From sequence record OZ035774.1: DNA of 44,649 nt. One strand, written 5' to 3'. The translations under genes were made by a program, and so were the position numbers. Below the pieces are notes generated by a model, which worked only from the letters and a program-made list of their open reading frames with translations, made no database searches and was not told where the DNA came from. Source of the DNA: Vectrevirus T147P9. Of this stretch, positions 1 through 44,649 are shown one piece after another. Every line of letters begins with the position of its first letter. Positions within the stretch are counted from its first letter, which is position 1.

Positions 1-29
1 TAATAAGTTCAAGATTTGGAGGGAGAAGC

Positions 30-329
30 GTGAGCGTACACAATAAACATGCAGCTACAGAGGACGAGGTTGGCATTCTGCATGGTGCTATTACCAAAAT
101 CTTCAATAAGAAAGCACAGGCAATACTGGACACTATAGAAGAAGACCCTGATGCAGCATTACATTTAGTGTCTGGTAAGGATATTGGTGCGATGTGTAAG
201 TGGGTTCTTGATAACGGCATTACCGCCACACCTGCTGCACAGCAGGAAGAGTCCAAGTTATCTAAGCGCCTCAAGGCTATCCGAGAGGCATCCAGTGGCA
301 AGATTATTCAGTTTACAAAAGAGGAGTGA
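30..329 (+). CDS. putative terminase small subunit (DNA maturase A-like)
   Basis: 99-aa ORF, GTG start at 30 with GGAGGGA RBS at 18-24; lies between the gp17.5-like holin and the terminase large subunit, i.e. the T7 gene 18 position. Call is by synteny and size only; no motif recognised. Confidence 0.5.
   Translation: MSVHNKHAATEDEVGILHGAITKIFNKKAQAILDTIEEDPDAALHLVSGKDIGAMCKWVLDNGITATPAAQQEESKLSKRLKAIREASSGKIIQFTKEE
121..143 (+). promoter_or_regulatory. phage RNAP promoter-like sequence (variant) inside terminase small gene
   Basis: caatactggacactatagaagaa; matches the window consensus ATTTACTGGACACTATAGAAG except at 2 upstream positions. Confidence 0.4.
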
Positions 330-330
330 T

Positions 331-774
331 ATGCATAGATGGTGTGAATCTCAAGGTTATACCATCTTACCTTCTGGTGTCATCCTTTCAAAGGGTGGCA
401 CCCCTCTCAAACCATTCAAGGCGGGTAGGGGTTATTTAGCAGTTAAAATTAAAAATAAAGAAGGTAAATGGCGTAATGTCTATGTTCATCAATTAGTGGC
501 TTATAAGTATTTACCTAAAACTAATAATGAAGTAAACCACAAAGACGGCGATAAGCACAACAATGATGTTAGCAACTTGGAGTGGGTAACAAGAAGCGAG
601 AATAACTATTTAAAATGCAATGGAAATGATAGGAGTGCCTTAAATAGCTATTTAGCAAGATTAAAAGATTGCTTCTTGCAAGGTAAGGGTGTAGCAGAAA
701 CCGCTAGACTTACTGGTAAAAGTGAACCAAGAGTTTCTTCTCTCTTTAAGGAGTGGCGAAATGGCAAAGGCTAG
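331..774 (+). CDS. HNH homing endonuclease
   Basis: ATG at 331 preceded by GAGGAG RBS (321-326); translation contains VHQLVAYKYLPKTNNEVNHKDGDKHNNDVSNLEWVTRSEN, the His-Asn-His/N-x-x-N pattern of phage HNH endonucleases; paralogous to the ORF at 18554..19033. The track ORF 184..774 is an unsupported N-terminal extension overlapping the previous gene. Confidence 0.75.
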   Translation: MHRWCESQGYTILPSGVILSKGGTPLKPFKAGRGYLAVKIKNKEGKWRNVYVHQLVAYKYLPKTNNEVNHKDGDKHNNDVSNLEWVTRSENNYLKCNGNDRSALNSYLARLKDCFLQGKGVAETARLTGKSEPRVSSLFKEWRNGKG

Positions 775-2659
775 AGAATCACAGGCAGAGGCATTAAAGC
801 GGTGGGAAAACCTTAAAGAACTACAAGACACTTTTAAATATACAGCGGAAGGTTTGCTTCTCTTTGCAGATACAGTTATCCATAACTTGATTGCAGGCAA
901 CCCTCATCTGATTCGTATGCAGGCTGATATCTTGAAGTTCCTATTCTACGGACATAAGTATCGCCTCATCGAAGCGCCTCGTGGTATCGCTAAGACAACA
1001 CTATCAGCAATCTACACGGTATTCCGTATTATCCATGAACCGCATAAGCGTATCATGGTTGTATCCCAAAACGCTAAGCGAGCAGAGGAAATCGCTGGTT
1101 GGGTGGTGAAAATCTTCCGTGGCCTAGACTTCCTTGAGTTTATGCTGCCGGATATCTACGCAGGGGACCGTGCATCCGTTAAAGCATTTGAGATTCATTA
1201 CACCCTACGTGGTAGTGATAAGTCTCCTTCTGTATCCTGTTACTCAATCGAAGCAGGTATGCAGGGTGCTCGTGCTGATATTATTCTAGCGGATGACGTA
1301 GAGTCGATGCAGAATGCTCGTACGGCAGCGGGCCGTGCCTTGCTTGAGGAACTGACTAAGGAGTTTGAATCTATCAACCAGTTTGGGGATATCATTTACC
1401 TTGGTACGCCTCAGAACGTAAACTCTATCTACAACAACCTACCTGCTCGTGGTTACTCTGTTCGTATCTGGACTGCGCGTTATCCTTCAGTAGAGCAAGA
1501 GCAATGTTATGGTGACTTCCTTGCACCTATGATTGTTCAAGATATGAAGGACAACCCAGCACTTCGCTCAGGGTACGGGTTGGATGGTAATAGTGGTGCA
1601 CCTTGTGCCCCTGAAATGTATGATGATGAAGTCCTGATTGAGAAGGAAATCTCTCAGGGTGCGGCTAAGTTCCAGCTTCAGTTCATGCTTAACACTCGCA
1701 TGATGGATGCAGACCGCTACCCACTACGCCTGAACAACCTCATCTTTACTTCGTTCGGTACAGAGGAAGTACCTGTAATGCCTACGTGGAGTAATGACTC
1801 TATTAACATCATTGGCGATGCCCCGAAGTATGGCAATAAACCTACAGACTTCATGTATAGACCTGTGGCTCGCCCGTATGAATGGGGTGCTGTTACACGC
1901 AAGATTATGTATATTGACCCTGCTGGTGGTGGTAAGAATGGGGACGAAACAGGCGTGGCTATAGTCTTTCTGCACGGCACATTCATTTACGTGTATCAGT
2001 GCTTCGGTGTGCCAGGCGGATACCGTGAATCGTCCCTGAATCGCATTGTGCAGGCCGCAAAGCAGGCGGGTGTTAAAGAGGTATTCATTGAGAAGAACTT
2101 TGGTCATGGCGCGTTTGAGGCCGTTATAAAGCCATACTTTGAACGAGAGTGGCCTGTAACTCTGGAAGAGGATTACGCCACAGGACAGAAAGAGTTGCGT
2201 ATCATTGAGACGCTGGAGCCACTCATGGCGGCACACAGGCTCATCTTTAACGCAGAGATGGTGAAATCGGACTTTGATTCGGTACAGAACTATCCGCTTG
2301 AGCTACGCATGTCCTACAGCCTTTTCAATCAAATGTCGAACATCACGATTGAGAAGAACAGCCTCCGGCACGATGACCGCTTAGACGCTCTGTATGGCGC
2401 TATACGGCAATTAACTTCTCAGATAGACTATGACGAGGTTACACGGATTAATCGCCTCAGAGCGCAGGAGATGCGCGATTACATCCATGCTATGAACACA
2501 CCTCACCTCCGCAGGGCGATGCTCTATGGAGATTATGGCACTGAGCGAAGAGTAACCAACACTTCCGTGGCTATGCAGCAAAGAGTGTACGGTCAGAATT
2601 ACAGGAGTAAATCGGCAAATCGAAATACACTTTCTGCAAGGATTTCAAGGACTTATTAA
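761..2659 (+). CDS. terminase large subunit (DNA maturase B)
   Basis: About 630-aa ORF; Walker-A-like segment (LIEAPRGIAKTT), C-terminal nuclease-like segment (YIDPAGGGKNGDETG); size and position match T7 gp19. Start taken at ATG 761 (RBS AAGGAGTGG 748-756); in-frame alternative at 722. Confidence 0.9.
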   Translation: MAKARESQAEALKRWENLKELQDTFKYTAEGLLLFADTVIHNLIAGNPHLIRMQADILKFLFYGHKYRLIEAPRGIAKTTLSAIYTVFRIIHEPHKRIMVVSQNAKRAEEIAGWVVKIFRGLDFLEFMLPDIYAGDRASVKAFEIHYTLRGSDKSPSVSCYSIEAGMQGARADIILADDVESMQNARTAAGRALLEELTKEFESINQFGDIIYLGTPQNVNSIYNNLPARGYSVRIWTARYPSVEQEQCYGDFLAPMIVQDMKDNPALRSGYGLDGNSGAPCAPEMYDDEVLIEKEISQGAAKFQLQFMLNTRMMDADRYPLRLNNLIFTSFGTEEVPVMPTWSNDSINIIGDAPKYGNKPTDFMYRPVARPYEWGAVTRKIMYIDPAGGGKNGDETGVAIVFLHGTFIYVYQCFGVPGGYRESSLNRIVQAAKQAGVKEVFIEKNFGHGAFEAVIKPYFEREWPVTLEEDYATGQKELRIIETLEPLMAAHRLIFNAEMVKSDFDSVQNYPLELRMSYSLFNQMSNITIEKNSLRHDDRLDALYGAIRQLTSQIDYDEVTRINRLRAQEMRDYIHAMNTPHLRRAMLYGDYGTERRVTNTSVAMQQRVYGQNYRSKSANRNTLSARISRTY

Positions 2660-2680
2660 TTACTGGACACTATAGAAGGA
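2658..2680 (+). promoter_or_regulatory. phage RNAP promoter
   Basis: aattactggacactatagaagga immediately 3' of the terminase large stop; SP6-like core CACTATAGAAG. Confidence 0.7.
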
Positions 2681-2813
2681 AGGCCCAGATAATAAGAGAA
2701 ATAACAAGGATAATATAGGTTAACCTAGGTTATATAGGTATGCCTTAGTATGGGTGTACTCCTGTACACCCTATTCCTTACTTCCTTACTATACTTACAT
2801 AATAGGAGAGAGA

Positions 2814-3092
2814 ATGTCTAATAGTTATAGTACACAACCCCTTACCGGTAAGTCTGCTCGTAAGCAGATACAACCTGTGAGTGAAGCCCTGATGCTTCCT
2901 GTAGTTTACGAGGACACTGTTGAGAAGAAAGGTGATGTTATTAATGATGCCACCAAATCAGGTAAGCAGAAAGGCGCCATGGTGTGTCTTGATACACATG
3001 ATACACTGGTTATTGCTATCGCAGTTGATGGCAAAGAAGATTCCAATTGGCTGACCACGTTATTAGCGGTCACTACTATTACCCCAGCTTAA
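2814..3092 (+). CDS. hypothetical protein (tandem paralogue A)
   Basis: ATG 2814 after AGGAGAGAG RBS; shares SGKQKGxMVxxxxxDxxLxIAIA with the next ORF. Confidence 0.6.
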   Translation: MSNSYSTQPLTGKSARKQIQPVSEALMLPVVYEDTVEKKGDVINDATKSGKQKGAMVCLDTHDTLVIAIAVDGKEDSNWLTTLLAVTTITPA

Positions 3093-3104
3093 GAGGAGAA
3101 TTAC

Positions 3105-3392
3105 ATGTCTAATTATGGAAACGCAGGTACTGTTACTGGTCAAGCTTTTCGAGTAAAAACTGTACAAACCACTGCAACGGCAATCCCTTTGCCTATTGTT
3201 GCTGAAGCAGACCTTAAGAAGAAAGATCACCCTATCAACATTAAACACCTATCTGGCAAACAGAAAGGCTCCATGGTTGCTGTAGAGAAAGCAGACAACT
3301 CCTTGTACATCGCTATTGCACGTGGTAGTGAACCAACTGACCCTTGGGATGCAACCACTATGGAGGAGACACCTGTAACCCCTGTAGCTTAA
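3105..3392 (+). CDS. hypothetical protein (tandem paralogue B)
   Basis: ATG 3105 after AGAGGAG RBS; both paralogues start MSN and share a conserved core. Confidence 0.6.
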   Translation: MSNYGNAGTVTGQAFRVKTVQTTATAIPLPIVAEADLKKKDHPINIKHLSGKQKGSMVAVEKADNSLYIAIARGSEPTDPWDATTMEETPVTPVA

Positions 3393-3413
3393 TTGTAACA
3401 GATGAGGTCGGTG

Positions 3414-3758
3414 ATGCTTAATAAATACTTCAAGCGACGCGAGTTCGCTTGCCGTTGTGGGTGCGGTACATCCACTGTTGATGCTGAATTACTACAGGTA
3501 GTAACAGATGTGCGTGAGCACTTTGGTTCTCCTGTAGTTATCACTTCGGGGCATCGCTGTGCTAAGCACAATGCTAATGTAGGAGGAGCTAAGAACTCCA
3601 TGCATCTTACTGGTAAGGCTGCTGACATTAAGGTACGAGGCATCTTACCTTCTGATGTACATAAGTATCTTACTGATAAGTACCAAGGCAAATATGGGAT
3701 TGGTAAGTATAACTCCTTTACTCATATTGATGTACGTGACGGGTGTGCACGATGGTAG
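3414..3758 (+). CDS. endolysin, peptidase M15 family (zinc D-Ala-D-Ala carboxypeptidase-like fold)
   Basis: SGHRCAKHNANVGGAKNSMHLTGKAADI and FTHIDVRD give the His/Asp/His zinc-ligand pattern of M15 peptidases; start at ATG 3414 (GAGG upstream), alternative ATG 3402. Confidence 0.8.
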   Translation: MLNKYFKRREFACRCGCGTSTVDAELLQVVTDVREHFGSPVVITSGHRCAKHNANVGGAKNSMHLTGKAADIKVRGILPSDVHKYLTDKYQGKYGIGKYNSFTHIDVRDGCARW

Positions 3759-3866
3759 GTTGTGTTGCATGGTGTGAACGCATGGTTGCTAAGGCTTCAG
3801 AGGAAGGCAACTATGAAGATTGGCAGAACTACTCAACTTTATTAGCTCAATGGAAAGGGAGATGCA

Positions 3867-4016
3867 ATGAAAAAGCTGTTCAAATCTAAGAAGGTTGTAG
3901 GTGCACTAGTTGCATTGGCAATTGCTCTTGTTTCTGTAGGTCTTGGTGTAGACCTTGGCTCTGGCACGGAATCCTCTGTGACAGACGTGGTCTGCCAAGT
4001 GATCACCTGTGAATAA
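3867..4016 (+). CDS. small single-TM membrane protein (possible holin/antiholin-like lysis protein)
   Basis: 49-aa ORF MKKLFKSKKVVGALVALAIALVSVGLGVDLGSG..., basic N-terminus plus one hydrophobic helix, sited between endolysin and spanin genes. Not in the ORF track (<60 aa). Confidence 0.35.
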   Translation: MKKLFKSKKVVGALVALAIALVSVGLGVDLGSGTESSVTDVVCQVITCE

Positions 4017-4230
4017 GTTTCTAGAAGTGCTGGCAGGTCTTATTGGCCTGCTTGTCTCTGCTAAGAAGAAACAAGAAGAGAAGGAGGCACAAAGTGAAGC
4101 GAATCATGTTAGTGACAATCCTGCTGATTGGTTCGCTGACCACTTCCGGGTGTCAGCAGGCGTTACCAGAGAAAGCAATGGTGAAACCTCTGAGGCCGAC
4201 GCTGACGGCAGTTTACGAGGTAGACGATAA
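4009..4230 (+). CDS. putative i-spanin (Rz-like)
   Basis: GTG start; N-terminal TM helix (FLEVLAGLIGLLVSA) followed by a charged soluble domain; contains the o-spanin-like ORF in another frame, as with T7 18.5/18.7. Confidence 0.55.
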   Translation: MNKFLEVLAGLIGLLVSAKKKQEEKEAQSEANHVSDNPADWFADHFRVSAGVTRESNGETSEADADGSLRGRR

Positions 4231-4303
4231 AGTCTGCTTCAGTAAGCCTGATGCTACAAAATTAGGTTTGTATATTCTTTCGCTAGAACGCGGATATAAT
4301 TAA
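4106..4303 (+). CDS. putative o-spanin (Rz1-like lipoprotein), overlapping the i-spanin gene
   Basis: MLVTILLIGSLTTSGCQQ is a signal peptide with a lipobox-like Cys; ORF starts inside the Rz-like gene in a different frame and extends past its stop. Alternative GTG start at 4094 with AAGGAGG RBS at 4081-4087. Confidence 0.55.
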   Translation: MLVTILLIGSLTTSGCQQALPEKAMVKPLRPTLTAVYEVDDKVCFSKPDATKLGLYILSLERGYN

Positions 4304-4332
4304 TACATAGCTTTATGTATCAGTGTCTTACG

Positions 4333-4356
4333 ATTTACTGGACACTATAGAAGAGG
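4333..4356 (+). promoter_or_regulatory. phage RNAP promoter (consensus copy)
   Basis: atttactggacactatagaagagg upstream of the first tailspike gene. Confidence 0.75.
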
Positions 4357-4434
4357 TAAGATAGCGCCGTTCTTTTGAGCGGCCTATTACTAGCCAATCT
4401 TCATGGTGAGGGTTGGAAAGTAATAGGAGGTTTA

Positions 4435-6327
4435 ATGGCAAGATTAACTCGCCCTGTTAGTGTATTTAATAGTCTGATGGATATTACTTACCCATGCTCC
4501 ACTGATGGTGGTAAAGCGGAACTACTACAGGTTATACCCGGACGTATGTCTGGTGGTGGTATCCTACTTTGGGACGCCAGTATGCCTCAGTCCAATCATA
4601 ATGGTATTACCATCCTCAGCCCTGAAGCTAAATGGGATGGTACTCTAGAAGGTTTTAAGGCCTATAGGGAAAGTGGAGGGACTGGCAATGGTTGCTGGGT
4701 TCGACCACGCAAAGGTACTGATCTGATGGCATCTTGGGCTGGTGTTGACACAGACGGGGACTGGATTGCGGATGAGCCACTTATGGCGCTGTGTCAGATT
4801 GCACATACACAACGTCGTAATATACGCATAGACTCTGGTGCTGTCATTCGTTGCGGTTTCACAACTCCGATTTTTCAGCAAGACAAGCACAACATTCTAT
4901 CTCAAACATCTTTTGTATTACGTGGTTTAAAGAACTTCTCCATATATGCTGAGCAAGATGCAGAGATAATCACAGACCACCCTGTACATCGTGAGCGTAC
5001 AGTATTCTTCTTGGACGGTTGCGATAAGGTTACAATTTCTGGTCTTAAGTTTAATTCTGATTTCAGCGATTATTCTTTCGAACCTAATAGTCCCTATGAG
5101 CACCATATCAATGAACACTGGTTAGGTGTAGTTGCAGAGGCTTGTGGTACTGTTGAGGTTCGCAGATGTATGTTCAATGCACCTCAGTTTGCTGTAAAGG
5201 CCGACTGTTTTAATAGAACAGACGGTAGGTGGAATGACACAGTTGCAGTAAAAGATTGTTTCTTCCAGTATGCTACAAACTATTGCTTTTTATCACGTAA
5301 GTTACGACATTACATCTTCTCTGATAATGAAGTAAGATTTAATGGACGTAAGTGGCATACATATGGAGAGGCTTGTGCTCCTACTACCTATACTGAGAAT
5401 CAGATTATCACTCGTAACCGTTTCATAGATCAGATTGCTGGTCAAAGCTGTATAACTCCTGGTTCTTATGCTAAGCAAGTACTTATTTCAGATAACTTCT
5501 GTCAACGTAGTAATGGTATCTTTGTTGAGATAGGCAGTGCTAGTAATATTAATATTCTTAACAACGTCTCCAAATCTACAGGTGAACGCATCGTCCACGG
5601 AAGTGATAAGTATGCAGGAACTACACACATCCTTCTAGTATCTGGGGCAGTTGATGATGAACCTGCTGGTGGGCTAAGTAATATCTTGATTCAAGGTAAT
5701 AACTTCCAAGGCGGTGGTTATGCTTTACAAGAGTACAATACAGGCATCCCTATTCGTCGCGGGTTGGATATTCTTAATAACCACCTTGTAGACTGTATTC
5801 CACCAGCCTGTACTAACCAATCCTTTAAGTATATTAGGGTAGAAGGTAACTACATCCAAGCACCGGATGATTACCCAGATATGGCTATTGCAGGTCAACA
5901 CCCTATTATCAAGGATAATGTCCTTATCGGTGTGCGATTGAGGGCTAGAGATTTAGGTTATACTGTTGTAGGGTTAAAAGTAATAGGTAATACTTTTACT
6001 GCAAATAGTGTAGCATCTAAGTTCCCTGCACTGATAGACTACACTGATCTAGAAGATCTTGAAGCTTATGACAACGCAGCAGGTATTCAGGCATCTTATG
6101 ATAGCTTTATAGTAGCACCTGATAACTGTAATAAAATTAGCTTTATGAAAGTCGGTATGGTTGAAGGTTTTACACAGACACCAGCAGTGGTTTATGGTAG
6201 TAAGTTGCAAGAACAGAAGGCAGGTGCGATTATTGGCAATAGTGCACCTGGGTCTGTACATGGTTGTGCTGCATTCGTGAGTACTTCTAGTGGTGGTTGG
6301 GGTTTTATAAACTACGTTCCCGCATAA
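4435..6327 (+). CDS. tailspike protein 1 (putative capsule depolymerase with beta-helix-like repeats)
   Basis: About 630 aa; ATG 4435 after AGGAGG RBS; repetitive segments (ISGLKFNS, ILNNVSKS, IQGNNFQGGG, RVEGNYIQ, IGNTFTANS) suggest a parallel beta-helix; right-end position as in K1-5/SP6 tailspikes. Track start 4375 lacks an RBS. Confidence 0.65.
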   Translation: MARLTRPVSVFNSLMDITYPCSTDGGKAELLQVIPGRMSGGGILLWDASMPQSNHNGITILSPEAKWDGTLEGFKAYRESGGTGNGCWVRPRKGTDLMASWAGVDTDGDWIADEPLMALCQIAHTQRRNIRIDSGAVIRCGFTTPIFQQDKHNILSQTSFVLRGLKNFSIYAEQDAEIITDHPVHRERTVFFLDGCDKVTISGLKFNSDFSDYSFEPNSPYEHHINEHWLGVVAEACGTVEVRRCMFNAPQFAVKADCFNRTDGRWNDTVAVKDCFFQYATNYCFLSRKLRHYIFSDNEVRFNGRKWHTYGEACAPTTYTENQIITRNRFIDQIAGQSCITPGSYAKQVLISDNFCQRSNGIFVEIGSASNINILNNVSKSTGERIVHGSDKYAGTTHILLVSGAVDDEPAGGLSNILIQGNNFQGGGYALQEYNTGIPIRRGLDILNNHLVDCIPPACTNQSFKYIRVEGNYIQAPDDYPDMAIAGQHPIIKDNVLIGVRLRARDLGYTVVGLKVIGNTFTANSVASKFPALIDYTDLEDLEAYDNAAGIQASYDSFIVAPDNCNKISFMKVGMVEGFTQTPAVVYGSKLQEQKAGAIIGNSAPGSVHGCAAFVSTSSGGWGFINYVPA

Positions 6328-6412
6328 TCACAAGGCAGTGCGTAAGCACTGCTTTTCACGCAACTTTTCTTAAAGGTTATCATGGTGGTAGCCTTTCAGA
6401 AAAGGAGGTTAC

Positions 6413-8125
6413 ATGCTTCAAAGATTAAGTGCTTACTTGGTGAAGTACAAGAGTAAACTAACAGGTACTATTGAGCGCCTGCTATCTGATAAACTATCGG
6501 ATACAATAGATGTTGCGGATTTTGGAGTTAATCCATCTTCTAATGACAACAGGCAAGCCCTTCAAGCTGCATTCAATGCGGTCAGATTTCTAGGCGGAGG
6601 TACTGTATCAGTCACTAAAGCTGGCGAATATAAACTCAGTGGTACTGTTGAGATATTTGCTAATACACACTTCAAGGTTGCTAAAGGTGTAACATTTGTA
6701 CGTGACTACGAAACAGGAGATACGCTATTCAGATTATCACAAGGGCAAGCTAGTAATGTAACAGTCAGTGGAGGTGTCTATGAAGGCAATGGTCACATTA
6801 AAGGAGATACACCTTTTGTAGTATTTGCATCTACTAGTAATAATGATTTGAAGTTTGAAGGCATAACAGTTAACAATGTAGTGGACTACCACGCCATAGA
6901 TTTAGCAGATTGGAACAACGTAGTTATTCGTGATTGTAAGTTCCTAGGGTTTAAGAATACAGGCAGTCGTAACTTCTCAGAGGCTATACAGTTAGACCCA
7001 GGACTTATTACAGTAGGTCGCTATGTGCAGTCTAGTGGTTTACTGGTAGAGAATTGCTATGCTGGCCCAAACCTTGATTCTGGATTTGGCGGGTATGGTG
7101 CTCTAGTAGGAAATCATGCATCAGCTTATGGTGTTCAAGATAACAACATTAGAATCCTAAATTGCACTACAGATGGTGCACTCTTTGCAGGTGTACGTGT
7201 ATTCAACTGGAAAAACTGGATAGTACGTGGTTGCACATTTAGAAACTCTAATGCAAGAGGTGTTCATGTTACACCTGTCTCCTCTCAAACTAAACCGCAA
7301 GGAACCCGACAAGGTAGTGTTGTAGATTGTACTTTTGATGGCGTAAGAACACCAGTGCTAATTGCTGCACCATCTTGGCCTTTTACCGATATTAGTGACA
7401 TTTGGCATGACCATATTGAAATTTCTAATAATACTATGATCCTCACAGAGGATGTATCCTATGGTGTAGATGCAAGGTGGTGTAAGAATTTAATTGTAAA
7501 AGGTAATACAGGCTCTGGTGGCTTAGGGTTAATCGGTTTACGCTTTGGGACAAAATACCACATCGAAGGTAATACTTGGGAAAATGGAAGAGGTAGTGGG
7601 ATTTGGTTAGGTGAGTCTGATGCTACTACATTCATTGGTACTGGCTTATCGGGCGAAGGTATACTTAGTCGTAATATCCTCTCTAAATTAGGGCAATATG
7701 GTATTCATGTAAACTGCAAGGTTGGCGGTCTAGTGATTAAGGCTAATAATATGAAGGAAGTATCTACAGCTGAAGCAGGTAGGCACTTCATTAGCATAGA
7801 CACAGGAGCTAACAACATCCTAGTAGAAGGTAATATTGGAGTAGATGGAGAAAGCCCTAACAAGCCAAGCCTTGGTATTCGTGTTACTTCTTCTTGCTCC
7901 AATATTAAACTAATTGGCAATGATTGCTATGGTACACAGGCGCCTCAGAATAACCAAGGAGTCGGTTCTAGTACGGTGATTGTTTATGGACTAAATGGCA
8001 ATCCTACAACTTTAGGCGTAGGTGCACCTGTAGGCTCTTTAGCAACTGATATCAATGGGTCTGGTGGTGGTACATTGTACGTTAAAGAATCTGGTACATC
8101 TGCTCAAGGTTGGGTTGCAAAGTAG
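6413..8125 (+). CDS. tailspike protein 2 (pectate-lyase-superfamily-like depolymerase)
   Basis: 570 aa; AAGGAGG RBS 6402-6408; N-terminal VADFGVNPSSNDNRQALQAAFNAV...GGGTVSVTKAGEYKLSGTV resembles the pectate-lyase-3 opening of phage depolymerases, followed by Gly/Asn-rich beta-helix-like repeats. Confidence 0.7.
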   Translation: MLQRLSAYLVKYKSKLTGTIERLLSDKLSDTIDVADFGVNPSSNDNRQALQAAFNAVRFLGGGTVSVTKAGEYKLSGTVEIFANTHFKVAKGVTFVRDYETGDTLFRLSQGQASNVTVSGGVYEGNGHIKGDTPFVVFASTSNNDLKFEGITVNNVVDYHAIDLADWNNVVIRDCKFLGFKNTGSRNFSEAIQLDPGLITVGRYVQSSGLLVENCYAGPNLDSGFGGYGALVGNHASAYGVQDNNIRILNCTTDGALFAGVRVFNWKNWIVRGCTFRNSNARGVHVTPVSSQTKPQGTRQGSVVDCTFDGVRTPVLIAAPSWPFTDISDIWHDHIEISNNTMILTEDVSYGVDARWCKNLIVKGNTGSGGLGLIGLRFGTKYHIEGNTWENGRGSGIWLGESDATTFIGTGLSGEGILSRNILSKLGQYGIHVNCKVGGLVIKANNMKEVSTAEAGRHFISIDTGANNILVEGNIGVDGESPNKPSLGIRVTSSCSNIKLIGNDCYGTQAPQNNQGVGSSTVIVYGLNGNPTTLGVGAPVGSLATDINGSGGGTLYVKESGTSAQGWVAK

Positions 8126-8134
8126 TAGGATTGC

Positions 8135-8284
8135 ATGCCAATAATCAAATCAGTTAAGCAAAGTGCTGTACGCCAGAACACAGAAGAGCTTATTCAATCA
8201 GGCCGTGACCCTAAGCAAGCTTATGCCATTGCCAAGGGTGTACAACGTCGTGCCTTGAAGAAACCTTCTGCATCTTCTGCGTAA
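8135..8284 (+). CDS. hypothetical small basic protein (last gene before the genome-end region)
   Basis: 49-aa ORF MPIIKSVKQSAVRQNTEELIQSGRDPKQAYAIAKGVQRRALKKPSASSA; weak RBS; not in track. Confidence 0.3.
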   Translation: MPIIKSVKQSAVRQNTEELIQSGRDPKQAYAIAKGVQRRALKKPSASSA

Positions 8285-9115
8285 GCAGGTTAATATCTTA
8301 GTGTACACAAGGGCAGACCTAGGTTTGCTCTTAGTGTATTTACAATGGAGGTCTTATGTATATACCTATTGAAGCAATAGTAGGTTGCCTATGTTTGTTG
8401 ATAGGTTTCGTTATAGGCGTAATAGCAAAGCCTTAGTACTGTACAAGGATTAACCAAAGTCAAAATTTTGATATAGGCGTGTGTCAGCTCTCTCGCCCTC
8501 GCCCTCGCCGGGTTGTCCCCATAGGGTGGCCTGAGGGAATCCGTCTTCGACGGGCAGGGCTGATGTACTCCTTCGCTAGTACAAGGGAGGCGGAGTGAAC
8601 GCCTGGGACGGCCTAGGGAATGGCTTAGTGGTGGACAAGGTGATTACCTTAGTGAAGCCTCTTAGTGCATTCCTTAGGCCATTCAGGGCGTTTATGAGGG
8701 ATTGACAGGGTGGGTGTGGGTGGGCTATCTGTTCGTTTCGCCTAGCGGCTACACTCACTGGCTAGCTTGCGCTACGTTCACTCGCTCACGTGTACCTTAT
8801 GCTATTACTTGATGGATAGCTTAGGTTAACCTTAGTGGACTGCCTTAGTTAAAGCCTTAGTGCTTATCTTAGTATAGCTTAGTATTGTACCTTAGTAAGT
8901 CTTAGTGTCTTCTCTTAGTGATTGCACATGCAAGCATGTAAGATGCCATTAGGTCGCGGTCGGTAGACCGCTAAAGAAAGAGAACAGTAATAAGATGCAG
9001 TAGGAGGAACACCAGAAGCCTAGCCAACCTAGCCTATCCTAGCTCTGTATCTATTGCTTTTCCTTAGTCTCACATGTTAGACAACCTATCTTATTCTTAG
9101 TGATGATAACTTAGT

Positions 9116-9144
9116 GTTGACAAGATAATCTTAGTGTAATACTA
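9116..9144 (+). promoter_or_regulatory. candidate host sigma70 early promoter
   Basis: TTGACA (9116-9121), 17-bp spacer, TACTAT; lies upstream of the early genes in the expected place for host-RNAP early promoters. Sequence match only. Confidence 0.3.
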
Positions 9145-9217
9145 TGCATCACGTAGGCGGTGCTGAGGCACCTAGTAGCCAGCTAGTAAGGCATACGAAG
9201 AGACTAGCGCTTACATT

Positions 9218-9230
9218 GCTCTTTAACAAT
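9218..9230 (+). promoter_or_regulatory. RNase III site-like conserved element (copy 1)
   Basis: GCTCTTTAACAAT occurs three times in the early region; the same string is recalled from the T7 early RNase III site upstream of gene 0.3. Confidence 0.4.
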
Positions 9231-9288
9231 TTGCTTAGTGTAACCTATGTATGCCGTGGTTAATTACTTATTGAATGAGGGATTAACT

Positions 9289-9468
9289 ATGACATTAAAC
9301 AACCGTGAACTATCCGTTCTCTTCACTCTGTTGTGCTACATGATTCGTAACAACGAATTGCTTACAGACGATGAGTTAGCCTTGTATCACCGCTTTCTTA
9401 ACGAAGGTTGGACCGATACAGTTAATCAATACCGTAACATGATAGATGAGTTGAGGGAGGGTAAATAA
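9289..9468 (+). CDS. hypothetical early protein
   Basis: ORF with ATG 9289 after GAGGGA RBS; track start 9247 is an in-frame alternative; no recognisable motif. Confidence 0.45.
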   Translation: MTLNNRELSVLFTLLCYMIRNNELLTDDELALYHRFLNEGWTDTVNQYRNMIDELREGK

Positions 9469-9692
9469 TGTATCAACATGAGGTATTCTTTGAATCAGCT
9501 AGCGAAGCTATTCGCTTCCGTGATGATATGATGCAAGCTGGTGTAGGCGTTGATGTGTATCACTATTTGATAGATTACGACACTGAATATCACCGAGTTA
9601 CCTTAGTGTCTGAGTATGACAACCAAGTCATTACTGAGTATCTAGGCAGTGAAGATTACGATTACGATGAAGTAATCACGACAAATCTCTAA
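9468..9692 (+). CDS. hypothetical early protein (acidic)
   Basis: 74-aa ORF whose ATG overlaps the previous stop; acidic, Tyr/Asp-rich C-terminus. Confidence 0.5.
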   Translation: MYQHEVFFESASEAIRFRDDMMQAGVGVDVYHYLIDYDTEYHRVTLVSEYDNQVITEYLGSEDYDYDEVITTNL

Positions 9693-9761
9693 ATTAACTG
9701 TTGACAGCCACGGCATACAAGGTTACATTAAGCATCAAGACGGCGACGTCTTTAAACACCC

Positions 9762-9774
9762 GCTCTTTAACAAT
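9762..9774 (+). promoter_or_regulatory. RNase III site-like conserved element (copy 2)
   Basis: GCTCTTTAACAAT, between early ORFs. Confidence 0.4.
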
Positions 9775-9820
9775 ACGGTTTGTGTCTTGATAGGCTAACT
9801 AACTAACTAAGGTAATTATC

Positions 9821-9931
9821 ATGAAAGGGTTAATTTGTGTAGAACGTATGGTCAATGGTAAACTTGAAATATTACCACTGGAAAACCAATCTAGCTTCAA
9901 AGAGTGGTATGGCTGTTTCTCACTGATTTAA
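9821..9931 (+). CDS. hypothetical small early protein
   Basis: 36-aa ORF MKGLICVERMVNGKLEILPLENQSSFKEWYGCFSLI; weak RBS; not in track. Confidence 0.25.
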   Translation: MKGLICVERMVNGKLEILPLENQSSFKEWYGCFSLI

Positions 9932-9973
9932 GGTAAAGGCTGGCACTAGTCAGCCTATCAAGGCGCAAACCAA

Positions 9974-9986
9974 GCTCTTTAACAAT
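9974..9986 (+). promoter_or_regulatory. RNase III site-like conserved element (copy 3)
   Basis: GCTCTTTAACAAT, about 95 bp upstream of the ocr-like gene. Confidence 0.4.
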
Positions 9987-10080
9987 TTGGATGGTAGCTT
10001 CTTAGTCTGGATAGGTTAAACCTAGGGTATTCTTTTGAGTACCCTATAATGTAACCTAACTAGCTAATGAGGATTAAATA

Positions 10081-10410
10081 ATGGAACGCAATGCTAACGC
10101 TTACTACAACCTTCTGGCTGCAACTGTTGAAGCATTCAACGAGCGTATTCAGTTTGATGAGATTCGCGAAGGTGATGATTACTCTGATGCACTACATGAG
10201 GTTGTAGACAGCAATGTTCCAGTTTATTACAGCGAAATCTTTACAGTGATGGCTGCTGATGGTATTGATGTTGATTTTGAGGATGCTGGTTTGATTCCTG
10301 ACACGAAGGATGTAACCAAGATTCTACAAGCTCGCATCTATGAAGCTCTTTATAATGATGTACCAAATGACAGCGATGTAGTTTGGTGTGAAGGCGAAGA
10401 AGAGGAATAA
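10081..10410 (+). CDS. ocr: Ocr-like DNA-mimic anti-restriction protein (T7 gene 0.3 homologue)
   Basis: 109-aa very acidic protein; [45 protein letters not shown] aligns closely with remembered T7 Ocr ([45 protein letters not shown]); early-region position. Confidence 0.85.
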   Translation: [109 protein letters not shown]

Positions 10411-10518
10411 TAAGATGGAAAGGCAATATAACTTCATATTTTCAGACGGTGTGACCTTAAAATGTTCCTTGCGATTTGCGCAGATTCGTGAGGAAGTACT
10501 AGGAACTACATACAAGCT

Positions 10519-10543
10519 ATTTAGCTGACACTATAAGAGAAGG
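10519..10543 (+). promoter_or_regulatory. degenerate phage promoter-like sequence
   Basis: atttagctgacactataagagaagg; upstream half resembles SP6 ATTTAGGTGACACTATAG but the initiation region is TATAAG rather than TATAG. Confidence 0.25.
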
Positions 10544-10604
10544 CTTAACAAGGCGTTGCTACGGTAGCGCCTGATTAAACTTTCACTTACTAGAGGTTAA
10601 AATT

Positions 10605-10730
10605 ATGAAACTATCGCCATCCGCTAAAGGCCTCATTGCAGAACTTAAAGACTCTTTGAGGAATCCAATCATTTGGGCACTTATCTACATACCTTATGGT
10701 ATCTACCTATTTCACCTCATCACTGAGTAA
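10605..10730 (+). CDS. hypothetical small membrane protein
   Basis: 41-aa ORF MKLSPSAKGLIAELKDSLRNPIIWALIYIPYGIYLFHLITE with GAGGT RBS and one hydrophobic helix; not in track. Confidence 0.35.
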   Translation: MKLSPSAKGLIAELKDSLRNPIIWALIYIPYGIYLFHLITE

Positions 10731-10793
10731 ATAGCCTATAGCCTACCTGAGTGGGCTATGTGATATTTACTTACACTATATAAGGTGACTATT

Positions 10794-11717
10794 ATGACTA
10801 CTGAAAACACCCTCCTGTCTGTCCGTGAAGCTGCAACTGCTGAGATTAAGCAGCATTTGGATAATATCGGCACTTCTTACATCAAAGTTGGCGCTTGTCT
10901 GAATGAATTACGCGGTGATTTCGAAGGTCAAAAAGATTTTTTAGCTTATGTAGAATCAGAGTTCGGCATCAAGAAAGCACAATGCTACAAGCTGATGAGT
11001 GTAGCCCGTGTCTTTGAAGGAGACGAACGCTTTAAAGGTGTGGCTATGCGTGTAATGCTGGCGCTTGTTCCTTTCGCTGATGAAAATATAATCATGGAGA
11101 AGGCCGCAGAACTCGCCGCAGAGGGCAAGCTGGACACTAACGCCGTAAACGCTCTGATTGATCCTAAGAAAGAGACAAAGGCCGAGACGGTACAATCTAA
11201 GGCTGAGACAGTAAAACCGCAGGAGAACGCGACTGAGGCCGCAGAAACTATGCAAGGACATGCAACCTTTGAGGATTTCATCTTAGAGAAGGCGAAAGAG
11301 GATTTACAAAGTGTGCCGCCAGTAAGTGAGTCGGGTAACGACGAATCCGCACCGTGGGAAGAGGAAAGCAAACCGGAAGAGCCAAAGGCAGCTCCGATGG
11401 ATAACACGGCTAATACTGAGAATGCCGCTATTGCTGGTCTGCTGGCACAAATTAAAGCACTGACTGAGCAATTACAGGCAGCCAATGACCGCATCGCCTC
11501 CTTAAGTAGCGCACGCGAAAGCAAGAAGGCAGCCGCGCCTATGCTGCCGCAATTCAAATCTTCCTGCTTCTATGCTCGCTTAGGTTTAAGCGCTGAGGAG
11601 GCAACGAAGAAAACAGCAGTTAACAGGGCACGCCGCGAACTGGTTAAGCTGGGATACGGTGAAGGCCATGAGGCATGGCCCTTAATCTCTGAGGCAGTAG
11701 AAGAATTAACTAAGTAA
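10794..11717 (+). CDS. hypothetical early protein with low-complexity acidic linker
   Basis: 307-aa ORF (ATG 10794, AAGGTG RBS; track GTG 10785); about 110-aa N-terminal domain, Glu/Lys/Ala/Thr-rich linker, C-terminal domain; directly upstream of the RNAP gene. Confidence 0.6.
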   Translation: MTTENTLLSVREAATAEIKQHLDNIGTSYIKVGACLNELRGDFEGQKDFLAYVESEFGIKKAQCYKLMSVARVFEGDERFKGVAMRVMLALVPFADENIIMEKAAELAAEGKLDTNAVNALIDPKKETKAETVQSKAETVKPQENATEAAETMQGHATFEDFILEKAKEDLQSVPPVSESGNDESAPWEEESKPEEPKAAPMDNTANTENAAIAGLLAQIKALTEQLQAANDRIASLSSARESKKAAAPMLPQFKSSCFYARLGLSAEEATKKTAVNRARRELVKLGYGEGHEAWPLISEAVEELTK

Positions 11718-11780
11718 CCTTATCGGTGGCATCTTCTTAGGTGTCACCTATTAAGGTTTCTTTCACTAGGAGTACACAAG

Positions 11781-14408
11781 ATGCAAGATTTACACGCTAT
11801 TCAACTTCAACTTGAAGAAGAAATGTTTAACGGCGGTATCCGTCGCTTTGAAGCGGACCAACAACGCCAGATTGCATCCGGTAATGAATCAGACACGGCA
11901 TGGAATCGCCGCTTATTGTCCGAGTTAATCGCGCCAATGGCTGAAGGTATTCAGGCTTATAAGGAAGAGTACGAAGGCAAGCGCGGTCGTGCACCACGTG
12001 CATTGGCTTTCATTAACTGCGTAGAAAATGAAGTGGCAGCGTATATCACGATGAAGATCGTAATGGATATGCTTAACACTGATGTAACCTTGCAAGCTAT
12101 CGCTATGAATGTAGCTGACCGCATCGAAGACCAAGTGCGCTTCAGTAAACTAGAAGGCCATGCAGCTAAATATTTTGAGAAGGTCAAGAAGTCACTTAAG
12201 GCAAGTAAGACTAAATCATATCGCCATGCGCACAATGTAGCGGTCGTGGCTGAGAAGTCAGTAGCTGACCGTGACGCTGATTTCTCTCGCTGGGAAGCGT
12301 GGCCTAAAGATACCTTGCTACAAATTGGTATGACCTTGCTAGAAATACTGGAAAATAGTGTATTCTTCAACGGGCAGCCTGTTTTCATCCGCACCTTGCG
12401 TACTAATGGCGGCAAACACGGTGTTTACTACTTACAGACTAGTGAACACGTTGGCGAGTGGATAACCGCCTTCAAAGAGCACGTAGCGCAACTAAGCCCT
12501 GCATATGCACCTTGCGTTATTCCTCCGCGTCCGTGGGTTTCACCTTTCAACGGTGGGTTTCATACTGAGAAAGTAGCAAGCCGTATCCGCCTTGTTAAAG
12601 GCAACCGTGAGCACGTCCGTAAGTTAACTAAAAAGCAAATGCCAGCGGTCTATAAGGCTGTTAACGCCTTACAAGCTACTAAGTGGCAGGTTAACAAGGA
12701 AGTATTGCAGGTAGTAGAAGATGTTATTCGTCTAGACCTCGGTTATGGTGTACCTTCCTTTAAGCCGCTCATTGACCGCGAGAACAAACCAGCTAACCCT
12801 GTTCCTCTTGAGTTCCAACACCTGCGAGGCCGTGAACTGAAAGAGATGCTTACGCCAGAACAGTGGCAAGCTTTTATAAACTGGAAAGGAGAATGTACCA
12901 AGCTGTATACCGCTGAAACTAAGCGCGGAAGCAAGTCGGCGGCGACCGTTCGCATGGTTGGACAGGCCCGTAAATACAGCCAGTTTGACGCAATTTATTT
13001 TGTGTATGCACTGGACAGCCGTTCACGCGTTTATGCGCAATCTAGCACGCTCTCGCCGCAATCAAACGACTTAGGCAAGGCATTGCTCCGTTTTACCGAA
13101 GGGCAGCGTCTTGATAGCGCTGAGGCGCTTAAGTGGTTTTTGGTGAACGGGGCGAATAATTGGGGTTGGGATAAGAAAACTTTTGACGTGCGCACCGCTA
13201 ACGTGCTGGATGGCGAATTTCAAGACATGTGCCGCGATATTGCAGCCGACCCGCTGACCTTCACTCAATGGGTAAATGCTGATTCCCCTTACGGCTTCCT
13301 TGCATGGTGCTTTGAATATGCGCGTTATCTGGATGCACTGGATGAAGGCACGCAAGACCAATTCATGACGCACCTACCCGTCCATCAAGACGGTAGTTGC
13401 TCTGGTATCCAGCACTATAGCGCGATGTTACGCGATGAAGTAGGTGCGAAAGCAGTAAACCTTAAGCCTTCTGACTCCCCTCAAGATATTTATGGCGCGG
13501 TTGCGCAGGTTGTTATCCAGAAGAATTACGCCTACATGAATGCAGACGATGCAGAGACTTTCACATCTGGAAGCGTCACACTTACAGGTGCAGAACTGCG
13601 TAGCATGGCTAGTGCGTGGGATATGATAGGAATCACTCGCGGATTGACCAAAAAGCCCGTAATGACACTACCTTATGGCAGCACACGTCTAACCTGCCGT
13701 GAATCAGTGATTGATTATATCGTTGATTTGGAAGAAAAAGAGGCCCAACGAGCTATTGCGGAAGGGCGTACCGCCAATCCTGTACATCCTTTTGATAATG
13801 ACCGTAAGGACAGCCTGACACCTAGCGCAGCTTATAACTATATGACAGCTTTAATCTGGCCTTCTATTTCGGAAGTGGTTAAAGCCCCTATAGTGGCAAT
13901 GAAAATGATTCGTCAGCTTGCCCGTTTCGCAGCTAAAAGGAATGAAGGCTTAGAGTATACCTTGCCTACTGGCTTCATCTTGCAACAAAAGATAATGGCG
14001 ACAGATATGCTCCGCGTATCTACTTGCTTGATGGGAGAAATCAAGATGAGTCTACAGATTGAAACGGACGTAGTGGATGAAACGGCTATGATGGGCGCTG
14101 CTGCTCCTAACTTTGTGCATGGTCATGATGCCAGTCACCTTATCTTAACAGTCTGCGACCTTGTTGATAAAGGGATTACATCTATCGCAGTCATTCATGA
14201 TTCTTTCGGTACTCACGCAGGCCGTACAGCCGATCTACGTGATAGTCTAAGGGCAGAAATGGTGAAGATGTATCAAGGCCGTAATGCCCTGCAAAGCCTG
14301 TTAGATGAGCATGAAGAACGCTGGTTAGTAGACACCGGAATCCAAGTGCCAGAGCAAGGAGAATTTGACCTTAACGAAATCTTAGTATCTGACTATTGCT
14401 TCGCATAA
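11781..14408 (+). CDS. T7/SP6-type single-subunit DNA-directed RNA polymerase
   Basis: 875 aa; catalytic motifs [13 protein letters not shown] (motif A) and VIHDSFGTH (motif C) as in T7 RNAP; length close to SP6 RNAP. Confidence 0.95.
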
Positions 14409-14416
14409 TATTAATA

Positions 14417-14447
14417 GGCCATTCCTTCGGGAGTGGCCTTTTCTTTT
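14417..14447 (+). terminator. intrinsic terminator after the RNAP gene
   Basis: ggccattcc-TTCG-ggagtggcc hairpin (9-bp stem with one G-U, UUCG tetraloop) followed by ttttctttt. Confidence 0.65.
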
Positions 14448-14481
14448 ACCTACTACCGGTAACATTTCATTAACATAAAGT

Positions 14482-14497
14482 GTCTCACATGTGAGAC
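14482..14497. repeat. 16-bp perfect palindrome GTCTCACATGTGAGAC (copy 1 of 6)
   Basis: Exact palindrome, 2 bp upstream of the promoter at 14500. Confidence 0.9.
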
Positions 14498-14499
14498 TT

Positions 14500-14523
14500 A
14501 TTTACCGGACACTATAGGATAGC
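14500..14523 (+). promoter_or_regulatory. phage RNAP promoter (CCGG variant)
   Basis: atttaccggacactataggatagc. Confidence 0.6.
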
Positions 14524-14664
14524 CGTCGGAGACGGGAAAGAAAGGGAAGATAAAGGATATAAAAGGAAGTAATAGGTATTAAAGGTTATATAGGTTTACC
14601 TAGGAATACCTATTACCTTCTTCCTTCCTCTTATTACTACTTAGAGGAAGGGCAGACCTAAGTT

Positions 14665-14680
14665 GTCTCACATGTGAGAC
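14665..14680. repeat. 16-bp perfect palindrome GTCTCACATGTGAGAC (copy 2 of 6)
   Basis: Exact copy, 5 bp upstream of the promoter-like sequence at 14686. Confidence 0.9.
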
Positions 14681-14685
14681 TTCGT

Positions 14686-14709
14686 ATTTACCGGACAGTA
14701 TAGATAAGA
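14686..14709 (+). promoter_or_regulatory. phage promoter-like sequence (degenerate)
   Basis: atttaccggacagtatagataaga; CAGTATAG instead of CACTATAG; upstream of the gp1.1-like gene. Confidence 0.35.
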
Positions 14710-14733
14710 CTAACTTACTTTGGAGATTTAACC

Positions 14734-14862
14734 ATGCGTAACTTTGAGAAGATGACCCGTAAAGCTAACCGTTTTGACATGGAAGAAGGGCAGACTAAAG
14801 GCAAGAAGCTTAATAAACCTGTCCGCGACCGTGCATCTAAACGCGCTGCGTGGGAGTTCTAA
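14734..14862 (+). CDS. T7 gene 1.1-like small basic protein
   Basis: 42-aa ORF MRNFEKMTRKANRFDMEEGQTKGKKLNKPVRDRASKRAAWEF; recalled T7 gp1.1 begins MRNFEKMT and shares KGxKLNK...RDR; not in track. Confidence 0.7.
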   Translation: MRNFEKMTRKANRFDMEEGQTKGKKLNKPVRDRASKRAAWEF

Positions 14863-14865
14863 GTT

Positions 14866-15087
14866 ATGGCTAAATACAGGATTAAGACGTGTTTAAACAA
14901 TCAGGGGCATGAGTGCTATATAGTACAGCGTAAGGTTCTACTGGGCTTGCTGTGGGTTACTTGTATGATGCCTATTGGCTACACTGACACTGAAGCCATC
15001 TTTGGCACGGAAGATGATGCCTACAGATTCATCGCTAAACGTAGAAAAGTAGAACGTTATAAACACAGAATTATTAAGGTAAACTAA
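14866..15087 (+). CDS. hypothetical protein
   Basis: 73-aa ORF abutting the primase-helicase start; no motif recognised. Confidence 0.5.
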   Translation: MAKYRIKTCLNNQGHECYIVQRKVLLGLLWVTCMMPIGYTDTEAIFGTEDDAYRFIAKRRKVERYKHRIIKVN

Positions 15088-17075
15088 TGGCTATAATCAA
15101 TAACATTCAATGCCCTGCTTGTGCTAAGAACGGGCATGATAAATCCTCTAATCATCTCATGATATTTGATGATGGTGCTGGCTACTGTAATCGTGGACAC
15201 TTTCATGATAATGGTAGACCCTACTACCACAAGCCGGAAGGTGGCATCGAAATCACCGAGCTACCCATCACTGGCAACATCAAATATACACCTTCTCAAT
15301 TCAAAGAAATGGAGAAGGAAGGGAAGATAAGCGACCCTAAGCTACGCGCCATCGCACTTGGTGGTATGCGTATGAAAGACCGTTGGGAGGTTATGAATGA
15401 GCAAGAAAGGGCAGACCAAGAAGCAGAGTGGAAGCTTGATGTTGAATGGTTCCTCACGCTTAAGCGTAAGAACCTTGTATCCCGTCACATTCGAGGTGAC
15501 ATCGCAGCAATGTACGATGTGCGCGTTGGACACGATGAAGAGGGAAGAGTCAACCGTCACTATTATCCACGATATGAAAAGGGTGTGCTTGTTGGAGCAA
15601 AATGCCGGACGTTGCCGAAGGATTTTAAGTTCGGACACCTAGGTAAACTCTTTGGTATGCAAGATCTTTTCGGTATGAACACTTTGTCTCACGTGTTAGA
15701 CAAGGGGAGACGAAAGGATTGCTTGCTTATTGTAGGCGGTGAACTTGATGCACTAGCAGCGCAGCAGATGCTCCTTGATTCTGCCAAGGGTACTAAGTGG
15801 GAGGGTCAGCCATACCATGTATGGTCTGTCAACAAAGGTGAGTCTTGCCTTGAAGAGATAGTGCAGAACCGTGAGCATATCGCCCAATTCAAGAAGATTA
15901 TATGGGGTTTTGATGGAGATGAGGTAGGGCAGAAGCAGAATCAGCAAGCGGCTCGCCTGTTTCCTGGCAAATCCTATATCCTTGAATACCCCTCTGGTTG
16001 CAAAGATGCTAACAAGGCATTGATGGCTGGCAAGGCTAAAGAGTTTGTAGATGCATGGTTTAATGCCAAGTCATCTGATGAAGTCTTTGGTAGCCAGATT
16101 AAATCTATCGCATCTCAAAGGGATAAGCTCAAGGCTGCACGTCCAGAGCAAGGACTATCATGGCCTTGGCCTAAGCTGAACAAGGTAACGCTAGGTATTC
16201 GTAAGAATCAGCTTATCATTGTAGGTGCAGGGTCTGGTGTAGGTAAGACTGAGTTCCTTCGTGAAGTAGTTAAGCACCTCATTGAAGAACACGGTGAATC
16301 TGTAGGCATCATTTCTACAGAAGACCCGATGGTCAAGGTGTCCCGTGCTTTTATCGGCAAGTGGATTGATAAGCGTATTGAGTTACCGCCAACCAACGAC
16401 CCGAAAGAAGATGGATACCGTGAGGTGTTCGACTACACCGAGGAAGAAGCTAACGCCGCCATTGATTATGTAGCTGATACAGGTAAGCTGTTTGTGGCTG
16501 ACCTAGAGGGTGACTATTCGATGGAAAAGGTAGAGCAAACTTGCCTAGAGTTTGAGGCTATGGGCATTTCTAATATCATCATTGATAACTTAACGGGAAT
16601 TAAATTAGATGAGCGTGCTTTTGGTGGGAAGGTTGGTGCACTTGATGAATGCGTCAAGCGGATTGGTACTATCAAAGACCGACACCCGGTTACTATATTC
16701 CTTGTATCACACCTTACACGTCCTCCGGCAAACCGTACCCAACACGAAGAAGGTGGCGAAGTTATCCTTTCTGACTTCCGAGGCTCAGGCGCTATCGGAT
16801 TCTGGGCATCTTACGCCTTGGGGATTGAGCGTAATACAAGAGCTGAAACGCTTGACGAAAGGACTACCACGTACATCTCATGTGTCAAAGACCGCGACCA
16901 AGGTATCTGGACTGGAACCAAGGTCATGCTTAAGGGTGACATTCAAACCGGACGTTTAATGGAACCACAAGCCCGTACTAAGTCATTTGATACAGGTGAA
17001 GCAAGGCAACAAGAAGTGCCGGATTTACCGGACACTATAGAAGAGACAACCTTTGACGATGAACAGGAGTTTTAA
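15087..17075 (+). CDS. DNA primase/helicase (T7 gp4-like)
   Basis: N-terminal Cys4 zinc ribbon (CPACAKNGHDKSSNH...CNRGH), central TOPRIM-like region, Walker A VGAGSGVGKTEF of DnaB-family helicases; acidic C-terminal tail ending EQEF like T7 gp4. Confidence 0.9.
   Translation: MAIINNIQCPACAKNGHDKSSNHLMIFDDGAGYCNRGHFHDNGRPYYHKPEGGIEITELPITGNIKYTPSQFKEMEKEGKISDPKLRAIALGGMRMKDRWEVMNEQERADQEAEWKLDVEWFLTLKRKNLVSRHIRGDIAAMYDVRVGHDEEGRVNRHYYPRYEKGVLVGAKCRTLPKDFKFGHLGKLFGMQDLFGMNTLSHVLDKGRRKDCLLIVGGELDALAAQQMLLDSAKGTKWEGQPYHVWSVNKGESCLEEIVQNREHIAQFKKIIWGFDGDEVGQKQNQQAARLFPGKSYILEYPSGCKDANKALMAGKAKEFVDAWFNAKSSDEVFGSQIKSIASQRDKLKAARPEQGLSWPWPKLNKVTLGIRKNQLIIVGAGSGVGKTEFLREVVKHLIEEHGESVGIISTEDPMVKVSRAFIGKWIDKRIELPPTNDPKEDGYREVFDYTEEEANAAIDYVADTGKLFVADLEGDYSMEKVEQTCLEFEAMGISNIIIDNLTGIKLDERAFGGKVGALDECVKRIGTIKDRHPVTIFLVSHLTRPPANRTQHEEGGEVILSDFRGSGAIGFWASYALGIERNTRAETLDERTTTYISCVKDRDQGIWTGTKVMLKGDIQTGRLMEPQARTKSFDTGEARQQEVPDLPDTIEETTFDDEQEF
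17023..17046 (+). promoter_or_regulatory. phage RNAP promoter inside the 3' end of the helicase gene
   Basis: atttaccggacactatagaagaga. Confidence 0.6.
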
Positions 17076-17236
17076 TGGAAATTATTAAACCAGTATTGAA
17101 TATCGGTATTGAGATCCTATTCATGCTTGTGATCGCAGATTATGCTGCACGATATGGATTCAAGAAAGCTGTGAAACTTATCGTTGCATCTGGTTTTCTT
17201 ATGTCAATGTTCTTTATTGTAACACGCCTTATCTAG
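17075..17236 (+). CDS. hypothetical small membrane protein (two predicted TM helices)
   Basis: 53-aa ORF MEIIKPVLNIGIEILFMLVIADYAARYGFKKAVKLIVASGFLMSMFFIVTRLI; ATG overlaps the helicase stop; not in track. Confidence 0.35.
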   Translation: MEIIKPVLNIGIEILFMLVIADYAARYGFKKAVKLIVASGFLMSMFFIVTRLI

Positions 17237-17253
17237 TGTATTTATCAGGGCTT

Positions 17254-17269
17254 GTCTCACATGTGAGAC
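17254..17269. repeat. 16-bp perfect palindrome GTCTCACATGTGAGAC (copy 3 of 6)
   Basis: Extended context ggcttgtctcacatgtgagacaggctcttatt forms an 11-bp-stem hairpin followed by a U-rich tract. Confidence 0.9.
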
Positions 17270-17308
17270 AGGCTCTTATTAAGTACATTAAATAACTGGA
17301 GATTGATT

Positions 17309-18031
17309 ATGTATAAATTAGTATTGAATGTAGGTGATTATGTTCGTAACATCAATGAAGCCTCACGTCGTTATCGTTGCCGTGGTGTAGTGGCTCGTGT
17401 AAGTGAGAACATGTATCATGTAGAATATGAGGATGGTATTAAGGCTTCTTACCACAAGAAAACAGCACATAAATATCTTGAAAAGATTGTAGAGATAAAC
17501 AATCAATGTAAGTGCATACATGATGAGGTTTGCGATAAGTGTGCACGTCAGGCAGTTAAAGCCTTTACCTTTGCTCAACGTTATGGTTCTATGTATGGCG
17601 CTGGTCACAAGACCCTTGCAGAAGCAGCTTGGAAGACATTACAGTTTGAGCGTTCAAATGGACGACGCACCACAATTAAGAAAGAGCGCCGCAATGTAAT
17701 CACTGGTAAGACTCAAAGTGAAATGATTAAGCAATGTGGCACTGCACTAGGTGTTACGCAGTTTAACACTCGTGCTCTTGGTAAATCCACAGGACAAGCT
17801 ATGGTAAAGATTGGCGAAGCCATGATGCATCCAAATGTACCTGTACGAATCAGGGATGTTGACCATGCAATCACAGAACACGGTACGCAACGACGTGTAA
17901 TTAATAAGCATTTTGCCGACACTATAGAAGGTATTATTCGTAAGCAAGGGTTGAAAGGTCTTCACATCTTGAATGATGAAGAGTTACTGTACCTCCCTAT
18001 TGTTACTGAAGAAACCTACGTGAATATCTAA
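17309..18031 (+). CDS. hypothetical protein
   Basis: 240-aa ORF (ATG 17309; track TTG 17303); Cys cluster CKCIHDEVCDKC; contains an internal promoter-like sequence. Confidence 0.6.
   Translation: MYKLVLNVGDYVRNINEASRRYRCRGVVARVSENMYHVEYEDGIKASYHKKTAHKYLEKIVEINNQCKCIHDEVCDKCARQAVKAFTFAQRYGSMYGAGHKTLAEAAWKTLQFERSNGRRTTIKKERRNVITGKTQSEMIKQCGTALGVTQFNTRALGKSTGQAMVKIGEAMMHPNVPVRIRDVDHAITEHGTQRRVINKHFADTIEGIIRKQGLKGLHILNDEELLYLPIVTEETYVNI
17910..17933 (+). promoter_or_regulatory. phage promoter-like sequence (variant) inside a CDS
   Basis: attttgccgacactatagaaggta. Confidence 0.4.
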
Positions 18032-18041
18032 GGAGTTAATC

Positions 18042-18260
18042 ATGACTAAAGTATTAATTTATATGCGTGGACCTCATAAATGCTATGCAGTTGTAGCACC
18101 AAATGGTGTTAAGCCCTATAGTACTTCAAAAGGATTGGCATTAATAGGTGCTAGTAGTAGTGCAAGTTTCCAAATGGAACTTTTTGGTCATTGGAATGAA
18201 AGGCAATTCCGTGAGGATTTTAAAGTCATTGGCAGCTTCATGGTGAAACATGCAGAATAA
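18042..18260 (+). CDS. hypothetical protein
   Basis: 72-aa ORF with AAGGAG RBS. Confidence 0.5.
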   Translation: MTKVLIYMRGPHKCYAVVAPNGVKPYSTSKGLALIGASSSASFQMELFGHWNERQFREDFKVIGSFMVKHAE

Positions 18261-18426
18261 ACATAGTCTTAAAATGTTCGATGGTCATGAAGACCTGCAA
18301 GCCAAGATTACTAACCAAGCCTTCCTGTTTGCACAGTTAACCATGGCTGAAGCAAAGAAGAATAGCCTGACGCGTGAACAGGTTATCAAGGAAAGTGAAG
18401 TGAAACGTAAGATTCGCAGTCGATAA
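18250..18426 (+). CDS. hypothetical protein
   Basis: 58-aa ORF MQNKHSLKMFDGHEDLQAKITNQAFLFAQLTMAEAKKNSLTREQVIKESEVKRKIRSR overlapping the previous stop; not in track. Confidence 0.3.
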   Translation: MQNKHSLKMFDGHEDLQAKITNQAFLFAQLTMAEAKKNSLTREQVIKESEVKRKIRSR

Positions 18427-18436
18427 GTCAAGGGTT

Positions 18437-18452
18437 GTCTCACACGTGAGAC
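18437..18452. repeat. 16-bp palindrome variant GTCTCACACGTGAGAC (copy 4 of 6)
   Basis: One symmetric change (ACGT centre) keeps it palindromic; context gggttgtctcacacgtgagacagcctttc. Confidence 0.85.
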
Positions 18453-18553
18453 AGCCTTTCATCATATTGATTGGAGGATTAACTTTATGAATAACTACGA
18501 CTCTGATTGGGATTTCTACGATTCAATGCAATCTAAACCAGAAAGGAGGGAGG

Positions 18554-19033
18554 ATGAGTTCGAAACAGATCAAATGTACGAGGATTTTTACTAACTACAT
18601 CCTCTACTCTGATGGTCGAGTTCTTAACGAGAAAACCGGACAATATCTAAGAGGTTACTTAGATAAAGATGGGTATCATATTATGAATATTAAAGGGAAA
18701 CACCTTAAAGTTCATCGATTAGTTGCTATCCATTTCATACCTAACCCTAATAATTTACCTGAAGTTAACCATAAAGATCATGACCGTCTAAACAATAATG
18801 ATTGGAATCTAGAGTGGTGTACTCATCAAGATAACAATAAGCATAGCTTACATTTAGTAATAGCTTCTTGTGCTAAACGCTATGACTTTATATCACCACA
18901 AGGTGTCCATGTAGAAGTCTATAACTTACGTGAGTTTTGTAGGAATAACAACCTACAGCAATCTCATATGGTTAAGGTGGCTAAAGGTAAAGTAAGACAT
19001 CATAAAGGTTGGACTAATTATGCTAGATGTTGA
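18554..19033 (+). CDS. HNH homing endonuclease
   Basis: VHRLVAIHFIPNPNNLPEVNHKDHDRLNNNDWNLEWCTHQDNN is an HNH motif paralogous to the ORF at 331..774; immediately upstream of and overlapping the DNA polymerase start. Confidence 0.75.
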   Translation: MSSKQIKCTRIFTNYILYSDGRVLNEKTGQYLRGYLDKDGYHIMNIKGKHLKVHRLVAIHFIPNPNNLPEVNHKDHDRLNNNDWNLEWCTHQDNNKHSLHLVIASCAKRYDFISPQGVHVEVYNLREFCRNNNLQQSHMVKVAKGKVRHHKGWTNYARC

Positions 19034-21530
19034 TTGGAAAGAATTTGGAAAGAATCGCATACTTGTCATGGATGCTGAAAGTAAAGGTTTGCTTGATGCC
19101 ATACGCTATGGTCATCGTGAAGATGTGCACATCATTTGCTGCATGGACTTGCTCACCACTGAGGAGTTCCTATTCTTCGACCCGTATGAGATGCGTGACC
19201 CTGAAGCAAGAGAACGCCTAAAAGAATGGGAAGGCCATCAAGATGGAACATTGGTTGACGGTGTTAACTTCCTTAAGCACTGCGAAGCCATCGTCTCACA
19301 GAACTTCCTAGGGTACGACGGCCTTCTATTTGAGAAAGCATTCCCTGATATATGGAAAGGCTTTAATTATACAGAGAAGCGTGGCAAGGGCAGGCTCCGT
19401 GCCGACCTGTGTCCTGTGCGAGTCATGGACACGCTGGTGATGAGCCGCCTGTTAAACCCTGATAGACGCCTCCCTCCGCAAGCATACGCCAAAGGCATGG
19501 GTAACGTCGCCCCTCACTCAATTGAGGCGCACGGCATCCGTATAGGCCGTTATAAGCCGGAGAATGAGGACTGGTCTAAGCTAACTGACCACATGGTTCA
19601 CCGTGTACGGGAGGACGTGGCGATTGGTCGTGACTTGTTCCTCTGGCTCTTTAACGGGGAATGGATGGAGCACAAACGCCGTGGCGTGAATAAACGCACT
19701 GGCCTAGGTATTGAGACAGCCTTCCACATGGAGTCCATTGTGGCGCTGGAGATGAGCCGTCAGGCCGAGCGCGGGTTCCGTCTGGACATCGACAAAGCTT
19801 TGGCCCGATGCGAAGAATTGGACGCTAAGATTGACGAGACAGTCGCAGCGTTCCGCCCTCACATGCCTATGCGTATCAAGTCTAAACCTTTTAAACCGGA
19901 AGAAAAGAATGAAGTATGCCAACGCGCAAATGAGTATGGAGCTAGCAACAATATACCTACTGTCCTTGACCCCTCACACTTTCTTCATGCCGAGAGACGA
20001 GGAGATCGCAAGACAGTATGGAGTGTCACTACTAAGTCTGGTGATTGGTCGGCTAGTGTCAAGAAAGACTTTCCTCACCTTAGAGGAAGCCGTAATGACA
20101 CGCCAAGCATCAAGTGGATTGGCGCTTACTCGCCTGTTACTTTCGAAGAGATTCCCTTGGGTAACAGGGATACAGTTAAGCAAGTACTCTATGATTATGG
20201 ATGGAAAGGTGTTGAATTTAACGATACCGAGCAAGCGCATCTCGATGAGCACGGAGTGTTACCCAAACCTTGGAGTGGTAAGATAAATGAAAAGTCCCTT
20301 ACTTTATGGCAAGAAAGAGCCGCACGTGAAGGTAAAACAGTCCCTGATTGGTGCTTGGGTATCGCTGCATGGTACATACTCGTATCCCGTCGTGGTCAGA
20401 TACTCAACCGTGGTGACGTTGAAGCCTTCAACGAGAAGGGAACGTGGCCCTCGCAGGCTGGTGTACGAAAGTGTCGCGGCCTTGTACCTGTAGCATTCAA
20501 CAAGGAGCTAGGAATCAATGCGCAGCAATACTACGAGAGGTACGGATGTTGGCCTACGTCTGACAAAGATGACGGAGAGTGGCGTGTGCCAGGCAATGCT
20601 GTTACTATTGGCACTAATACGTTCCGTATGCGTCATCGTAATATTGTTAATATCCCTTCCCGTGGATTGTATCCTCTGCGTGATTTATTCATAGCTAGCA
20701 AGGGTAAAATGATACTCGGATGTGATGGAGCGGGGCTTGAGCTTCGCATCTTAGCCCATTTCATGGGTGATCCTGAGTATATTGATATTGTCTTGAATGG
20801 CGATATTCACTCGCACAACCAAGCGAAGGCTGGATTGCCCTTACGTGACACTGCGAAAACATTTATCTACGCTTTTCTCTACGGTTCTGGCATACCAAAC
20901 CTTGCTGCGGTATGTGGCATGACTGAAGCACAGATGAAAGAATGTGTCGCTCGCTTTGAAGTAGAGCTACCTCACTTAGCTAAACTTAAGGAGGGAGTGG
21001 AATCTGCTGCTTCACAATTTGGGTACATGCACGCGGTAGATGGGCGCTGGGGTCGTGTACGCGTTAGCAATGGTGAGATTAAGATTCACACTTGTCTAAA
21101 CGTATTACTTCAGATGACTGGCTCCCTCACTATGAAGTACTCAAAAGTGAAAGCACTGGCTACCATGCGTAAAGAGGGCGTAGCCCTTGATGCAAATGGT
21201 AATCCAGCAATGCTTGTTGACTACCATGATGAATGGCAGATGGAAGTACCTGAAGACGAAGTGTTAGAAATTCGCTACTCTATTCCTTCCTCTGAATGGA
21301 AAGAAGAAGAGAAAAGACAGTATCGTGACAGTGATGGACGCATGTGGTCTGCACCTAAGGTTGTGGAAGGTAATCCTAAAGAAGACGAGACGATCACAGT
21401 ACGTCGTCGTTACCATCGTGCAGGTGAGATTTTAGCTGAATCTATTACATGGGCTGGAGAATACCTCAAGCTACGTATTCGAATGGATGGTGAATATATG
21501 CTTGGATATTCATGGGCTGAAACGCACTAA
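19020..21530 (+). CDS. DNA polymerase (family A, T7 gp5-like)
   Basis: 836 aa; motif A DGAGLELRILAHF, motif B RDTAKTFIYAFLYGSG, motif C HDEWQMEV; N-terminal 3'-5' exonuclease-like region. Confidence 0.9.
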   Translation: MLDVDWKEFGKNRILVMDAESKGLLDAIRYGHREDVHIICCMDLLTTEEFLFFDPYEMRDPEARERLKEWEGHQDGTLVDGVNFLKHCEAIVSQNFLGYDGLLFEKAFPDIWKGFNYTEKRGKGRLRADLCPVRVMDTLVMSRLLNPDRRLPPQAYAKGMGNVAPHSIEAHGIRIGRYKPENEDWSKLTDHMVHRVREDVAIGRDLFLWLFNGEWMEHKRRGVNKRTGLGIETAFHMESIVALEMSRQAERGFRLDIDKALARCEELDAKIDETVAAFRPHMPMRIKSKPFKPEEKNEVCQRANEYGASNNIPTVLDPSHFLHAERRGDRKTVWSVTTKSGDWSASVKKDFPHLRGSRNDTPSIKWIGAYSPVTFEEIPLGNRDTVKQVLYDYGWKGVEFNDTEQAHLDEHGVLPKPWSGKINEKSLTLWQERAAREGKTVPDWCLGIAAWYILVSRRGQILNRGDVEAFNEKGTWPSQAGVRKCRGLVPVAFNKELGINAQQYYERYGCWPTSDKDDGEWRVPGNAVTIGTNTFRMRHRNIVNIPSRGLYPLRDLFIASKGKMILGCDGAGLELRILAHFMGDPEYIDIVLNGDIHSHNQAKAGLPLRDTAKTFIYAFLYGSGIPNLAAVCGMTEAQMKECVARFEVELPHLAKLKEGVESAASQFGYMHAVDGRWGRVRVSNGEIKIHTCLNVLLQMTGSLTMKYSKVKALATMRKEGVALDANGNPAMLVDYHDEWQMEVPEDEVLEIRYSIPSSEWKEEEKRQYRDSDGRMWSAPKVVEGNPKEDETITVRRRYHRAGEILAESITWAGEYLKLRIRMDGEYMLGYSWAETH

Positions 21531-21539
21531 GGAGGTTTA

Positions 21540-21905
21540 ATGAGAACGGAACGCAAAGCAGCTAACTACCGGAAAAGGTGCGAAGACATGCCGTTCCATA
21601 TGTACAATATTGCTAAACGTAGTGATGCACGTAAGAAGTGTATACCTTATAACTTAGACTCTACCTATTTAGAAAGCATCTGGACAGGGATATGTCCTGT
21701 GTTCGGTATTCCTCTTAATGTACCATTGAAAGAGGCTAAAGGGCGAGGATCTTGTCATACGGCACACCTTGACAGAATTAACCCTAAGTTGGGTTATGTG
21801 AAAGGTAATGTAGCATGGTTAAGTGGACGAGCTAATCGCATCAAATATGATGCTAGTCTGGAAGAGTTGGAGGCACTTCTTCTTTGGATGAAATCACAGC
21901 ATTGA
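21540..21905 (+). CDS. HNH endonuclease
   Basis: 121 aa with CPVFGIPL...SCHTAHLDRINPKLGYVKGNVAWLSGRANRIK (His-Asn-His pattern); directly after the DNA polymerase gene. Confidence 0.7.
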   Translation: MRTERKAANYRKRCEDMPFHMYNIAKRSDARKKCIPYNLDSTYLESIWTGICPVFGIPLNVPLKEAKGRGSCHTAHLDRINPKLGYVKGNVAWLSGRANRIKYDASLEELEALLLWMKSQH

Positions 21906-21962
21906 GTTATACTCAAGGTCACTTACGAGTGGCCTTTATGAATAACTTAACTGGAGAGTATT

Positions 21963-22223
21963 ATGATTAAATCACAGAAGTATTTCTCAACTAAAGATCG
22001 TAAGGTAGGTTTTGAAATCAAAGTTTGGGAAGACGGACACATTACTATTATTTACGAAGGTAAAGGTTCTAATGGTATGATGCTACGTAGATTCCGTACT
22101 TTCACAAAGAAAGAATGTATGCATATGTCTGAATGCATGTTTCTTTACATCATTGCTGATGATATTAAAGGTATGAAGCTAATTGTATCTCTACCTTTAA
22201 TACCTAAATCTTTGTTAGGTTGA
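21963..22223 (+). CDS. hypothetical protein
   Basis: 86-aa ORF with GGAGAG RBS. Confidence 0.5.
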   Translation: MIKSQKYFSTKDRKVGFEIKVWEDGHITIIYEGKGSNGMMLRRFRTFTKKECMHMSECMFLYIIADDIKGMKLIVSLPLIPKSLLG

Positions 22224-22246
22224 TTTACTGGACACTATAGAAGGAA
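22223..22246 (+). promoter_or_regulatory. phage RNAP promoter (consensus copy)
   Basis: atttactggacactatagaaggaa. Confidence 0.75.
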
Positions 22247-22310
22247 AGCCTAGGTAAATATAGGCTTATAAGGTAGTATAGGTAATTAAGTAAATATAGG
22301 AGAGATAAAT

Positions 22311-22688
22311 ATGTCTATGGTAACTACTCTGGTATTCGTAGCTCAATACTTTCGTGGTTTGGCTAACAAGTTCAAAGCTAAGGCTATCAAAGCTATTGAG
22401 TCTCGCATTGAAGCAGTACATGCAGAGCAGTTTGAAGTTGAAGAACATCGTAGTTCTCAAATGATTGACTGCCACAATCGCTACTATGCATCTCGTGATG
22501 ACCTTAATGCACGCCAAGTCAAAGAGGTTGAAGAGATGCTGGCACGTCACCAGCAAGAGCGCGACAGCCTGAAAGCTGAATTTGAAGAGAACAAGGCATC
22601 CATCGCCCTTGTACATCAAGCCGCATCTGACAGCCTGAAGAAAGAGATTGTTATGCTGGAGATTGAGTTAGACAATCTTACCAAATAA
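22311..22688 (+). CDS. hypothetical protein (predicted coiled coil)
   Basis: 125 aa, AGGAGAG RBS; charged heptad-like C-terminal half. Confidence 0.55.
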   Translation: MSMVTTLVFVAQYFRGLANKFKAKAIKAIESRIEAVHAEQFEVEEHRSSQMIDCHNRYYASRDDLNARQVKEVEEMLARHQQERDSLKAEFEENKASIALVHQAASDSLKKEIVMLEIELDNLTK

Positions 22689-22710
22689 TTACTGGACACT
22701 ATAGAACAAT
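22687..22710 (+). promoter_or_regulatory. phage RNAP promoter
   Basis: aattactggacactatagaacaat overlapping the previous stop. Confidence 0.65.
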
Positions 22711-22765
22711 AGGTCGGCTTAGTTCGGCCTATGATTGTGTAGTGTAACAATAGGAGACTAAATAA

Positions 22766-23572
22766 ATGGCACGTGGTGATTTTGATTTTGGTGCTCAGGT
22801 TACTAAAGCTGAAGGTAAGGTTTTTAAGAACCCTGAAGTTGGTGATCATGAAGCAGTAATCTCTGGCATCATTCATGTGGGTTCCTTCCAAGATATCTTT
22901 AAGAAAGGCAATACCACTGAAGTTAAGAAGCCAGCAAACTTTGTTCTTGTTAAGATTGTCCTGATGGGTGACGATGACAAGAACGAAGATGATTCTCGCA
23001 TGGAACAGTGGATGGCTGTGCCTCTGAAGTCTGGTGACAAGGCAACCTTGACTAAGTTCCTGAATGCAGTTGATCCTAAAGAACTGCTGGGTGGCTTCGA
23101 TGACTTCATCGGTGAATGCCTGACTGCAACTATGGTTGGCTCTGGTGACAAGAATGACGATGGTTCATTCAAGTATGTTAACTGGAAAGGATTCGGTGGT
23201 ATGCCTGACAAGCTTAAGAAACTTGTCATTGCTCAGGTTGAAGAAGAGGGTCTGTCTATGACAGGTCACATCACCTTCGACAAGCTGACCAAAGAAATCC
23301 TTGATGACATTCCTGCTAACTTGGTACGCCAATACTTCCTGAATGAAACGCCTCGTGGTAAGAACCTGTCTGTTGCTGGCTCTCATGTAGAAGCAATCAT
23401 TAAATCTGCTCGTGAAGAAGACCCAGAGTGGAAGAAGGCCAAGAAGAAAGATGATGAGGATGCCACTCCAGCTAATCGTAAATCTCTGGACACTGGTGAG
23501 TCTGTTCCGCAGGAAGTACCTGAAGCAGAAGATACGCCTGCACCGGAGATGGATGAGGACGCAGAATATTAA
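22766..23572 (+). CDS. putative ssDNA-binding protein (gp2.5-like acidic C-terminal tail)
   Basis: 268 aa, strong RBS and promoter, codon usage of an abundant protein; acidic C-terminal tail ending in Tyr (EMDEDAEY) as in T7 gp2.5. Function inferred, not shown. Confidence 0.4.
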   Translation: MARGDFDFGAQVTKAEGKVFKNPEVGDHEAVISGIIHVGSFQDIFKKGNTTEVKKPANFVLVKIVLMGDDDKNEDDSRMEQWMAVPLKSGDKATLTKFLNAVDPKELLGGFDDFIGECLTATMVGSGDKNDDGSFKYVNWKGFGGMPDKLKKLVIAQVEEEGLSMTGHITFDKLTKEILDDIPANLVRQYFLNETPRGKNLSVAGSHVEAIIKSAREEDPEWKKAKKKDDEDATPANRKSLDTGESVPQEVPEAEDTPAPEMDEDAEY

Positions 23573-23581
23573 GGAGAACTG

Positions 23582-23800
23582 ATGAAAGTACAAATCGTAA
23601 CTCTGCATTGCAAGAAAGGAATCACCACGCTTGGCGGCAATACTTTCCACTCCTTCTCCGAGGGGGAGGTTTATTCTGACCTGCACTACATCTGGCGCGA
23701 TGGACAGCACGTGGTGAACTACAGCGACCCAGCTACGGGGAAACGCCACGGCGTATCGCTTCCGGCGCATGACATTGCTCAGGTGAACACAGTTTTATAA
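23582..23800 (+). CDS. hypothetical protein
   Basis: 72-aa ORF with AAGGAGAA RBS. Confidence 0.5.
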   Translation: MKVQIVTLHCKKGITTLGGNTFHSFSEGEVYSDLHYIWRDGQHVVNYSDPATGKRHGVSLPAHDIAQVNTVL

Positions 23801-23801
23801 A

Positions 23802-23817
23802 GTCTCACATGTGAGAC
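23802..23817. repeat. 16-bp perfect palindrome GTCTCACATGTGAGAC (copy 5 of 6)
   Basis: Exact copy, 15 bp upstream of the promoter at 23833. Confidence 0.9.
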
Positions 23818-23832
23818 AAATCGGTGTCCGGT

Positions 23833-23856
23833 ATTTACTGGACACTATAGAAGAGA
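23833..23856 (+). promoter_or_regulatory. phage RNAP promoter (consensus copy)
   Basis: atttactggacactatagaagaga. Confidence 0.75.
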
Positions 23857-23904
23857 AGAATTTTAATCGGCGATAATGCCACAACTAACAAAGGAGAATT
23901 TAAT

Positions 23905-24282
23905 ATGTTCAAGATTGAAACTATCGTAAACCGTGTTGTTAAAGGTGCTGCTCTGGTATCCGTTGAGTCTTTCATTATCGTCGATGAAGCTGATCAACTG
24001 GTAGCTGGTACTAAGGCTTACGATACCCGTGAAGAAGCTCAGGCTAAGATTGACAGCATGGGTAACTTCGCTGCTGGTCTGGAGTTCGCTCGCGCTTGCT
24101 TCCCTGAGCAGGCTGACAAAGCTCAGATTGGTAAGGCTAATATCGTAGCTGAATATCTGGATTGGATTGCTGCTGGTAAGCCGGTGAAAGAAGTTAAGTC
24201 TGCTGAAGAAGCTGAAGCTCAGGAAGCAGAAGAAGTAGCTGCACCGGTAGATGCTCCGGTAAGCGAAGAAGAAGAGTTTTAA
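23905..24282 (+). CDS. hypothetical abundant acidic protein with C-terminal EEEEF tail
   Basis: 125 aa; strong promoter, AAAGGAG RBS and highly biased codon usage; C-terminus SEEEEF resembles the polymerase-binding tails of T7 gp2.5/gp4. Confidence 0.55.
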   Translation: MFKIETIVNRVVKGAALVSVESFIIVDEADQLVAGTKAYDTREEAQAKIDSMGNFAAGLEFARACFPEQADKAQIGKANIVAEYLDWIAAGKPVKEVKSAEEAEAQEAEEVAAPVDAPVSEEEEF

Positions 24283-24287
24283 TTGAT

Positions 24288-24321
24288 GCCCTGTCTGCCT
24301 TAGTGTAGGCAGGGTCTTTTG
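24288..24321 (+). terminator. hairpin plus U-tract terminator
   Basis: ccctgtctg-ccttagtg-taggcaggg followed by tcttttg, directly after the 23905..24282 stop. Confidence 0.55.
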
Positions 24322-24346
24322 CGTAATAGTTATTGGAGAATGAATT

Positions 24347-24652
24347 ATGCCGACTATTAAATCTCGTTTAGTAGCAGACTATGTGTATGGTCGTGACTTA
24401 AAGTTAATGCAAGATTACTTTAAAGTAATCATCCTGCTGGATGGAGAAGTGTTTCACACTAAAACATTCACCCTTCCTGAATTGTTTGATTTAGGTTATT
24501 GGGTTTATACATATCAGGCCATAGCAGACAAGGTGCTACTCAGTGTATTAGAGGAGTGGCCTACATGCGACCAAACTTCGACTTCGGAGCTACAGTATCG
24601 GAAGACAATAATCTCATCTTGTGGCCAACTGAAGGTAATAGAATCGCTTTAA
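24347..24652 (+). CDS. hypothetical protein (3' extent uncertain)
   Basis: 101-aa ORF overlapping the exonuclease start by about 90 nt in another frame. Confidence 0.35.
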   Translation: MPTIKSRLVADYVYGRDLKLMQDYFKVIILLDGEVFHTKTFTLPELFDLGYWVYTYQAIADKVLLSVLEEWPTCDQTSTSELQYRKTIISSCGQLKVIESL

Positions 24653-25593
24653 TAGATGCTGATATGCTACCCTACATCGTAGCTTATACAATCAGTGACA
24701 TGACTTATGTGCGAGCCACAACTCGTGTTAAGTCAGGACAAGTCCCATCAATCAAAGATACACCTGAGTGTAAGCAAGCGTGTGACCGTGTGAACTCCTT
24801 GCTCAACTCTTGGGTGTATGCAGCAGAGTGTGATGCAGCTAAGTTATTCATGACGAAATCAGAAGCTAACTTCCGTGTTCGCCTAGCCTTCACCAAGCCT
24901 TATAAGGGTCAACGTAAGACCGAGAAGCCTCCGTTCTTCTATGAATTGCGAGAGCATCTCTTAGAGGTTCATGGTGCAATCTTGGCAGATGGAGAAGAGG
25001 CTGATGACCTCATGAGCATTGCACAATGGGACAGCCACCGCCGCTTCCAGCAAGATACAGGTAACGAGTTCCCTATCGGTAGTCCAGAGCATAAAACATT
25101 CTCTGATACTTGCATCGTTTCCTTAGATAAGGATTTGATGATTGTTCCCGGTTGGCATCTTCAGCCGGGTCAAGAGAAGAAATGGGTAGAGCCTATGGGT
25201 TGGCTTGAGTTACGCCGTAAGGCTAATGGTCAGGTTAAAGACCTTAAAGGTGCTGGCCTCATGTTTCATTATGCACAGATGATTATCGGTGATGATATTG
25301 ATAACTATGCTGGCATACCTGGACGTGGTGCTAAATACGCCTATGATCTTCTCAAAGATTGTAAGACAGAGAAAGAGTTGTACATGGCAGTGCTTGGTGC
25401 TTACAAGGCTAAGTTCGGACATGGACAAGTTAAGATTAAGAATTACCGAGGTGGTTATCGTATCGGCAAGGCCTTTGACCTGATGCTCGAATGTGGTCGC
25501 CTAGCTCACATGGCAAGATTCAAAGGTGATATATGGCGAGCCGATAAGAACCCAATCTTGTGGGGAGATGATGCGGAATGGTTAGCAAATTAA
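24565..25593 (+). CDS. 5'-3' exonuclease (T7 gp6-like, FEN family)
   Basis: IALIDADMLPYIVAY, VSLDKDLMIVPGW and GDDIDNYAGIPGRGAKYAYDLL correspond to T7 gene 6 exonuclease segments; start at ATG 24565 with GAGGAG RBS (track start 24499). Confidence 0.85.
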   Translation: MRPNFDFGATVSEDNNLILWPTEGNRIALIDADMLPYIVAYTISDMTYVRATTRVKSGQVPSIKDTPECKQACDRVNSLLNSWVYAAECDAAKLFMTKSEANFRVRLAFTKPYKGQRKTEKPPFFYELREHLLEVHGAILADGEEADDLMSIAQWDSHRRFQQDTGNEFPIGSPEHKTFSDTCIVSLDKDLMIVPGWHLQPGQEKKWVEPMGWLELRRKANGQVKDLKGAGLMFHYAQMIIGDDIDNYAGIPGRGAKYAYDLLKDCKTEKELYMAVLGAYKAKFGHGQVKIKNYRGGYRIGKAFDLMLECGRLAHMARFKGDIWRADKNPILWGDDAEWLAN

Positions 25594-25988
25594 AATCATC
25601 GGAGGTAGCAGCTTATAAGAGGGAATTGCTAGAGAAGCAAGGATGGAAGTGCCCACTATGTGGCGGCAGTCTCAAGGCTGTTACTCCTATAAACCGTGTA
25701 CTTGACCATGACCATGAGACAGGATTCTGCCGTGCTGTTGTATGCCGAGGCTGCAATGGTGCAGAAGGAAAGATTAAGGGTGTTATCTCTGGTTACGGTA
25801 AGGCTGGTAACAACCGTTACTTCCAGCTTCAATGGTTAGAGCGGCTATATGAATACTGGAAGTTACATAGTACGCCTCAGACAGATAAGTTATATCACAA
25901 ACACCAAACGGAGGCAGAGAAGCGCGAGGCTAAGAACCGTAAGGCACGCCTTGCTTATGCAAGAAAGAAGGAGGTTAAAGTTGGGTAA
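25578..25988 (+). CDS. endonuclease VII-like Holliday-junction resolvase
   Basis: CPLCGGSL...VLDHDHETGFCRAVVCRGCNGAEGKIKG...WLERLYEYWK parallels remembered T4 gp49 (CLICQREL...HLDHDHEL...LCNLCNAAEGQ...WLENLLTYLK). Confidence 0.8.
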   Translation: MVSKLKSSEVAAYKRELLEKQGWKCPLCGGSLKAVTPINRVLDHDHETGFCRAVVCRGCNGAEGKIKGVISGYGKAGNNRYFQLQWLERLYEYWKLHSTPQTDKLYHKHQTEAEKREAKNRKARLAYARKKEVKVG

Positions 25989-26988
25989 GCTTCGCAGCTT
26001 GTACAAAGACTCCGAGGTACTTGATGCAATCGAGCAAGCTACCGACGAGAAAGGTAATGTTAATTACAATGAGATGGCACGTGTATTATCGTGTCACCCT
26101 GTGGGTAAGAAGATTACCCGCCAGTTGGCTCGATACTGGCATGGTCAATTCAAGAAGACCAAGAAGAATGGTGATTATTACCAGACCCTTCTGCAAGAAG
26201 ATAAGCGTATCAAAGAAGAGCGTAAGCTCAGGACTCCTGACCGCTACGAGGATTTGGCTATTGTACCATTGCCTGACTCGCCTCATCGAAGTGTACTGGT
26301 AATCCCTGATACTCATGCACCTTATGAGCATCCAGATACCTTAGAGTTCCTTGCAGCAGTCGCGGCACGTTACCGTCCAGATACAGTGGTTCACTTAGGA
26401 GATGAGGCAGATAAACACGCCCTCTCCTTCCATGACTCTGACCCGAATCTGGATAGTGCTGGCATGGAGCTAGAGAAGGCTCGTGTCTTCATGCACAAGT
26501 TGCACAAGATGTTCCCTGTGATGCGCCTGTGTCATTCTAATCACGGCTCTATGCACTTCCGTAAGGCAAGCGCCAAGGGTATTCCAGTGCAATATCTTCG
26601 CACCTACCGTGAAGTCTTCTTCCCAAATGGAGGTGGCGACCAGTGGGATTGGCAGCATACACATGTTCTTGAGTTGCCGAATGGCGAACAAGTGGCATTC
26701 AAGCATCAACCTGCTGGCTCTGTCCTAGCAGATGCAGCGCATGAGCGTATGAACCTAGTGTGTGGTCACTTGCACGGTAAGATGTCTGTGGAGTACGCAC
26801 GTAATACACATGAACAGTATTGGGCTGTGCAAGGTGGCTGCTTAATTGATGAGTCATCCCGTGCATTTGCCTATGGTCGTGAGTCTAAATACAAGCCAGC
26901 ATTAGGTTGTGTGGTCATTCTGGAGGGTGTGCCTCACATTGTCCCGATGCAAACCAATAGCGACAACCGTTGGATTGGCAAGATTTAG
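25981..26988 (+). CDS. calcineurin-like metallophosphoesterase
   Basis: Phosphoesterase signature series VIPDTHAP, LGDEAD, HSNHG, GHLHG; start proposed at TTG 25981 with AAGGAGG RBS; track start 25849 overlaps the previous gene; first ATG at 26074. Confidence 0.65.
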   Translation: MGKLRSLYKDSEVLDAIEQATDEKGNVNYNEMARVLSCHPVGKKITRQLARYWHGQFKKTKKNGDYYQTLLQEDKRIKEERKLRTPDRYEDLAIVPLPDSPHRSVLVIPDTHAPYEHPDTLEFLAAVAARYRPDTVVHLGDEADKHALSFHDSDPNLDSAGMELEKARVFMHKLHKMFPVMRLCHSNHGSMHFRKASAKGIPVQYLRTYREVFFPNGGGDQWDWQHTHVLELPNGEQVAFKHQPAGSVLADAAHERMNLVCGHLHGKMSVEYARNTHEQYWAVQGGCLIDESSRAFAYGRESKYKPALGCVVILEGVPHIVPMQTNSDNRWIGKI

Positions 26989-27006
26989 TTGACACTATAG
27001 AACAAA
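26983..27006 (+). promoter_or_regulatory. phage RNAP promoter (SP6-like variant)
   Basis: atttagttgacactatagaacaaa; closest of all copies to SP6 ATTTAGGTGACACTATAGAAG. Confidence 0.55.
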
Positions 27007-27088
27007 GGGCTAGGTAAGACTTTATCGGCTGGCGTATCCAAATGATATTGCACTAGCCCTTGATTGTATAGTGAATGGAGGGTTCAAT

Positions 27089-27592
27089 ATGTCACACTAT
27101 GAATGTAAGAAGTGTCATAAGCGTTATGATTACTGTACTTGTGGTCAAGAGAAAACATCTTTTAAAGTTGGAGACAAGGTATTTCGTAATGAAAAAGATT
27201 CGATTCCTTGGAATCAATACTGCAAAGAAGCGGGTATCGACCCTGATAGCCCTGTAACCATAGATGATATTGATGGCATTAACTTGTGCTTTCGTGAGGT
27301 GAGGGGTACAGGTTGGGATTCCAAAAAATTCAAACTTGCATCTGATAAGTTAGACAACAATATGGTAACTAAGCCTAAGCACTACGAGTTCTTTGATGGC
27401 GTAGAGGCAATCACTATCATTGCCCGCAGTATGACCGAGAAGCAATTCGCTGGCTATTGCATGGGTAATGCTTTGAAGTACCGTCTACGTGCAGGTAAGA
27501 AGTTCAACACTGAAGAAGACCTGAAGAAAGCAGATTACTACAAAGAGTTATTCCAGAAGCATCGTCACGAATGTATTGATGAGGATATTTGA
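27089..27592 (+). CDS. hypothetical protein with N-terminal Cys cluster
   Basis: 167 aa (ATG 27089, GGAGG RBS); CKKCHKRYDYCTC zinc-finger-like cluster and conserved-looking C-terminal KPKHYEFFDG...GNALKYRLRAGKK. Confidence 0.55.
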   Translation: MSHYECKKCHKRYDYCTCGQEKTSFKVGDKVFRNEKDSIPWNQYCKEAGIDPDSPVTIDDIDGINLCFREVRGTGWDSKKFKLASDKLDNNMVTKPKHYEFFDGVEAITIIARSMTEKQFAGYCMGNALKYRLRAGKKFNTEEDLKKADYYKELFQKHRHECIDEDI

Positions 27593-27593
27593 T

Positions 27594-28541
27594 ATGAATA
27601 TCTTTGAGTTCCTAGGTCTTCCAGAAGACCACCGCAATCACCCATTCATGCTGGTGAAGCATCGCGGTGAAGTTCCTGAGAAGAAATTAACTTTTCCATG
27701 TTATGCACAGGTGAAACGAGATGGTATCTTTTCTGCTGTTGTTGTTCGCACTGATGGTGTCGTTGGCATTTTTGGTCGCACTGGTAAGAAATTGGCAAAC
27801 ACTGAAGGCCTCGAACAAGCATTTGCTACCTTTCCGGTTGGCATTTATCTTGGTGAGCTTCAGTCTATGGCCATTGATATCTACCTTGAGGCAATCTCTG
27901 GGGTTGTGAACCCCAATCGCACTGAGCCACTTGATTTCATAGGCCAGCAGATTAAAGACAACCTGTATATCGACTTCTTCGATATGTTAACTATTAAGGC
28001 ATTCCATGATGGATTCACTGATGTTTCTTATCTCAAACGTTACGATGCTTTACATCGCCGCATCGGCGCTCATCTTAGCGGGTACAACGCTATCCTTCCT
28101 ATTACCCCTTGCCATAATGAGCGAGAAGTTGAAGCGTTTGCGCAAGAGCAGATAGACGCAGGCCGAGAGGGTGCTGTGTTTAAACTGGACTGTGATTATG
28201 AAGCAGGACATAAAGGTTATCGTCAGACTAAAGAAGTCCGTAAGGTAACTTATGACCTTACTTGTATTGGCTTTGAAGAAGGTAAAGGCAAATACAAAGG
28301 TAAGGTAGCTAACCTCATTTTCAAATGGAAAGGAGGCAAGACAATCAAAGCTATGTTAGGTAAGGGGTGGACTCATGCAGATGCAGAACAGATGTTCCAC
28401 GACATTAAACATGGTGGACGATTGAATGTCATTGGTAAAATCTTTGAAGTCAAAGGTCTTCAGGATTCAAGCAAGGGCAACATTCGTCTGCCCAAAGCGG
28501 GGGAATTAAGACATGACAAAGATGAACCAGATTTCTTTTGA
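27594..28541 (+). CDS. ATP-dependent DNA ligase
   Basis: Adenylation motif I KRDG (AQVKRDGIFSAVV), EGAVFK motif IV-like, Lys-rich motif V-like region; size close to T7 ligase. Start at ATG 27594; in-frame alternatives TTG 27576 and ATG 27579. Confidence 0.7.
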   Translation: MNIFEFLGLPEDHRNHPFMLVKHRGEVPEKKLTFPCYAQVKRDGIFSAVVVRTDGVVGIFGRTGKKLANTEGLEQAFATFPVGIYLGELQSMAIDIYLEAISGVVNPNRTEPLDFIGQQIKDNLYIDFFDMLTIKAFHDGFTDVSYLKRYDALHRRIGAHLSGYNAILPITPCHNEREVEAFAQEQIDAGREGAVFKLDCDYEAGHKGYRQTKEVRKVTYDLTCIGFEEGKGKYKGKVANLIFKWKGGKTIKAMLGKGWTHADAEQMFHDIKHGGRLNVIGKIFEVKGLQDSSKGNIRLPKAGELRHDKDEPDFF

Positions 28542-28728
28542 TAGCATGAAGGCAACTCGTGCAGTTGAGGTAGCAGAAGCTATCTTTGAAACTTTATCCT
28601 GTGGCATGGAAGTGCCCTATACTTTACTTGCTGATGCAGAAGAACTTGGTCTTTCTGTAGAAGCTATCCAAGAGAAGGTTGACGAATTATATGGTACAGA
28701 CGAAGAAGAAACCGACGATTTCATTTGA
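28513..28728 (+). CDS. hypothetical acidic protein
   Basis: 71-aa ORF with acidic C-terminus. Confidence 0.45.
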   Translation: MTKMNQISFDSMKATRAVEVAEAIFETLSCGMEVPYTLLADAEELGLSVEAIQEKVDELYGTDEEETDDFI

Positions 28729-28732
28729 AGGA

Positions 28733-28861
28733 ATGGAGATGCTTGAGATGATTCTCAAGCCTTCTTCTCCGAAGGTGACTAAGACTCATGAAGAGTTAAT
28801 CGTTGATGAAGTGAAGCGTTACATCATGGATTGTGTCAGAGCACAACTGGTGGTTCAATGA
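28733..28861 (+). CDS. hypothetical small protein
   Basis: 42-aa ORF MEMLEMILKPSSPKV... with GAAGGA RBS; in-frame part of track ORF 28679..28861. Confidence 0.3.
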   Translation: MEMLEMILKPSSPKVTKTHEELIVDEVKRYIMDCVRAQLVVQ

Positions 28862-29319
28862 TACGTCCAGCTTCCTTCCTAGATATTCCTGAGATTATAA
28901 ACCTTGGGAATAAATATGTGGAAGAGGAAGTCAAGGTAGTGGCCCATCACTCAGCCTCATGGAATGCAGAACAAAGTGCACATAACCTTTGTGCATCTCT
29001 TAGTAGAGAAGATTTATTCCTATGGGTGGCTGTAGATGAAGGGAAGATTGTAGGGTTCCTGTGGGCTGGCTATCACGAGTTAGCCCCTTGGACACCTGTA
29101 AGGGTTGCCTCTGACATTCTCTTTTACATTATACCAGAGAAGCGAGGGACACTACTAGGTATGCGTCTTATCAAGGCTCTTAAACAATGGGCTAATGAAA
29201 ATGAATGCTCTGAGGTTCGCCTGTCTATCGCCTCTGGTATTAATGAAGAACGTGTCGGACGTATGTATAAGCGACTTGGCTTTGAACCGTTTGGCACTGT
29301 GTACAACCTGAAGTTCTAA
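28858..29319 (+). CDS. GNAT-family N-acetyltransferase
   Basis: EKRGTLLGMRLIKALKQWA fits the acetyl-CoA-binding motif A of GNATs; start at first ATG 28858 (track TTG 28831). Confidence 0.65.
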   Translation: MIRPASFLDIPEIINLGNKYVEEEVKVVAHHSASWNAEQSAHNLCASLSREDLFLWVAVDEGKIVGFLWAGYHELAPWTPVRVASDILFYIIPEKRGTLLGMRLIKALKQWANENECSEVRLSIASGINEERVGRMYKRLGFEPFGTVYNLKF

Positions 29320-29328
29320 GGAGATAAC

Positions 29329-29538
29329 ATGGGTGTTGTAAAGAAAGCATTTAAGGCTATCGGTCTTGCTCAAGATGCACCACGTATTGAAGCCAAAGTC
29401 CCAGCACAGCAGCTTGAGCGTAAGCCTGAGACTGAAGCTGAAGATATTCAAATTGGTGCAGGTGGTGATGATGCGACTGCATCTGCAAAAGGTAAGCGCG
29501 GCCTTGTCCGTCCGGTAGCTTCTAGCTTGAAGGTGTAA
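29329..29538 (+). CDS. hypothetical small protein (possibly gp6.7-like virion protein)
   Basis: 69 aa, AAGGAG RBS, immediately upstream of the portal gene; assignment by position only. Confidence 0.35.
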   Translation: MGVVKKAFKAIGLAQDAPRIEAKVPAQQLERKPETEAEDIQIGAGGDDATASAKGKRGLVRPVASSLKV

Positions 29539-29539
29539 T

Positions 29540-31090
29540 ATGAAACAGAGCACAGATTTGGAGTATGGAGGTAAGCGGTCTAAGATACCTAAGCTATGGG
29601 AGAAGTTCTCCACTAAACGTAGCTCTTTCCTTGATAGGGCGAAGCATTACTCCAAATTAACCTTGCCCTATCTGATGAATGACAAAGGTGATAACGAGAC
29701 TTCGCAGAATGGATGGCAAGGTGTAGGTGCTCAGGCAACTAATCATCTAGCCAACAAGCTAGCGCAAGTACTATTTCCTGCACAGCGTTCCTTCTTCCGT
29801 GTAGACTTAACTGCACAAGGTGAGAAGGTTCTTAATCAGCGTGGCCTGAAGAAGACAGAGCTAGCTACCATCTTCGCTCAAGTGGAAACACGGGCAATGA
29901 AAGAATTAGAGCAACGTCAATTCCGGCCTGCTGTAGTGGAAGCATTCAAGCATCTTATTGTTGCTGGTAGCTGTATGCTATACAAGCCGAGCAAAGGTGC
30001 AATCAGTGCTATCCCAATGCATCACTATGTAGTTAACCGTGATACCAATGGCGACCTGTTAGACATTATCTTACTGCAAGAGAAAGCCTTACGCACCTTT
30101 GACCCAGCTACACGTGCTGTAGTAGAGGTTGGCCTGAAAGGTAAGAAGTGCAAGGAGGATGACAGCGTTAAGCTGTACACACATGCTAAGTATCTTGGTG
30201 ATGGATTTTGGGAACTCAAGCAATCTGCTGATGATATCCCTGTGGGTAAGGTGAGTAAAATCAAATCAGAAAAGCTACCTTTCATCCCATTAACTTGGAA
30301 GCGAAGCTATGGTGAGGATTGGGGTCGCCCTCTTGCAGAGGATTACTCCGGTGATTTATTCGTTATCCAATTCTTATCTGAAGCGGTTGCCCGTGGTGCT
30401 GCGCTGATGGCAGATATCAAGTACCTGATTCGTCCGGGTGCTCAAACTGATGTTGACCACTTTGTTAACTCTGGCACTGGTGAGGTTGTCACTGGTGTAG
30501 AAGAAGACATCCATATTGTACAGTTAGGTAAGTACGCAGACCTCACACCTATTAGCGCGGTTCTAGAGGTATACACTCGCCGTATCGGTGTTGTCTTCAT
30601 GATGGAGACAATGACACGCCGTGACGCCGAACGTGTTACTGCTGTAGAAATCCAGCGAGATGCGTTAGAGATTGAGCAGAACATGGGTGGTGTATACTCC
30701 CTCTTTGCTACTACTATGCAATCGCCAGTAGCGATGTGGGGTCTGCTGGAGGCAGGGGAGTCCTTCACTAGTGACTTAGTGGACCCTGTGATTATCACAG
30801 GTATTGAAGCTTTAGGACGCATGGCTGAGTTGGATAAACTGGCTAACTTTGCTCAGTATATGTCACTGCCATTACAATGGCCTGAGCCTGTCCTAGCTGC
30901 TGTGAAATGGCCTGACTATATGGATTGGGTGCGTGGTCAAATCTCTGCTGAACTGCCGTTCCTTAAATCGGCTGAAGAGATGGCACAAGAACAGGAAGCA
31001 CAGATGCAAGCACAGCAAGCACAGATGCTTGAAGAAGGTGTGGCTAAGGCCGTGCCGGGTGTAATTCAACAAGAACTTAAGGAGGCGTAA
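29540..31090 (+). CDS. portal (head-to-tail connector) protein, T7 gp8-like
   Basis: 516 aa; GWQGVGAQATNHLANKLAQVLFPAQ and RVTAVEIQRDALEIEQNMGGVYSLFA parallel remembered T7 gp8 segments. Confidence 0.9.
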   Translation: MKQSTDLEYGGKRSKIPKLWEKFSTKRSSFLDRAKHYSKLTLPYLMNDKGDNETSQNGWQGVGAQATNHLANKLAQVLFPAQRSFFRVDLTAQGEKVLNQRGLKKTELATIFAQVETRAMKELEQRQFRPAVVEAFKHLIVAGSCMLYKPSKGAISAIPMHHYVVNRDTNGDLLDIILLQEKALRTFDPATRAVVEVGLKGKKCKEDDSVKLYTHAKYLGDGFWELKQSADDIPVGKVSKIKSEKLPFIPLTWKRSYGEDWGRPLAEDYSGDLFVIQFLSEAVARGAALMADIKYLIRPGAQTDVDHFVNSGTGEVVTGVEEDIHIVQLGKYADLTPISAVLEVYTRRIGVVFMMETMTRRDAERVTAVEIQRDALEIEQNMGGVYSLFATTMQSPVAMWGLLEAGESFTSDLVDPVIITGIEALGRMAELDKLANFAQYMSLPLQWPEPVLAAVKWPDYMDWVRGQISAELPFLKSAEEMAQEQEAQMQAQQAQMLEEGVAKAVPGVIQQELKEA

Positions 31091-32010
31091 TGTCTTTCTC
31101 ATTTACTGAACCGTCAACCACTCACCCTACTGCTGAAGAGGGTCCGGTAGAAACCAAGGAGGTAACAACTGATGCTGCTACTACTGATGCTCCTGCTGAC
31201 GCTGGCACTGCTGTACAAGATGACAATGCTGGTGCACAACCTACTGAAGACACCGGAGGAGAAGCTTCTGGACAGCCTTCAGAAGAAGGAGACAATGGCG
31301 GAGAGAATGGTGAATCTAAGCCAGATGATACCGCGACCGACACTGAGGAAGTGCAATACTTCTTCGGAGAGCATGAAGTAACAGTAGACATCCCACAGGA
31401 TGTAACTGATAGTCTTAAAGAGAAAGGCATTGATGCTAAGCAGGTTGCCAAGGAACTCTATGCCAAAGATGGCAAGTTTGAACTGTCCGATGCAACCAAG
31501 CAGAAGCTATATGATGCCTTTGGCAAGTTTGCAGTAGATGCCTACCTGTCTGGCCTTAAGGCACAGAATGAAGCTTTCTTCCTGAAGGAAGCTAACGCAG
31601 CTAAGGAACTGGAAGCAGCTAACACTCAGCGCTTCTCTGATGTTTCTAAGGAAGTTGGTGGCGAAGAAGGCTGGTCCCGTCTTGAGGCATGGGCGCTTGA
31701 AGCGCTGTCCGATGATGAACTAACGGCATTCAATGCGGTGATGGAATCTGGCAACCAGTACCTCCAGCAGTATGCTGTGCGTGAACTGGAGAGCCGCCGT
31801 AAGGCTGCACAAGGTGATGACAAGCCAAACCTGATTGAACCCTCTGCACCTGCTGCTGCATCTGAAGATAACGGCCCCCTCTCGCGGGAGCAATACCTGC
31901 GTGAGATGATGACCCTTAGCTCTCGCTTCGGCACAGACAAGAAAGCTGCTGCTGAGTATCAGGCTAAACTGGATGCTCGCCGCCGCGCTGGTATGGCTCG
32001 CGGATTATAA
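31090..32010 (+). CDS. capsid assembly scaffolding protein
   Basis: 306 aa, acidic and Ala/Glu-rich, between portal and major capsid genes (T7 gene 9 position). Confidence 0.8.
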   Translation: MSFSFTEPSTTHPTAEEGPVETKEVTTDAATTDAPADAGTAVQDDNAGAQPTEDTGGEASGQPSEEGDNGGENGESKPDDTATDTEEVQYFFGEHEVTVDIPQDVTDSLKEKGIDAKQVAKELYAKDGKFELSDATKQKLYDAFGKFAVDAYLSGLKAQNEAFFLKEANAAKELEAANTQRFSDVSKEVGGEEGWSRLEAWALEALSDDELTAFNAVMESGNQYLQQYAVRELESRRKAAQGDDKPNLIEPSAPAAASEDNGPLSREQYLREMMTLSSRFGTDKKAAAEYQAKLDARRRAGMARGL

Positions 32011-32016
32011 TCAGTA

Positions 32017-32040
32017 TTTACTGGACACTATAGAAGGGAG
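32017..32040 (+). promoter_or_regulatory. phage RNAP promoter (consensus copy) driving the capsid gene
   Basis: atttactggacactatagaaggga, about 47 bp upstream of the capsid ATG. Confidence 0.8.
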
Positions 32041-32086
32041 AAATGTCTCCCTAAATTATCAATTTGATTTATAAGGAGGTTTATTA

Positions 32087-33292
32087 ATGTCTACGCCGAA
32101 TAACCTGACCAACGTTGCAGTCTCCGCTTCCGGTGAGGTAGACAGCCTGCTCATTGAGAAATTCAATGGTAAGGTAAATGAGCAGTACCTGAAAGGTGAG
32201 AACATCATGTCCTACTTTGATGTTCAGACTGTTACTGGTACTAACACTGTAAGCAACAAATACTTGGGTGAAACAGAGTTGCAGGTTCTGGCACCGGGCC
32301 AGTCTCCGGCTGCAACCTCTACTCAGGCCGATAAAAACCAGCTGGTAATTGATGCCACTGTTATCGCCCGTAACACCGTTGCACACCTGCATGATGTACA
32401 GGGTGACATTGATAGCCTGAAGCCGAAACTGGCAACCAACCAAGCTAAGCAACTGAAGCGTATGGAAGATGAAATGCTGATTCAGCAGATGCTGCTGGGC
32501 GGTATTGCTAACACTCAGGCTAAGCGTACCAATCCGCGTGTGAAAGGTCATGGCTTCTCTATCAACGTAGAGGTCAATGAAGGGGAAGCGCTGGTTAATC
32601 CGCAGTATGTAATGGCTGCTGTAGAGTTCGCTCTGGAACAGCAGCTTGAGCAGGAAGTTGACATCTCCGATGTAGCCATCCTGATGCCGTGGCGCTATTT
32701 CAACGTACTGCGTGATGCGGATCGTATCGTTGACAAGAGCTACACCATTAGCCAGTCTGGTGCAACCATTCAGGGCTTCGTACTGTCTTCCTACAACTGT
32801 CCAGTTATCCCATCTAACCGATTCCCGAAATTTGCTCAAGGTCAGAAGCATCACCTGTTGTCTAACGAAGACAACGGCTACCGCTATGACCCTATTGCAG
32901 AAATGAACGGCGCGATTGCTGTACTGTTCACTGCCGATGCACTGTTGGTGGGACGCTCCATTGATGTTACTGGCGATATCTTCTATGAGAAGAAAGAGAA
33001 GACCTACTACATCGACACCTTTATGTCTGAGGGTGCAATCCCTGATCGTTGGGAAGCAGTTTCTGTTGTGACCACTAAGCGTAATGTCACCACTGGTGCT
33101 GCTGACAGTACCGCTGCTGCACAGCATACTCAGGTTCTGAACCGTGCACAGCGCAAAGCTGTATACGTCAAGAATGCTGCTCCGGCAGGTGATGCCGCTG
33201 CTGCTACTCTTTCTGCTGAAGACTTGGTTGCTGCTGTCCGTGCTGTAATGGCAAATGACATTAAGCCGACTGCAATGAAACCTACTGAGTAA
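32087..33292 (+). CDS. major capsid protein (T7 gp10-like)
   Basis: 401 aa; strong promoter and RBS, highly biased codon usage; C-terminal half parallels remembered T7 gp10A; followed directly by a terminator. Confidence 0.9.
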   Translation: MSTPNNLTNVAVSASGEVDSLLIEKFNGKVNEQYLKGENIMSYFDVQTVTGTNTVSNKYLGETELQVLAPGQSPAATSTQADKNQLVIDATVIARNTVAHLHDVQGDIDSLKPKLATNQAKQLKRMEDEMLIQQMLLGGIANTQAKRTNPRVKGHGFSINVEVNEGEALVNPQYVMAAVEFALEQQLEQEVDISDVAILMPWRYFNVLRDADRIVDKSYTISQSGATIQGFVLSSYNCPVIPSNRFPKFAQGQKHHLLSNEDNGYRYDPIAEMNGAIAVLFTADALLVGRSIDVTGDIFYEKKEKTYYIDTFMSEGAIPDRWEAVSVVTTKRNVTTGAADSTAAAQHTQVLNRAQRKAVYVKNAAPAGDAAAATLSAEDLVAAVRAVMANDIKPTAMKPTE

Positions 33293-33300
33293 TACCTATG

Positions 33301-33333
33301 CCCTATCTACCCTGCGTAGGTAGGGTTCTTTTT
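33301..33333 (+). terminator. late terminator after the capsid gene (T-phi analogue)
   Basis: ccctatctac-cctgc-gtaggtaggg (10-bp stem with one G-U) followed by ttcttttt, 9 bp after the capsid stop. Confidence 0.7.
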
Positions 33334-33346
33334 GTTAGGAGGGTTC

Positions 33347-34084
33347 ATGCCTGTAATTAGACAAACCAGTAAAGTAGGACATATGATGGAAGATGTGGCC
33401 TTCCAGATTATTGATAGTAAGCTGGAAGCGGTAAACTTGTGTATGCGAGCTATTGGTCGTGAGGGTGTGGATTCTCTCGACTCAGGTGACTTGGACGCAG
33501 AAGACGCAAGCAAGATGATCGACATCGTATCCCAGAGGTTCCAGTACAACAAAGGAGGTGGCTGGTGGTTCAATCGTGAACCAAACTGGCAGATTGCACC
33601 TGATACCAATGGTGAAGTCAACTTACCTAACAACTGCCTAGCAGTGTTGCAGTGTTACGCTTTGGGCGAGAAGAAAGTACCAATGACTATGCGAGCAGGT
33701 AAGCTCTACTCTACTTGGAGTCACACCTTTGATATGCGTAAGCATGTGAATGCTAATGGTATGATTCGTCTTACCTTACTCACCTTACTTCCATATGAGC
33801 ATCTACCTACAAGTGTAATGCAGGCTATTGCCTATCAAGCTGCTGTAGAGTTTATTGTGTCTAAGGATGCAGATCAGACTAAGTTAGCCACTGCACAGCA
33901 GATTGCCACTCAGCTTCTTATGGATGTGCAATCAGAACAAATGTCACAAAAACGATTGAATATGCTTGTGCATAATCCTACGCAGCGTCAGTTCGGTATT
34001 ATGGCGGGTGGTTCTCAGAATGCACCTGCTTACTCTCATTCACCCTATGATAGTTGGACCCTTCGTCCGTGGGAGGATCGGTAA
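33347..34084 (+). CDS. tail tubular protein A (gp11-like)
   Basis: 245 aa (ATG 33347 after GGAGGG RBS; track TTG 33332); first gene after the capsid terminator. Confidence 0.75.
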   Translation: MPVIRQTSKVGHMMEDVAFQIIDSKLEAVNLCMRAIGREGVDSLDSGDLDAEDASKMIDIVSQRFQYNKGGGWWFNREPNWQIAPDTNGEVNLPNNCLAVLQCYALGEKKVPMTMRAGKLYSTWSHTFDMRKHVNANGMIRLTLLTLLPYEHLPTSVMQAIAYQAAVEFIVSKDADQTKLATAQQIATQLLMDVQSEQMSQKRLNMLVHNPTQRQFGIMAGGSQNAPAYSHSPYDSWTLRPWEDR

Positions 34085-36486
34085 TGGAAGTACAAGGTTC
34101 ATTAGGGCGGCAAATACAAGGGATTAGCCAGCAGCCGCCAGCGGTACGCTTGGATGGTCAGTGCACAGCTATGGTTAATATGATACCTGATGTAGTGAAT
34201 GGTACTCAATCACGCATGGGTACAACTCATATTGCAAAGATACTTGATGCGGGGACTGATGACATGGCTACTCATCATTATCGCAGAGGTGATGGTGATG
34301 AAGAGTATTTCTTCACGTTGAAGAAAGGACAAGTTCCTGAGATATTTGATAAGTATGGGCGCAAATGTAATGTGACTTCACAAGATGCACCTATGACTTA
34401 CTTAACTGAAGTAGTCAACCCAAGGGAAGATGTGCAATTTATGACTATTGCAGATGTAACCTTTATGCTTAATCGAAGAAAGGTAGTTAAAGCTCGTACT
34501 GATAAATCACCAAAGGTTGGAAATAAGGCGATTGTCTTCTGCGCCTATGGCCAATATGGGACTACTTATAAAATTATAATTGATGGCAATGTAGCAGCTA
34601 CACGTACCACCCCTGACGGTGGTGAAGCGGGTCAAGTTGTAAATATAAGAACAGAAGACATTACAAACCACCTTTATGATAGTTTACAGCAATGGAGTGG
34701 TATTAATGCCTACAACATCCAGAAAGATGGAACAAGTATCTTTATTGAAAAGAAAGATGGTAGCTCTTTTAATATTACTACAGAAGATGGTGCAAAAGGT
34801 AAGGACTTAGTAGCCATAAAGAACCGTGTAGCCTCTACCGACCTTCTACCCTCCCGTGCACCTGAAGGTTACAAAGTGCAAGTATGGCCTACTGGAAGTA
34901 AACCGGAGTCACGTTATTGGCTGGAAGCAGAGCCAAAAGAGGGGAATTTAGTATCATGGCAAGAGACAGTAGCGGCGGATGTTTTACTTGGCTTTGATAA
35001 AGGGACCATGCCGTATATTATTGAGCGTACAGGTATCATTGATGGTATTGCTCAATTTAAGATTAGGCAGGGTGACTGGGAAGACCGCAAGGTGGGGGAT
35101 GACCTCACTAACCCTATGCCGTCTTTCATTGATGAAGAAGTTCCTCAGACAATTGGCGGAATGTTCATGGTGCAGAACCGTTTATGCTTTACAGCAGGTG
35201 AAGCTGTCATTGCATCACGCACTTCCTACTTCTTTGATTTCTTTCGTTATACGGTTATCTCTGCATTGGCAACTGACCCATTTGATATTTTCTCAGATGC
35301 TAGTGAAGTCTACCAGCTAAAACATGCAGTGACCTTAGATGGCGCTACCGTGTTGTTCTCTGATAAGTCACAATTCATACTGCCAGGCGATAAGCCTTTA
35401 GAGAAGTCAAATGCACTGCTTAAGCCTGTTACAACATTTGAAGTGAACAATAAAGTGAAGCCAGTAGTAACTGGTGAATCGGTAATGTTTGCCACTAATG
35501 ATGGTTCTTACTCTGGTGTACGAGAGTTCTATACAGACTCTTATAGTGACACTAAGAAGGCACAAGCAATCACAAGTCATGTGAATAAACTCATCGAAGG
35601 TAACATTACCAACATGGCAGCAAGCACCAATGTCAACAGGTTACTTGTCACTACCGATAAGTATCGTAACATAATCTACTGCTACGATTGGTTATGGCAA
35701 GGAACAGACCGTGTACAATCAGCATGGCATATATGGAAGTGGCCTATAGGTACAAAGGTGCGAGGTATGTTTTATTCTGGTGAATTACTTTACCTGCTCC
35801 TTGAGAGAGGAGATGGCGTATATCTGGAGAAGATGGACATGGGTGATGCACTAACCTACGGTTTGAATGACCGCATCAGAATGGATAGGCAAGCAGAGTT
35901 AGTCTTCAAGTATTTTAAAGCAGAAGATGAATGGATGTCTGAACCTCTTCCTTGGACCCCTACTAACCCAGAGCTTTTGGATTGCATCTTAATAGAAGGA
36001 TGGGATTCATATATTGGTGGTTCTTTCCTATTCAAATACAACCCCGGTGATAACACCTTGTCTACAACCTTTGATATGCATGATGATAGCCACGTAAAAG
36101 CGAAGGTTATTGTTGGTCAGATTTACCCTCAAGAGCTTGAACCAACACCTGTAGTTATCAGAGATAGGCAAGACCGTGTATCCTATATTGATGTACCTGT
36201 TGTGGGATTAGTTCACCTTAATCTTGATATGTATCCTGATTTCTCCGTGGAGGTTAAGAATGTGAAGAGTGGTAAAGTACGCAGGGTGCTAGCGTCAAAC
36301 CGTATAGGTGGTGCTCTCAACAATACAGTAGGTTATGTTGAACCAAGAGAAGGTGTCTTCAGATTCCCGCTGAGAGCTAAGAGTACGGATGCTGTTTATC
36401 GTATTATTGTAGAATCACCTCACACATTCCAGCTTCGTGATATTGAGTGGGAAGGGAGCTACAATCCAACCAAAAGGAGGGTCTAA
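34084..36486 (+). CDS. tail tubular protein B (gp12-like)
   Basis: About 800 aa (ATG 34084 overlapping the previous stop, GGAGGA RBS); size and position match T7 gp12. Confidence 0.75.
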   Translation: MEVQGSLGRQIQGISQQPPAVRLDGQCTAMVNMIPDVVNGTQSRMGTTHIAKILDAGTDDMATHHYRRGDGDEEYFFTLKKGQVPEIFDKYGRKCNVTSQDAPMTYLTEVVNPREDVQFMTIADVTFMLNRRKVVKARTDKSPKVGNKAIVFCAYGQYGTTYKIIIDGNVAATRTTPDGGEAGQVVNIRTEDITNHLYDSLQQWSGINAYNIQKDGTSIFIEKKDGSSFNITTEDGAKGKDLVAIKNRVASTDLLPSRAPEGYKVQVWPTGSKPESRYWLEAEPKEGNLVSWQETVAADVLLGFDKGTMPYIIERTGIIDGIAQFKIRQGDWEDRKVGDDLTNPMPSFIDEEVPQTIGGMFMVQNRLCFTAGEAVIASRTSYFFDFFRYTVISALATDPFDIFSDASEVYQLKHAVTLDGATVLFSDKSQFILPGDKPLEKSNALLKPVTTFEVNNKVKPVVTGESVMFATNDGSYSGVREFYTDSYSDTKKAQAITSHVNKLIEGNITNMAASTNVNRLLVTTDKYRNIIYCYDWLWQGTDRVQSAWHIWKWPIGTKVRGMFYSGELLYLLLERGDGVYLEKMDMGDALTYGLNDRIRMDRQAELVFKYFKAEDEWMSEPLPWTPTNPELLDCILIEGWDSYIGGSFLFKYNPGDNTLSTTFDMHDDSHVKAKVIVGQIYPQELEPTPVVIRDRQDRVSYIDVPVVGLVHLNLDMYPDFSVEVKNVKSGKVRRVLASNRIGGALNNTVGYVEPREGVFRFPLRAKSTDAVYRIIVESPHTFQLRDIEWEGSYNPTKRRV

Positions 36487-37208
36487 TGGCTATAGGTTCA
36501 GCCGTTATGGCTGGTATGTCTTCTATTGGTAGTATGTTTGCAGGCAGCGGTGCAGCAGCCGCTGCTGGAGGTGCTGCCGCAGGTGGCGGAGGCTTGCTAG
36601 GTTCTCTAGGTGGCTTCCTAGGCGGCTCTACTGCTGGCTTCTCTAATGCTGGGCTTCTTGGTGCTGGCCTTCAAGGTTTAGGCTTGATTGGTGATCTCTT
36701 TGGTGGAAGTGATGAAGCCAAGGCAATGAAGAAAGCACAAGAAGAACAGTGGCGGCAGCAACTTATTGCTACACAAGAAGCATACAAAACAGTAGCAGAT
36801 GCAGAGCGTTCTGCTGCTAAACAATATCATGCAGATGCAATAAGCAATCAGGCTTCACTACTACAGCAGCGAGCACAGGTTGCATTACTAGCAGGTGCTA
36901 CTGGTACTGGTGGTAACTCTGTATCTTCTATGCTGAATGACTTAGCAGCAGAGGGCGGGAGGAACCAGAGTACAATTATTGATAACTATGAGAATCAGAA
37001 GATTAACTTCACCAATCAGCTTAAGTCTATCCAGCGAGGTGGACAGATGCAGATGCGTGAGTTTAAGAAGCCTTCTGCCGTAAGTACCTTGGTGCAAGGT
37101 ATTCCAAGTCTGGCTTCTGCTTATGTAACTGGTAGCAAGTCGGGCATGGCTTTAGGTAAAGCTCTAACGGATTCTCGTACATATTCATCTGGAACAAGAG
37201 GTATTTAA
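36486..37208 (+). CDS. internal virion protein (Gly/Ala-rich, gp13/gp14-class)
   Basis: 240 aa (ATG 36486, AAGGAGGG RBS); Gly/Ala-rich N-terminal segment typical of small internal core proteins. Confidence 0.6.
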   Translation: MAIGSAVMAGMSSIGSMFAGSGAAAAAGGAAAGGGGLLGSLGGFLGGSTAGFSNAGLLGAGLQGLGLIGDLFGGSDEAKAMKKAQEEQWRQQLIATQEAYKTVADAERSAAKQYHADAISNQASLLQQRAQVALLAGATGTGGNSVSSMLNDLAAEGGRNQSTIIDNYENQKINFTNQLKSIQRGGQMQMREFKKPSAVSTLVQGIPSLASAYVTGSKSGMALGKALTDSRTYSSGTRGI

Positions 37209-40156
37209 TGGCAATTGAGCGACAAGCAGTACAAGGCCTGCCACAAGTGCAGGCCACTTCTCCTAATGTCATGACCTTTGCACCTCAGCAAGTTGGAGGT
37301 GTGGAGGCTGGCGTAGCTTCTACCTCCGGTAGTCGATTTATCGAAGACCTTATTCGAGCAGCCAGTAGTGTAGCTGATGTTACCACGGGTATCCTTAATC
37401 AGAAGATTGAGGAGGATAAGGTTGTTCAAATGGAACGGGCATATAATGGATTAATGCCTTCTGAGGATGCAACTCGTGGTGGCGCTCGTGCTAACATGCT
37501 TGTCAAAGCTCAACTGCTAGCTAATGATGAAGCAGCACGAATGAAAGACATGGCTACTCGTTTCCAAGGAACAGATGACGAGTGGACACAACTCATGGTT
37601 GACTCTCGTAATGAGATGCAGAATAAACTGTTCCAGCAATACCCTGAGTTGCAAGGTGACAAAGATACTATGCGTATGGTCACTAATGTCTTCCAAGAAC
37701 AGCAGCCTCAGATTTGGGCTACACGAACCCAGCATAAACTTGACCGCGAACAAGCAGACCGTGAGGATACCTTTGACGGGCGAGTGGCTTCTACTTGGGA
37801 TTCTAGTATTGACCCCGAAGCTTCTGGTTATGCCCTACAGGAGCGAATCCGCGAGGGATTTACTCAAGGACTATTACCTGAGCAGATGCATAAGAAGCTG
37901 GTAGAGCGAGCTATTTCACTTGCTCAGGGTGGTGATATTAGCATGGCTGAAGCCTTGAAGTACGTGAAGGACGATAAGGGTGTTTCTGTCTATGCTAAGA
38001 ATCCGCAGCTTATCACAGCTATCACTAATGGTAATGCAGTTTGGGCTAGGAATAATGTTGCTGATGTGACTCGCATGTCTTTTGAAGTCAAAGAGTCCTA
38101 TCTTGCAGGTGACTTGACGGATGAAGAATTACTGGAGCGAGCACAGCACATTAATAGCCTGACAGGAAACTCTGTCTTCTCTAATCCAGAACTAGAAGCA
38201 CTGATGCGCCAACGAGCTAAGCAGAATGCAGAGCTAGGTGCAATGCAGGATATGCGACGTGAACTTTACTCTGATCGCATGACTGGCTTCCAAGGTAAGA
38301 CAGATAAAGAGAAGAAAGCCTACATTGATGTTATCAAACAGGATAGCCAACTATATGCAGACCAGCAAATCAAACAACGTGGCTTGGACCCTTACAGTCA
38401 AGAGGCTGAAGCTATTCGTGGTGCAGTGGAAGTGCAGCGCCTGCAATTCATGAACTCCAAAGGCTTAGTGGATGACACCTTTGAGTCTCGTATCAAAGCC
38501 ATGGAGTCTATGCTATCACCTGAGCACTTCGCTAAAGGAGAACCACAGGAGTTAATGACTATTCGTCAGTTGTGGGAACAGTTACCAGAAGAAAGCCGAG
38601 GTGTCTTTGGTGATACGGTGAATGGCTATATGGATAACTACAACACTGCATTACAAATGGGAGAGACGCCCTTGCAGGCTGCAAGGTTTGCCCGTGAAGC
38701 ACAGCAGAAATTCTCTCGTACTGAGAAAGAAACCAAGAAGTTCAACTCAGCTATTGGAGATGCACTGGATGAGGTATCTGGTGCTGGCTGGTTTGATGGT
38801 AAAACCGAAGTGTCCGACTTAGGTAAAGCTATTGCAGAAGAAGAGTTACGAGCTAAGGCCAATATGCTGTGGTCTAGCGGTATGCGTAACATGGATTCCA
38901 TCAAGAAGGCTTTAATTACTTGGGGCAATAAACGCTACACTCAATCAGAGGATGCAAAGACTTCCGGTGGTTATTTCATTAAAGGTGATTACACTTCTGC
39001 ATCTGACATGCTTATGTCTGTTGGGAAAGGTGTAAACCCTACCGATGTACCTCTGGCGCTTGGTAGGTATGTAGAGACACAAATGCCAGAATTGAAGAAG
39101 GAACTTCAAGAGTGGGAAACTAAGGATGATGTATACATTGATTACAATGAGCAGAAAGGTACTTTCGTGATTCGTGCTGGTGCAGCAGGTCGCCCTCTTT
39201 CTGGAGTAATCCCTGTCACCTCTTTAGATACCACTTCACTACTAGACTCTGCCTATCAGAAGAAAGTAGAAGAACGAGATAAAGGTGAATATGTTCACCC
39301 ATATCGTACAGATATCGGTGCACAAGAACCTATGCCAGCTAAGCCAACTGCCAAGGATATTGGTAAATTTGGACTAGCTAATTTCCTCATGTCTTCTGCC
39401 TTTGCTTCTGGTGAGAATCTACCTTCTAACTTCGAGATTAACTATAGAGGCAACATGCAACAATTCTATGACAAGCTAGCTATGGATGAGAATGGCGATA
39501 AGCTGGGCTTCAACAAAGCCACAGGAACCTTCACACCGTACAAAGATGCACATGGCGAGTCTGTAGGCTACGGTCACTTCCTTACGGAAGAAGAAAAGAG
39601 AAATGGGTACATTAAGATTGGTGACGAACTAGTTCCGTATCGCGGCTCTATGTCTCAGCTCACTGAGAGTAAGGCCCGTGCTCTTATGGAACAAGATGCC
39701 AAGAAGCATGTACCTCCAACTCGTGATTGGAAAATCCCATTCGACCAGATGCATCCGGCACAGCAGCGCGGTTTAATGGATTTAACCTATAACTTAGGTA
39801 AAGGTGGAATCCAGAATGCACCGCGTGCTCTTGCTGCATTCAAGGCAGGTAAGCTTACAGAAGGCTTTATCGAAATGCTGGGTACTGCATCCAGTGAAGG
39901 TAAGCGTATTCCTGGTTTACTGAAGCGACGCGCTGAGGCTTACAATATGGCATCTGCCGGTGGTGTACCTAAGATTACCGAAGTAGAGACTCGTGAAGAT
40001 GGGTCTATGTGGGTTAAGTTCGGCGGACCTATGCCAGCAGGTTCTGTATCTGCATGGACTCATAAACGTATTGGCGCTGATGGCTGGTATCAGGTTTATG
40101 AGGCTGCACCTACCAAGTTAGCTAAAGGCTCTAAGGTAGGTAAAGTTAAGTTGTAG
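37208..40156 (+). CDS. internal virion (ejectosome) protein with C-terminal T4-lysozyme-like (GH24) domain
   Basis: 982 aa; C-terminal TPYKDAHGESVGYGHFL and QRGLMDLTYNLGKGG...GKRIPGLLKRRAEAYNM resemble T4 lysozyme segments (YKDTEGYYTIGIGHLL; ALINMVFQMG...RAKRV). Confidence 0.75.
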   Translation: MAIERQAVQGLPQVQATSPNVMTFAPQQVGGVEAGVASTSGSRFIEDLIRAASSVADVTTGILNQKIEEDKVVQMERAYNGLMPSEDATRGGARANMLVKAQLLANDEAARMKDMATRFQGTDDEWTQLMVDSRNEMQNKLFQQYPELQGDKDTMRMVTNVFQEQQPQIWATRTQHKLDREQADREDTFDGRVASTWDSSIDPEASGYALQERIREGFTQGLLPEQMHKKLVERAISLAQGGDISMAEALKYVKDDKGVSVYAKNPQLITAITNGNAVWARNNVADVTRMSFEVKESYLAGDLTDEELLERAQHINSLTGNSVFSNPELEALMRQRAKQNAELGAMQDMRRELYSDRMTGFQGKTDKEKKAYIDVIKQDSQLYADQQIKQRGLDPYSQEAEAIRGAVEVQRLQFMNSKGLVDDTFESRIKAMESMLSPEHFAKGEPQELMTIRQLWEQLPEESRGVFGDTVNGYMDNYNTALQMGETPLQAARFAREAQQKFSRTEKETKKFNSAIGDALDEVSGAGWFDGKTEVSDLGKAIAEEELRAKANMLWSSGMRNMDSIKKALITWGNKRYTQSEDAKTSGGYFIKGDYTSASDMLMSVGKGVNPTDVPLALGRYVETQMPELKKELQEWETKDDVYIDYNEQKGTFVIRAGAAGRPLSGVIPVTSLDTTSLLDSAYQKKVEERDKGEYVHPYRTDIGAQEPMPAKPTAKDIGKFGLANFLMSSAFASGENLPSNFEINYRGNMQQFYDKLAMDENGDKLGFNKATGTFTPYKDAHGESVGYGHFLTEEEKRNGYIKIGDELVPYRGSMSQLTESKARALMEQDAKKHVPPTRDWKIPFDQMHPAQQRGLMDLTYNLGKGGIQNAPRALAAFKAGKLTEGFIEMLGTASSEGKRIPGLLKRRAEAYNMASAGGVPKITEVETREDGSMWVKFGGPMPAGSVSAWTHKRIGADGWYQVYEAAPTKLAKGSKVGKVKL

Positions 40157-40173
40157 TACCTAACTCAAGGCTT

Positions 40174-40189
40174 GTCTCACATGTGAGAC
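40174..40189. repeat. 16-bp perfect palindrome GTCTCACATGTGAGAC (copy 6 of 6)
   Basis: Context ggcttgtctcacatgtgagacaggtctttatg is near-identical to copy 3 including the U-rich tail. Confidence 0.9.
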
Positions 40190-40220
40190 AGGTCTTTATG
40201 ATAGGCACTATGGAGGAACT

Positions 40221-43200
40221 ATGGAACAAGATATTAATACTAATTGGGCTGGTTATGTCCAGTCTACTCCTGAGCCGTTTTCTATTGAGGCGGCTCCGGT
40301 ATCGGCTCCTACGATACGCCAGCGTAATGAGCTACAAGAGCAAGTCCTTGAAGCTAAAGCAGACGCGGATATCTTAGGTGCTGTAGGTGCTGCCTTCCAG
40401 AATGAGTGGTTGGCATTCGGAGGTAAGAGATGGTATGACCGTGCCACTGCTGACTTCACACCCCAACCTGACTTTGAAATCCAACCAGAGCAACGTGAAG
40501 CTCTTCGCTTCAAATACGGAACGGATATGATGCAGACAATCACTGAGGGTGTTAGGTCTGAGGATGAATTAAACTTCCGTATTCAGAACGCTGATGAAGA
40601 CCTTGAGCGTAATAAACGTATTGCGCAGGCTGGCTGGGCTGGCTCTGTGGCAACGATTGGCGCTGCTGTGCTTGACCCAGTGGGTTGGGTTGCCTCTATC
40701 CCAACTGGCGGTGCAGCCAAAGTCGGCCTCGTAGGTCGTGCCGTGCGTGGCGCTATCGCCGCTGGCGTGAGCAATGCCGCTATTGAATCCGTGTTAGTAC
40801 AAGGCGACATGACTCGTGATTTAGATGACATTATGGTAGCACTAGGCTCCGGTATGGCTATGGGTGGCGTTATTGGCGCTGTAGCGCGTGGTAGGGCCAC
40901 TAAGCTCAGCGAGCAAGGGGATGACAGGGCTGCGAGTGTTGTGCGCAGTGCAGATGCAGGGGACCGCTATGTTCGTGCCGTTGCCGATGACAGTATAGGT
41001 GCGATGCGTGTTAAGGGTGAAGAGGTACTCACTGAGGGCGCATTTGATATATCTAGTAAAGGTGAAGACTTGCTGAAAACATTGCAGAGGGAAGGGAACG
41101 CTATTGACATGACCCCTCGCCGCTGGGCCGGAACTTTGTCTGCCCTTGGTACTGTCGTACATTCCTCTCAGGATGCAAGTGTACGCGGTCTTGGTGCTCG
41201 CCTGTTTGAGTCCCCGCAAGGCTTAGGTGCACAGAAGGCATCGGCTAGTCTCATGCAGAATACTAACTTGAACCGTCTGAAATCTGCTGATATGAATCGT
41301 TTCAACGATGGGTTCGATTTATGGCTCAAAGAGAATAATATCAATCCGGTTGCAGGTCATACTAACTCTCACTATGTGCAGCAATATAATGAGAAGGTAT
41401 GGGAAGCTGTACGCATCGGTATGGATGAGTCTACGCCTAAGTCTATCCGTATGGCAGCAGAGGGGCAGCAAGCTATGTATCGTGAAGCATTAGCATTACG
41501 TCAACGCTCTGGTGAAGCTGGGTTTGAAAAGGTTAAAGCAGATGATAAGTACATGCCTGATATTTTTGACAGTATGAAGGCTCGTCGTCAATTCGGTATG
41601 CACGATAAAGAGGACATCATTGAGCTATTCTCTCGTGCATACCAGAATGGTTCTCGTAAGGTTCCAAAGGAAGTGGCTGATGATATTGCACGTGCACAAG
41701 TAAACCGCGTTGCTGATGCCACCTTGACCGGACAGCTTAGCTTTGAAAAGGCTATGTCTGGTCAAACCAAAGCAGAATATGAAGCACTCATGCGCAAAGC
41801 AGGCTTTAGTGATGAAGAGATTGAAAAGATGGTAGAAGCTCTGGATAATAAAGAAACCAGAGATAATATCTCTAACCGAGCTAAGATGAGTTTAGGCTTA
41901 GATGTTACTCAAGAGTACAATGGCATTCGTATGCGTGACTTTATGAACACTAACGTGGAAGAGTTAACAGATAACTACATGAAGGAAGCGGCAGGTGGTG
42001 CTGCCTTGGCTCGTCAAGGTTTCTCTACCTATCAGGCTGCACTTAGTGCAATTGACCTTGTAGAGCGAAATGCACGAAATGCAGCTAAAGATACAAAAGC
42101 ACACGCACAATTTGAAGCGGAGTCTGCTAAGATTCGTCAATCAGAGCCTGATTACAAGAAGGCACAAGAGAAGATTGAAGAGTTAAAGAAGAGACTTAAA
42201 TTGAAAGAGAAAGATGAAGCAGCAGGTCTGGCTGTTGATGAAGAAATCCGTCAGATGCGAGAAGGGCTTCGCTTAATTATGGGTAAATCTATCGATGCAG
42301 ACCCACAGACTTTGTCTAATAAAATGCTGCGTCGTGGTCGTGACATCACAGGCGTACTTCGCTTAGGTCAGATGGGCTTCGCACAGCTAGGTGAACTTGC
42401 TAACTTCATGGGTGAGTTTGGTATTGCTGCAACCACTATAGCTTTAGGTAAGCAATTCCGCTTTACATCTAAAGCTTTGCGGAGCGGGGATGGCTTCTTC
42501 CGAGATAAGAACTTGGCAGAAGTAGAGAGGATGGTAGGTTACATTGGTGAGGATAACTGGCTAACAACCAAGGGTGCACGTCCAGATGAGTTTGGTGATG
42601 TAACCACAGTAAGAGGGATGATGGTTCACTTTGACCAATCCATGAACTCAATACGTCGTGCTCAGACCAACCTATCGCTCTTCCGCATGGCACAGGGTTC
42701 TCTGGAGCGAATGACTAATAGGCAAATAGCCTTGTCTTTCATTGACCACCTTGAAGGCAAGAAGATTATTCCTCAGAAGAAACTGGAGGAACTTGGTCTT
42801 ACTCAGGGGTTCATGACTAACCTACAGAAGCACTATGATGCTAACTCTAAAGGTTCTGGCTTGCTTGGATTTGATACAATGCCTTATGCCATGGGTGAAA
42901 CTTTAGCTAATGCTATTCGTCGTAAGTCAGGTCTAATTATCCAACGTAACTTCATTGGTGATGAAGGGATCTGGATGAACAAAGCGCTTGGTAAAACTTT
43001 TGCACAGCTTAAGTCTTTCTCTTTGGTATCTGGTGAGAAGCAATTTGGTCGAGGTATTCGCCACGATAAGATTGGTCTTGCTAAGAAGACAGCCTATGGG
43101 TTTGCTTTAGGTTCCATAGTATATGCAGCGAAAGCTTATGTGAACTCTATTGGACGAGAAGACCAAGATGAATATCTGGAAGAGAAACTATCCCCTAAAG

Positions 43201-43529
43201 GGTTGGCTTTTGGTGCTATGGGTATGATGAGTACAACTGCTGTGTTTAGCTTAGGTGGAGACTTCTTAGGCGGCCTAGGTGTTCTCCCTTCTGAGTTAGT
43301 ACAATCCCGTTATGAGGCTGGCTTTCAGACTAAGGGTTTGATAGACCAAATACCACTAGTAGGTGTTGGTCAAGATGCATATCGTTTAGCAGATTCTATA
43401 ACTAAATATGCAGAGGGTGATACAGAAGGTGTAGATGTGGCACGTAGGGCTTTACGCTTAGTGCCTCTAACTAATGTAATAGGAATCCAGAACGCATTGC
43501 GTTATGGCTTAGATGAACTGGAGGATTGA
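40221..43529 (+). CDS. large internal virion/core protein (gp16-class)
   Basis: 1102-aa ORF after two other internal virion protein genes; Gly/Ala-rich hydrophobic segment near residues 130-200; call by size and synteny. Confidence 0.7.
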   Translation: MEQDINTNWAGYVQSTPEPFSIEAAPVSAPTIRQRNELQEQVLEAKADADILGAVGAAFQNEWLAFGGKRWYDRATADFTPQPDFEIQPEQREALRFKYGTDMMQTITEGVRSEDELNFRIQNADEDLERNKRIAQAGWAGSVATIGAAVLDPVGWVASIPTGGAAKVGLVGRAVRGAIAAGVSNAAIESVLVQGDMTRDLDDIMVALGSGMAMGGVIGAVARGRATKLSEQGDDRAASVVRSADAGDRYVRAVADDSIGAMRVKGEEVLTEGAFDISSKGEDLLKTLQREGNAIDMTPRRWAGTLSALGTVVHSSQDASVRGLGARLFESPQGLGAQKASASLMQNTNLNRLKSADMNRFNDGFDLWLKENNINPVAGHTNSHYVQQYNEKVWEAVRIGMDESTPKSIRMAAEGQQAMYREALALRQRSGEAGFEKVKADDKYMPDIFDSMKARRQFGMHDKEDIIELFSRAYQNGSRKVPKEVADDIARAQVNRVADATLTGQLSFEKAMSGQTKAEYEALMRKAGFSDEEIEKMVEALDNKETRDNISNRAKMSLGLDVTQEYNGIRMRDFMNTNVEELTDNYMKEAAGGAALARQGFSTYQAALSAIDLVERNARNAAKDTKAHAQFEAESAKIRQSEPDYKKAQEKIEELKKRLKLKEKDEAAGLAVDEEIRQMREGLRLIMGKSIDADPQTLSNKMLRRGRDITGVLRLGQMGFAQLGELANFMGEFGIAATTIALGKQFRFTSKALRSGDGFFRDKNLAEVERMVGYIGEDNWLTTKGARPDEFGDVTTVRGMMVHFDQSMNSIRRAQTNLSLFRMAQGSLERMTNRQIALSFIDHLEGKKIIPQKKLEELGLTQGFMTNLQKHYDANSKGSGLLGFDTMPYAMGETLANAIRRKSGLIIQRNFIGDEGIWMNKALGKTFAQLKSFSLVSGEKQFGRGIRHDKIGLAKKTAYGFALGSIVYAAKAYVNSIGREDQDEYLEEKLSPKGLAFGAMGMMSTTAVFSLGGDFLGGLGVLPSELVQSRYEAGFQTKGLIDQIPLVGVGQDAYRLADSITKYAEGDTEGVDVARRALRLVPLTNVIGIQNALRYGLDELED

Positions 43530-44491
43530 TGAGTTATACTTTCACAGAACATATAGCCAACGGTACGCAAGTAACCTATCCCTTTAGCTTTGCTGGTAGG
43601 GATAAAGGTTATCTTCGTGCCTCAGATGTGATAGTGGAATCTCTTCAAGGTAACACTTGGATTGAGGTTACATCTGGCTGGCAATTAACTGGCACGCACC
43701 AGATTACTTTTGATGTAGCACCAGTTGCAGGTTTGAAGTTCCGTATTCGAAGGGAAGTACAAAAGGAATATCCATACGCTGAGTTTGACCGTGGTGTTAC
43801 CTTGGATATGAAGTCTTTAAATGGTTCTTTCATTCATATACTGGAGATTACACAGGAGTTACTTGACGGGTTTTATCCAGAAGGATACTTCATTAAACAG
43901 AATGTAAGCTGGGGCGGCAATAAGATTACTGATTTGGCTGATGGCACAAATCCGGGAGATGCAGTAAATAAAGGGCAGCTTGATGCCATTGACAAGAAGC
44001 ATACAGATTGGAACACCAAACAGGATATTGAGATTGCTGGCCTTAAAGCAGGTATGACTTCTGGTATTGCGCACAGAACTATCCCTTGGTACACGATCGC
44101 CCAAGGAGGTGAGGTTTCCGTAAAACCTCCTTATGAATTTCAAGATGCACTAGTTTTCCTTAATGGGGTCTTGCAACACCAAATCGTAGGCGCATACTCT
44201 ATAAGCAGCAACACTATCACTTTCGCAGAGCCACTTGTGGCTGGCACAGAGGTGTATGTGCTGATTGGCAGTCGTGTGGCTACATCTGAACCTAATATTC
44301 AGTTAGAGTTGAACTTTGACTTAGTAGAAGGCCAACAAGTAGTACAGATTGGCTCTGCATTTAAGTACATTGAGGTCTACCTTGATGGATTATTACAACC
44401 TAAACTTGCTTATCAGGTAGACGGTGTCATTGTTACTTTCTCAGAAAGAGTACCAGAATGCCGGATGACTGCTAAGATTATCACAGCATAA
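43526..44491 (+). CDS. tail fibre adaptor protein (homologue of the T7 gp17 N-terminal tail-attachment domain)
   Basis: 321 aa; TYPFSFAGRDKGYLRASDVIVESL and IRREVQKEYPYAEFDRGVTLDMKSLNGSFIHILEITQE parallel the N-terminus of T7 gp17 but the protein lacks a long fibre shaft. Confidence 0.75.
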   Translation: MMSYTFTEHIANGTQVTYPFSFAGRDKGYLRASDVIVESLQGNTWIEVTSGWQLTGTHQITFDVAPVAGLKFRIRREVQKEYPYAEFDRGVTLDMKSLNGSFIHILEITQELLDGFYPEGYFIKQNVSWGGNKITDLADGTNPGDAVNKGQLDAIDKKHTDWNTKQDIEIAGLKAGMTSGIAHRTIPWYTIAQGGEVSVKPPYEFQDALVFLNGVLQHQIVGAYSISSNTITFAEPLVAGTEVYVLIGSRVATSEPNIQLELNFDLVEGQQVVQIGSAFKYIEVYLDGLLQPKLAYQVDGVIVTFSERVPECRMTAKIITA

Positions 44492-44500
44492 GGAGGTAGG

Positions 44501-44649
44501 ATGATTAACTCCGAACTGGTAGATAGTGGTGTGAAGCTTGCGCCACCTGCACTCGTATCAGGTGGGTACTTCCTCGGTATCAGTTGGGATAATTGGGTGT
44601 TAATCGCAACATTCATTTATACCGTGTTGCAAATTGGGGACTGGTTTTA
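44501..44649 (+). CDS. class II holin, T7 gp17.5-like (3' end beyond window; continues in frame at position 1-46)
   Basis: MINSELVDSGVKLAPPALVSGGYFLGISWDNWVLIATFIYTVLQIGDWF resembles remembered T7 gp17.5; AGGAGG RBS; no stop before the window end; reading on from position 1 gives a basic tail and a stop at 44-46. Confidence 0.75.
   Translation, partial: MINSELVDSGVKLAPPALVSGGYFLGISWDNWVLIATFIYTVLQIGDWF

Follow-up and report, generated by a model that had tools for sequence, protein, structure and literature searches.

A holin gene divided between the two ends of the record

The window analysed here is the whole of record OZ035774.1, 44,649 nucleotides. At its right end lies the 5' part of a gp17.5-like holin gene (44501..44649, plus strand). 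Its ATG at 44501 is preceded by a GGAGG ribosome-binding site, and the open reading frame then runs without a stop for 149 nt, that is 49 codons and 2 nt, until it is cut by the window end. The 3' part is found at the opposite end (1..46, plus strand): 1 nt, then the 14 codons that specify the basic tail YNKFKIWREKRERTQ, and a TAA at 44-46. When bases 1-46 are appended the frame is kept, and the result is an open reading frame of 195 nt whose 64-residue product ends ...DWFYNKFKIWREKRERTQ.

The joined protein is identical to K1-5 gp38 at 63 of its 64 residues and 100% identical to the holins of ULINTec7, EEc4 and VEc3. It covers profile positions 1-61 of the 61 in PF10746 (E 1.5e-27; 95.5 bits, the curated cut-off being 25.4), and this full-length match is obtained only when both window ends are joined. 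In addition it matches phrog_920 (holin) and can be aligned with T7 gp17.5 over the full length of both proteins, at 32% identity. An earlier reading of the sequence alone had proposed that the holin gene is split across the window ends, and these results bear it out. From its family, the protein would be expected to permeabilise the membrane and trigger lysis; holin experiments exist only for a distant SP6-like homologue, KBNP1315 ORF46 (PMC4640515).

Directly downstream is the gene for the terminase small subunit (30..329, plus strand; GTG start, 99 amino acids, PF11123 and phrog_891), which is identical to K1-5 gp39 at 98 of 99 residues. The two genes overlap by 17 nt, and the sequence-only reading was right to place the holin stop at 44-46 beyond the GTG start. 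Its comparison of this overlap with T7 does not hold: there gene 17.5 ends at 36547 and gene 18 starts at 36553, so that the genes are adjacent without overlapping. The overlap is a trait of the SP6/K1-5 group.

Gene content and promoters

The features given with coordinates in this section are all on the plus strand. The gene for the large terminase subunit, of the T7 type (761..2659), encodes a protein 98.7% identical to ULINTec7 TerL; it contains the T7-type RNaseH-like domain PF22530 (E 1.5e-35) and also matches terminase large-subunit phrogs. It is followed by a peptidase M15 endolysin gene (3414..3758; PF08291, E 5.5e-33; 90% identical to the ULINTec7 homologue) and by two tailspike genes. 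The first (4435..6327, 630 amino acids) stands where K1-5 has its K5 lyase gene and is unrelated to that gene past the first few codons. The second (6413..8125, 570 amino acids) encodes a beta-helix protein (PF13229, phrog_2234), takes the place that the endosialidase gene has in K1-5, and is common to T147P1, EEc4, LL11 and others.

Further to the right are the genes for a single-subunit phage RNA polymerase (11781..14408; 875 amino acids, 98.6% identical to the ULINTec7 polymerase, with Pfam RPOL_N and RNA_pol found on the gene call from the Logan assembly described below), an uninterrupted primase/helicase (15087..17075) and a DNA polymerase (19020..21530, PF00476). The structural module (29540..44491) comprises portal, scaffold, major capsid, tail tube A and B, three internal virion proteins and a tail-fibre adaptor, each of which maps once, at 91-100% identity to ULINTec7. 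All ULINTec7 homologues keep their order, that of the T7 supergroup, and lie on the plus strand, with the tailspike genes (4435-8125) downstream of the large terminase gene. The proteins of ULINTec7 map to the window once or not at all, in agreement with the earlier statement that each module is present once. A tRNA scan and an Rfam scan of the window found no RNA genes.

A candidate sigma-70-type early promoter (TTGACA, 17 nt, TACTAT; 9117..9145) was recognised by its match to the consensus, and its role is suggested by its position, close to the predicted left end of the genome and inside it. The motif of predicted phage promoters of the K1-5/SP6 type, (A)TTTACTGGACACTATAGAAG, occurs in 11 copies, all 11 on the plus strand, and 10 of the 11 sites are homologous to motif positions in K1-5. 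Transcription would then proceed from left to right, from host-type promoters inside the left end through the RNA polymerase gene to the 11 K1-5-type phage promoters.

The window contains three endonuclease genes. One HNH gene separates the two terminase genes, another precedes the DNA polymerase gene, and an endonuclease VII-like gene follows the DNA polymerase gene. The first (331..774; PF13392, phrog_59) encodes a homing endonuclease; compared with K1-5, the inserted stretch is 331-760. Thirteen other records carry the gene at 99.6% identity or more. Elsewhere these genomes differ by 5-8%, and a gene so nearly invariant would be consistent with a homing element whose spread is still under way. 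In HK97-type cos phages an HNH protein takes part in packaging. We rejected such a role here, because the gene is absent from K1-5 and ULINTec7 as well as from EEc4, KAW1A4500 and SP6, in which the two terminase genes are directly adjacent; it thus behaves as an optional insertion.

An independent assembly and the genome of K1-5

Run ERR12949603 is represented in Logan by contig ERR12949603_66 (44,679 bp). Its first 30 nt are identical to its last 30 nt, an overlap of k-1, and the contig therefore represents a circular sequence of 44,649 bp, which is precisely the window length. The break in this contig lies elsewhere, near window 17.4 kb, and the holin gene is intact. An exact match of 15,309 nt extends from window 34221 through the junction to 4880, with window 44649 and window 1 directly adjacent and no base missing. 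The terminal-repeat region is single-copy in this contig.

A whole-genome alignment to K1-5, a check that had been named together with the proposal of a complete SP6/K1-5-like genome, runs collinearly straight through the junction from the end of the window to its start. Positions 32944-35367 of K1-5 align to window 42226-44649, and 35368-35697 continue at window 1-330. Over nearly the whole genome the two are related by collinear blocks of 85-97% nucleotide identity.

The terminal repeat and the predicted physical ends

The exact 234-bp direct terminal repeat of K1-5 maps to the window once, at 8493-8727, with 94-95% identity. One copy is what a collapsed assembly should contain. By homology to the ends of K1-5, KAW1A4500 and SP6 we assign the single collapsed repeat to 8489..8727 (plus strand). 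The predicted left end of the genome is 8489 by SP6, 8491 by KAW1A4500 and EEc4, or 8493 by K1-5; this ambiguity of up to 4 nt is caused by a TCTCTC run. The inner boundary follows 8727 (...GTGGGCTA|TCTGTT). KAW1A4500 has an exact repeat of 267 bp with the same boundaries as in the window, and in the alignment the two ends of SP6 fall on these boundaries, TCTCTCGGCC... at window 8489 and ...GTGGGCTA at 8727. At least eight records stop at the base matching 8727 (AAPEc6, VEc3, R4596, P3a, EC120, Mt1B1_P10, KAW1A4500 and K1-5), and that of Mt1B1_P10 carries a direct terminal repeat annotation. For SP6-like phages direct terminal repeats have been reported, including Bal31 mapping for UAB_Phi78 (PMC4837284, PMC6563267, PMC4640515).

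In and beside the repeat there is a cluster of CTTAGTR heptamers (8297..9240), which holds 17 of the 37 copies in the window, 17 of 17 on the plus strand. Shuffled sequences give a mean of 15.4 copies per whole window, compared with the 37 observed.

The real ends had earlier been placed in a non-coding region at 8.4-8.9 kb. The location is supported by the repeat homologue at 8493-8727, while the description as non-coding has to be modified, since small open reading frames at 8135-8284 and 8357-8437 lie to the left of the repeat.

Discussion

It is almost certain, in our judgement, that the window holds the full genome of a lytic podophage of the K1-5-like genus Vectrevirus, a coliphage whose virion DNA is linear and, as in T7, SP6 and K1-5, carries short direct terminal repeats. 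The arbitrary first base of the record cuts a small holin gene; this is an artefact of assembly and deposition and not biology. The split gene, the collinearity with K1-5, an independent assembly that closes as a circle, and the single repeat copy with conserved boundaries are observed directly, while homology is what points to the physical ends at about 8489/8493 to 8727 and to a duplication of the repeat that probably takes place during packaging.

The layout of the record is best explained as follows. A short-read assembler would merge both copies of the terminal repeat into one, and with the two copies collapsed the contig closes as a circle. This circle would then have been linearised at an arbitrary base, homologous with the one used in the OZ0357xx Vectrevirus series, and the chosen base happens to lie inside the gene of the 64-residue gp17.5-type holin, shortly before the gene for the small terminase subunit. 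The first and last bases of at least nine OZ0357xx Vectrevirus records are homologous to the window ends, and consequently the holin gene is split there likewise. The series consists of single contigs assembled with SPAdes from Nextera short reads, and the preprint by Gaborieau et al. contains no statement of a rule for the choice of start point (bioRxiv 10.1101/2023.11.22.567924). An end duplication of the SPAdes type was considered as well and rejected, because no repeat longer than 10 nt is shared between the window ends.

The sequence-only reading had described a circularised assembly of a linear, terminally redundant genome, and both the independent circle of 44,649 bp and the single repeat copy support that description. 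The term circularly permuted, which it also used, is correct for the layout of the record and not for the virion DNA. With a natural left end at about 8489-8493, TCTC(TC)GCCC..., and a repeat reaching 8727, the virion DNA would be the rotated window plus a second copy of 235-239 bp, a predicted length of about 44,884-44,888 bp (about 44.88 kb).

Three other explanations deserve consideration. If the window boundaries were real physical DNA ends, the holin would be truly truncated at ...QIGDWF. We give this practically no credence: all that speaks for it is that the record is linear with such ends, and it is refuted by the independent assembly, which joins 44649 to 1 without a missing base and breaks at another place. 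Further, the basic C-terminal tail, whose absence from homologues had been named in advance as the sign of a genuine end, is present in all holin homologues including T7 gp17.5; the PF10746 match requires residues up to 59; and the ends of K1-5 map 8.5 kb away from those of the window. It is also highly unlikely, though a shade less so, that the contig is an incomplete or chimeric product of mixed Vectreviruses and its completeness accidental. Identity is indeed mosaic, with some genes 100% identical to ULINTec7, a DNA polymerase at only 85% and tailspikes at 99% to T147P1. Modular mosaicism is, however, common in Vectrevirus, a second assembler yields the same 44,649-bp circle from run ERR12949603, and the gene order agrees throughout with that of K1-5, core genes being neither duplicated nor missing.

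Slightly more weight, but still very little, can be given to a genome without fixed ends, either a true circle or a headful-packaged, terminally redundant and permuted molecule, for which any linearisation would be equally valid. The assembly is circular, and closure alone fits collapsed fixed repeats and headful permutation alike. Against this stand a large terminase of the T7 type, 98.7% identical to the enzyme of close relatives, and sharp repeat boundaries conserved in K1-5, KAW1A4500, SP6 and at least eight record ends. The T7-like end motifs and heptamer arrays at the repeat argue in the same direction, as do the direct terminal repeats of SP6-like phages mapped experimentally (PMC4837284).

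The split-holin finding adds no new biology, and its value is practical. Linear annotation of this record and of at least nine sister records loses or truncates the holin gene, and such records understate the length of the virion DNA by one repeat copy, about 235-239 bp. The correct form is obtained by rotating to about 8491 and adding the second copy, and would be useful for comparative genomics or for engineering this coliphage, which is of the therapeutic type.

Comparison with related phages

The phage belongs to the genus Vectrevirus, subfamily Molineuxvirinae, family Autographiviridae, and shows 92-96% identity to many Vectrevirus records. Closest overall are T147P1 (OZ035788.1, OZ035797.1) and other OZ0357xx Vectrevirus records: in the first 25 kb, 90% is covered at 96.3% identity, and the remainder is covered completely at 95.4%. 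At the nucleotide level the two tailspike genes of T147P1 are 99.3-99.6% identical to those of the window. The T147P1 genome is about 940 bp shorter and, from a shift in coordinates of about 440 bp, appears to be without the insertion that carries the HNH gene (331-760).

The August 2025 phage collection does not include the window itself; the best match there has 96% identity over 90%, and the product of identity and coverage to the nearest record is estimated at about 90%, where the species line is 95%. It is conceivable, although we lean slightly the other way, that the isolate represents a separate Vectrevirus species that combines a tailspike pair of the T147P1 type with replication and structural modules resembling those of ULINTec7 and with three endonuclease genes. 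If so, the interpretation of the split holin would be unchanged.

K1-5 (AY370674 / NC_008152), the type member of Vectrevirus, is collinear with the window in gene order, and its gp38 and gp39 have the same lengths and the same 17-nt overlap as the holin and small terminase here. In contrast to the window, which holds a single repeat copy, the K1-5 record has the physical left terminus as its first base and holds both copies of 234 bp. The window further differs from K1-5 in having other tailspikes, with no K5 lyase or endosialidase, and in the extra HNH gene between the terminase genes and the HNH and endonuclease VII-like genes before and after the DNA polymerase gene.

SP6 (NC_004831, Zindervirus) shares the subfamily with the window but not the genus, and has only distant nucleotide similarity to it. 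Its holin (35399-35596) and small terminase (35580-35879) genes overlap by the same 17 nt. The terminal repeat of SP6 is shorter in the alignment, and its tailspikes are P22-like.

T7 (NC_001604) has the same holin family and the same order of holin and small terminase, but its genes 17.5 and 18 are 5 nt apart while those of the window overlap, and no tailspike genes follow its terminase genes. The T7 repeat is 160 bp. The terminal repeats of T7 and the window both start with TCTC, carry CCCCATAGGG, have CTATCTGTT at the inner boundary and are flanked by heptamer arrays, and the CCTAAAG arrays at the ends of T7 are comparable to the CTTAGTR cluster of the window.

The window ends interrupt a holin gene

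The final 149 bases of the window (44501-44649) begin at an ATG served by a GGAGG ribosome-binding site, and no stop codon follows. Window bases 1-46 keep the same frame (TA/T AAT AAG ... CAA TAA, the slash marking the junction) and bring a stop at 44-46. The joined ORF of 195 nt encodes MINSELVDSGVKLAPPALVSGGYFLGISWDNWVLIATFIYTVLQIGDWFYNKFKIWREKRERTQ, confirming the sequence-only reading that a frame open from 44501 to 44649 resumes at base 1. The protein is identical at 63 of 64 positions to gp38 of K1-5, the Escherichia phage that is the type member of Vectrevirus, and shows 100% identity with the annotated holins of its relatives ULINTec7, EEc4 and VEc3. It covers the whole profile of the T7 holin family PF10746 (1-61 of 61; 95.5 bits, cut-off 25.4) and matches phrog_920, holin. 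T7 gp17.5 aligns with it end to end, including the basic C-terminal tail, so this homologue does not stop at ...QIGDWF, the form that the earlier reading had named as evidence against the joined frame. From family membership alone we infer that the split gene may act in lysis.

The small terminase gene (30-329, + strand, GTG start, 99 aa; 98 of 99 residues identical to K1-5 gp39) overlaps the holin gene by 17 nt. The overlap is equally long in K1-5 (35219-35413 and 35397-35696) and in the Salmonella phage SP6 (35399-35596 and 35580-35879). In T7, by contrast, the end of gene 17.5 (36547) precedes the start of gene 18 (36553), without overlap; the overlap claimed earlier is there, but its likeness to T7 is one of gene order only. 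A near-consensus promoter motif, AATACTGGACACTATAGAAGAAG, lies within the small terminase gene at 129-151, with a K1-5 counterpart at 35496.

The split gene may not be the sole holin gene, or not the main one. A second small protein of 49 aa (3867-4016, phrog_4712), also labelled holin, adjoins the M15 endolysin, and the SP6 record annotates both positions as holin; either of the two may therefore be the main holin. Further small ORFs nearby are found at 3752-3883, 4009-4230 and 4094-4303. Two overlapping ORFs in different frames 3' of the phrog_4712 protein resemble a spanin pair, and an Rz-like spanin or o-spanin is annotated in this region in relatives.

Artificial window ends

Three window proteins were searched for as exact sequences, and all of them occur on one contig only, Logan ERR12949603_66 (44,679 bp), an independent assembly from run ERR12949603. 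Its first and last 30 nt are the same, CATGTATCATGTAGAATATGAGGATGGTAT, which fits a closed circle for an assembly k that we take to be 31. Without this overlap the circle is 44,649 bp, exactly as the window. The contig is broken within a gene near window position 17.4 kb, and an exact match of 15,309 nt runs from window 34221 through 44649 and 1 to 4880. Gene calls on the contig give an unbroken PF10746 protein of 64 aa, and after it the small terminase, HNH and large terminase genes. We regard this assembly as direct evidence for artificial window ends. A comparison of the two window ends found no duplicated sequence.

K1-5 bases 32944-35367 correspond to window 42226-44649 and bases 35368-35697 to window 1-330, so that the K1-5 alignment is unbroken through the junction. 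Further, at least nine unannotated OZ0357xx Vectrevirus records have first and last bases that correspond by homology to window 1 and 44649 (OZ035788.1, OZ035797.1, OZ035776.1, OZ035817.1, OZ035792.1, OZ035816.1, OZ035727.1, OZ035769.1 and OZ035735.1). This shared start points to one common re-orientation rule, and these records presumably split the holin gene alike and hold no second repeat copy. For that series, SPAdes was run on Nextera/MiniSeq reads, and the assembly was "in one single contig" (bioRxiv 10.1101/2023.11.22.567924).

Predicted position of the real ends

The K1-5 record has an exact direct terminal repeat of 234 bp, and both copies map to a single window site, 8493-8727, at 94-95% identity. 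Immediately left of this site lies the unique right-end sequence of K1-5, ...GTGTGTCAGCTCTC, and immediately right its unique left-end sequence, TCTGTTCG.... In the relative KAW1A4500 an exact repeat of 267 bp begins with TCTCGCCC and closes with ...GTGGGCTA; when aligned, the SP6 ends (TCTCTCGGCC... and ...GTGGGCTA) fall on the boundaries of the KAW1A4500 and window repeats. Eight records (K1-5, AAPEc6, VEc3, R4596, Raoultella phage P3a, EC120, KAW1A4500 and Mt1B1_P10) end at the base corresponding to window 8727, and Mt1B1_P10 is annotated there with a 267-bp direct terminal repeat. The left end falls within a TCTCTC run, and its position therefore varies with the reference: 8489 (SP6), 8491 (KAW1A4500, EEc4) or 8493 (K1-5). 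Homology thus narrows the earlier placement of the real ends, 8.4-8.9 kb, to about 8489/8493 and 8727. From these boundaries a repeat of 235-239 bp and virion DNA of 44,884-44,888 bp are predicted.

The Logan contig has one copy of the repeat region, identical to the window. Among SP6-like phages, direct terminal repeats have been described for UAB_Phi78 (179 bp, Bal31-tested; PMC4837284), KAW1A4500 (266 bp) and R4596 (428 bp; both PMC6563267), and KBNP1315 (208 bp; PMC4640515).

The Logan circle, the collinearity with K1-5 and the single repeat copy together support a circularised assembly of a linear, terminally redundant genome. The description "circularly permuted" holds for the record and not for the virion DNA.

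Gene content and departures from relatives

A megablast of the window against 50,697 phage records matched solely SP6-like phages, Vectrevirus among them. Vectrevirus T147P1 (OZ035788.1) ranks first, with 96.3% identity over 90% of 1-25000 and 95.4% at full coverage of 25001-44649. From these figures we estimate identity times coverage at roughly 90%. The phage belongs to a well-described genus, and relative to the closest record of this collection it may lie under the 95% species line; separate species status, if true, would be routine.

K1-5 aligns in collinear blocks of 85-97% identity. The 57 annotated ULINTec7 proteins each map at most once to the rotated window, with double matches only for HNH genes and one paralogous gene pair, which bears out that every module is present once. 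Single-copy genes encode the RNA polymerase, primase/helicase, DNA polymerase, exonuclease, ligase, portal, scaffold, capsid, both tail-tube proteins, three internal virion proteins, adaptor fibre, holin, both terminase subunits and M15 endolysin. The promoter motif (A)TTTACTGGACACTATAGAAG occurs 11 times on the + strand of the window and never on the - strand, 10 of the 11 at sites homologous to K1-5 copies; the one at 17031 has no counterpart in the K1-5 scan. Scans of the window for tRNA genes and Rfam families were negative.

Those segments departing from K1-5 that were searched separately each have near-identical counterparts elsewhere. An HNH (HNH_3) endonuclease gene at 331-774 separates the terminase genes, which in K1-5 and ULINTec7 lie directly side by side. 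In 13 Vectrevirus records this insert shows 99.6-100% identity, with flanking genomes that differ by 5-8%, a pattern that suggests a recently spreading homing element. Another HNH gene, upstream of the DNA polymerase gene (18554-19033), is 100% identical to the ULINTec7 copy; downstream, a 121-aa endonuclease VII/HNH-like ORF (21540-21905, phrog_3322) takes the place of K1-5 genes 13.5 and 14, both small. For the DNA polymerase, identity to the ULINTec7 and K1-5 enzymes is only 85%, against 98-100% for neighbouring genes. The primase/helicase gene is intact (15087-17075), unlike that of ULINTec7 (6722-9497), which an HNH-carrying insertion splits; the insertion is annotated there as a phage intron.

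Neither tailspike gene (4435-6327 and 6413-8125) is related to the K5 lyase or the K1 endosialidase of K1-5. The pair is shared with T147P1 only (99.3-99.6% identical); the second by itself is found in many phages (EEc4, LL11, EC120 and others). Two tandem paralogous genes (2814-3092 and 3105-3392; 38% mutual identity), homologues of K1-5 gp41/gp42, belong to phrog_2725, whose label "acetyl-CoA acetyltransferase" looks doubtful for proteins of 92-95 aa.

Packaging and comparison with T7

The window holds one unique genome, with a single repeat copy between right-end and left-end sequences, the arrangement of a concatemer junction. The large terminase is of the T7 type (PF22530). By analogy with the established biology of T7, replication of this phage would give head-to-tail concatemers in which each junction holds a single copy of the repeat; the terminase would cut them at fixed sites, and packaging would double the repeat. 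Short reads of such DNA would yield a circular assembly. Early transcription would probably start at promoters of the host type a short way in from the left end, where 9117-9145 (TTGACA-17-TACTAT) is a candidate, and later pass to the phage RNA polymerase acting on its 11 promoters.

The interruption of a gene through rotation of a record with a collapsed repeat is a well-known artefact. The heptamer CTTAGTR is strongly clustered on the + strand within and around the terminal repeat: 17 of its 37 window copies lie in 8297-9240, all on that strand, and 37 copies in the whole window were reached by none of 100 shuffles. The repeat region matches the T7 end architecture in its TCTC start, in CCCCATAGGG about 25 nt into the repeat and in CTATCTGTT at the inner boundary, and the CTTAGTR array stands in the place equivalent to that of CCTAAAG in T7.

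Follow-up and report, generated by a model that had tools for sequence, protein, structure and literature searches.

The promoters of the T7 supergroup share a conserved motif of about 21-23 bp with an CACTATAG-type core at -7 to +1; they occur in many gene-oriented copies, far above chance, upstream of middle and late genes in genomes that encode the cognate RNA polymerase. The class II/III promoters of T7 are about 23 bp long and some of them are intragenic, e.g. phi4c in gene 4. The single polymerase gene of T7 is followed by a terminator and two promoters, and another terminator stands after the capsid gene. Residue N748 of T7 RNA polymerase contacts promoter bases -11 and -10.

The systems closest to the present one are those of K1-5 and K1E (Vectrevirus, subfamily Molineuxvirinae) and of SP6 (Zindervirus). 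Synthetic biology already makes use of the published K1-5/K1E polymerase-promoter pair, and the K1.5 and K1E pairs function in E. coli as well as in mammalian cells (PMC12231593, PMC6412113). In residue/base specificity, K1E and SP6 fall into distinct clusters, and the K1E- and SP6-type enzymes follow the T7-derived recognition rules poorly (PMC11880802).

The window, i.e. the whole analysed stretch of 44,649 nucleotides, is a circularly permuted Vectrevirus genome. Its motif family is, with high confidence, the promoter set of the single-subunit RNA polymerase encoded by this K1-5/K1E-like phage. The set is already known, as the ordinary promoters of K1-5/K1E-like (Vectrevirus) coliphages. 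Promoter features were looked for in the GenBank records of K1-5, K1E and SP6 and none were found there; the prior knowledge of the set therefore rests on sequence identity, on the papers cited here and on Scholl et al. 2004 (J Mol Biol 335:1151) and Stummeyer et al. 2006, which reportedly described it.

Promoter motifs of the window

Positions are numbered from the G of GAAG (+1), and the sites are named by the +1 base. In the whole window, 13 good copies and 1 doubtful copy of ATTTAC(T/C)GGACACTATAGAAG, the consensus shared with K1-5 and K1E, were found on the + strand. The motif ATTTACTGGACACTATAGAAG was exact at 4333, 22223, 23833 and 32016, and its CCGG form was located at 17023. With up to 3 mismatches, 10 matches were obtained, all on the + strand, compared with none in 100 dinucleotide-preserving shuffles. 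The sequence CACTATAGAAG was exact at only 8 sites and, with at most 1 mismatch, resulted in 11 matches vs 1.16 expected. The sites of the core scan were the following.

121..141, + strand: predicted promoter, +1 at 138, CAATACTGGACACTATA followed by GAAG; inside terS (30-329), 193 nt upstream of the HNH endonuclease ORF and terL; identical in K1-5 (35505) and K1E (37199).
2658..2678, + strand: predicted promoter, +1 at 2675, AATTACTGGACACTATA followed by GAAG; overlaps the terL stop codon, upstream of gp41; syntenic with K1-5 37610 and SP6 37790.
4333..4353, + strand: predicted promoter, exact consensus copy with +1 at 4350, ahead of tail-spike gene 1; its syntenic sites are K1-5 39282 and SP6 39927.
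10519..10539, + strand: variant promoter with a predicted A start, +1 at 10536, ATTTAGCTGACACTATA followed by AGAG; an early-region site that precedes gp5/gp6 and the RNA polymerase gene.
10764..10784, + strand: doubtful promoter-like site, TATTTACTTACACTATA followed by TAAG, with T as the +1 base at 10781.
14500..14520, + strand: predicted promoter, +1 at 14517, ATTTACCGGACACTATA followed by GGAT; the first of the pair that follows the RNA polymerase gene; its syntenic sites are K1-5 6037 and SP6 6135.
14686..14706, + strand: predicted promoter, -5 G variant, +1 at 14703, ATTTACCGGACAGTATA followed by GATA; 31 nt before gp8.
17023..17043, + strand: predicted promoter, +1 at 17040, ATTTACCGGACACTATA followed by GAAG; within the 3'-terminal 35 nt of the primase/helicase gene and ahead of gp9.5; SP6 counterpart at 8428, inside gene 9.
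17910..17930, + strand: variant promoter, predicted, +1 at 17927, ATTTTGCCGACACTATA followed by GAAG; within gp10 and ahead of gp10.5; the SP6 counterpart, at 9129, is likewise intragenic (gene 10).
22223..22243, + strand: predicted promoter, exact consensus copy with +1 at 22240, ahead of gp15.
22687..22707, + strand: predicted promoter, +1 at 22704, AATTACTGGACACTATA followed by GAAC; upstream of gp16.
23833..23853, + strand: predicted promoter, exact consensus copy with +1 at 23850, ahead of gp18.
26983..27003, + strand: variant promoter, predicted, +1 at 27000, ATTTAGTTGACACTATA followed by GAAC; overlaps the end of gp22, upstream of gp23; identical in K1-5 and K1E, SP6 counterpart ATTTAAGTG at 17445.
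32016..32036, + strand: predicted promoter, exact consensus copy with +1 at 32033, 54 nt before the major capsid gene.

The bases from -9 to -1 were GACACTATA in 12 of the 13 good sites, the exception being site 14703 with G at -5, a variant common to all Vectrevirus loci and to Proteus PM93 at this position. The +1 base was G in 12/13. At -11, T was determined in eight sites and C in five; the G that is typical of the SP6 class was found in none. The neighbouring bases were less uniform, C or G at -12 and G, T or C at -10, with about 1 bit of information at each. Ten sites lie between genes or overlap a stop codon, and the other three are within terS or in the 3' part of a gene; the leaders from the site to the next gene measure 25-258 nt. 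The length and core of the motif, the number and orientation of the copies, the encoded polymerase and the location upstream of middle and late genes are those of T7-supergroup promoters, and the CTG or CCG at -12 to -10, the pyrimidine at -11 and the synteny with K1-5 and K1E are those of the Vectrevirus class.

The variant at 10519..10539 is conserved in K1-5, K1E, the SP6 group (AATTATGTG... followed by AGAG), the relative L022 and Erwinia S2, and it may function as a promoter. Site 10781 was rejected: its +1 is T, it stands 13 nt before the gp6 start and it overlaps a sigma-70-like match, and it is probably not a promoter of the phage polymerase.

The SP6-like promoter family proposed in the earlier note was thus recovered on one strand, upstream of genes, in synteny with the promoters of K1-5, K1E and SP6 and together with a cognate polymerase gene. 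Its count of five exact copies and about 8 variants was right, since the core scan resulted in 13 good sites and 1 doubtful one, with the copy reported at 32017 starting at 32016. The difference from SP6 had been placed at about -12 to -7. These positions were two bases off, and the differing bases are only -12, -11 and -10, where CTG/CCG stands vs GGT in SP6. The copy at 26983 (GTT) had been described as the only SP6-like one; G at -12 occurs in the copies at 10519 (GCT) and 17910 (GCC) as well, and none of the three has the SP6 G at -11. The copy at 26983 was rejected as an SP6 promoter, having retained T at -11. The location of the copies at 121, 17023 and 17910 within ORFs was confirmed (terS; primase/helicase, 15087-17075; gp10, 17309-18031). 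The idea that intragenic copies are unusual was discarded: SP6 has two of them and T7 phi4c lies in gene 4, and promoters within genes are normal for this phage group.

The three copies inside coding sequence could also be taken to mean that the repeats are another kind of signal (packaging, replication or recombination sites) or chance or coding-driven repeats, and the two copies after the polymerase gene, which adjoin palindromes and an AT/purine-rich stretch, could serve replication. Such an explanation is highly improbable. The shuffles gave no matches, every copy is on the coding strand, most of them 25-260 nt ahead of a start codon, and the core is identical to that of the SP6 promoter as defined by biochemistry. 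The K1.5, K1E and No. 2049 polymerases transcribe from the same sequence (PMC12231593, PMC6412113, PMC13029058). The terS copy needed amino-acid changes relative to SP6, where the promoter is lacking and the codons read AILAAVEED vs AILDTIEED, and therefore the protein sequence does not explain the copy.

As promoters, the sites correspond closely to those of K1-5 and K1E, which have an equal number of them at matching gene junctions, with the three intragenic ones and the variants at 10519, 14686, 17910 and 26983 among them. The differences are limited to single bases at a few sites, e.g. T at -7 in the helicase-gene promoter of K1-5. Outside the promoters, the window differs in its tail spikes and in an HNH endonuclease insert that follows the terS promoter, and the promoter system is unchanged by either. 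Of the 13 window sites, 12 have a promoter in SP6, the helicase-gene and gp10 ones among them. SP6 shares ATTTA at -17 to -13, GACACTATA at -9 to -1 and GAAG at +1 to +4. It differs in having an extra site in gene 35 and in the bases at -12 to -10, which are GGT, GGG or GGA with -11 always G, compared with mostly CTG or CCG in the window. The T7 promoters have the common core but differ at -17 to -8, the sequence being TAATACGACT in T7. As in T7, a terminator-like hairpin and two predicted promoters stand behind the polymerase gene of the window, and a further hairpin stands behind its capsid gene.

Polymerase, specificity loop and transcription

The polymerase gene, its loop and the terminator-like hairpins were located as follows.

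11781..14408, + strand: single-subunit RNA polymerase gene, 875 aa.
13992..14078, + strand: codons of the specificity loop, residues 738-766; Ser747 codon at 14019-14021.
14416..14439, + strand: terminator-like hairpin directly 3' of the RNA polymerase gene, 10 pairs, 6 of them GC, followed by the T run TTTCTTTT.
24288..24315, + strand: terminator-like hairpin after gp18, 11 pairs.
33300..33326, + strand: terminator-like hairpin directly 3' of the major capsid gene, 11 pairs, followed by TCTTTTTGTT; in the position of T7 T-phi.

The polymerase gene is 99.5% identical in nucleotides to that of OZ035788.1 (Vectrevirus), with 100% amino acid identity, and the corresponding values for K1-5 gp7 are about 92% and 99%. 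The amino acid identity is 86% with the SP6 enzyme and only 35% with T7 (full length). In the structure comparison, T7 RNA polymerase was the nearest solved structure (E about 1e-111 to 1CEZ and 1ARO), sharing the architecture of the specificity loop (1CEZ); no solved structure of an SP6-type polymerase was found in this search with the window enzyme.

Residues R745, S747, K755 and S757 of the window align with R746, N748, R756 and Q758 of T7, so that S, K and S stand at the last three positions. The SP6 residues are R, R, K and S. The sole non-conservative change in the loop is Ser747, which is Arg in SP6, and the loop is identical to those of K1-5 and K1E, with the Ser of the Vectrevirus class at the T7-N748 equivalent. 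A loop different from that of SP6 had been predicted from the promoters, with identity of the two loops as the outcome that would speak against it. The alignment to SP6, K1-5 and K1E revealed Ser747 in place of Arg, and therefore the loops are not identical. Ser747 matches the change at -12 to -10, where the most consistent base is -11, which is T or C in the window as against the G of SP6. The putative contact between this residue and the bases is derived from the T7 structure through an alignment of 35% identity.

The arrangement suggests the following programme of infection. The host polymerase would transcribe the early genes, among them the phage polymerase gene, and host transcription would largely end at the 14416 hairpin. 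The phage polymerase would then initiate at the G of the CACTATA/GAAG junction at about 13 sites, all rightward, and these promoters would drive the genes of DNA metabolism, virion, packaging, lysis and tail spikes.

Covariation of the loop and base -11

The relation of the loop residue to base -11 was determined in 22 genomes and contigs, 15 of Ser type and 7 of Arg type. In the Ser-type loci, -11 was T or C in 101/103 promoters, and in the Arg-type loci it was G in all 48. This covariation is essentially one split between two clades plus a few outgroups and represents few independent events. The Ser-type exceptions were the tail-spike promoter of L017, which has the exact SP6 consensus, and one CGG promoter of L010. 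No promoters of the SP6-type pattern were found in Klebsiella phage pKV-BS375-3.1 or in L028.

The loop and the promoter change together in further relatives. In L022, Lys is replaced by Phe at the T7-R756 equivalent and the bases -9/-8 are changed; Erwinia S2 has Ser in the loop and CCACC at -12 to -8; Proteus PM93 has the loop residues R/R/R/S and GAGAC at the same positions. As PM93 combines Arg with A at -11, the rule that Arg reads G at -11 is no simple code.

The changed loop is no proof of strict discrimination between own and SP6 promoters, and one direction of the discrimination seems weak. Polymerase No. 2049, which shares 98% identity with the window enzyme, transcribes from TATTTACTGGACACTATAG in vitro (PMC13029058). 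This polymerase also uses the SP6 promoter, to an extent similar to that for its own consensus, so the specificity change relative to SP6 is probably partial. A related reading, to which we give somewhat less than an even chance, is that the promoters are real but Ser747 relaxes rather than switches the specificity, accepting either GGT or CTG/CCG at -12 to -10. The consensus would then reflect drift or mild optimisation and not orthogonal specificity, and any discrimination would therefore be one-way, with the SP6 polymerase rejecting CTG. The exceptions in L017 and L010 and the low information at -12 and -10 of the window are in line with it, as is No. 2049, which has the same Ser and gave a signal of 3.5% on the SP6 promoter vs about 2% on its own consensus, but these signals are low and are compared across different initially transcribed sequences (PMC13029058). 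With a further change, Ser to Gly at the equivalent of T7 Q758, No. 2049 is an inexact proxy. The 101/103 promoters with T or C at -11 suggest selection and not free drift, which argues against relaxation. A broadened Ser747 enzyme that reads its own and SP6-type promoters, with Arg enzymes insisting on G at -11, was regarded as a tentative and rather unlikely form of the same idea.

Meaning for Vectrevirus

With the sites read as the promoters of the encoded polymerase, the finding has little weight beyond correct annotation. The comparative table provides a clean natural case of covariation between a loop residue and a promoter base and could guide the design of orthogonal polymerase-promoter pairs, an idea already published. 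If the one-way compatibility is true, it would let Vectrevirus gain cassettes of SP6-like phages, such as tail-spike modules, together with their promoters, and the tail-spike promoter of L017 would be an example of such an acquisition. The sites define the transcription units of the phage and confirm that the K1-5-type promoter/polymerase pair is conserved across Vectrevirus.

Promoter sequence and positions

The exact 21-mer starts at 4333, 22223, 23833 and 32016, and its CCGG form at 17023. With up to 3 mismatches, 10 matches were found, all on the + strand, compared with 0 in 100 shuffles. The core scan brought in the sites with the first transcribed base (+1) at 14703, 17927 and 10536, resulting in 13 good sites and a doubtful extra at 10781. 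The counts and coordinates of the earlier note held overall, except for the copy placed at 32017, which starts at 32016.

Base composition of the 13 promoter sites, counted from +1
-17 to -13: ATTTA, nearly fixed
-12: C 10/13, G 3/13
-11: T 8/13, C 5/13
-10: G 10/13, T 2/13, C 1/13
-9 to -1: GACACTATA, fixed save for a single G at -5 (14703)
+1: G 12/13

The bases that differ from the SP6 promoter (ATTTAGGTGACACTATAGAAG) are -12, -11 and -10, and not the wider -12 to -7 stretch proposed previously. Of the 13 window positions, 12 are also promoter sites in SP6, each with a GGT-type triplet in place of the CTG or CCG of the window. In K1-5 and K1E, the same motifs, including the variants, were found at the same gene junctions as in the window.

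Polymerase specificity loop and covariation with the promoter

The RNA polymerase gene (11781-14408) shares 99.5% nucleotide identity with OZ035788.1 (Vectrevirus T147P1) and about 92% with K1-5. The encoded protein is 100% identical to its OZ035788.1 counterpart and 99%, 86% and 35% identical to K1-5 gp7, SP6 polymerase and T7 polymerase, respectively. In a gap-free alignment of the specificity loop with T7, residues R745, S747, K755 and S757 of the window enzyme correspond to T7 R746, N748, R756 and Q758; the SP6 polymerase counterparts are R, R, K and S. The window and SP6 loops differ at 5 positions, and the sole non-conservative difference is Ser747 versus Arg. The loop difference from SP6 that the earlier note had deduced is thus present; the inference was correct in substance and the underlying observation is real. 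The AT-rich recognition loop is near-identical in the two enzymes (KRGRAPRAL in the window, KKGRAPRAL in SP6), in line with the ATTTA common to both. As T7 N748 contacts -11 and -10 (structure 1CEZ; restated in PMC11880802), Ser747 would be the residue expected to read the changed promoter bases. We infer this step from T7, since a structure search returned no solved SP6-type polymerase.

Covariation was studied in 22 more IMG/VR loci encoding relatives of the window polymerase and in reference genomes, with the loop and the promoters taken from each locus.

Promoter base at -11 by loop residue at the T7 N748 equivalent
Ser-type: 15 loci, 103 promoters; T or C 101, G 2
Arg-type (SP6-like): 7 loci, 48 promoters; G 48/48

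Positions -12 and -10 were looser than -11 in both groups. The Ser/Arg rule for -11 is suggestive and not a code, because the split is a single clade boundary, not many independent events, and Proteus PM93 combines an Arg enzyme with A at -11. In more distant relatives the loop and the promoter were altered together. The SP6-like polymerase of locus L022 (IMGVR_UViG_3300045988_000861; loop near 10001-10825) carries Phe instead of Lys at the R756 equivalent; the promoters of this locus, ATTTGTGTTGCACTATAG, are changed at -9 to -7. L022 may represent a separate natural specificity class. The loop of Proteus PM93 has R, R, R and S with promoters AATTAGAGACCACTATAG, and in Erwinia S2 a Ser aligned with N748 goes with promoters A(A/T)TAACCACCCAGTATAG.

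The Ser-type enzyme may have switched its specificity or only broadened it. RNAP No. 2049, characterised in a 2026 paper (PMC13029058), is 98% identical to the window enzyme and has the same Ser, with a Ser to Gly change at the Q758 equivalent. It transcribes from TATTTACTGGACACTATAG, and its signal was slightly higher on the SP6 promoter, 3.5% versus about 2% (PMC13029058). In locus L017 (IMGVR_UViG_3300029310_000051), which has a Ser-type loop and a Vectrevirus backbone, the exact SP6 consensus occupies the tail-spike promoter position (909-929), and the flank upstream of it is 87% identical to K1-5. Due to these signals and this promoter, the Vectrevirus enzyme probably tolerates SP6-type promoters.

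Genome layout and gene context

The gene map of the window is complete and collinear (tblastn with K1E and K1-5 proteins as queries); OZ035788.1 aligned to the first 25 kb over 90% of the length with 96% identity. The window is a circular permutation starting at the end of the holin gene gp38, directly upstream of terS (30-329), therefore the promoter order in the physical genome is 10536 to 32033, followed by 138, 2675 and 4350. The direct terminal repeat, roughly 235 bp, is present as a single copy at about 8493-8727, where both the left and right ends of K1-5 map. Candidate host sigma-70 early promoters were located at 9117-9145 and 9701-9729.

Ten of the 13 sites lie between genes or overlap a stop codon only. 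As noted earlier, some copies are intragenic: 138 in terS, 17040 within the final 35 nt of primase/helicase, and 17927 in gp10. Such promoters are ordinary for this phage group, since SP6 genes 9 and 10 have internal promoters matching the primase/helicase and gp10 sites, and the T7 record annotates phi4c within gene 4. The terS-internal promoter is specific to Vectrevirus: it is unchanged in K1-5 and K1E, whereas SP6 has GCAATCCTAGCTGCGGTAGAAGAA (AILAAVEE) instead of the window's GCAATACTGGACACTATAGAAGAA (AILDTIEE).

Strong hairpins with a T run
14416-14439, + strand: after the polymerase gene
24288-24315, + strand: after gp18
33300-33326, + strand: after the major capsid gene

This placement is the layout expected of a T7-supergroup phage.

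An HNH endonuclease ORF (331-774, + strand; 147 aa, Pfam HNH_3, E = 2.6e-11) lies 193 nt downstream of the terS-internal promoter and occupies a 432-nt insert that separates terS from terL and is missing from K1-5; K1E instead has a homing endonuclease within terL. The second HNH ORF (18554-19033, + strand; HNH_3, E = 1.3e-5; weak I-HmuI NUMOD-like match), directly upstream of the DNA polymerase gene, weakly matches the K1E gp40.5 homing endonuclease. The tail-spike genes (4375-6327 and 6413-8125, + strand) encode beta-helix proteins unrelated to the K1-5 K5 lyase and K1 endosialidase, suggesting that the capsule or O-antigen host range differs; similarity to the gp47 N-terminus is limited to about the first 100 residues of the second spike (34% identity).

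Deviant promoters and standing of the finding

The variant with A at +1 (GACACTATA|AGAG) was found upstream of the gp5/gp6/polymerase region at 10519-10539 in the window, 2031 in K1-5, 2121 in SP6, 6956 in L022 and 1645 in Erwinia S2. This variant is conserved across Vectrevirus and the SP6-like phages as well as in L022 and Erwinia S2, with -12 to -8 bases that follow the lineage in every case, and could return phage-polymerase transcription into the polymerase gene. Of the two promoters that follow the polymerase gene, the second reads G for C at -5 and starts GATA (14686-14706 in the window, 6611 in Proteus PM93, 6818 in locus L027). This deviant form is conserved between Vectrevirus and Acadevirus, the -12 to -8 bases being those of the respective genus, and the promoter is presumably weak or regulated. 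A perfect 16-nt palindrome, GTCTCACATGTGAGAC, lies 2-5 nt upstream of each of the two promoters behind the polymerase gene (14482-14497 and 14665-14680), with purine/AT-rich sequence, about 140 nt long, between the copies. The region may be an origin or regulatory site, because it lies where T7 has its phi1.1A/phi1.1B primary replication origin.

The promoters of K1-5 and K1E are reportedly listed in the original genome papers of Scholl et al. 2004 and Stummeyer et al. 2006. A 2025 genome-mining study (PMC11880802) placed K1E and SP6 in different clusters of residue/base specificity, the K1E and K1.5 polymerases, each paired with its own promoter, serve as an expression tool in mammalian cells (PMC6412113), and the K1.5 21-bp promoter has undergone large-scale mutation in E. 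coli (PMC12231593). What is described here for the promoters was already known for this well-studied phage genus.

Follow-up and report, generated by a model that had tools for sequence, protein, structure and literature searches.

The nuclease gp5.3 of phage T3 and its homologue I-TslI cleave at the intron insertion site, as shown experimentally, reportedly by Bonocora and Shub in 2004 and 2009. T3 gene 5.3 and the intron-borne I-TslI (phages phiI and W31) are a described case of 'collaborative homing', and in collaborative or intronless homing a free-standing enzyme targets an intron insertion site (PMC3984707). Genes with EndoVII motifs occur inside the polymerase introns of T7-like phages (PMC6083498), and nuclease genes cluster beside and bracket essential phage genes (PMC10448857). 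I-HmuI, an HNH homing endonuclease that nicks DNA, is encoded by an intron within Bacillus phage SPO1's gene for DNA polymerase (PDB 1u3e). Selfish nuclease genes at phage gene borders are a well-known type of phage parasite, and the novelty of the genome analysed here lies only in one gene, ORF3, whose nuclease family has not been described before.

The stretch of DNA analysed (the window; OZ035774.1, 44,649 nt) is a Vectrevirus genome, that of a K1-5/K1E-like coliphage. It carries three small, probably selfish nuclease genes, HNH-1, HNH-2 and ORF3, whose insertion points coincide exactly with borders of the terminase and DNA polymerase genes. Sequence comparison makes it probable, at roughly 0.8, that each of the three is a free-standing homing endonuclease gene, passed from one Vectrevirus genome to another during co-infection by 'intronless homing'. 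The ORF list and translations contain the three ORFs as reported in a first-pass annotation of this DNA. The relevant features are as follows.

30..329, + strand: terS, terminase small subunit (PF11123, E = 3.6e-16)
331..774, + strand: HNH-1, free-standing gene for a putative I-HmuI-like HNH_3 endonuclease, 147 aa
761..2659, + strand: terL, terminase large subunit (PF22530), start as in relatives
18487..18594, + strand: gp12-like ORF, 35 aa, from translation and comparison with the T147P1 empty allele
18554..19033, + strand: HNH-2, free-standing full-length I-HmuI homologue, 159 aa
19020..21530, + strand: DNA polymerase, family A (PF00476), 836 aa, flanked on its two sides by HNH-2 and ORF3
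20840..20890, + strand: polymerase motif B (RDTAKTF|IYAFLYG), from alignment with ULINTec4
21540..21905, + strand: ORF3, free-standing nuclease gene, 121 aa, no Pfam model, predicted HNH-like fold
21906..21962, + strand: conserved junction GTTATACTCAAGGTCACTTACGAGTGGCCTTTATG..., including a hairpin near 21915..21936; marks the right end of the variable slot after the polymerase

HNH-1 and HNH-2 are, by homology, endonucleases of the I-HmuI HNH_3 type. HNH-1 matched the Pfam family HNH_3 (PF13392) with E = 2.6e-11 (43.4 bits against a gathering score of 24.8) as well as PHROG 59 and 959, and it aligned to PDB 1u3e over residues 11-92 (E = 5.4e-6), where His and Asn of the HNH motif fall in register (H70, N82, N91). 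For HNH-2 the HNH_3 match had E = 1.3e-5 and 25.1 bits against the same gathering score, a weak match to an I-HmuI NUMOD-like Pfam family had E = 0.0086, and the alignment to I-HmuI (1u3e) extended over residues 14-154 (E = 3.5e-16) with H73, N85 and N94 kept. The catalytic motif of HNH_3 (...NHKDG...N.N...NLEW.T...N) is intact in both proteins when aligned to I-HmuI, its general-base His and the Asn residues for metal binding and structure included; by analogy, both may possibly nick DNA as I-HmuI does. HNH-2 resembles I-HmuI over nearly its full length: the DNA-binding sheet at the N-terminus and the HNH motif align, as does the NUMOD-like helix-turn-helix at the C-terminus. HNH-1 has the N-terminal domain and the HNH motif, but its C-terminus is a helix-turn-helix like that of sigma-factor region 4, and it shares the modular architecture of I-HmuI only in part. 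Both are likewise tied to essential phage genes; unlike I-HmuI, they are free-standing, and their identity to it is only about 30-40%. The first-pass annotation regarded the two as clear paralogues. They are homologous (42% BLASTP identity, E = 4e-15), but only over the N-terminal 86 aa, and their C-terminal domains differ; they rank as members of one family, not as recent duplicates.

Comparison with relatives, which the first-pass annotation had proposed as a check on its homing-endonuclease reading, gave a clear answer. Close relatives have precise empty alleles at all three sites (331..760, 18585..19029 and 21529..21903). Fixation of the genes in all relatives with no empty site, named there as the finding that would tell against homing, was not observed; K1-5, K1E, T147P1 and PDP21P6 have empty sites. 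None of the three genes occurs in K1-5, nor in K1E at these sites; K1E has no insert between terS and terL and carries unrelated ORFs upstream (gp11.5/gp12) and downstream (gp13.5/gp14) of its polymerase gene. Carriage is sporadic and the genes assort independently: LI10P5 has HNH-1 and HNH-2 without ORF3, ULINTec7 only HNH-2, PDP21P6 only HNH-1, and L020 has ORF3 without HNH-2. Together with the recoded flanks and the cassettes described below, which are nearly identical among carriers with flanks 2-9% divergent, the empty alleles and independent assortment strongly support the homing-endonuclease reading. Two traits expected of homing genes are present, namely sporadic occurrence with empty sites, and co-inherited flanking markers with a carrier allele that differs near the insert.

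At the terminase site, empty alleles align to 1..330 and then from 761 onward, which defines an insert of 430 bp (331..760). HNH-1 is present in 16 of 76 related records; terS and terL directly abut in the other 60. The HNH-1 ATG is preceded by GAGGAG, and the 3' end of HNH-1 supplies the Shine-Dalgarno sequence AAGGAG for terL. HNH-1 had been described as overlapping both terminase genes; the 14-nt overlap with terL (761..774) is real, but terS stops at 327..329, ahead of the HNH-1 ATG at 331. The ORF list places terL at an upstream GTG start at 722. A recoded terL allele is in perfect linkage with HNH-1 among the 76 database records (16/16 carriers versus 0/60 non-carriers). Over 761..860, carriers are 100% identical and non-carriers 72%; the 26 fixed differences between carriers and non-carriers all fall in 766..838, with none elsewhere in terL. 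On the other side, the last ~30 nt of terS (299..329) are recoded in carriers, with fixed differences at 317 and 326, and terS 271..330 is 100% identical in carriers versus 88% in non-carriers. Across the HNH-1 cassette of 590 bp, 0-1 differences separate genomes whose adjacent sequence diverges by 1.6-9.3% (P = 6e-5 to 1e-25). The terL start sequence of HNH-1-less genomes that is equivalent to this recoded block of ~80 nt (766..838) is the candidate target region.

The second insert lies between a gp12-like ORF and the polymerase gene. The gp12-like ORF (18487..18594), which was absent from the first-pass annotation, overlaps the start of HNH-2 by 41 nt with its 3' part, and its variant is linked to HNH-2 (fixed carrier/non-carrier differences at 18478..18594). 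The extra DNA amounts to 445 bp (18585..19029) versus 3 nt in T147P1. The last 14 nt of HNH-2 (19020..19033) overlap the polymerase start, as the first-pass annotation stated, and reuse the ancestral position of the gp12 stop. Overlaps with the downstream essential genes do exist at both HNH sites, but they are not the mark of insertion that they had been taken for, because they reproduce overlaps of the ancestral gene junctions; the empty alleles have an overlap of 1 nt between terS and terL and one of 14 nt between gp12 and polymerase. Near-identical copies of HNH-2 (at least 98%) occur in four records, with 99-100% identity only in ULINTec7, LL11 and LI10P5; Sem1-4, ULINTec4 and T205P4 have alleles of 52-61% identity at this site. 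The HNH-2 cassette (630 bp) carries 1-7 differences versus 3.4-6.9% in its flanks, and the first 60 nt of the polymerase gene are recoded with HNH-2 (fixed differences in 19024..19081). At these two sites the fixed carrier-specific substitutions lie no more than about 15-120 nt from the inserts. In genomes without HNH-2 the polymerase start is 10% divergent and not unusually conserved, so a single conserved HNH-2 target there is not obvious.

These arrangements recall the seg/mob genes of T4-like phages and the 'HEG islands' of ICP1-like phages (PMC2988022; PMC10448857), which likewise lie intergenically between essential genes with patchy distribution and flank co-conversion, bracket one essential gene with several nucleases and show unrelated replacements in the same slot. 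Such turnover is seen on both sides of the Vectrevirus polymerase gene, with the divergent HNH-2 alleles upstream and a gp5.3-like HNH gene downstream. Nuclease families and host group are different, and so is the scale: islands often exceed 10 kb (PMC10448857), whereas the cargo here is a single 2.5-kb polymerase gene with nuclease linkage at its two ends only. Within the same phage genus, the homing endonuclease gene gp40.5 of K1E also targets terL, and its NUMOD-like domain at the C-terminus shares 43-45% identity with the HNH-2 C-terminal domain. In contrast to the genes studied here, it has a GIY-YIG catalytic domain and lies inside terL, which it splits into 40A and 40B; it is absent from the window.

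ORF3 showed no BLASTP similarity to HNH-1 or HNH-2. It matched no Pfam family at E <= 10, PF02945 (Endonuclease_7) included, and none of 120 homologue clusters has a precomputed Pfam domain; matches were found to PHROG 3322 'endonuclease' (1.4e-27) and PHROG 1035 'endonuclease VII' (3e-13). The structural model contains a beta-beta-alpha active-site fold, with PacI as the best structural match, and ORF3 models as an HNH-like beta-beta-alpha-metal nuclease of the PacI/EndoVII-like kind with predicted activity. Its earlier description as an HNH gene holds in this structural sense, but not in that of a canonical, Pfam-recognised HNH protein. Residues C52, D78, G85, Y86, N90, N99 and K102 are invariant across ~120 clusters of the family. 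The motif reads H76-L-D78-R79, in which H76 is common but not invariant and R79 aligns to the position of the canonical general-base His, which lies where the first strand ends. PacI uses a Tyr instead of His, and Y86 of ORF3 is among the invariant residues. Like F-CphI of the DHHRN group (PMC6083498), ORF3 is free-standing, with a predicted EndoVII-related beta-beta-alpha-metal core and a link to an intron site in the neighbouring gene. It differs in carrying H-L-D78-R79-x-N/x where the DHHRN family has D-H-x-H, so that both defining DHHRN His residues are absent, and in its best match to PacI. ORF3 thus has neither a match to a Pfam HNH model nor the signature residues of the DHHRN group. 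Activity of ORF3 is less certain because the canonical general-base His is absent, H76 is not invariant and the DHHRN signature fails.

ORF3 starts 9 nt past the polymerase stop, in agreement with its earlier placement just 3' of this gene, and the inserted DNA (21529..21903, 375 bp) consists of a Shine-Dalgarno sequence and the ORF only. None of the 76 related database genomes has ORF3 at the post-polymerase site. The junction at 21906..21962 is 95-100% identical in all relatives; the stop codon ahead of it is that of ORF3 in the window, of the polymerase gene in PDP21P6 and PDP21P3, and of gp14 in T147P1. An 86-aa ORF at 21963..22223 also comes and goes at this polymerase-downstream junction.

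In nine of nine contexts examined, the ORF3 family adjoins or interrupts a polymerase gene. The family member directly follows the polymerase stop in the window, L019, L020, L024 and L026; in ULINTec4, Vi06 and the metagenomic contigs L023 and L025, homologues of 57-71% identity lie within a group I intron at motif B. Rfam RF00028 matched at motif B in these four with E values of 3e-8 to 4e-3 and 27-40 bits, below the gathering score of 50, and excision of the 599-nt intron from ULINTec4 restores a polymerase ORF of 849 aa. The equivalent of this insertion site in the window is 20863|20864. No Rfam family reached its gathering score across the whole window and no intron match at E <= 5 was found in 20600..22400; polymerase and terL are uninterrupted ORFs, and none of the three nuclease genes is intron-encoded. 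We infer that the ORF3 target region is motif B, at about 20863|20864, in sensitive polymerase alleles.

The occurrence of close ORF3 homologues either in motif-B group I introns or directly after the polymerase is the new point here, and it parallels T3 gene 5.3/I-TslI. In both systems a T7-supergroup phage has a small nuclease gene immediately 3' of a family A polymerase gene that is free of introns, relatives carry nuclease homologues inside a polymerase group I intron, and related phages have empty sites. In the Vectrevirus NTNC80A, a true homologue of the T3 gp5.3 HNH protein (45% identity, E = 3e-28) holds the very slot that ORF3 holds here. ORF3 is nevertheless unrelated in sequence to gp5.3 and belongs to a Pfam-less family without the canonical His; cleavage at the intron site, an experimental result for gp5.3 and I-TslI, is for ORF3 suggested by sequence. 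The host phages differ too, the window phage being one of the Molineuxvirinae and the T3 system belonging to the Studiervirinae.

The polymerase gene of the window is a mosaic. Its 3' ~940 nt (about 20588..21531) form a divergent 'type B' allele, which shares 52-75% identity with the majority allele and 83-97% with PDP21P6, PDP21P3 and NTNC80A. From a start ~275 nt upstream of 20863|20864, the divergent block extends to the ORF3 stop; over 20621..21905 it is 99-100% identical to L020, versus 93-94% outside. At motif B, 8-10 positions in a stretch of about 40 nt distinguish the type A from the type B allele. The divergent 3' third travels with ORF3 in the window genome, but type-B alleles also occur without ORF3 (PDP21P6, PDP21P3) or with a different nuclease gene (NTNC80A), so this third of the gene predates ORF3 or is separable from it.

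We propose that, in a mixed infection, each enzyme would cut or nick the allele of a gene-less relative at or near the junction that holds the nuclease gene. The break would be repaired by recombination with the carrier genome as donor, which gives the presumed direction of transfer, and repair would copy in the nuclease gene plus the recoded part of the essential gene next to it. This recoded part would protect the carrier against its own enzyme. The HNH-1 insert occupies the terS/terL junction and the HNH-2 insert the one between gp12 and polymerase; both rebuild stop, Shine-Dalgarno and start signals, so that the flanking genes would stay expressed. ORF3 would most likely cut intron-less sensitive polymerase alleles at motif B, ~0.7 kb upstream of its own gene, and take the 3' third of the polymerase gene with it as a co-conversion tract. 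A one-time import of the cassettes followed by their spread through ordinary recombination could also fit the linkage patterns. A bolder proposal, to which we give slightly less than even odds, is that ORF3 represents a PacI/EndoVII-like, Pfam-less homing endonuclease family, with Arg in place of the catalytic His, which is specialised on motif B of family A polymerases across T7-supergroup phages and has moved repeatedly between intron-borne and free-standing states, the latter just 3' of the polymerase; here it would act from ~0.7 kb and carry the polymerase 3' third with its catalytic motifs as cargo. If so, a selfish nuclease would be driving allele replacement in an essential replication enzyme, and ORF3 would be a second independent natural example, from another nuclease family, of how mobile introns arise by pre-adaptation or collaborative homing.

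Two other readings concern all three genes. They may be domesticated weapons against co-infecting phages or satellites, with the same cutting but a benefit to the phage as its selective rationale. All three would protect and mobilise essential modules (terminase and polymerase), their reading frames and motifs are intact, and HNH-2 and ORF3 bracket the polymerase as in 'HEG islands', which have been proposed to carry essential cargo (PMC10448857). Sequence data cannot tell such benefit from selfish drive, but the low, patchy frequency and the turnover of unrelated nucleases in the same slots fit selfish elements at least equally well, and we regard domestication as unlikely. Shuffling of inactive relics or ordinary accessory genes by homologous recombination at conserved junctions, with no nuclease step, is quite unlikely. 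It would suit genomes as mosaic throughout as those of Vectrevirus, in which other small ORFs (gp12 variants, gp13.5/gp14, the ORF at 21963..22223) come and go at the same junctions, and an ORF3 that lacks the canonical catalytic His. Against it stand the intact HNH motif residues in HNH-1 and HNH-2, the invariance of D78, N90, N99 and K102 across about 120 ORF3 clusters, the sharply bounded recoded flanks in essential genes of carriers only, which neutral shuffling would not be expected to leave, and an ORF3 family found repeatedly at one polymerase site, whether intronic or post-gene, which speaks for a nuclease-driven process.

Single genes could instead serve the phage directly. HK97-like cos phages reportedly need a terminase-adjacent HNH protein for terminase cutting, as described by Kala et al. 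in 2014, and HNH-1 lies exactly between terS and terL with apparent translational coupling to terL through the 14-nt overlap. A role for HNH-1 as a working part of the packaging machinery, and not as a mobile element, is barely credible when 60 of the 76 related phages do without it in packaging, instead of the conserved presence beside the terminase genes expected for a factor of the HK97 gp74 type, and when its HNH_3 domain of I-HmuI type with a sigma-region-4-like tail has the architecture of a homing enzyme within a near-identical cassette with recoded flanks. ORF3 might likewise be a second EndoVII-like nuclease for repair or Holliday-junction resolution in replication, co-expressed with the polymerase that it directly follows, as its PHROG 1035 match could indicate. 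We consider this very improbable: the EndoVII DHHRN residues are absent (PMC6083498), the closest homologues lie inside group I introns, none of the 76 related genomes has the gene at this site, and the phage already encodes a conserved core endonuclease VII. The homing reading remains the preferred one for all three genes.

The core endonuclease VII gene, at 25578..25985, is a fourth His-Me-finger gene in the window that did not appear in the first-pass annotation; it matches PF02945 (1.5e-12) and is 98% identical to K1-5 gp24.

The window is a near-complete genome of 44.6 kb from Vectrevirus (K1-5/K1E-like; Autographiviridae, Molineuxvirinae). Over the first 3 kb it is 94–97% identical to LI10P5, Mt1B1_P10 and PDP21P6, among others, and T147P1 is the closest relative genome-wide (about 95.5%). 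The first-pass annotation had described three HNH endonuclease genes wedged against the terminase and DNA polymerase genes, and all three ORFs were located:

331..774, plus strand: HNH-1, at the junction of the small and large terminase genes (terS and terL); 147 aa, Pfam HNH_3 (E = 2.6e-11)
18554..19033, plus strand: HNH-2, before the polymerase gene; 159 aa, HNH_3 (E = 1.3e-5) and a weak I-HmuI NUMOD-like match
21540..21905, plus strand: ORF3, a nuclease ORF after the polymerase gene; 121 aa, PHROG 3322 'endonuclease' (1.4e-27) and PHROG 1035 'endonuclease VII' (3e-13)

The accompanying proposal that these are homing endonuclease genes was supported by exact empty alleles (the same site without the gene), bounded recoded flanks and independent assortment at the three sites.

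At the terS/terL junction, the two terminase genes overlap by one base in relatives that lack HNH-1 (K1-5, K1E, ULINTec7, PDP21P3, T147P1 and others). Alignments of such empty genomes cover window positions 1..330 and resume at 761, so the insert spans 331..760. It restores the junction on both sides, with the terS stop retained on the left and the AAGGAG-N7-ATG of terL sitting at the insert 3′ end, within the HNH-1 reading frame. Genomes with HNH-1 (carriers) are 100% identical over 271..860; for non-carriers, identity falls to 88% across the final 60 nt of terS and to 72% across the opening 100 nt of terL, and the two groups are not distinguished before 270 or after 861. Fixed differences between them occur only at 317, 326 and 766..838 (28 positions, with five amino-acid changes in terL). 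Among 76 records of the phage collection, the terL 5′ allele of the window (95–100% identity) was found in 16, exactly the 16 HNH-1 carriers, and the remaining 60 have an allele of 78–81% identity and lack HNH-1; a 'resistant but empty' terL, with the recoded flank and no HNH-1, occurred in none of the 76. The 590-bp HNH-1 cassette shows 0–1 differences between genomes whose adjoining 2 kb diverge by 1.6–9.3% (P = 6e-5 to 1e-25), and this near-identity amid divergent sequence points to recent horizontal spread. The presumed terL target region is modestly conserved in non-carriers (1.4% divergence vs 2–6% nearby).

At the second site, the empty allele of T147P1 contains a 35-aa gp12-like ORF that terminates 14 nt inside the polymerase gene; in place of 3 nt in T147P1, the window carries 445 additional bases (18585..19029). 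A variant gp12-like ORF is retained in the window (18487..18594) and overlapped by the start of HNH-2. HNH-2 stops where gp12 ancestrally did, 14 nt past the start of the polymerase gene, so its 14-nt overlap with that gene reproduces the ancestral arrangement. HNH-2 has near-identical copies in ULINTec7, LL11 and LI10P5 only; the slot is filled by alleles of 52–61% protein identity in Sem1-4, ULINTec4 and T205P4, and by unrelated small ORFs in K1-5 and K1E. Carrier-specific substitutions are limited to 18478..18594 and 19024..19081, and the 630-bp cassette shows 1–7 differences vs 3.4–6.9% in its flanks. The presumed target at the polymerase start is not unusually conserved in non-carriers. 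The first 41 nt of HNH-2 (18554..18594, overlapping the gp12-like ORF) are 98–100% identical in Sem2, ULINTec4 and T205P4, although the rest of their HNH gene in this slot has only 55–65% identity to HNH-2. The pattern suggests that alleles were swapped beyond a common 5′ end, or else that the overlapping ORF imposes a constraint.

HNH-1 and HNH-2 are both assigned to PHROGs 59 and 959 ('HNH endonuclease') and, in comparison with solved structures, keep the motif His and Asn positions. I-HmuI, the SPO1 intron endonuclease (1u3e), is a full-length homologue of HNH-2 (residues 14–154, E = 3.5e-16) and matches HNH-1 over the N-terminal domain and HNH motif (E = 5.4e-6); unlike I-HmuI, HNH-1 has a C-terminus resembling the helix-turn-helix of sigma-factor region 4. 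The two had been called clear paralogues, a description we could not uphold: their 42% identity is limited to 86 aa and their C-terminal domains differ, so that they are not recent paralogues. Intragenomic duplication was also rejected, their mutual identity being about the same as the 36–47% to HNHs of unrelated phages. They belong to one family and differ in their DNA-binding tails. The NUMOD-like C-terminal domain of HNH-2 (18872..19012) has 43–45% identity to the C-terminal end of gp40.5 of K1E (L005 2000..2533), a GIY-YIG nuclease gene that splits terL in K1E; the likeness indicates that domains have been shuffled among the nuclease families of this genus.

ORF3 had no Pfam match even at E = 10 and no similarity was found to HNH-1 or HNH-2; none of its about 120 homologue clusters in metagenomes has a Pfam domain. 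Residues C52, D78, G85, Y86, N90, N99 and K102 are invariant in the family, R79 takes the place of the usual general-base His, and H76 is not invariant. The HNH description thus stands for HNH-1 and HNH-2, which match HNH_3, and has to be qualified for ORF3, which is HNH-like in its predicted fold, yet is neither a canonical HNH protein nor a member of the DHHRN/EndoVII-motif family used as reference for the motif comparison (PMC6083498). Its identity as a DHHRN/EndoVII member or phage resolvase was rejected both by motif and because the core endonuclease VII gene sits elsewhere. That gene (25578..25985; PF02945, 98% identity to K1-5 gp24, conserved in relatives) is the fourth His-Me-finger nuclease gene of the window and presumably a resolvase, not a mobile element. 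Homology of ORF3 to T3 gp5.3/I-TslI was likewise rejected (BLASTP E = 0.038 over 22 aa, hhalign probability 0.1%), and its PDB sequence matches were cytochrome c only and spurious.

An exact empty allele for ORF3 is that of PDP21P6, reading ...CACT up to the junction and GAGTTATAC... beyond it; the insert (21529..21903, 375 bp) comprises a Shine-Dalgarno sequence and ORF3, nothing else. Most relatives have two tiny ORFs, gp13.5 and gp14, in this slot. ORF3 was found at the post-polymerase position in zero records of a 50,697-genome phage collection and in two metagenomic contigs (98–100% identity), which lack HNH-2 and have ORF3 behind the same 836-aa polymerase. A search of the window, including the surroundings of ORF3, found no group I intron or other RNA family, so ORF3 is free-standing here. 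The last ~940 nt of the window polymerase gene (from about 20588) form a divergent allele, type B, with 52–75% identity to the majority allele, 83–97% to PDP21P6, PDP21P3 and NTNC80A, and 99–100% to the ORF3-bearing contig L020, which drops to 93–94% identity outside 20621..22223. In NTNC80A, another Vectrevirus (OP018999.1, 4450..4878), the slot right behind the type-B polymerase holds a different HNH_3 gene, a true T3 gp5.3 homologue (45% identity, E = 3e-28), which shows that unrelated nuclease genes turn over at this position. An 86-aa ORF right after ORF3 (21963..22223) is variably present: 98–99% identical in ULINTec7, T205P4, T147P1 and DIJ06P1, absent or replaced in others.

The best database homologue of ORF3 (71% identity) lies within the polymerase gene of ULINTec4 (MZ997839.1, 13159..13757), annotated in GenBank as two separate polymerase CDSs and a 'putative endonuclease', with no intron. 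RF00028, the Rfam model for group I introns, hits this 599-nt segment at E = 3.4e-8 but short of the gathering score, and all Rfam intron scores are under the curated threshold. The segment is preceded by U and ends in G, and its excision gives back an 849-aa polymerase ORF. The insertion point is in motif B, between AKTF and IYAFLYG (window 20863 and 20864). The T7-like Salmonella phage Vi06 (NC_015271.1, 2386..3014) has a homologous group I intron in motif B of gene 5, at the same codon position and with an ORF3 homologue of 60% identity; the same intron–nuclease pair therefore occurs in two Autographiviridae subfamilies. Four more family members drawn from metagenomes comprise two in motif-B introns (L023, L025) and two directly behind a complete polymerase gene (L024, L026), and the family was linked to polymerase in 9/9 contexts examined. 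ORF3 is parallel in this to T3 gene 5.3/I-TslI, where free-standing and intron-borne enzymes are also tied to polymerase; Bonocora and Shub (2009) reportedly found that both of those enzymes cleave the polymerase gene where the intron is inserted. This type has been reviewed under collaborative homing (PMC3984707). From a start about 275 nt 5′ of the motif-B site, the type-B block runs to the ORF3 stop, the shape expected of a co-conversion tract from a motif-B break; we infer such an origin and go no further, because type-B alleles also exist without ORF3. Taken together, ORF3 probably acts at polymerase motif B, a site that is not unusually conserved in non-carriers. The ORF3-bearing polymerase allele of contig L019 (Logan ERR13911328) is 98–100% identical to the window except for a ~220-nt patch (equivalent to 20841..21060) that begins at the motif-B site; identity there falls to 89%, with variants in common with NTNC80A, as if recombination had acted at the presumed cut site.

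The three ORFs fit free-standing homing endonuclease genes that would spread by intronless homing; the recoded flanks would act as tracts for immunity and hitch-hiking. With HNH-2 on one side and ORF3 on the other, the polymerase gene is bracketed much as in the 'HEG islands' of other phages, where unrelated nuclease genes turn over at fixed slots (PMC10448857). A role for HNH-1 as a terminase accessory is disfavoured by its distribution and linkage, and data of the same two kinds disfavour ORF3 as a second resolvase and a shuffling of inert genes by ordinary recombination. Within the homing reading, a competitive benefit to the phage and selfish drive are inseparable by sequence data alone.

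Free-standing homing endonuclease genes next to essential phage genes are well documented (T4 seg/mob, T3 gene 5.3, ICP1 'HEG islands'), and GenBank records of relatives already carry HNH homing endonuclease annotations for HNH-1 and HNH-2; these loci are therefore of worth mainly as a clean natural data set, and ORF3 is the modestly new element. Three sites in one genome, each with exact empty alleles and sharply bounded recoded flanks and each assorting independently, narrow the candidate target sequences to tens of nucleotides. The ORF3 family, lacking a Pfam model, atypical in its active site and both intron-borne and free-standing, offers a second system on mobile-intron formation and could yield a new sequence-specific nuclease. 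Nuclease inserts also skew local identity in terL and polymerase, both common phylogenetic markers, and have made the Vectrevirus polymerase gene a three-part mosaic.

Other elements were seen in the window. A 73-aa ORF without Pfam match (14866..15087) lies immediately before the primase/helicase gene, and the 214-bp segment in which it sits (14873..15086) is missing from 10/10 Vectrevirus genomes compared. Two conserved GC-rich hairpins, GGGTTGTCTCAC-ACGT-GAGACAGCC (18432..18457) and AAGGTCACT-TACG-AGTGGCCTT (21915..21936), lie just outside the variable slots flanking the polymerase gene; they are possible terminators or RNase III sites and may at the same time mark recombination boundaries.

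Follow-up and report, generated by a model that had tools for sequence, protein, structure and literature searches.

Overlapping reading frames in the lysis cassette of a K1-5-like Vectrevirus encode a lipoprotein and its putative spanin partner

Phages K1-5, K1E and their SP6-like relatives are widely used as capsule-targeting therapeutic and model phages, and their lysis genes are labelled inconsistently among GenBank, RefSeq, PHROGs and SpaninDB. Which gene of the lysis cassette provides the partner of the outer membrane lipoprotein? This question was addressed with Vectrevirus T147P9 (OZ035774.1), of which the complete stretch of 44,649 nucleotides, here called the window, is a permuted K1-5/K1E-like genome. 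Five overlapping lysis-region genes occupy 890 bases at positions 3414-4303, and all ORFs listed for this region by the first-pass annotation were found where it had placed them. The cassette is of an ordinary, already known kind; it is the public annotation of its inner partner that is inconsistent.

A late promoter of the phage RNA polymerase (TTACTGGACACTATAGAAGGA, 2660..2680, + strand) matches the consensus, is located just 3' of the TerL stop codon and probably directs transcription of gp41/gp42 and of the lysis operon. The consensus was matched nine times in the window with zero matches expected by chance. The next phage promoter (4335..4355, + strand), an exact match to the consensus, controls the tailspike genes and sets the downstream limit of the lysis operon. 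The region 3414-4303 would constitute a late-transcribed and translationally coupled operon of five genes.

The first gene (3414..3758, + strand) encodes a soluble LAS-type Zn peptidase, which corresponds to K1E gp43. The translation matched Peptidase_M15_3 (PF08291) with E = 5.5e-33 and 113.8 bits at a gathering cut-off of 23.2, confirming the M15 peptidase endolysin proposed earlier, and the endolysin family phrog_894 with E = 3.7e-45; in the records of relatives the homologous gene is labelled endolysin. The program-made ORF begins at 3402, and a start at ATG 3414, with a GAGG Shine-Dalgarno sequence upstream, gives the length of K1E gp43. The Zn ligands of LAS-type enzymes (H-x6-D ... H) are present as SMHLTGKAAD and THID, the Zn D-Ala-D-Ala carboxypeptidase 1lbu proved weakly similar, and neither a signal nor a SAR domain was found in the product of 3414..3758. 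A T7-family class II holin is encoded on the + strand across the window junction, with its 5' part at 44501..44649 and its 3' part at 1..46, which includes position 30, the start of TerS. The joined ORF matched Phage_holin_2_2 (PF10746) with E = 1.5e-27 and 95.5 bits (cut-off 25.4) as well as the holin family phrog_920, and lies between a tail-fibre-like gene (43526..44491) and TerS (30..329), which is the position of gene 17.5 in T7. The gp17.5-like holin previously noted across the junction is borne out by the Pfam match; its gene precedes that of the endolysin by about 3.4 kb.

The second gene had been overlooked. This small conserved soluble ORF (3743..3889, + strand; phrog_1312, E = 4.2e-18) encodes about 40-48 aa with a C-x3-C motif, probably starts at ATG 3752 or 3782, and overlaps the stop of the endolysin gene and the start of the following one. 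Homologues occupy the same place in UAB78, PM116, Koku, and Aeromonas and Edwardsiella phages; codon-position entropy was 0.56/0.39/0.92, and two relatives carry internal stops. The third gene (3867..4016, + strand; phrog_4712, the counterpart of K1E gp44) encodes a predicted bitopic inner membrane protein of 49 aa. The single-TM protein described at this position was recovered, with a transmembrane domain (TMD) of 19 uncharged residues (KD19 of 2.64) flanked by five K/R residues, all of them K, at the N side and none at the C side. This protein with its K-rich N-terminus is predicted to be oriented N-in/C-out and to expose about 20 residues, with C-x4-C at their end, to the periplasm. It is labelled 'holin' in PHROGs and RefSeq, 'i-spanin' in SpaninDB and 'hypothetical' elsewhere.

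The last gene (4094..4303, + strand) encodes a predicted outer membrane lipoprotein precursor of 69 aa, the probable o-spanin of the cassette, which matched the Rz-like spanin family phrog_8971 with E = 9.9e-39. The first-pass annotation had reported a lipoprotein-like ORF at 4106..4303; its end was retained, and its start at ATG 4106 was replaced by GTG 4094, which is located 12 nt upstream and is the likely start. GTG 4094 follows 7 nt after an AGGAGG Shine-Dalgarno sequence (4081..4086, + strand) that lies inside the preceding 73-aa ORF and is the same RBS as given by SpaninDB for K1-5 and K1E. Initiation at this codon yields the signal peptide MKRIMLVTILLIGSLTTSG, including the charges of the n-region, followed by C. 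Furthermore, GTG 4094 corresponds in alignments to ATG start codons in SP6, PM116 and MR4 and is the annotated start of K1E gp45 and K1-5 gp48. The signal peptide is encoded at 4094-4150 and the lipid-modified Cys of the lipobox TSG/C at 4151-4153. The lipobox is conserved in all relatives with the variants TSGC, ISGC, LTAC, VMGC, LVGC and TAAC, its Cys being invariant, and no other credible lipobox ORF was found on the coding (+) strand anywhere in the window. The Lol system sorts lipoproteins to the outer membrane if the residue following the lipid-modified Cys (position +2) is not Asp. At this position, the window has Q and its relatives have G, V, A, S, L, K, T or I; D never occurs, which is consistent with location of the lipoprotein in the outer membrane. 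The mature lipoprotein comprises 50 aa with a P-rich KPxRPTL motif and a single Cys in the periplasmic domain, and has DATKLGLYILSLERGY as its C-terminal helix; KPxKPTL is conserved in the family, and at least 90% of its members contain the internal Cys. The RefSeq record of SP6 does not list the lipoprotein gene.

The lipoprotein gene begins within the fourth gene of the cassette (4009..4230, + strand; phrog_9219), the 73-aa product of which is a homologue of the overlapped i-spanin of UAB_Phi78 and the candidate i-spanin equivalent. Its GTG start overlaps the stop of the 49-aa gene by 8 nt, and the two genes are translationally coupled. The 73-aa ORF is unannotated in K1-5 and K1E and often elsewhere too. 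The protein is net acidic, contains no Cys and no predicted long coiled-coil domains, and consists of an N-terminal hydrophobic or amphipathic helix, a charged helix, the motif NPADWFADHF and a disordered acidic tail. AF2 predicted helices at residues 2-36 and 38-45 and disorder at residues 46-73, with a mean pLDDT of 63; helix 2-36 extends only about 17 residues beyond its hydrophobic part, and the putative periplasmic part of about 55 aa is mostly disordered in the model. NPADWFADHF is encoded at 4117-4146, and the motif was kept across 443 clusters at 50% identity. The 73-aa, 49-aa, small-ORF and lipoprotein families had no significant match in Pfam, NCBIfam or PDB, and a degenerate DNA pattern for NPADWFxxHF retrieved two stretches from 185,579 species genomes, both of them chance matches.

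The 73-aa ORF and the lipoprotein gene share 137 nt, the latter being read in the +1 frame. Judged from substitution patterns among relatives, selection acts on each of the two frames. Codon-position entropy was 0.44/0.11/0.79 in the part encoding the 73-aa protein only (4017-4093) and 0.22/0.00/0.60 in the part encoding the lipoprotein only; where the 73-aa ORF and the signal peptide overlap, it was 0.19/0.09/0.29, low at all three positions. Synonymous sites were fixed reciprocally in 49 distinct motif sequences: the Pro of the motif is always encoded by CCT, because the Leu codon in the other frame requires it, and the Gly of the lipoprotein is always encoded by GGT and preceded by a codon ending in T, because W and F in the 73-aa frame require it. 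That the 73-aa ORF is a by-product of signal peptide conservation was rejected, since the synonymous sites fixed in the lipoprotein frame are precisely those that the 73-aa frame depends on. The earlier observation that the lipoprotein frame starts within the other ORF and passes its stop therefore describes a conserved overlap with selection of its own.

Next to its conservation, co-occurrence of the two genes was analyzed. A +1 lipoprotein was present in 95 out of 95 loci found via the 73-aa motif, and a 73-aa-type ORF in all 59 loci found via a lipoprotein motif outside the overlap; for the latter search a narrower alignment was used, the broad o-spanin alignment being too diverse. About 110 loci carrying the pair of lipoprotein and 73-aa-type ORF contained no 49-aa-type protein within 2 kb on either side. 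Most of nine distant cassettes are arranged in the order endolysin, small holin-like TM protein, partner and lipoprotein, linked by ATGA or 8-nt start/stop overlaps, with holin-like genes unrelated to the 49-aa gene standing in its place. The comparative evidence singles out the 73-aa ORF as the obligate partner of the lipoprotein.

We therefore favor, at a probability of roughly 0.6, the reading that the 73-aa protein and the lipoprotein form an overlapping pair that disrupts the outer membrane in the final step of the K1-5-like lysis operon. The T7-type holin would permeabilize the inner membrane and release the soluble M15 endolysin, which would degrade the murein. The 73-aa product would stand in for the i-spanin in this obligate overlapping pair, with its N-terminal hydrophobic helix associating with the inner membrane and NPADWFADHF probably touching the conserved helix at the C-terminus of the lipoprotein. 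Upon loss of the murein, the pair may draw both membranes together for fusion, as Rz/Rz1 does. Experimental tests of these genes were not found in the searchable literature.

The closest known system is that of UAB_Phi78, listed in SpaninDB as an overlapped two-component spanin with a 69-aa i-spanin and a 61-aa o-spanin (Kongari et al. 2018, PMC6139136). The partners are 74% identical and the lipoproteins 88%, and the pair shows the same +1 overlap and follows an M15 endolysin and a 49-aa gene. Nothing essential differs; the tail of the partner is 4 aa longer in the window, and the lipoprotein of the window is best started at GTG 4094. The prototype of the overlapped architecture is LysB/LysC of P2 (PMC6139136), in which the o-spanin gene likewise begins within the i-spanin gene in the +1 frame and extends beyond its stop; the sequences, however, are unrelated, and overlapped i-spanins in SpaninDB are mostly longer, with about 70-150 aa. 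Lambda Rz/Rz1 and T7 gp18.5/gp18.7 share with the pair of the window the two genes in two frames, the small P-rich lipoprotein with a periplasmic Cys and, for the window as a prediction, the role as last step of holin-endolysin lysis. In contrast, spanin genes of lambda and T7 are embedded, those of T7 are located between TerS and TerL and not at the position seen here, and their inner membrane component comprises 143-153 aa; the 73-aa partner differs from it by the lack of Cys, by containing no predicted long coiled-coil domain and by its short or amphipathic anchor. Comparison by hhalign gave probabilities of 19-26% for the lipoprotein versus Rz1 and T7 gp18.7, confined to the lipobox region, and of 0.1-0.8% for the 73-aa protein versus Rz and T7 gp18.5; there was no Pfam match at E ≤ 1. 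As homology to Rz/Rz1 or gp18.5/18.7 was not detected in these comparisons, the likeness is one of functional analogy only.

How the 73-aa protein would be anchored was analyzed using its N-terminal helix. The hydrophobic core comprises 15 residues (F4-A18) including Glu6, with a KD15 of 2.21 and a longest uncharged run of 12. In 109-132 representatives of the family, the helix shows a strict a/b/d/e heptad pattern with charged residues at c/f/g. The longest uncharged run has a median of about 9 in the family and reaches at least 18 in 5 of 132 members; the hydrophobic moment is 1.05-1.8 as compared to 0.3-0.8 in control TMDs. K/R residues average 3.8 after the helix versus 0.8 before it in the family (four and one, respectively, in the window), which does not favor an N-in/C-out orientation. 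Lambda Rz and T7 gp18.5, used as controls, were likewise ambiguous by the positive-inside rule; hence, this evidence against type-II topology was downgraded. Sums of Kyte-Doolittle or Hessa values over 19-residue windows did not separate the TMDs of T7 gp18.5, T7 holin and lambda S105 from the helix of the 73-aa protein; more was learned from the hydrophobic moment and from the charge profiles of the family. Apparently, the N-terminal 'TMD' is an amphipathic heptad helix throughout the family, so that the canonical i-spanin topology of the 73-aa protein is only putative. Of the Rz-like TM protein annotated at 4009..4230, the ORF stands, the likeness to Rz holds by analogy, and the anchor is short and, family-wide, amphipathic, unlike a classical TMD.

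These properties raise the question how very small spanin-like modules with a non-canonical anchor reach and bridge two membranes. One speculative answer, to which we assign a rather low probability, is that the helix of the 73-aa family is no type-II anchor and that the pair is a distinct 'minimal spanin', the partner of which stays in the cytoplasm until the holin fires and then docks on the lipoprotein via NPxDWFxxHF. If true, the 49-aa membrane protein would be an SP6-like addition to this system.

A related alternative, which we consider unlikely, regards the 73-aa protein as a non-integral, cytoplasmic, amphipathic coiled-coil oligomer that, like the endolysin, gains access to the periplasm only via the holin lesion, binds the lipoprotein there and inserts its helix into a membrane in the manner of a disruptin. 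It would account for the family-wide heptads with D/E/K/R at c/f/g (e.g. MFKIIDIIDRLLLLIVKW), for the high hydrophobic moment and the basic cluster after the helix, for the presence of a TMD-length stretch in a minority of the family only, and for translational coupling of the 73-aa protein to whichever holin-like gene precedes it. A possible analogue, should the protein not be membrane-integral, is the phiKT protein gp28, which is said to be amphipathic, to act only after holin and endolysin, and to be released from the cytoplasm via the holin lesion. The report on this 'disruptin' (Holt et al., bioRxiv 10.1101/515445) describes a small cationic phage peptide for outer membrane disruption in lysis and thereby sets a precedent; the disruptin, however, works alone without a lipoprotein partner, whereas the 73-aa protein has an acidic net charge and invariably comes with a lipoprotein partner. 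Against this alternative, the polar heptad positions of the protein in the window are mostly small or neutral (A9, G10, G13, V16, S17), giving a 15-residue core for which a crude estimate of insertion is at least as favorable as for T7 gp18.5 (dG15 of +0.9 versus +1.6), and charged residues are known in some oligomerising TM helices. Additionally, the UAB_Phi78 entry of SpaninDB treats the N-terminus of the homologue as membrane anchor, with a 48-residue periplasmic domain in a protein of 69 aa.

According to SpaninDB, spanins of K1-5, K1E and SP6 are 'separated', with the 49-aa protein as i-spanin, and the genome announcement of LL11 likewise reports a 'separated spanin pair'; the 73-aa ORF would then have another role or none. 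These phages belong to the same lineage as the window and possess the same o-spanin (gp45/gp48), that of the window being 97% identical to the one of K1-5. The textbook type-II topology of the 49-aa protein, with five K at the N-flank, a 19-residue TMD and about 20 outside residues with two Cys, is in favor of this assignment, which overlooks the overlapping ORF and which we regard as improbable. The SpaninDB curators themselves flagged the 49-aa protein, with 21 periplasmic residues, as 'Too small?' and 'Too short'. The lipoprotein family does without it in the roughly 110 loci described above, but never without a 73-aa-type ORF; the Cys of the lipoprotein is kept where the 49-aa protein is missing, and the 73-aa ORF is clearly under purifying selection. 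Furthermore, the 49-aa family occurs only in SP6-like genomes with a size of about 45 kb (roughly 44-46 kb), unrelated holin-like genes replacing it in distant cassettes. A tblastn search with the 49-aa protein found close relatives only. The overlapping ORF is present in K1-5, K1E, SP6 and LL11; hence, the SpaninDB 'family with members of different architectures' seems to be an artefact of annotation. The overlapped spanin pair proposed by the first-pass annotation is thus supported, with co-occurrence favoring it over the 'separated' call; of the two observations named there as refuting it, a missing lipobox and an overlap not conserved in relatives, neither was made. The 49-aa protein is most likely a lineage-specific accessory, holin-like or a regulator of the holin, and not the i-spanin. 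By its description, Lcc6 of the Shewanella phage LambdaSo, an extra TM protein of 65 aa needed for lysis at the holin level (bioRxiv 10.1101/2024.01.23.576932), is a possible analogue, although LambdaSo uses a pinholin and a SAR-endolysin. Published work on the CSP1 antiholin and on fEg-Eco19 was also considered and proved unrelated.

That the lipoprotein has a function outside lysis, e.g. in superinfection exclusion of the Cor/Llp type, and overlaps the 73-aa ORF incidentally is suggested by its vicinity to the tailspike genes and is nevertheless very improbable, as it is small, P-rich and with its single Cys Rz1-like, is the sole o-spanin candidate in a genome with holin and endolysin, is located downstream of endolysin and holin-like genes in most of the distant cassettes read, and is conserved among phages differing in hosts and tailspikes. 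These hosts span Escherichia, Klebsiella, Salmonella, Proteus, Aeromonas, Pseudomonas and Salicola. In the 158 phage records that contain a homologue, all named hosts are Gram-negative, and the family of the 73-aa partner is abundant in uncultured phages.

All four ORFs of the lysis cassette (3414-4303) proposed in the first-pass annotation are present in the sequence. The endolysin (3414..3758) was confirmed by a match to Peptidase_M15_3 (E 5.5e-33; phrog_894) and carries neither a signal nor a SAR sequence. The window represents a linear K1-5/K1E/SP6-like genome (Autographiviridae, Molineuxvirinae) in circularly permuted form. The window junction splits the gene of the T7-family holin, and the predicted holin was recovered as a junction-spanning ORF (44501..44649 plus 1..46) matching Phage_holin_2_2 (E 1.5e-27). 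The 49-aa ORF (3867..4016) encodes, as claimed, a single-TMD protein; the TMD is uncharged over 19 residues, with five Lys in the N-terminal flank and about 20 C-terminal residues with a C-x4-C end. Its stop codon is overlapped by 8 nt by the GTG start of the 73-aa ORF (4009..4230). All gene junctions in 3414-4303 overlap, and 890 nt therefore hold about 350 codons. A fifth small soluble ORF (3743/3752..3889; phrog_1312; about 40-48 aa, C-x3-C), absent from the first-pass list, lies between the endolysin and 49-aa genes and probably starts at ATG 3752 or 3782. SP6-like phages and phages of Proteus, Klebsiella, Aeromonas, and Edwardsiella carry homologues at the equivalent site. The codon entropy of this ORF is coding-like (0.56/0.39/0.92), but two relatives (L099 and L097) contain internal stop codons. 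It may serve as a lysis regulator.

The lipoprotein ORF exists and ends at 4303, but GTG 4094 is a more likely start than ATG 4106, the one originally assigned. This codon is located 7 nt 3' of AGGAGG, adds a K/R n-region giving MKRIMLVTILLIGSLTTSG directly before the C, lines up with the ATG starts of SP6, Proteus PM116, and Pseudomonas MR4, and agrees with the annotations of K1E gp45 and K1-5 gp48. A scan of the whole window revealed this ORF as the only one on the coding strand with a credible lipobox. The protein lacks Asp at +2; it has a single Cys, a linker rich in Pro, and, at the C-terminus, the conserved amphipathic helix LGxYILxLE.

Codon-position entropy and reciprocal synonymous-site fixation revealed that both overlapping frames are coding, as had been proposed. 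Within a set of 26-29 distinct SP6-like sequences, the 73-aa ORF showed a normal coding signature in its own frame (0.44/0.11/0.79) where it is not overlapped (4017-4093), and the lipoprotein-only part (4231-4300) gave values of 0.22/0.00/0.60 in the lipoprotein frame; over the signal peptide (4094-4153), entropy in the 73-aa ORF was low at all three positions (0.19/0.09/0.29). Furthermore, 49 distinct versions of the 30-nt motif region, taken from loci that have diverged strongly, were compared, and fixation of synonymous sites was reciprocal between the frames. Pro of the 73-aa frame is encoded by CCT in 49/49 versions, as the lipoprotein frame requires for Leu; the lipoprotein Gly is always GGT and always preceded by a T-ending codon, both of which are required for W-F/Y in the 73-aa frame. 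The motif [ND]PxxW[FY]xxHF is near-invariant family-wide, and the overlapped signal-peptide residues are variable. Some relatives stop earlier; thus, the 73-aa protein can do without its last ~12 residues.

The 73-aa protein has no relative in Pfam, NCBIfam, or PDB, and it is not homologous to either lambda Rz or T7 gp18.5. A profile search yielded an unannotated family of 443 clusters at 50% identity (loci L043-L095 and L123-L182, proteins P0155-P0299); among the best 150 matches almost all are 60-85 aa long. A scan of 185,579 species-representative bacterial genomes for the exact pattern NPADWFxxHF produced no genuine match. AF2 predicted a helix (2-36), a short helix (38-45) carrying the NPADWFAD motif, and an acidic tail without ordered structure (mean pLDDT 63). 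The weak point of an i-spanin assignment is the membrane anchor. The window protein has a 15-residue hydrophobic core (F4-A18) that contains E6 and on crude scores does at least as well as T7 gp18.5. Family-wide, the N-terminal helix consists of strict a/b/d/e hydrophobic heptads with D/E/K/R common at c/f/g and is followed by a basic cluster (3.8 K/R after vs 0.8 before); an uncharged run of at least 18 residues occurs in 5/132 representatives, and hydrophobic moments are 1.05-1.8 as compared to 0.3-0.8 for control TMDs. Judged by these properties, a canonical type-II topology is plausible for the SP6-like version yet doubtful for much of the family. The family profile supports an alternative in which the partner would not be integral to the membrane and would exit through the holin lesion. 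Such a holin-gated module would be mechanistically distinct; we regard this as rather improbable.

Co-occurrence points to the two overlapping proteins as spanin partners. A motif search for the 73-aa family gave 80 IMG/VR loci, to which 15 loci of annotated phages were added, and all 95 contained an overlapping lipoprotein ORF in the +1 frame; 87 of these ORFs were detected automatically and the remainder by eye (lipoboxes VMAC, TAAC, QIAC). The motif anchor fell within the overlap; therefore, the search was repeated with the lipoprotein motif DGG[IMF]C outside it, and a 73-aa-type ORF was present in the -1 frame in 59/59 testable loci. The upstream neighbor varies: the 49-aa Cx4C protein occurs only in SP6-like, Gajwadongvirus, Aeromonas, Edwardsiella, and Erwinia lineages, and in other lineages this place is taken by a 2-TMD 'STWRG' protein unrelated to it or by a different small TM protein. 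Hence, the overlapping pair is the stable evolutionary unit. It lies where canonical lysis cassettes have their spanin genes; in most of the distant cassettes inspected, an endolysin gene (e.g., Peptidase_M15_3) is followed by those of a small holin-like TM protein, the partner, and the lipoprotein, and a small TM gene directly 5' of the partner ORF is translationally coupled to it. In 158 phage records with a lipoprotein homologue all named hosts are Gram-negative. Five distant loci, L048 (1193-1426), L083 (1168-1428), L067 (985-1236), L050 (800-1081), and L156 (975-1319), encode just 5' of the endolysin a ~77-114-aa protein that combines a predicted coiled coil with one TMD, N-terminal in some loci and C-terminal in others; it is another candidate lysis factor.

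In SpaninDB (Kongari et al. 2018; PMC6139136), K1-5, K1E, and SP6 are entered as 'separated' systems with the 49-aa protein as i-spanin, annotated by the curators with 'Too small?' and 'Too short', and gp45 (69 aa, MKRIML start) as o-spanin; the LL11 genome announcement likewise reports a 'separated spanin pair'. Evidence against this pairing comes from the co-occurrence data and from the periplasmic domain of the 49-aa protein, which is 21 residues long. For the close relative UAB_Phi78, SpaninDB gives an overlapped pair whose 69-aa i-spanin is homologous to the window's 73-aa ORF (from one record version to the other, coordinates are shifted by a constant 119 nt). In SP6 RefSeq the 73-aa homologue is annotated (gp48) and the lipoprotein is missing. 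The evidence suggests that the overlapped ORF is real and an obligate partner of the lipoprotein in K1-5, K1E, SP6, and relatives; the 'different architectures' within this family thus seem to have arisen through annotation. The 49-aa protein, in contrast to this pair, is specific to certain lineages, and a profile search found its family only in phage genomes of ~44-46 kb. It is labelled 'holin' in PHROGs and RefSeq, and its gene has the position of holin-like genes in relatives. A holin-like or holin-modulating role is more likely for it than that of an i-spanin; an additional small TM lysis factor has a precedent in Lcc6 of phage LambdaSo.

No experimental work on these cassette genes was found in the literature; from the observed gene content we infer the following mechanism. 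Triggering of the T7-type holin would release the cytoplasmic M15 endolysin, which would then degrade the murein; the lipoprotein, predicted to reside in the outer membrane as it lacks Asp at +2, and its 73-aa partner would disrupt this membrane in the manner of Rz/Rz1. A non-lysis role of the lipoprotein is unlikely given the lysis context and the breadth of hosts. The cassette belongs to a known kind, and its sequence is essentially in GenBank already. Added here are the corrected lipoprotein start, the evidence for obligate pairing, the lineage specificity of the 49-aa protein, and the nature of the partner family's 'TMD' as a conserved amphipathic heptad helix; only the last has the potential to lead somewhere new.

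The region 3300-4450 is 98-99% identical to deposited Vectrevirus genomes such as OZ035797 and OZ035776 and 86-98% identical to K1E, vB_EcoP_B, vB_Ec-G9, and others. Nine SP6-type phage-RNAP promoters (≤3 mismatches to TTACTGGACACTATAGAAGAG; 0 expected by chance) are located in the window at 123, 2660, 4335, 14502, 17025, 22225, 22689, 23835, and 32018, all on the + strand. The promoter at 2660-2680 directly follows TerL (722..2659) and that at 4335-4355 precedes the tailspike gene; hence, the lysis genes close one late transcription unit. An HNH_3 homing-endonuclease ORF (331..774; E 2.6e-11) is inserted between TerS (30..329; DNA_Packaging_2) and TerL, overlapping the TerL start; K1E has a different endonuclease insertion within TerL. 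Two tandem paralogous small genes 5' of the endolysin (2814..3092 and 3105..3392) are labelled 'acetyl-CoA acetyltransferase' by PHROGs (phrog_2725) and RefSeq; there is no Pfam support for either, and the label looks unreliable. Klebsiella phage Koku has a single such gene followed by a longer CDS (~178 aa) annotated 'Hoc-like head decoration protein'. The first tailspike 3' of the cassette (4435..6324) had no Pfam match; its equivalent in ULINTec7, the best-scoring related record (92% identity over the query), is annotated 'K5 lyase', suggesting a K5-capsule-specific spike.

Follow-up and report, generated by a model that had tools for sequence, protein, structure and literature searches.

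In the region analysed here, a K1-5-like podovirus of the genus Vectrevirus encodes its receptor-binding cassette. The design of the cassette is already known and ordinary, and the architecture itself adds nothing new; the new part is the specificity that we infer for the two tailspikes, A and B. We consider it rather likely that, in this K1-5-type two-spike cassette, A binds and probably cleaves the O6 O-antigen of E. coli, and that B binds and probably depolymerises the K2 capsule, a group 2 capsule built from a glycerol-phosphate-containing polymer. With A acting on O6 and B on K2, we propose that the phage would reach the outer membrane of O6 and of K2 strains.

The window (the whole stretch of 44,649 nt that was analysed, OZ035774.1), a complete Vectrevirus genome, is 99.6% identical to OZ035797 across the region and 99.3-99.6% identical to sister phages. 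Judged from its sequence, the phage is probably T147_P10 of the Guelin collection, a link that is not an exact database match. According to the source paper, receptor-binding proteins are a variable hotspot of the genus.

Layout of the cassette and its adaptor

The features of the cassette and of the adaptor gene are as follows.

4333..4355, + strand: SP6/K1-5-type phage RNA polymerase promoter ahead of the tailspike cassette, exact match to ATTTACTGGACACTATAGAAGAG
4425..4430, + strand: AGGAGG ribosome-binding site of gene A, read from the sequence, 4 nt 5' of the ATG at 4435
4435..6327, + strand: gene A (ORF), gp46-position tailspike of 630 aa, probable O6 O-antigen spike
4435..4455, + strand: docking heptapeptide MARLTRP of gene A, counterpart of K1-5 gp46 MAKLTKP
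4843..6114, + strand: predicted right-handed beta-helix spanning roughly residues 137-560 of A, with a small beta domain C-terminal to it
6335..6352, no strand assigned: intergenic hairpin GCAGTGC-GTAA-GCACTGC, then TTTT (sequence and scan)
6403..6408, + strand: AGGAGG ribosome-binding site of gene B, read from the sequence, 4 nt 5' of the ATG at 6413
6413..8125, + strand: gene B (ORF), gp47-position tailspike of 570 aa, probable K2 capsule spike
6413..6445, + strand: docking undecapeptide MLQRLSAYLVK of gene B, counterpart of K1-5 gp47 MIQRLGSSLVK
6599..8002, + strand: predicted right-handed beta-helix (model) spanning roughly residues 63-530 of B
8135..8284, + strand: small conserved ORF of 49 aa, right border of the swappable cassette (K1-5 gene 48), 90% identical to K1-5 YP_654149
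43529..44491, + strand: adaptor of gp37 type, 320 aa, which anchors both spikes to the tail; 314/320 residues identical to K1-5 gp37 (98%)

Genes A and B are thus the two long ORFs, each with its own ribosome-binding site, that an earlier sequence-only reading had reported. The program-made ORF list places the start of gene A at a TTG (4375); the real start is the ATG at 4435, with its AGGAGG and the peptide MARLTRP. The promoter is one of 8 matches to the SP6/K1-5-type sequence in the window (at most 3 mismatches), all on the + strand, where shuffled sequences lead to an expectation of 0. As a late phage promoter, it would drive both beta-helix tailspike genes. The hairpin between the genes may be a weak terminator or an RNA-stability element; at the homologous site, a terminator is annotated in the LL11 record. 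The order of lysis genes, promoter, two adjoining spike genes, and gene 48 matches the gene maps of K1-5, LL11, and PSK8. A third receptor-binding gene 3' of gene B was considered and ruled out, the conserved 49-aa gp48 alone coming next. It was also checked if one ORF might be a fragment of the other: A and B have no detectable mutual similarity, so that neither is a fragment or a duplicate of its neighbour.

The claim that both spikes lack the gp17-type tail-attachment domain is borne out by the Pfam search, in which PF03906 (the T7 gp17-type anchor) is absent from A and B and is found on the adaptor (27.6 bits, cut-off 25.2; PHROG 2710, E 4e-147). This adaptor exists as a separate gene, as had been proposed, but starts with the ATG at 43529 and not at 43526. 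Its ~320 aa include, at the N-terminus, a T7 gp17-like domain for binding to the tail, but none for receptor binding. The N-termini of A and B had been called unrelated; they are not novel, as they correspond to the pair of docking peptides known from K1-5. MARLTRP and MAKLTKP agree in 5 of 7 residues and differ by two K-to-R changes, while MLQRLSAYLVK and MIQRLGSSLVK agree in 7 of 11, with one I-to-L change in addition. The likeness of gene B to other gp47 proteins runs past the undecapeptide to about residue 40, and BLASTP similarity to K1-5 gp47 extends over residues 1-111 (34% identity). In K1-5, the gp46 heptapeptide and the gp47 undecapeptide dock on two adaptor sites (Leiman 2007, as summarised in PMC6872550). 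The match of the docking peptides, together with the 98% identity of the adaptor, supports the K1-5 arrangement that had been suggested, as do gene order and flanks, and implies that the architecture was already known. Each spike, presumably trimeric (the models are monomers), would dock via its short N-terminal peptide on its own adaptor site, and the adaptor would in turn be plugged into the tail by its N-terminal domain, which resembles that of T7 gp17. Because each spike would have its own site, we propose that every tail vertex carries two different spikes.

The adaptor gp37 of K1-5 reportedly carries a K5 lyase (gp46) and an endosialidase (gp47) (Scholl 2001; Leiman 2007). K1-5 agrees with the present phage in genus, adaptor, docking peptides, gene order, late promoter, and the gp48 that follows the spikes, but the receptor-binding and catalytic parts of A and B are unrelated beta-helices, and the targets of K1-5 are K5 and K1, compared to the inferred targets O6 and K2. 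Also, K1-5 gp46 and gp47 share a C-terminal intramolecular chaperone (33% over 171 aa) that has no counterpart in A and B, neither of which has a Pfam match to such a domain (Peptidase_S74). The cassette illustrates, in textbook fashion, how spike modules are exchanged on the K1-5 adaptor.

Predicted folds and relatives of the two spikes

The beta-helix character that had been attributed to both proteins agrees with the models, which are right-handed beta-helices with a pLDDT of 83 (A) and 87 (B). Gene A is 98.7% identical to its LF31P3 homolog and 95.6% to a PSK8 "tail fiber protein", and matches PHROG 24092 tail fiber (E 1e-95); a sequence search of A against solved structures returned a chance match alone (E 0.16). 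Gene B is 97-99% identical to gp47 of LL11, LI10P3, and KMB47, with matches to Pfam Beta_helix (37.8 bits) and to PHROG 2234 tail spike (E 3.5e-53). The receptor-binding domains, which had been suggested to be possibly new, are uncharacterised but are not new as sequences; copies with 95-99% identity occur in about 20 GenBank phage records, where they are unannotated or a "hypothetical protein."

Both modules have been exchanged between attachment architectures: relatives of A at 42-52% identity and relatives of B at 45-51% identity bear P22 head-binding, CBA120-type, or T7-type N-termini. PF27114 is precomputed for relatives of A.

A pectate-lyase-3-like motif had been proposed at the start of B. 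PF12708 gave no match to gene B at E <= 0.1, and the proposed motif, DVADFGVNPSSNDN, reaches no Pfam threshold in B. Distant relatives of B (P0053-P0059) do carry PF12708, and in a profile alignment DVADFGVNPSSNDN falls on the corresponding motif in phi29 gp12; B is therefore a degenerate Pectate_lyase_3 relative at best.

It is quite unlikely, in our view, that A, B, or both are plain adhesins without enzyme activity, beta-helix binders that keep the phage on an uncleaved glycan. Such a role would agree with pneumococcal PfbA, described as an adhesin, being the closest solved relative of B and its best structural and sequence match (TM 0.71 to the B model). It would also agree with the result that no glycoside hydrolase or lyase family reaches the Pfam threshold on A or B, and with the generic fold matches of the models (10-14% identity). 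Against it stands that the characterised podovirus tailspikes of the same fold are enzymes, namely those of P22, HK620, and Sf6, the K5 lyase, and the Klebsiella depolymerases. Moreover, both families have invariant acidic residues inside the helix, namely E187, E227, D257, E312, and E365 in A and E190 and D195, together with H160 and H235, in B; the conserved helix columns of B also include Q193. The helix of B has motifs common to PfbA and also to SPO1 gp18.3, the latter again speaking against a mere adhesin.

Host range and the proposed assignment of O6 and K2

The targets had been considered unreadable from sequence. This was too pessimistic, because comparative genomics and a published host-range matrix give strong candidates, probably the O6 O-antigen for A and probably the K2 capsule for B. 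The dual receptor or capsule specificity that had been suggested is supported by these data, except that one of the targets, O6, is likelier to be an O-antigen than a capsular antigen, a situation known from SP6. The matrix numbers used here were transcribed by hand from the supplementary tables; score 1 denotes clearing at the highest titre only.

T147_P10 is positive on 18 of 21 O6 strains versus 25 of 380 others (p 9e-17) and, at score >= 2, on 16/21 versus 8/380; three O6 strains are negative. Phage LF31_P3, which shares A at 98.7%, has an O6:H1 host. In Kayfunavirus T147_P5, an A-like module (43% identity over 630 aa) sits on the single fibre, which is of T7 type and bears PF03906 (T147_P5 / P0036); this phage is positive on 17/21 O6 strains but on only one of the eight K2-only strains. 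Further A-like modules belong to phages, phiEB49 among them, whose isolation hosts were the O6 strains 536 and CFT073 and ATCC 25922, likewise an O6 strain. A-like modules at 43-48% and 31% identity need not share the specificity of A.

A swap, with A directed at K2 and B at O6, or a spike A that reads a capsule typical of O6 lineages, is very improbable. In its favour, ST73 and ST127 combine O6 with certain group 2 capsules, which partly confounds the two traits. However, the O6 strains matched by T147_P10 have K2, K5, K15, or CatB types and include phylogroup A strains (ST43, O6:H10) without ABC capsule. Furthermore, an O25 host is the source of phages that have B but not A, T147_P5 with its A-like module alone matches O6 but not K2-only strains, and phiEB49, which has an A-like fibre, was found experimentally to need the O6 antigen but not K2 (PMC12488582).

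The assignment of B to K2 relies on non-O6 strains and on phages that have B without A. T147_P10 is positive on 7 of 8 non-O6 K2 strains versus 18 of 372 others (p 2e-8). LI10_P3 (host O25:H4, K2) and KMB47 (host CFT073, K2) both combine a K5 lyase with B; their hosts have K2 in common and differ in O type. As these K2 hosts have no K5 capsule for the K5 lyase, B is the sole fitting spike.

An alternative that we regard as unlikely, though less so than the swap or the adhesin, is that only A and its O6 target matter, B being a passenger that recombination with LI10- or LL11-type phages brought in. In that case, B would recognise a structure different from K2, such as another glycan that is frequent on the surface of phylogroup B2 strains, or would do nothing useful on the tested strains. 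This would account for the weak signals on K2-only strains (score 1 in 6 of 7 positives), for T147_P1 and T147_P7, where B differs by 3-7 residues and which are positive on only 1-2 of the 8 K2-only strains, and for the isolation host T147, an O6:H1 strain typed K5, not K2. It is difficult to reconcile with LI10_P3 and KMB47, with the score of 4 on ECOR-66 (O4:K2), and with strain LI10, which is positive with all four T147 vectreviruses and not with the Kayfunavirus that has the A-like module alone. T147_P10 also gives weak signals on 8 of 17 K5 strains lacking both O6 and K2, and these fit neither assignment.

Phage SHAK7693 has an A-like module (48%) and plaques on 8/12 UPEC strains; the preprint that reports it was considered as O6 evidence and set aside, as this result neither supports nor refutes O6 specificity. 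PMC5654933, considered as a source of a K2 phage, proved to employ a K2 antiserum and no such phage.

Relation to other tailspikes

In the searchable literature, we found neither a characterised O6-specific tailspike nor a functional characterisation of K2- or O6-specific coliphage spikes or of the near-identical phages KMB47, LL11, EC120, 101101UKE1, and G9. E. coli K2 is absent from the list of capsules with known phage depolymerase in one recent paper. In uropathogenic and bloodstream E. coli, O6 (ST73, ST127) and K2 rank with the most frequent surface types, and the modules are of use for phages directed against urinary-tract E. coli. If the assignments are true, A and B are ready-made parts for host-range engineering on K1-5/SP6 scaffolds and could serve in typing reagents or as anti-virulence enzymes.

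Relatives of B occur in phages of Gram-positive bacteria, with an entirely different host envelope. SPO1 gp18.3 aligns with B over 511 residues (25% identity, E 2e-38), with the common motifs HA(I/L)D, DCKFLGF, SEAIQLD, and GNH, and the phi29 gp12 appendage matches the B family with an hhalign probability of 96.8%. The phi29 protein acts on wall teichoic acid. This distant relationship fits the glycerol-phosphate chemistry of K2 and, by analogy, we hypothesise that B may be active on K2 as a teichoic-acid-like polymer. A more far-reaching reading, possible but tentative, is that B is the first candidate E. coli K2 depolymerase, an enzyme of teichoic-acid type, and A the first defined O6 tailspike family, with at least four attachment architectures. 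The helix of B would then share ancestry and an H/E/D/H groove with SPO1 gp18.3 and phi29 gp12, and a coliphage would have taken it up because K2, a glycosyl-glycerol-phosphate polymer, chemically mimics wall teichoic acid. If true, this link would be an instance of module transfer guided by receptor chemistry and not by host phylogeny.

For an O-antigen spike on a gp37-type adaptor, SP6 offers the nearest functional analogue, judged from its published description. It likewise has an adaptor with two spikes (gp46/gp47), at least one of them an O-antigen spike (Gebhart 2017; Tu 2017, both as cited in PMC6872550), but is a Salmonella phage of another genus. The gp24 of phiEB49, with a putative role, and siphovirus fibres from O6 hosts share 31-48% identity with A over about 98% of the module, but are distant in sequence and belong to another virion architecture. 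The O-antigen beta-helix tailspikes of P22, HK620, Sf6, and CBA120 differ as well, with only 10-16% identity to the solved structures, and have a head-binding domain where A and B have a short docking peptide.

Genome setting and attachment of the two spikes

The ORF map of the window comprises terminase, lysis genes, two long ORFs, early genes and structural genes, together with an RNA polymerase-sized ORF and large internal virion proteins. The SP6/K1-5-type promoter (consensus ATTTACTGGACACTATAGAAGAG) has eight matches with 0 to 3 mismatches, where 0 are expected by chance, and two of these are exact. This ORF content and the eight promoters on the + strand identify the window as an SP6/K1-5-like podovirus genome that is complete and circularly permuted.

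Features of the window
4435-6327, + strand: A, the 630-aa spike at the gp46 position
6413-8125, + strand: B, the 570-aa spike at the gp47 position
8135-8284: small basic ORF of 49 aa, directly 3' of B
43529-44491: adaptor, a gp37-type protein of 320 aa, predicted anchor of A and B
2658, + strand: promoter consensus match
4333, + strand: promoter consensus match, exact
14500, + strand: promoter consensus match
17023, + strand: promoter consensus match
22223, + strand: promoter consensus match
22687, + strand: promoter consensus match
23833, + strand: promoter consensus match, exact
32016, + strand: promoter consensus match

The sequence-only reading had proposed two tandem tailspike genes in a K1-5 arrangement, with the gp17-type attachment domain on a separate adaptor. 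The tandem genes were confirmed. A Pfam search found the T7 gp17-type domain (PF03906) above threshold on the adaptor and in neither A nor B, as had been claimed. The K1-5 arrangement is supported by the adaptor, which is identical to K1-5 gp37 at 314 of 320 residues, and by the presence of both docking-peptide types. Latka et al. (PMC6872550), drawing on Leiman 2007, describe the middle of the K1-5 adaptor as the dock for gp46 via the heptapeptide MAKLTKP, and its C-terminal part as the dock for gp47 via the undecapeptide MIQRLGSSLVK. The matching first residues of A (MARLTRP) and B (MLQRLSAYLVK) show that their N-termini are these known docking peptides. Thus, the N-termini, which had been called unrelated, do differ from each other but are not new. 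Both peptide types open every gp46/gp47 pair extracted (K1-5, LL11, PSK8, T145P2, DIJ06P1, LF31P3, LI10P3), and past them the sequences of these pairs diverge completely.

K1-5 gp46 and gp47 have a common C-terminal chaperone segment, whereas A and B are devoid of such a segment. The 49-aa ORF shares 90% identity with K1-5 gene 48 and forms the conserved right border of the exchangeable tailspike block. Adaptor residues 124-155 and 194-246 show borderline Pfam matches to YadA_stalk (26.5 bits, below the cut-off) and DUF4183 (27.6 bits, above the cut-off), and may be the two spike-docking regions.

Exchange of the spikes between phages

A megablast comparison of region 4333-8125 with GenBank phages matched 79 records, nearly all of them Vectrevirus or coliphages. 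The best matches, OZ035797 (99.6%) and OZ035788 (99.3%), are both unannotated "Vectrevirus T147P1" records. The window is probably phage T147_P10 of Gaborieau et al., a Vectrevirus isolated on E. coli T147 (B2, ST73, O6:H1, capsule typed K5; bioRxiv 10.1101/2023.11.22.567924).

Relatives of both spikes were sought in a collection of 5.8 billion proteins. A has 44 relatives, from Salmonella, E. coli, Citrobacter and Morganella, which besides one near-identical protein show 42-65% identity over >90% of A; their N-termini are of the P22 head-binding (PF09008), CBA120/G7C (PF18668) or T7 (PF03906) type. The pattern is the same for B, with relatives at 45-51% identity carrying PF09008 or PF18668 anchors. 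The recent Pfam family PF27114 is precomputed for almost all A relatives at 42-52% identity (P0003-P0044) and is not listed for P0001, the near-identical cluster, or P0002. As judged from the spike combinations below, the gp46 and gp47 positions recombine independently within Vectrevirus.

Spikes at the two positions
Window: gp46 position, A; gp47 position, B
LF31P3: gp46 position, A; gp47 position, a different spike of 727 aa
PSK8: gp46 position, A; gp47 position, a spike of 507 aa
LI10P3, KMB47, LL11: gp46 position, K5 lyase; gp47 position, B

In the KMB47 record (OR424385, 3587-5354) the annotation splits the B-type gene into fragments of 174 nt and 690 nt, and its reading frame is intact only from locus position 3684 onward; a frameshift close to the docking peptide, or an error in sequencing there, is the probable cause.

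The two-spike design was known before, and public records already contain A and B, although unannotated. Our analysis adds reasoned assignments of A to O6 and of B to K2, and links B to spikes of Gram-positive phages.

Spike A and the O6 O-antigen

Host range was taken from the T147_P10 entries in the published interaction matrix of 403 strains and from the strain trait table, both transcribed manually. T147_P10 is positive on 43 strains, with 18/21 among O6 strains versus 25/380 among others (Fisher p 9e-17); at a score of at least 2, the values are 16/21 and 8/380. Because the O6 positives differ in lineage (ST73, ST127, phylogroup A ST43) and in capsule (K2, K5, K15, CatB, or no ABC capsule detected), the O-antigen is their common factor.

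Kayfunavirus T147_P5, also from host T147, is a natural control for the A-like module. Its single T7-type fibre shows 43% identity to A over the distal 630 residues, and the phage is absent from the matches listed for B. It is positive on 17/21 O6 strains and on 1/8 strains that are K2 but not O6 (K2-only), compared to 7/8 for T147_P10 (p 0.01).

Further A-like modules are carried by phages whose isolation hosts were 536 (O6:K15), CFT073 (O6:K2) and ATCC 25922 (O6). Among the phages with such a module is phiEB49, which did not plate on CFT073 mutants in waaL, wzy or waaG but still plated on a K2 capsule mutant (PMC12488582). The isolation hosts and the mutant data thus independently support the assignment, and we consider it likely that A targets the O6 O-antigen.

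T147_P1, unlike T147_P10, reacts weakly (scores 1-2) with many K1 strains lysed by the K1-specific T145_P2 (including ECOR-36, IAI35, IAI46, IAI65 and IAI69); between T147_P1 and the window, spike A differs at six residues.

Spike B, the K2 capsule and signals on K5 strains

On non-O6 K2 strains, T147_P10 is positive in seven of eight cases (p 2e-8), with a score of 4 on ECOR-66 (O4:K2) and the lowest score, 1, on the other six. The combination of K5 lyase and B is carried by LI10_P3 (host O25:H4, K2) and KMB47 (host CFT073, O6:K2). Since these hosts share K2 but not the O type, and B is the only fitting spike, this is independent support for K2, a glycerol-phosphate-containing group 2 capsule, which on balance seems to be the target of B.

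T147_P1 and T147_P7, sister phages with 3-7 residue differences in B, are positive on only 1-2/8 K2-only strains, so that T147_P10 and T147_P9 (7/8) have weak signals on six more. The B of T147_P7 has A405. In the B of the window, positions 270 and 553 are I270 and G553, whereas T270 and S553 occupy them in each of T147_P1, T147_P7, LL11 and LI10P3; these two substitutions could underlie the gap between T147_P10 and its sisters, as could differences in lysate titre.

Outside the enterobacterial relatives of B, tblastn matches it to tailspikes of phages that infect Bacillus (SPO1 group), Staphylococcus, Streptomyces and Arthrobacter. The alignment of B and SPO1 gp18.3 spans 511 residues (E 2e-38) and includes common motifs around H160, E190/Q193/D195 and H235; PfbA aligns with the same motifs, and a profile of the B family finds phi29 gp12 with 96.8% probability. 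A passage of PMC8262930 likens capsules of K2 type to wall teichoic acids. Given this kinship and likeness, B is plausibly a candidate depolymerase of the teichoic-acid type that was recruited to act on a capsule resembling teichoic acid.

Neither assignment accounts for a weak signal on K5 strains. Of the 17 K5 strains outside the O6 and K2 groups, eight (ECOR-11, -50, -51, -55, IAI80, IAI81, NILS25, NILS27) score 1-2 with all T147-grown phages (T147_P1, P10, P5, P7 and P9; five phages from two genera, Kayfunavirus included). These strains are generally permissive (29-64 infections each, at least 50 in 7/8), and the signal could reflect either this permissiveness or a factor carried in T147 lysates.

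T205_P4 and T205_P5 form no plaques on T147, typed K5, yet score on many K5-typed strains; T147 may resist them through a defence system, or its K5 typing or expression may be doubtful. On AN17 (O6:K5), both phages reach a score of 4.

Follow-up and report, generated by a model that had tools for sequence, protein, structure and literature searches.

The region 8290–9250 of the Vectrevirus T147P9 sequence record OZ035774.1 (44,649 nucleotides, analysed at its full length and referred to below as the window) is very probably, at a probability of roughly 0.85 as judged from the sequence, the concatemer junction of a phage of T7 type whose genome ends in short exact direct terminal repeats (DTRs). 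The assignment is based on boundaries homologous to the genome ends of K1-5, SP6, and K1E, a T7-type terminase, a phage RNA polymerase, an ATCTGTT signal at one boundary, the layout of short CTTAGT repeats, and the selection on the cores of these repeats. The finding is already known in kind: the DTRs of K1-5 and SP6 are in public records, and this phage carries a homologous junction. The features described below are given on the + strand.

Genome record and packaging enzymes

A megablast search placed the window in the genus Vectrevirus (K1-5-like, Molineuxvirinae, SP6 group), with Vectrevirus T147P1 as the best match (96% identity over 90% of the first 25 kb). The T147P1 record and several sister Vectrevirus assemblies share the start coordinate of the window, which begins with the small terminase gene in the same way as a batch of re-oriented Vectrevirus assemblies. 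The window is a complete genome that was circularised in assembly and re-oriented to the small terminase gene, so the physical ends lie inside it, fused at approximately 8.5 kb through one collapsed copy of the DTR.

The terminase genes are of T7 type, as shown by matches to PF11123, PF22530, and the PHROG terminase families. The small subunit, of the T7 gp18 type, is encoded at 30–329 (PF11123, E = 4e-16; phrog_891) and is a candidate trans-acting reader of the junction. The large subunit, of the T7 gp19 type, is encoded at 722–2659 (PF22530 Terminase-T7_RNaseH-like, E = 2e-35; phrog_17672, E = 8e-239); by analogy with T7, it would be the nuclease/ATPase that cuts the DTR boundaries. A single-subunit phage RNA polymerase is encoded at 11781–14408 (PF00940, PF14700).

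The probable terminal repeat and its boundaries

The putative DTR runs from a left boundary at 8489–8493 to a right boundary at 8727 (cut 8727|8728), and the sequence between these boundaries is present in one copy only in the window. It had been held in an earlier note on this DNA that the length of the repeat could not be set, but homology to the exact DTRs of relatives gives 235–239 bp, as compared with 234 bp in K1-5, 174 bp in SP6, and 288 bp in K1E; the exact DTR of Klebsiella phage K1-ULIP33 is 163 bp. In the linear K1-5 reference record, both ends carry an exact repeat of 234 bp, and K1-5, SP6, K1E, and ULIP33 have as exact duplicates what assembly has collapsed to one copy in the window. 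K1-5 (AY370674) is homologous to the window and 92–93% identical to it across the DTR and the array that follows.

K1-5, SP6, K1E, and ULIP33 all have GTCAGC|TCTCTCGCC at the left boundary and ...GTGGGCTA|TCTGTTCG at the right. Both boundaries in the window are identical or near-identical to the termini of the relatives compared, and alignment to the terminal repeats of SP6 and K1-5, the check that the earlier note had proposed, showed homology at both. At the left cut, ...GGCGTGTGTCAGC is followed by TCTCTCGCC, and the records begin at the first, third, fourth, or fifth base of TCTCTCGCC. The first bases of the SP6 record with its exact 174-bp DTR, TCTCTCGG, are homologous to position 8489; the starts of K1E and Pm5460 correspond to 8491, those of P3a and ULIP33 to 8492, and that of K1-5 with its exact 234-bp DTR to 8493. 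The records thus differ by 0–4 nt at this boundary, and approximately eight further database records begin at most 4 nt from 8489. A left end near 8488 had been suggested from the sequence, and the SP6 record starts at exactly the proposed base, the T at 8489. In most relatives, the termini map to the same spot rather than elsewhere. The ends of UAB_Phi78 were mapped experimentally, with Bal31 digestion and run-off sequencing, and its record begins 15 nt further to the left. The GC-rich segment described as starting at approximately 8488 was also found, with 58% GC in 8489–8790 vs 45% genome-wide.

The sequence around the left boundary is highly conserved. The 37 bp outside it and the first approximately 40 bp of the DTR are almost invariant in 11 junctions, and in the region only the stretch 8460–8532, which spans the boundary, retains matches to distant phages of Klebsiella and Proteus. 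The near-invariant box just outside the DTR, AACCAAAGTCAAAATTTTGATATAGGCGTGTGTCAGC (8452–8488), holds the palindrome TCAAAATTTTGA (8460–8471) and is, on the strength of this conservation, a candidate recognition sequence for the left-end cut. A related box, AATTTTGATATCGTCGTGTG, precedes the DTR of phiKMV. Inside the repeat, the left end (8492–8526) consists of three CTCGCC units at 8492–8509, detected by TRF, and a CCCCATAGGG box at 8517–8526, which all Molineuxvirinae relatives examined, as well as T7 (TTCCCCCATAGGGGG), have at a similar distance from the left end. The T7 record begins with TCTCACAG; the DTRs of T7 and T3, like that of the window, begin with TCTC and have the CCCCATAGGG box approximately 25 nt in. 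Further to the right, a 25-nt imperfect inverted repeat (8598–8622 and 8668–8692) has in and beside its loop the repeats internal to the DTR (8624–8678), namely CTTAGT at 8624, 8648, and 8661 and CTTAGG at 8673.

A candidate pause signal at the right boundary

The right-boundary box (8702–8733) consists of TTGACA (8702–8707), the G-run GGGTGGGTGTGGGTGGG (8708–8724), and ATCTGTT (8727–8733), the last of which had been missed in the earlier note. The G-run is a perfect four-run tract in the window, whereas most relatives lack such a tract. The ATCTGTT begins at the last base of the DTR and is the sole + strand copy in the 44.6 kb, whereas the − strand has six. In the genomes of K1-5, SP6, and T7 there is likewise one + strand copy each, always at the right DTR boundary; taking these three and the window together, there were zero other + strand copies vs 13 on the − strand. 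The cut differs slightly, being placed A|TCTGTT in the window, one base later than the |ATCTGTT of T7. The signal is also found at the boundary in T3, K1E, Pm5460, P3a, and UAB78, and ULIP33 has ATCTATT. There was no ATCTGTT at the phiKMV boundary, so this pause signal is not shared by the whole family.

ATCTGTT is a class II pause/termination signal of T7 RNA polymerase and is present in the T7 concatemer junction (bioRxiv 10.1101/2021.01.11.426313; PMC11617373). The T7 polymerase–lysozyme complex pauses at the junction, interacts with gp18/gp19, and starts maturation, and the T7 junction site is described as a pause site (PMC3276506). In the window, all genes and the eight SP6-type promoters found are on the + strand, with the nearest promoter upstream of the junction at 4333, and the ATCTGTT at 8727–8733 is on the non-template strand in the direction of transcription, as a class II signal should be placed. 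The bases after it, CGTTTCGCC, are only moderately T-rich, and the T7 junction site has ACAGTCTCC in the same place. A T-run directly downstream of a class II signal is needed for termination rather than pausing. By analogy with T7, the phage RNA polymerase is expected to pause at ATCTGTT, and the exclusion of the signal from the coding strand elsewhere suggests, indirectly, that polymerases of the SP6 type respond to the signal in vivo. From the T7 system and the placement and strand exclusion of ATCTGTT, a polymerase-coupled cutting step at the junction appears likely.

On the T7 paradigm, the events at the junction would be as follows. Late transcripts from the upstream + strand phage promoters would cross the DTR, and the phage polymerase would pause a few nucleotides past ATCTGTT. 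The paused polymerase would help to recruit the terminase, and a cut at 8727|8728 would give the right end; once the DTR had been duplicated, a cut at 8489–8493 would give the left end. On infection, the left end would enter first, carrying the array and the host promoter at 9117–9145 in the first approximately 660 bp.

The CTTAGT array: number, spacing, and conservation

An unbiased k-mer scan ranked CTTAGT first among the 6-mers and CTTAGTG first among the 7-mers for enrichment in the region. There were 19 exact copies of CTTAGT on the + strand of 8290–9250, vs 0.37 expected from the rest of the genome (Poisson P ~4e-26), and none on the − strand (P = 4e-6 for the 19:0 strand bias); in the whole window, both strands had 53 copies vs 29.8 ± 5.4 in shuffled sequences. 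The estimate of about 16 copies in 8440–9250 proved exact, with all 16 on the + strand (8624, 8648, 8661, 8831, 8844, 8856, 8868, 8878, 8891, 8901, 8914, 9063, 9096, 9110, 9130, and 9234). Three further + strand copies lie upstream (8297, 8330, and 8432), and the variant CTTAGG occurs twice (8673 and 8820). The seventh base is G in 13 of the 19 copies and the base before the core is usually C or T, giving the unit (C/T)CTTAGT(G).

The tandem block (8820–8919) consists of the CTTAGG at 8820 and the eight CTTAGT copies that start from 8831 to 8914. Its spacings are 11, 13, 12, 12, 10, 13, 10, and 13 bp, with a mean of 11.75 bp, and TRF reported a super-period of 23–24 bp. The spacing had been described as roughly helical, and this was not borne out: the phase coherence was R = 0.93 at 11.75 bp vs 0.13 at 10.5 bp. 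Successive sites would thus spiral round the helix instead of lying on one face.

In an alignment of 11 sequences, the identity of 10 relatives to the window over the tandem block was 96% for the hexamer cores vs 63% for the spacers, and for the five most distant relatives the values were 93% vs 41% (P = 1e-11). Since the cores are far better conserved than the spacers, the cores are under strong purifying selection and the block is not a product of slippage. The copies outside the block were kept in only 20–70% of relatives. The earlier note had named absence of the array from relatives with defined ends as evidence against a genome end; each of the 10 related junctions examined has the array, on the + strand in every case. 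These junctions came from viral contigs and from phages infecting Escherichia, Salmonella, Klebsiella, and Proteus. A scan of viral contigs with GTGGGCTATCTGTT returned 120 loci, eight of which were true junctions and the rest chance 14-mer matches.

These data also bear on the reading that no physical end lies here, the genome being circularly permuted by headful packaging and the repeats arising by neutral replication slippage. The single copy of the proposed repeat in the window and the arbitrary ends of the window would agree with it. However, four relatives have exact DTRs with identical boundary sequences, the terminase is of T7 type, the window starts with the small terminase gene as in the re-oriented Vectrevirus batch, and the conservation of cores over spacers rules out neutral slippage. 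We consider this reading extremely improbable.

Comparison of the array with K1-5, SP6, and T7

K1-5 and SP6 (NC_004831) share with the window both boundary sequences, the offsets of CTTAGT from ATCTGTT, the downstream hairpins, and the early promoter. In K1-5, CTTAGT is found at −225 and −192, at 131, 155, and 168 inside the DTR, and in eight copies at 322–406; the window has the same pattern and one extra copy, at 8432.

The T7 CCTAAAG arrays had been pointed out as analogous, and on the T7 record itself the layout is the same as that of CTTAGT here. All copies of CCTAAAG are on the + strand, at −106 and −77, at 17, 41, and 60 inside the 160-bp DTR, and in eight copies at 175–332, and the layout in the T3 record resembles that of T7. 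The arrangement is thus 3 + 3 + 8 plus scattered copies in the window vs 2 + 3 + 8 in T7, with the pair at 8297 and 8330 as the counterpart of the two T7 copies left of the right-end DTR, and the tandem block as the counterpart of the T7 SRL array. In T7, too, the only ATCTGTT of the coding strand is the one at the right boundary, and both T7 and T3 have host promoters within approximately 750 bp and a homologous terminase and RNA polymerase.

The unit is CTTAGT(G) instead of the CCTAAAG of T7 and T3, the period is 11.75 bp instead of 13 bp, the block starts approximately 95 bp after the DTR instead of approximately 15 bp, and there is little other sequence similarity between the junctions. 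The window has the general form of a short-repeat array (a unit of 6–7 bp on one strand, spaced 10–13 bp, and placed before, inside, and after the DTR), but its unit is not CCTAAAG; it is an analogue or a diverged homologue of the T7 SRL/SRR arrays and not the same motif.

Coding content and other elements of the junction

The two most upstream CTTAGT copies, at 8297–8302 and 8330–8335 (both CTTAGTGTA), flank a terminator-like hairpin at 8309–8332, which is kept in SP6 by compensatory changes (GGGTTGGC...GTTGACCC) and could limit transcription into the junction. These copies are retained in 4 of 10 and 7 of 10 relatives, respectively. The stretch 8290–9250 had been described as non-coding throughout. 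This does not hold for its beginning, where the last late open reading frame (8356–8436) encodes a conserved 26-residue hydrophobic peptide resembling K1-5 gp49 and SP6 gp52 (phrog_37692, E = 6e-12), with the CTTAGT at 8432 overlapping its stop codon; the true non-coding stretch is therefore approximately 8437–9288, and for this part the description stands. The first early gene starts at 9289. Some database records have CDSs annotated across the equivalent region, and these are probably spurious.

Downstream of the tandem block, there are two small hairpins (8926–8971) conserved through compensatory changes: ACATG-CAAG-CATGT at 8926–8939, which is ATAGC/GCTAT or ACAAG/CTTGT in relatives, and GCGGTC-GGTA-GACCGC at 8956–8971, which is GCTTGC/GCAAGC in Pm5460. 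The early-promoter zone (9063–9239) contains the scattered CTTAGT copies at 9063, 9096, 9110, 9130, and 9234, a 16-bp palindrome GTCTCACATGTTAGAC (9067–9082) that covaries among relatives, and a sigma-70 promoter, TTGACA-17-TACTAT (9117–9145). The promoter lies 629–657 bp from the left end, a distance of approximately 630 bp being comparable to that of T7 A1–A3 at 498–750; it is conserved in most relatives, and the annotation of Proteus phage Pm5460 gives its counterpart as a host promoter. No tRNAs were found, and a search of 8100–9500 against Rfam gave a sole match, which was below threshold (SNORD38, E = 0.26).

Possible roles of the array

To our knowledge, the function of the equivalent T7 arrays has never been established. 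The reading that we favor, at close to even odds, is that the CTTAGT arrays are directional packaging signals, serving as docking sites for the small terminase or as a signal sensed by the translocating motor as it nears the terminal cut. The repeats are strictly oriented, they are found to either side of the two cut sites, and T7 has another unit arranged in the same way, all of which argues for a phage-encoded, direction-sensitive reader. In the lambda cosB R-sites and cosQ and in the SPP1 pacL and pacR boxes, short oriented repeats flank a terminase cut and position or signal the packaging enzyme; their likeness to the window is one of analogy, without homology of sequence or protein. A more specific proposal, which we regard as rather doubtful, is that the clade-specific repeats (CTTAGTG in SP6-like phages, CCTAAAG in T7 and T3, and other units in phiKMV) form a docking code for the small terminase which, together with the polymerase paused at ATCTGTT, sets the concatemer cut. 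We know of no demonstration that a T7-type small terminase binds the T7 short repeats.

The array might instead act at the start of infection, in the leading approximately 850 bp, through recruitment of host RNA polymerase, early promoter strength, or DNA entry. The array is wholly within the part of the genome that enters first, five copies lie among the early promoters, and one copy fills the spacer of the strongest sigma-70 promoter and gives a TG just upstream of the −10 element (TTGACAagataatCTTAGTGTAATACT, 9117–9145). On the other hand, the best-conserved copies (8831–8919) are approximately 200–290 bp upstream of this promoter and the promoter-proximal copies are the least conserved, no + strand promoter was predicted within the tandem block, and the copies at 8297, 8330, and 8432 are at the right end, which enters last. 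We therefore consider an early-infection role unlikely.

The tandem block could also be an iteron-like origin element or a site where a replication or recombination protein is loaded, and as such could aid the duplication of the terminal repeat. Its direct repeats with a core of 6–7 bp, a period of approximately 12 bp, and variable spacers would suit such an element, as would the two covarying hairpins directly downstream and the secondary origin that T7 has near its left end. This role appears quite improbable, since no initiator protein is known in this phage group, no AT-rich unwinding element adjoins the block, and the motif also occurs inside the DTR and beyond its other side, a distribution more in keeping with a role centred on the junction than with a point origin.

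A host DNA-binding protein that reads head-to-tail hexamers approximately 11 bp apart, such as a member of the OmpR/PhoB family, is a very improbable reader. The direct-repeat geometry with its 10–13 bp spacing is of the right kind, and the box YTTAAK-N5-YTTAAK, which we take to be that of PmrA/BasR, is one mismatch from CTTAGT. Against this, phages infecting Escherichia, Salmonella, Klebsiella, and Proteus have all conserved the motif, and in T7, which has the same host, the corresponding layout is built from another heptamer, spaced at 13 bp, pointing to a phage-encoded reader.

Several other ideas were set aside. A G-quadruplex formed by GGGTGGGTGTGGGTGGG beside the pause site cannot be a general mechanism, as SP6 and Pm5460 have only two G-runs there. 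T7 primase recognises GTC, which neither of the repeat motifs holds consistently. CTTAGTG resembles positions −15 to −11 of the SP6 promoter TTTAGGTG, but the T7 repeat is unlike the T7 promoter, so mimicry of the promoter was rejected. The array is not coding sequence, as there is no + strand open reading frame and the spacers have indels of 1–2 nt between relatives. A full-text literature search for CTTAGT, CCTAAAG, and SRL/SRR returned primers or nothing.

Implications for the phage group

The short-repeat arrays and the junction pause site of T7 are textbook material, and none of the present results would surprise a T7 specialist. What is added here is the quantified selection on the repeat cores, the non-helical period of 11.75 bp, and the absence of ATCTGTT from the coding strand of whole genomes, other than at the junction, in both lineages. 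For annotators, homology places the true ends of this re-oriented assembly at 8489–8493 (left) and 8727 (right), with a DTR of approximately 235–239 bp.

The selection on the cores and the exclusion of ATCTGTT from the coding strand in SP6-like and T7-like lineages support a polymerase-coupled packaging model outside T7, and the comparative data set makes the unexplained short-repeat arrays experimentally approachable. If the docking code were true, an array swap would switch packaging specificity between co-infecting T7-like and SP6-like phages, and the decades-old question of the purpose of the T7 short-repeat array would be settled.

Results and discussion

Directly 3' of the CTTAGT block, on the plus strand, lie two small hairpins (8926–8939 and 8956–8971), both of which are maintained through compensatory substitutions in phages of Escherichia, Salmonella, Klebsiella and Proteus. 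Across these phages the stem of the first occurs as ACATG/CATGT, ATAGC/GCTAT or ACAAG/CTTGT, and that of the second as GCGGTC/GACCGC versus GCTTGC/GCAAGC. Neither hairpin is followed by a T-run, and neither gave a match in Rfam. Downstream of the hairpins and upstream of the early promoters, another family of small repeats, CCTAGC(C), is present in three to four plus-strand copies (agCCTAGCCaaCCTAGCCtatCCTAGCtc, 9017–9043); it is retained in the Escherichia and Salmonella relatives and not in the Klebsiella-type relatives. A 16-bp palindrome, GTCTCACATGTTAGAC (9067–9082), is located approximately 35 bp upstream of the early promoter −35 box. Its counterpart in distant relatives is GTCCAACACGTTGGAC, and the paired changes between the two preserve the symmetry of the palindrome, which could serve as the operator of a dimeric protein or else form a hairpin.

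In its 5' leader, the first early transcript carries a further plus-strand hairpin, GGTGC-TGAG-GCACC (9159–9172), which shows compensatory changes in relatives (AGCAC...GTGCT and GGAA..TTCC) and is followed on its 3' side by the well-conserved leader sequence GCTCTTTAACAATTTGCTTAGTGTAACC. This hairpin may act in RNA processing or stability.

In some database records, hypothetical-protein coding sequences are annotated over the region of the direct terminal repeat (DTR) and repeat array, as at 104–388 and 453–554 of the UAB_Phi78 record and at 41585–42832 of MZ234012. The window has no plus-strand open reading frame (ORF) in this region, and the spacers differ by indels of 1–2 nt between relatives; these calls are probably spurious. 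Elsewhere in the window genome, the sole sizeable repeat is a 33-nt direct repeat (17245–17277 and 40165–40196; 94% identical). The small and large terminase genes flank a plus-strand HNH endonuclease ORF (184–774; PF13392, phrog_59), which in its listed extent runs into both neighbours, overlapping the small terminase ORF and the beginning of the large terminase. This ORF probably represents the insertion of a homing endonuclease, and its real start is likely to lie downstream of the listed TTG.

Directly upstream of the ATCTGTT pause signal, the non-template (plus) strand carries a perfect four-run G-tract, GGGTGGGTGTGGGTGGG (8708–8724), matching the G-quadruplex consensus. Two viral contigs (L016 and L051) have GTGGGTGGG at the equivalent position, whereas the G-runs of K1-5 are there only with longer loops, and SP6 and Pm5460 have only two G-runs. 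A four-run tract is thus probably not generally required.

The right end of phiKMV (Krylovirinae), which has a 414-bp DTR, offers a comparison. Just outside the DTR, about 40 nt before it, phiKMV has CCAATTTTGATATCGTCGTGTGAGAACCC, resembling the Molineuxvirinae box AAAATTTTGATATAGGCGTGTGTCAGC, and a CCCCCGTAGG box lies approximately 25 nt into the DTR. PhiKMV lacks ATCTGTT, and its strand-specific repeats (CCTGGCT and CCTGGGT) differ from the Molineuxvirinae unit.

Across the whole genomes of the window phage, K1-5, SP6 and T7, ATCTGTT occurs on the coding strand only at the DTR boundary (four of four genomes), whereas the non-coding strands carry 13 copies in sum. This difference suggests that internal class II signals are selected against in SP6-like phages, as in T7.
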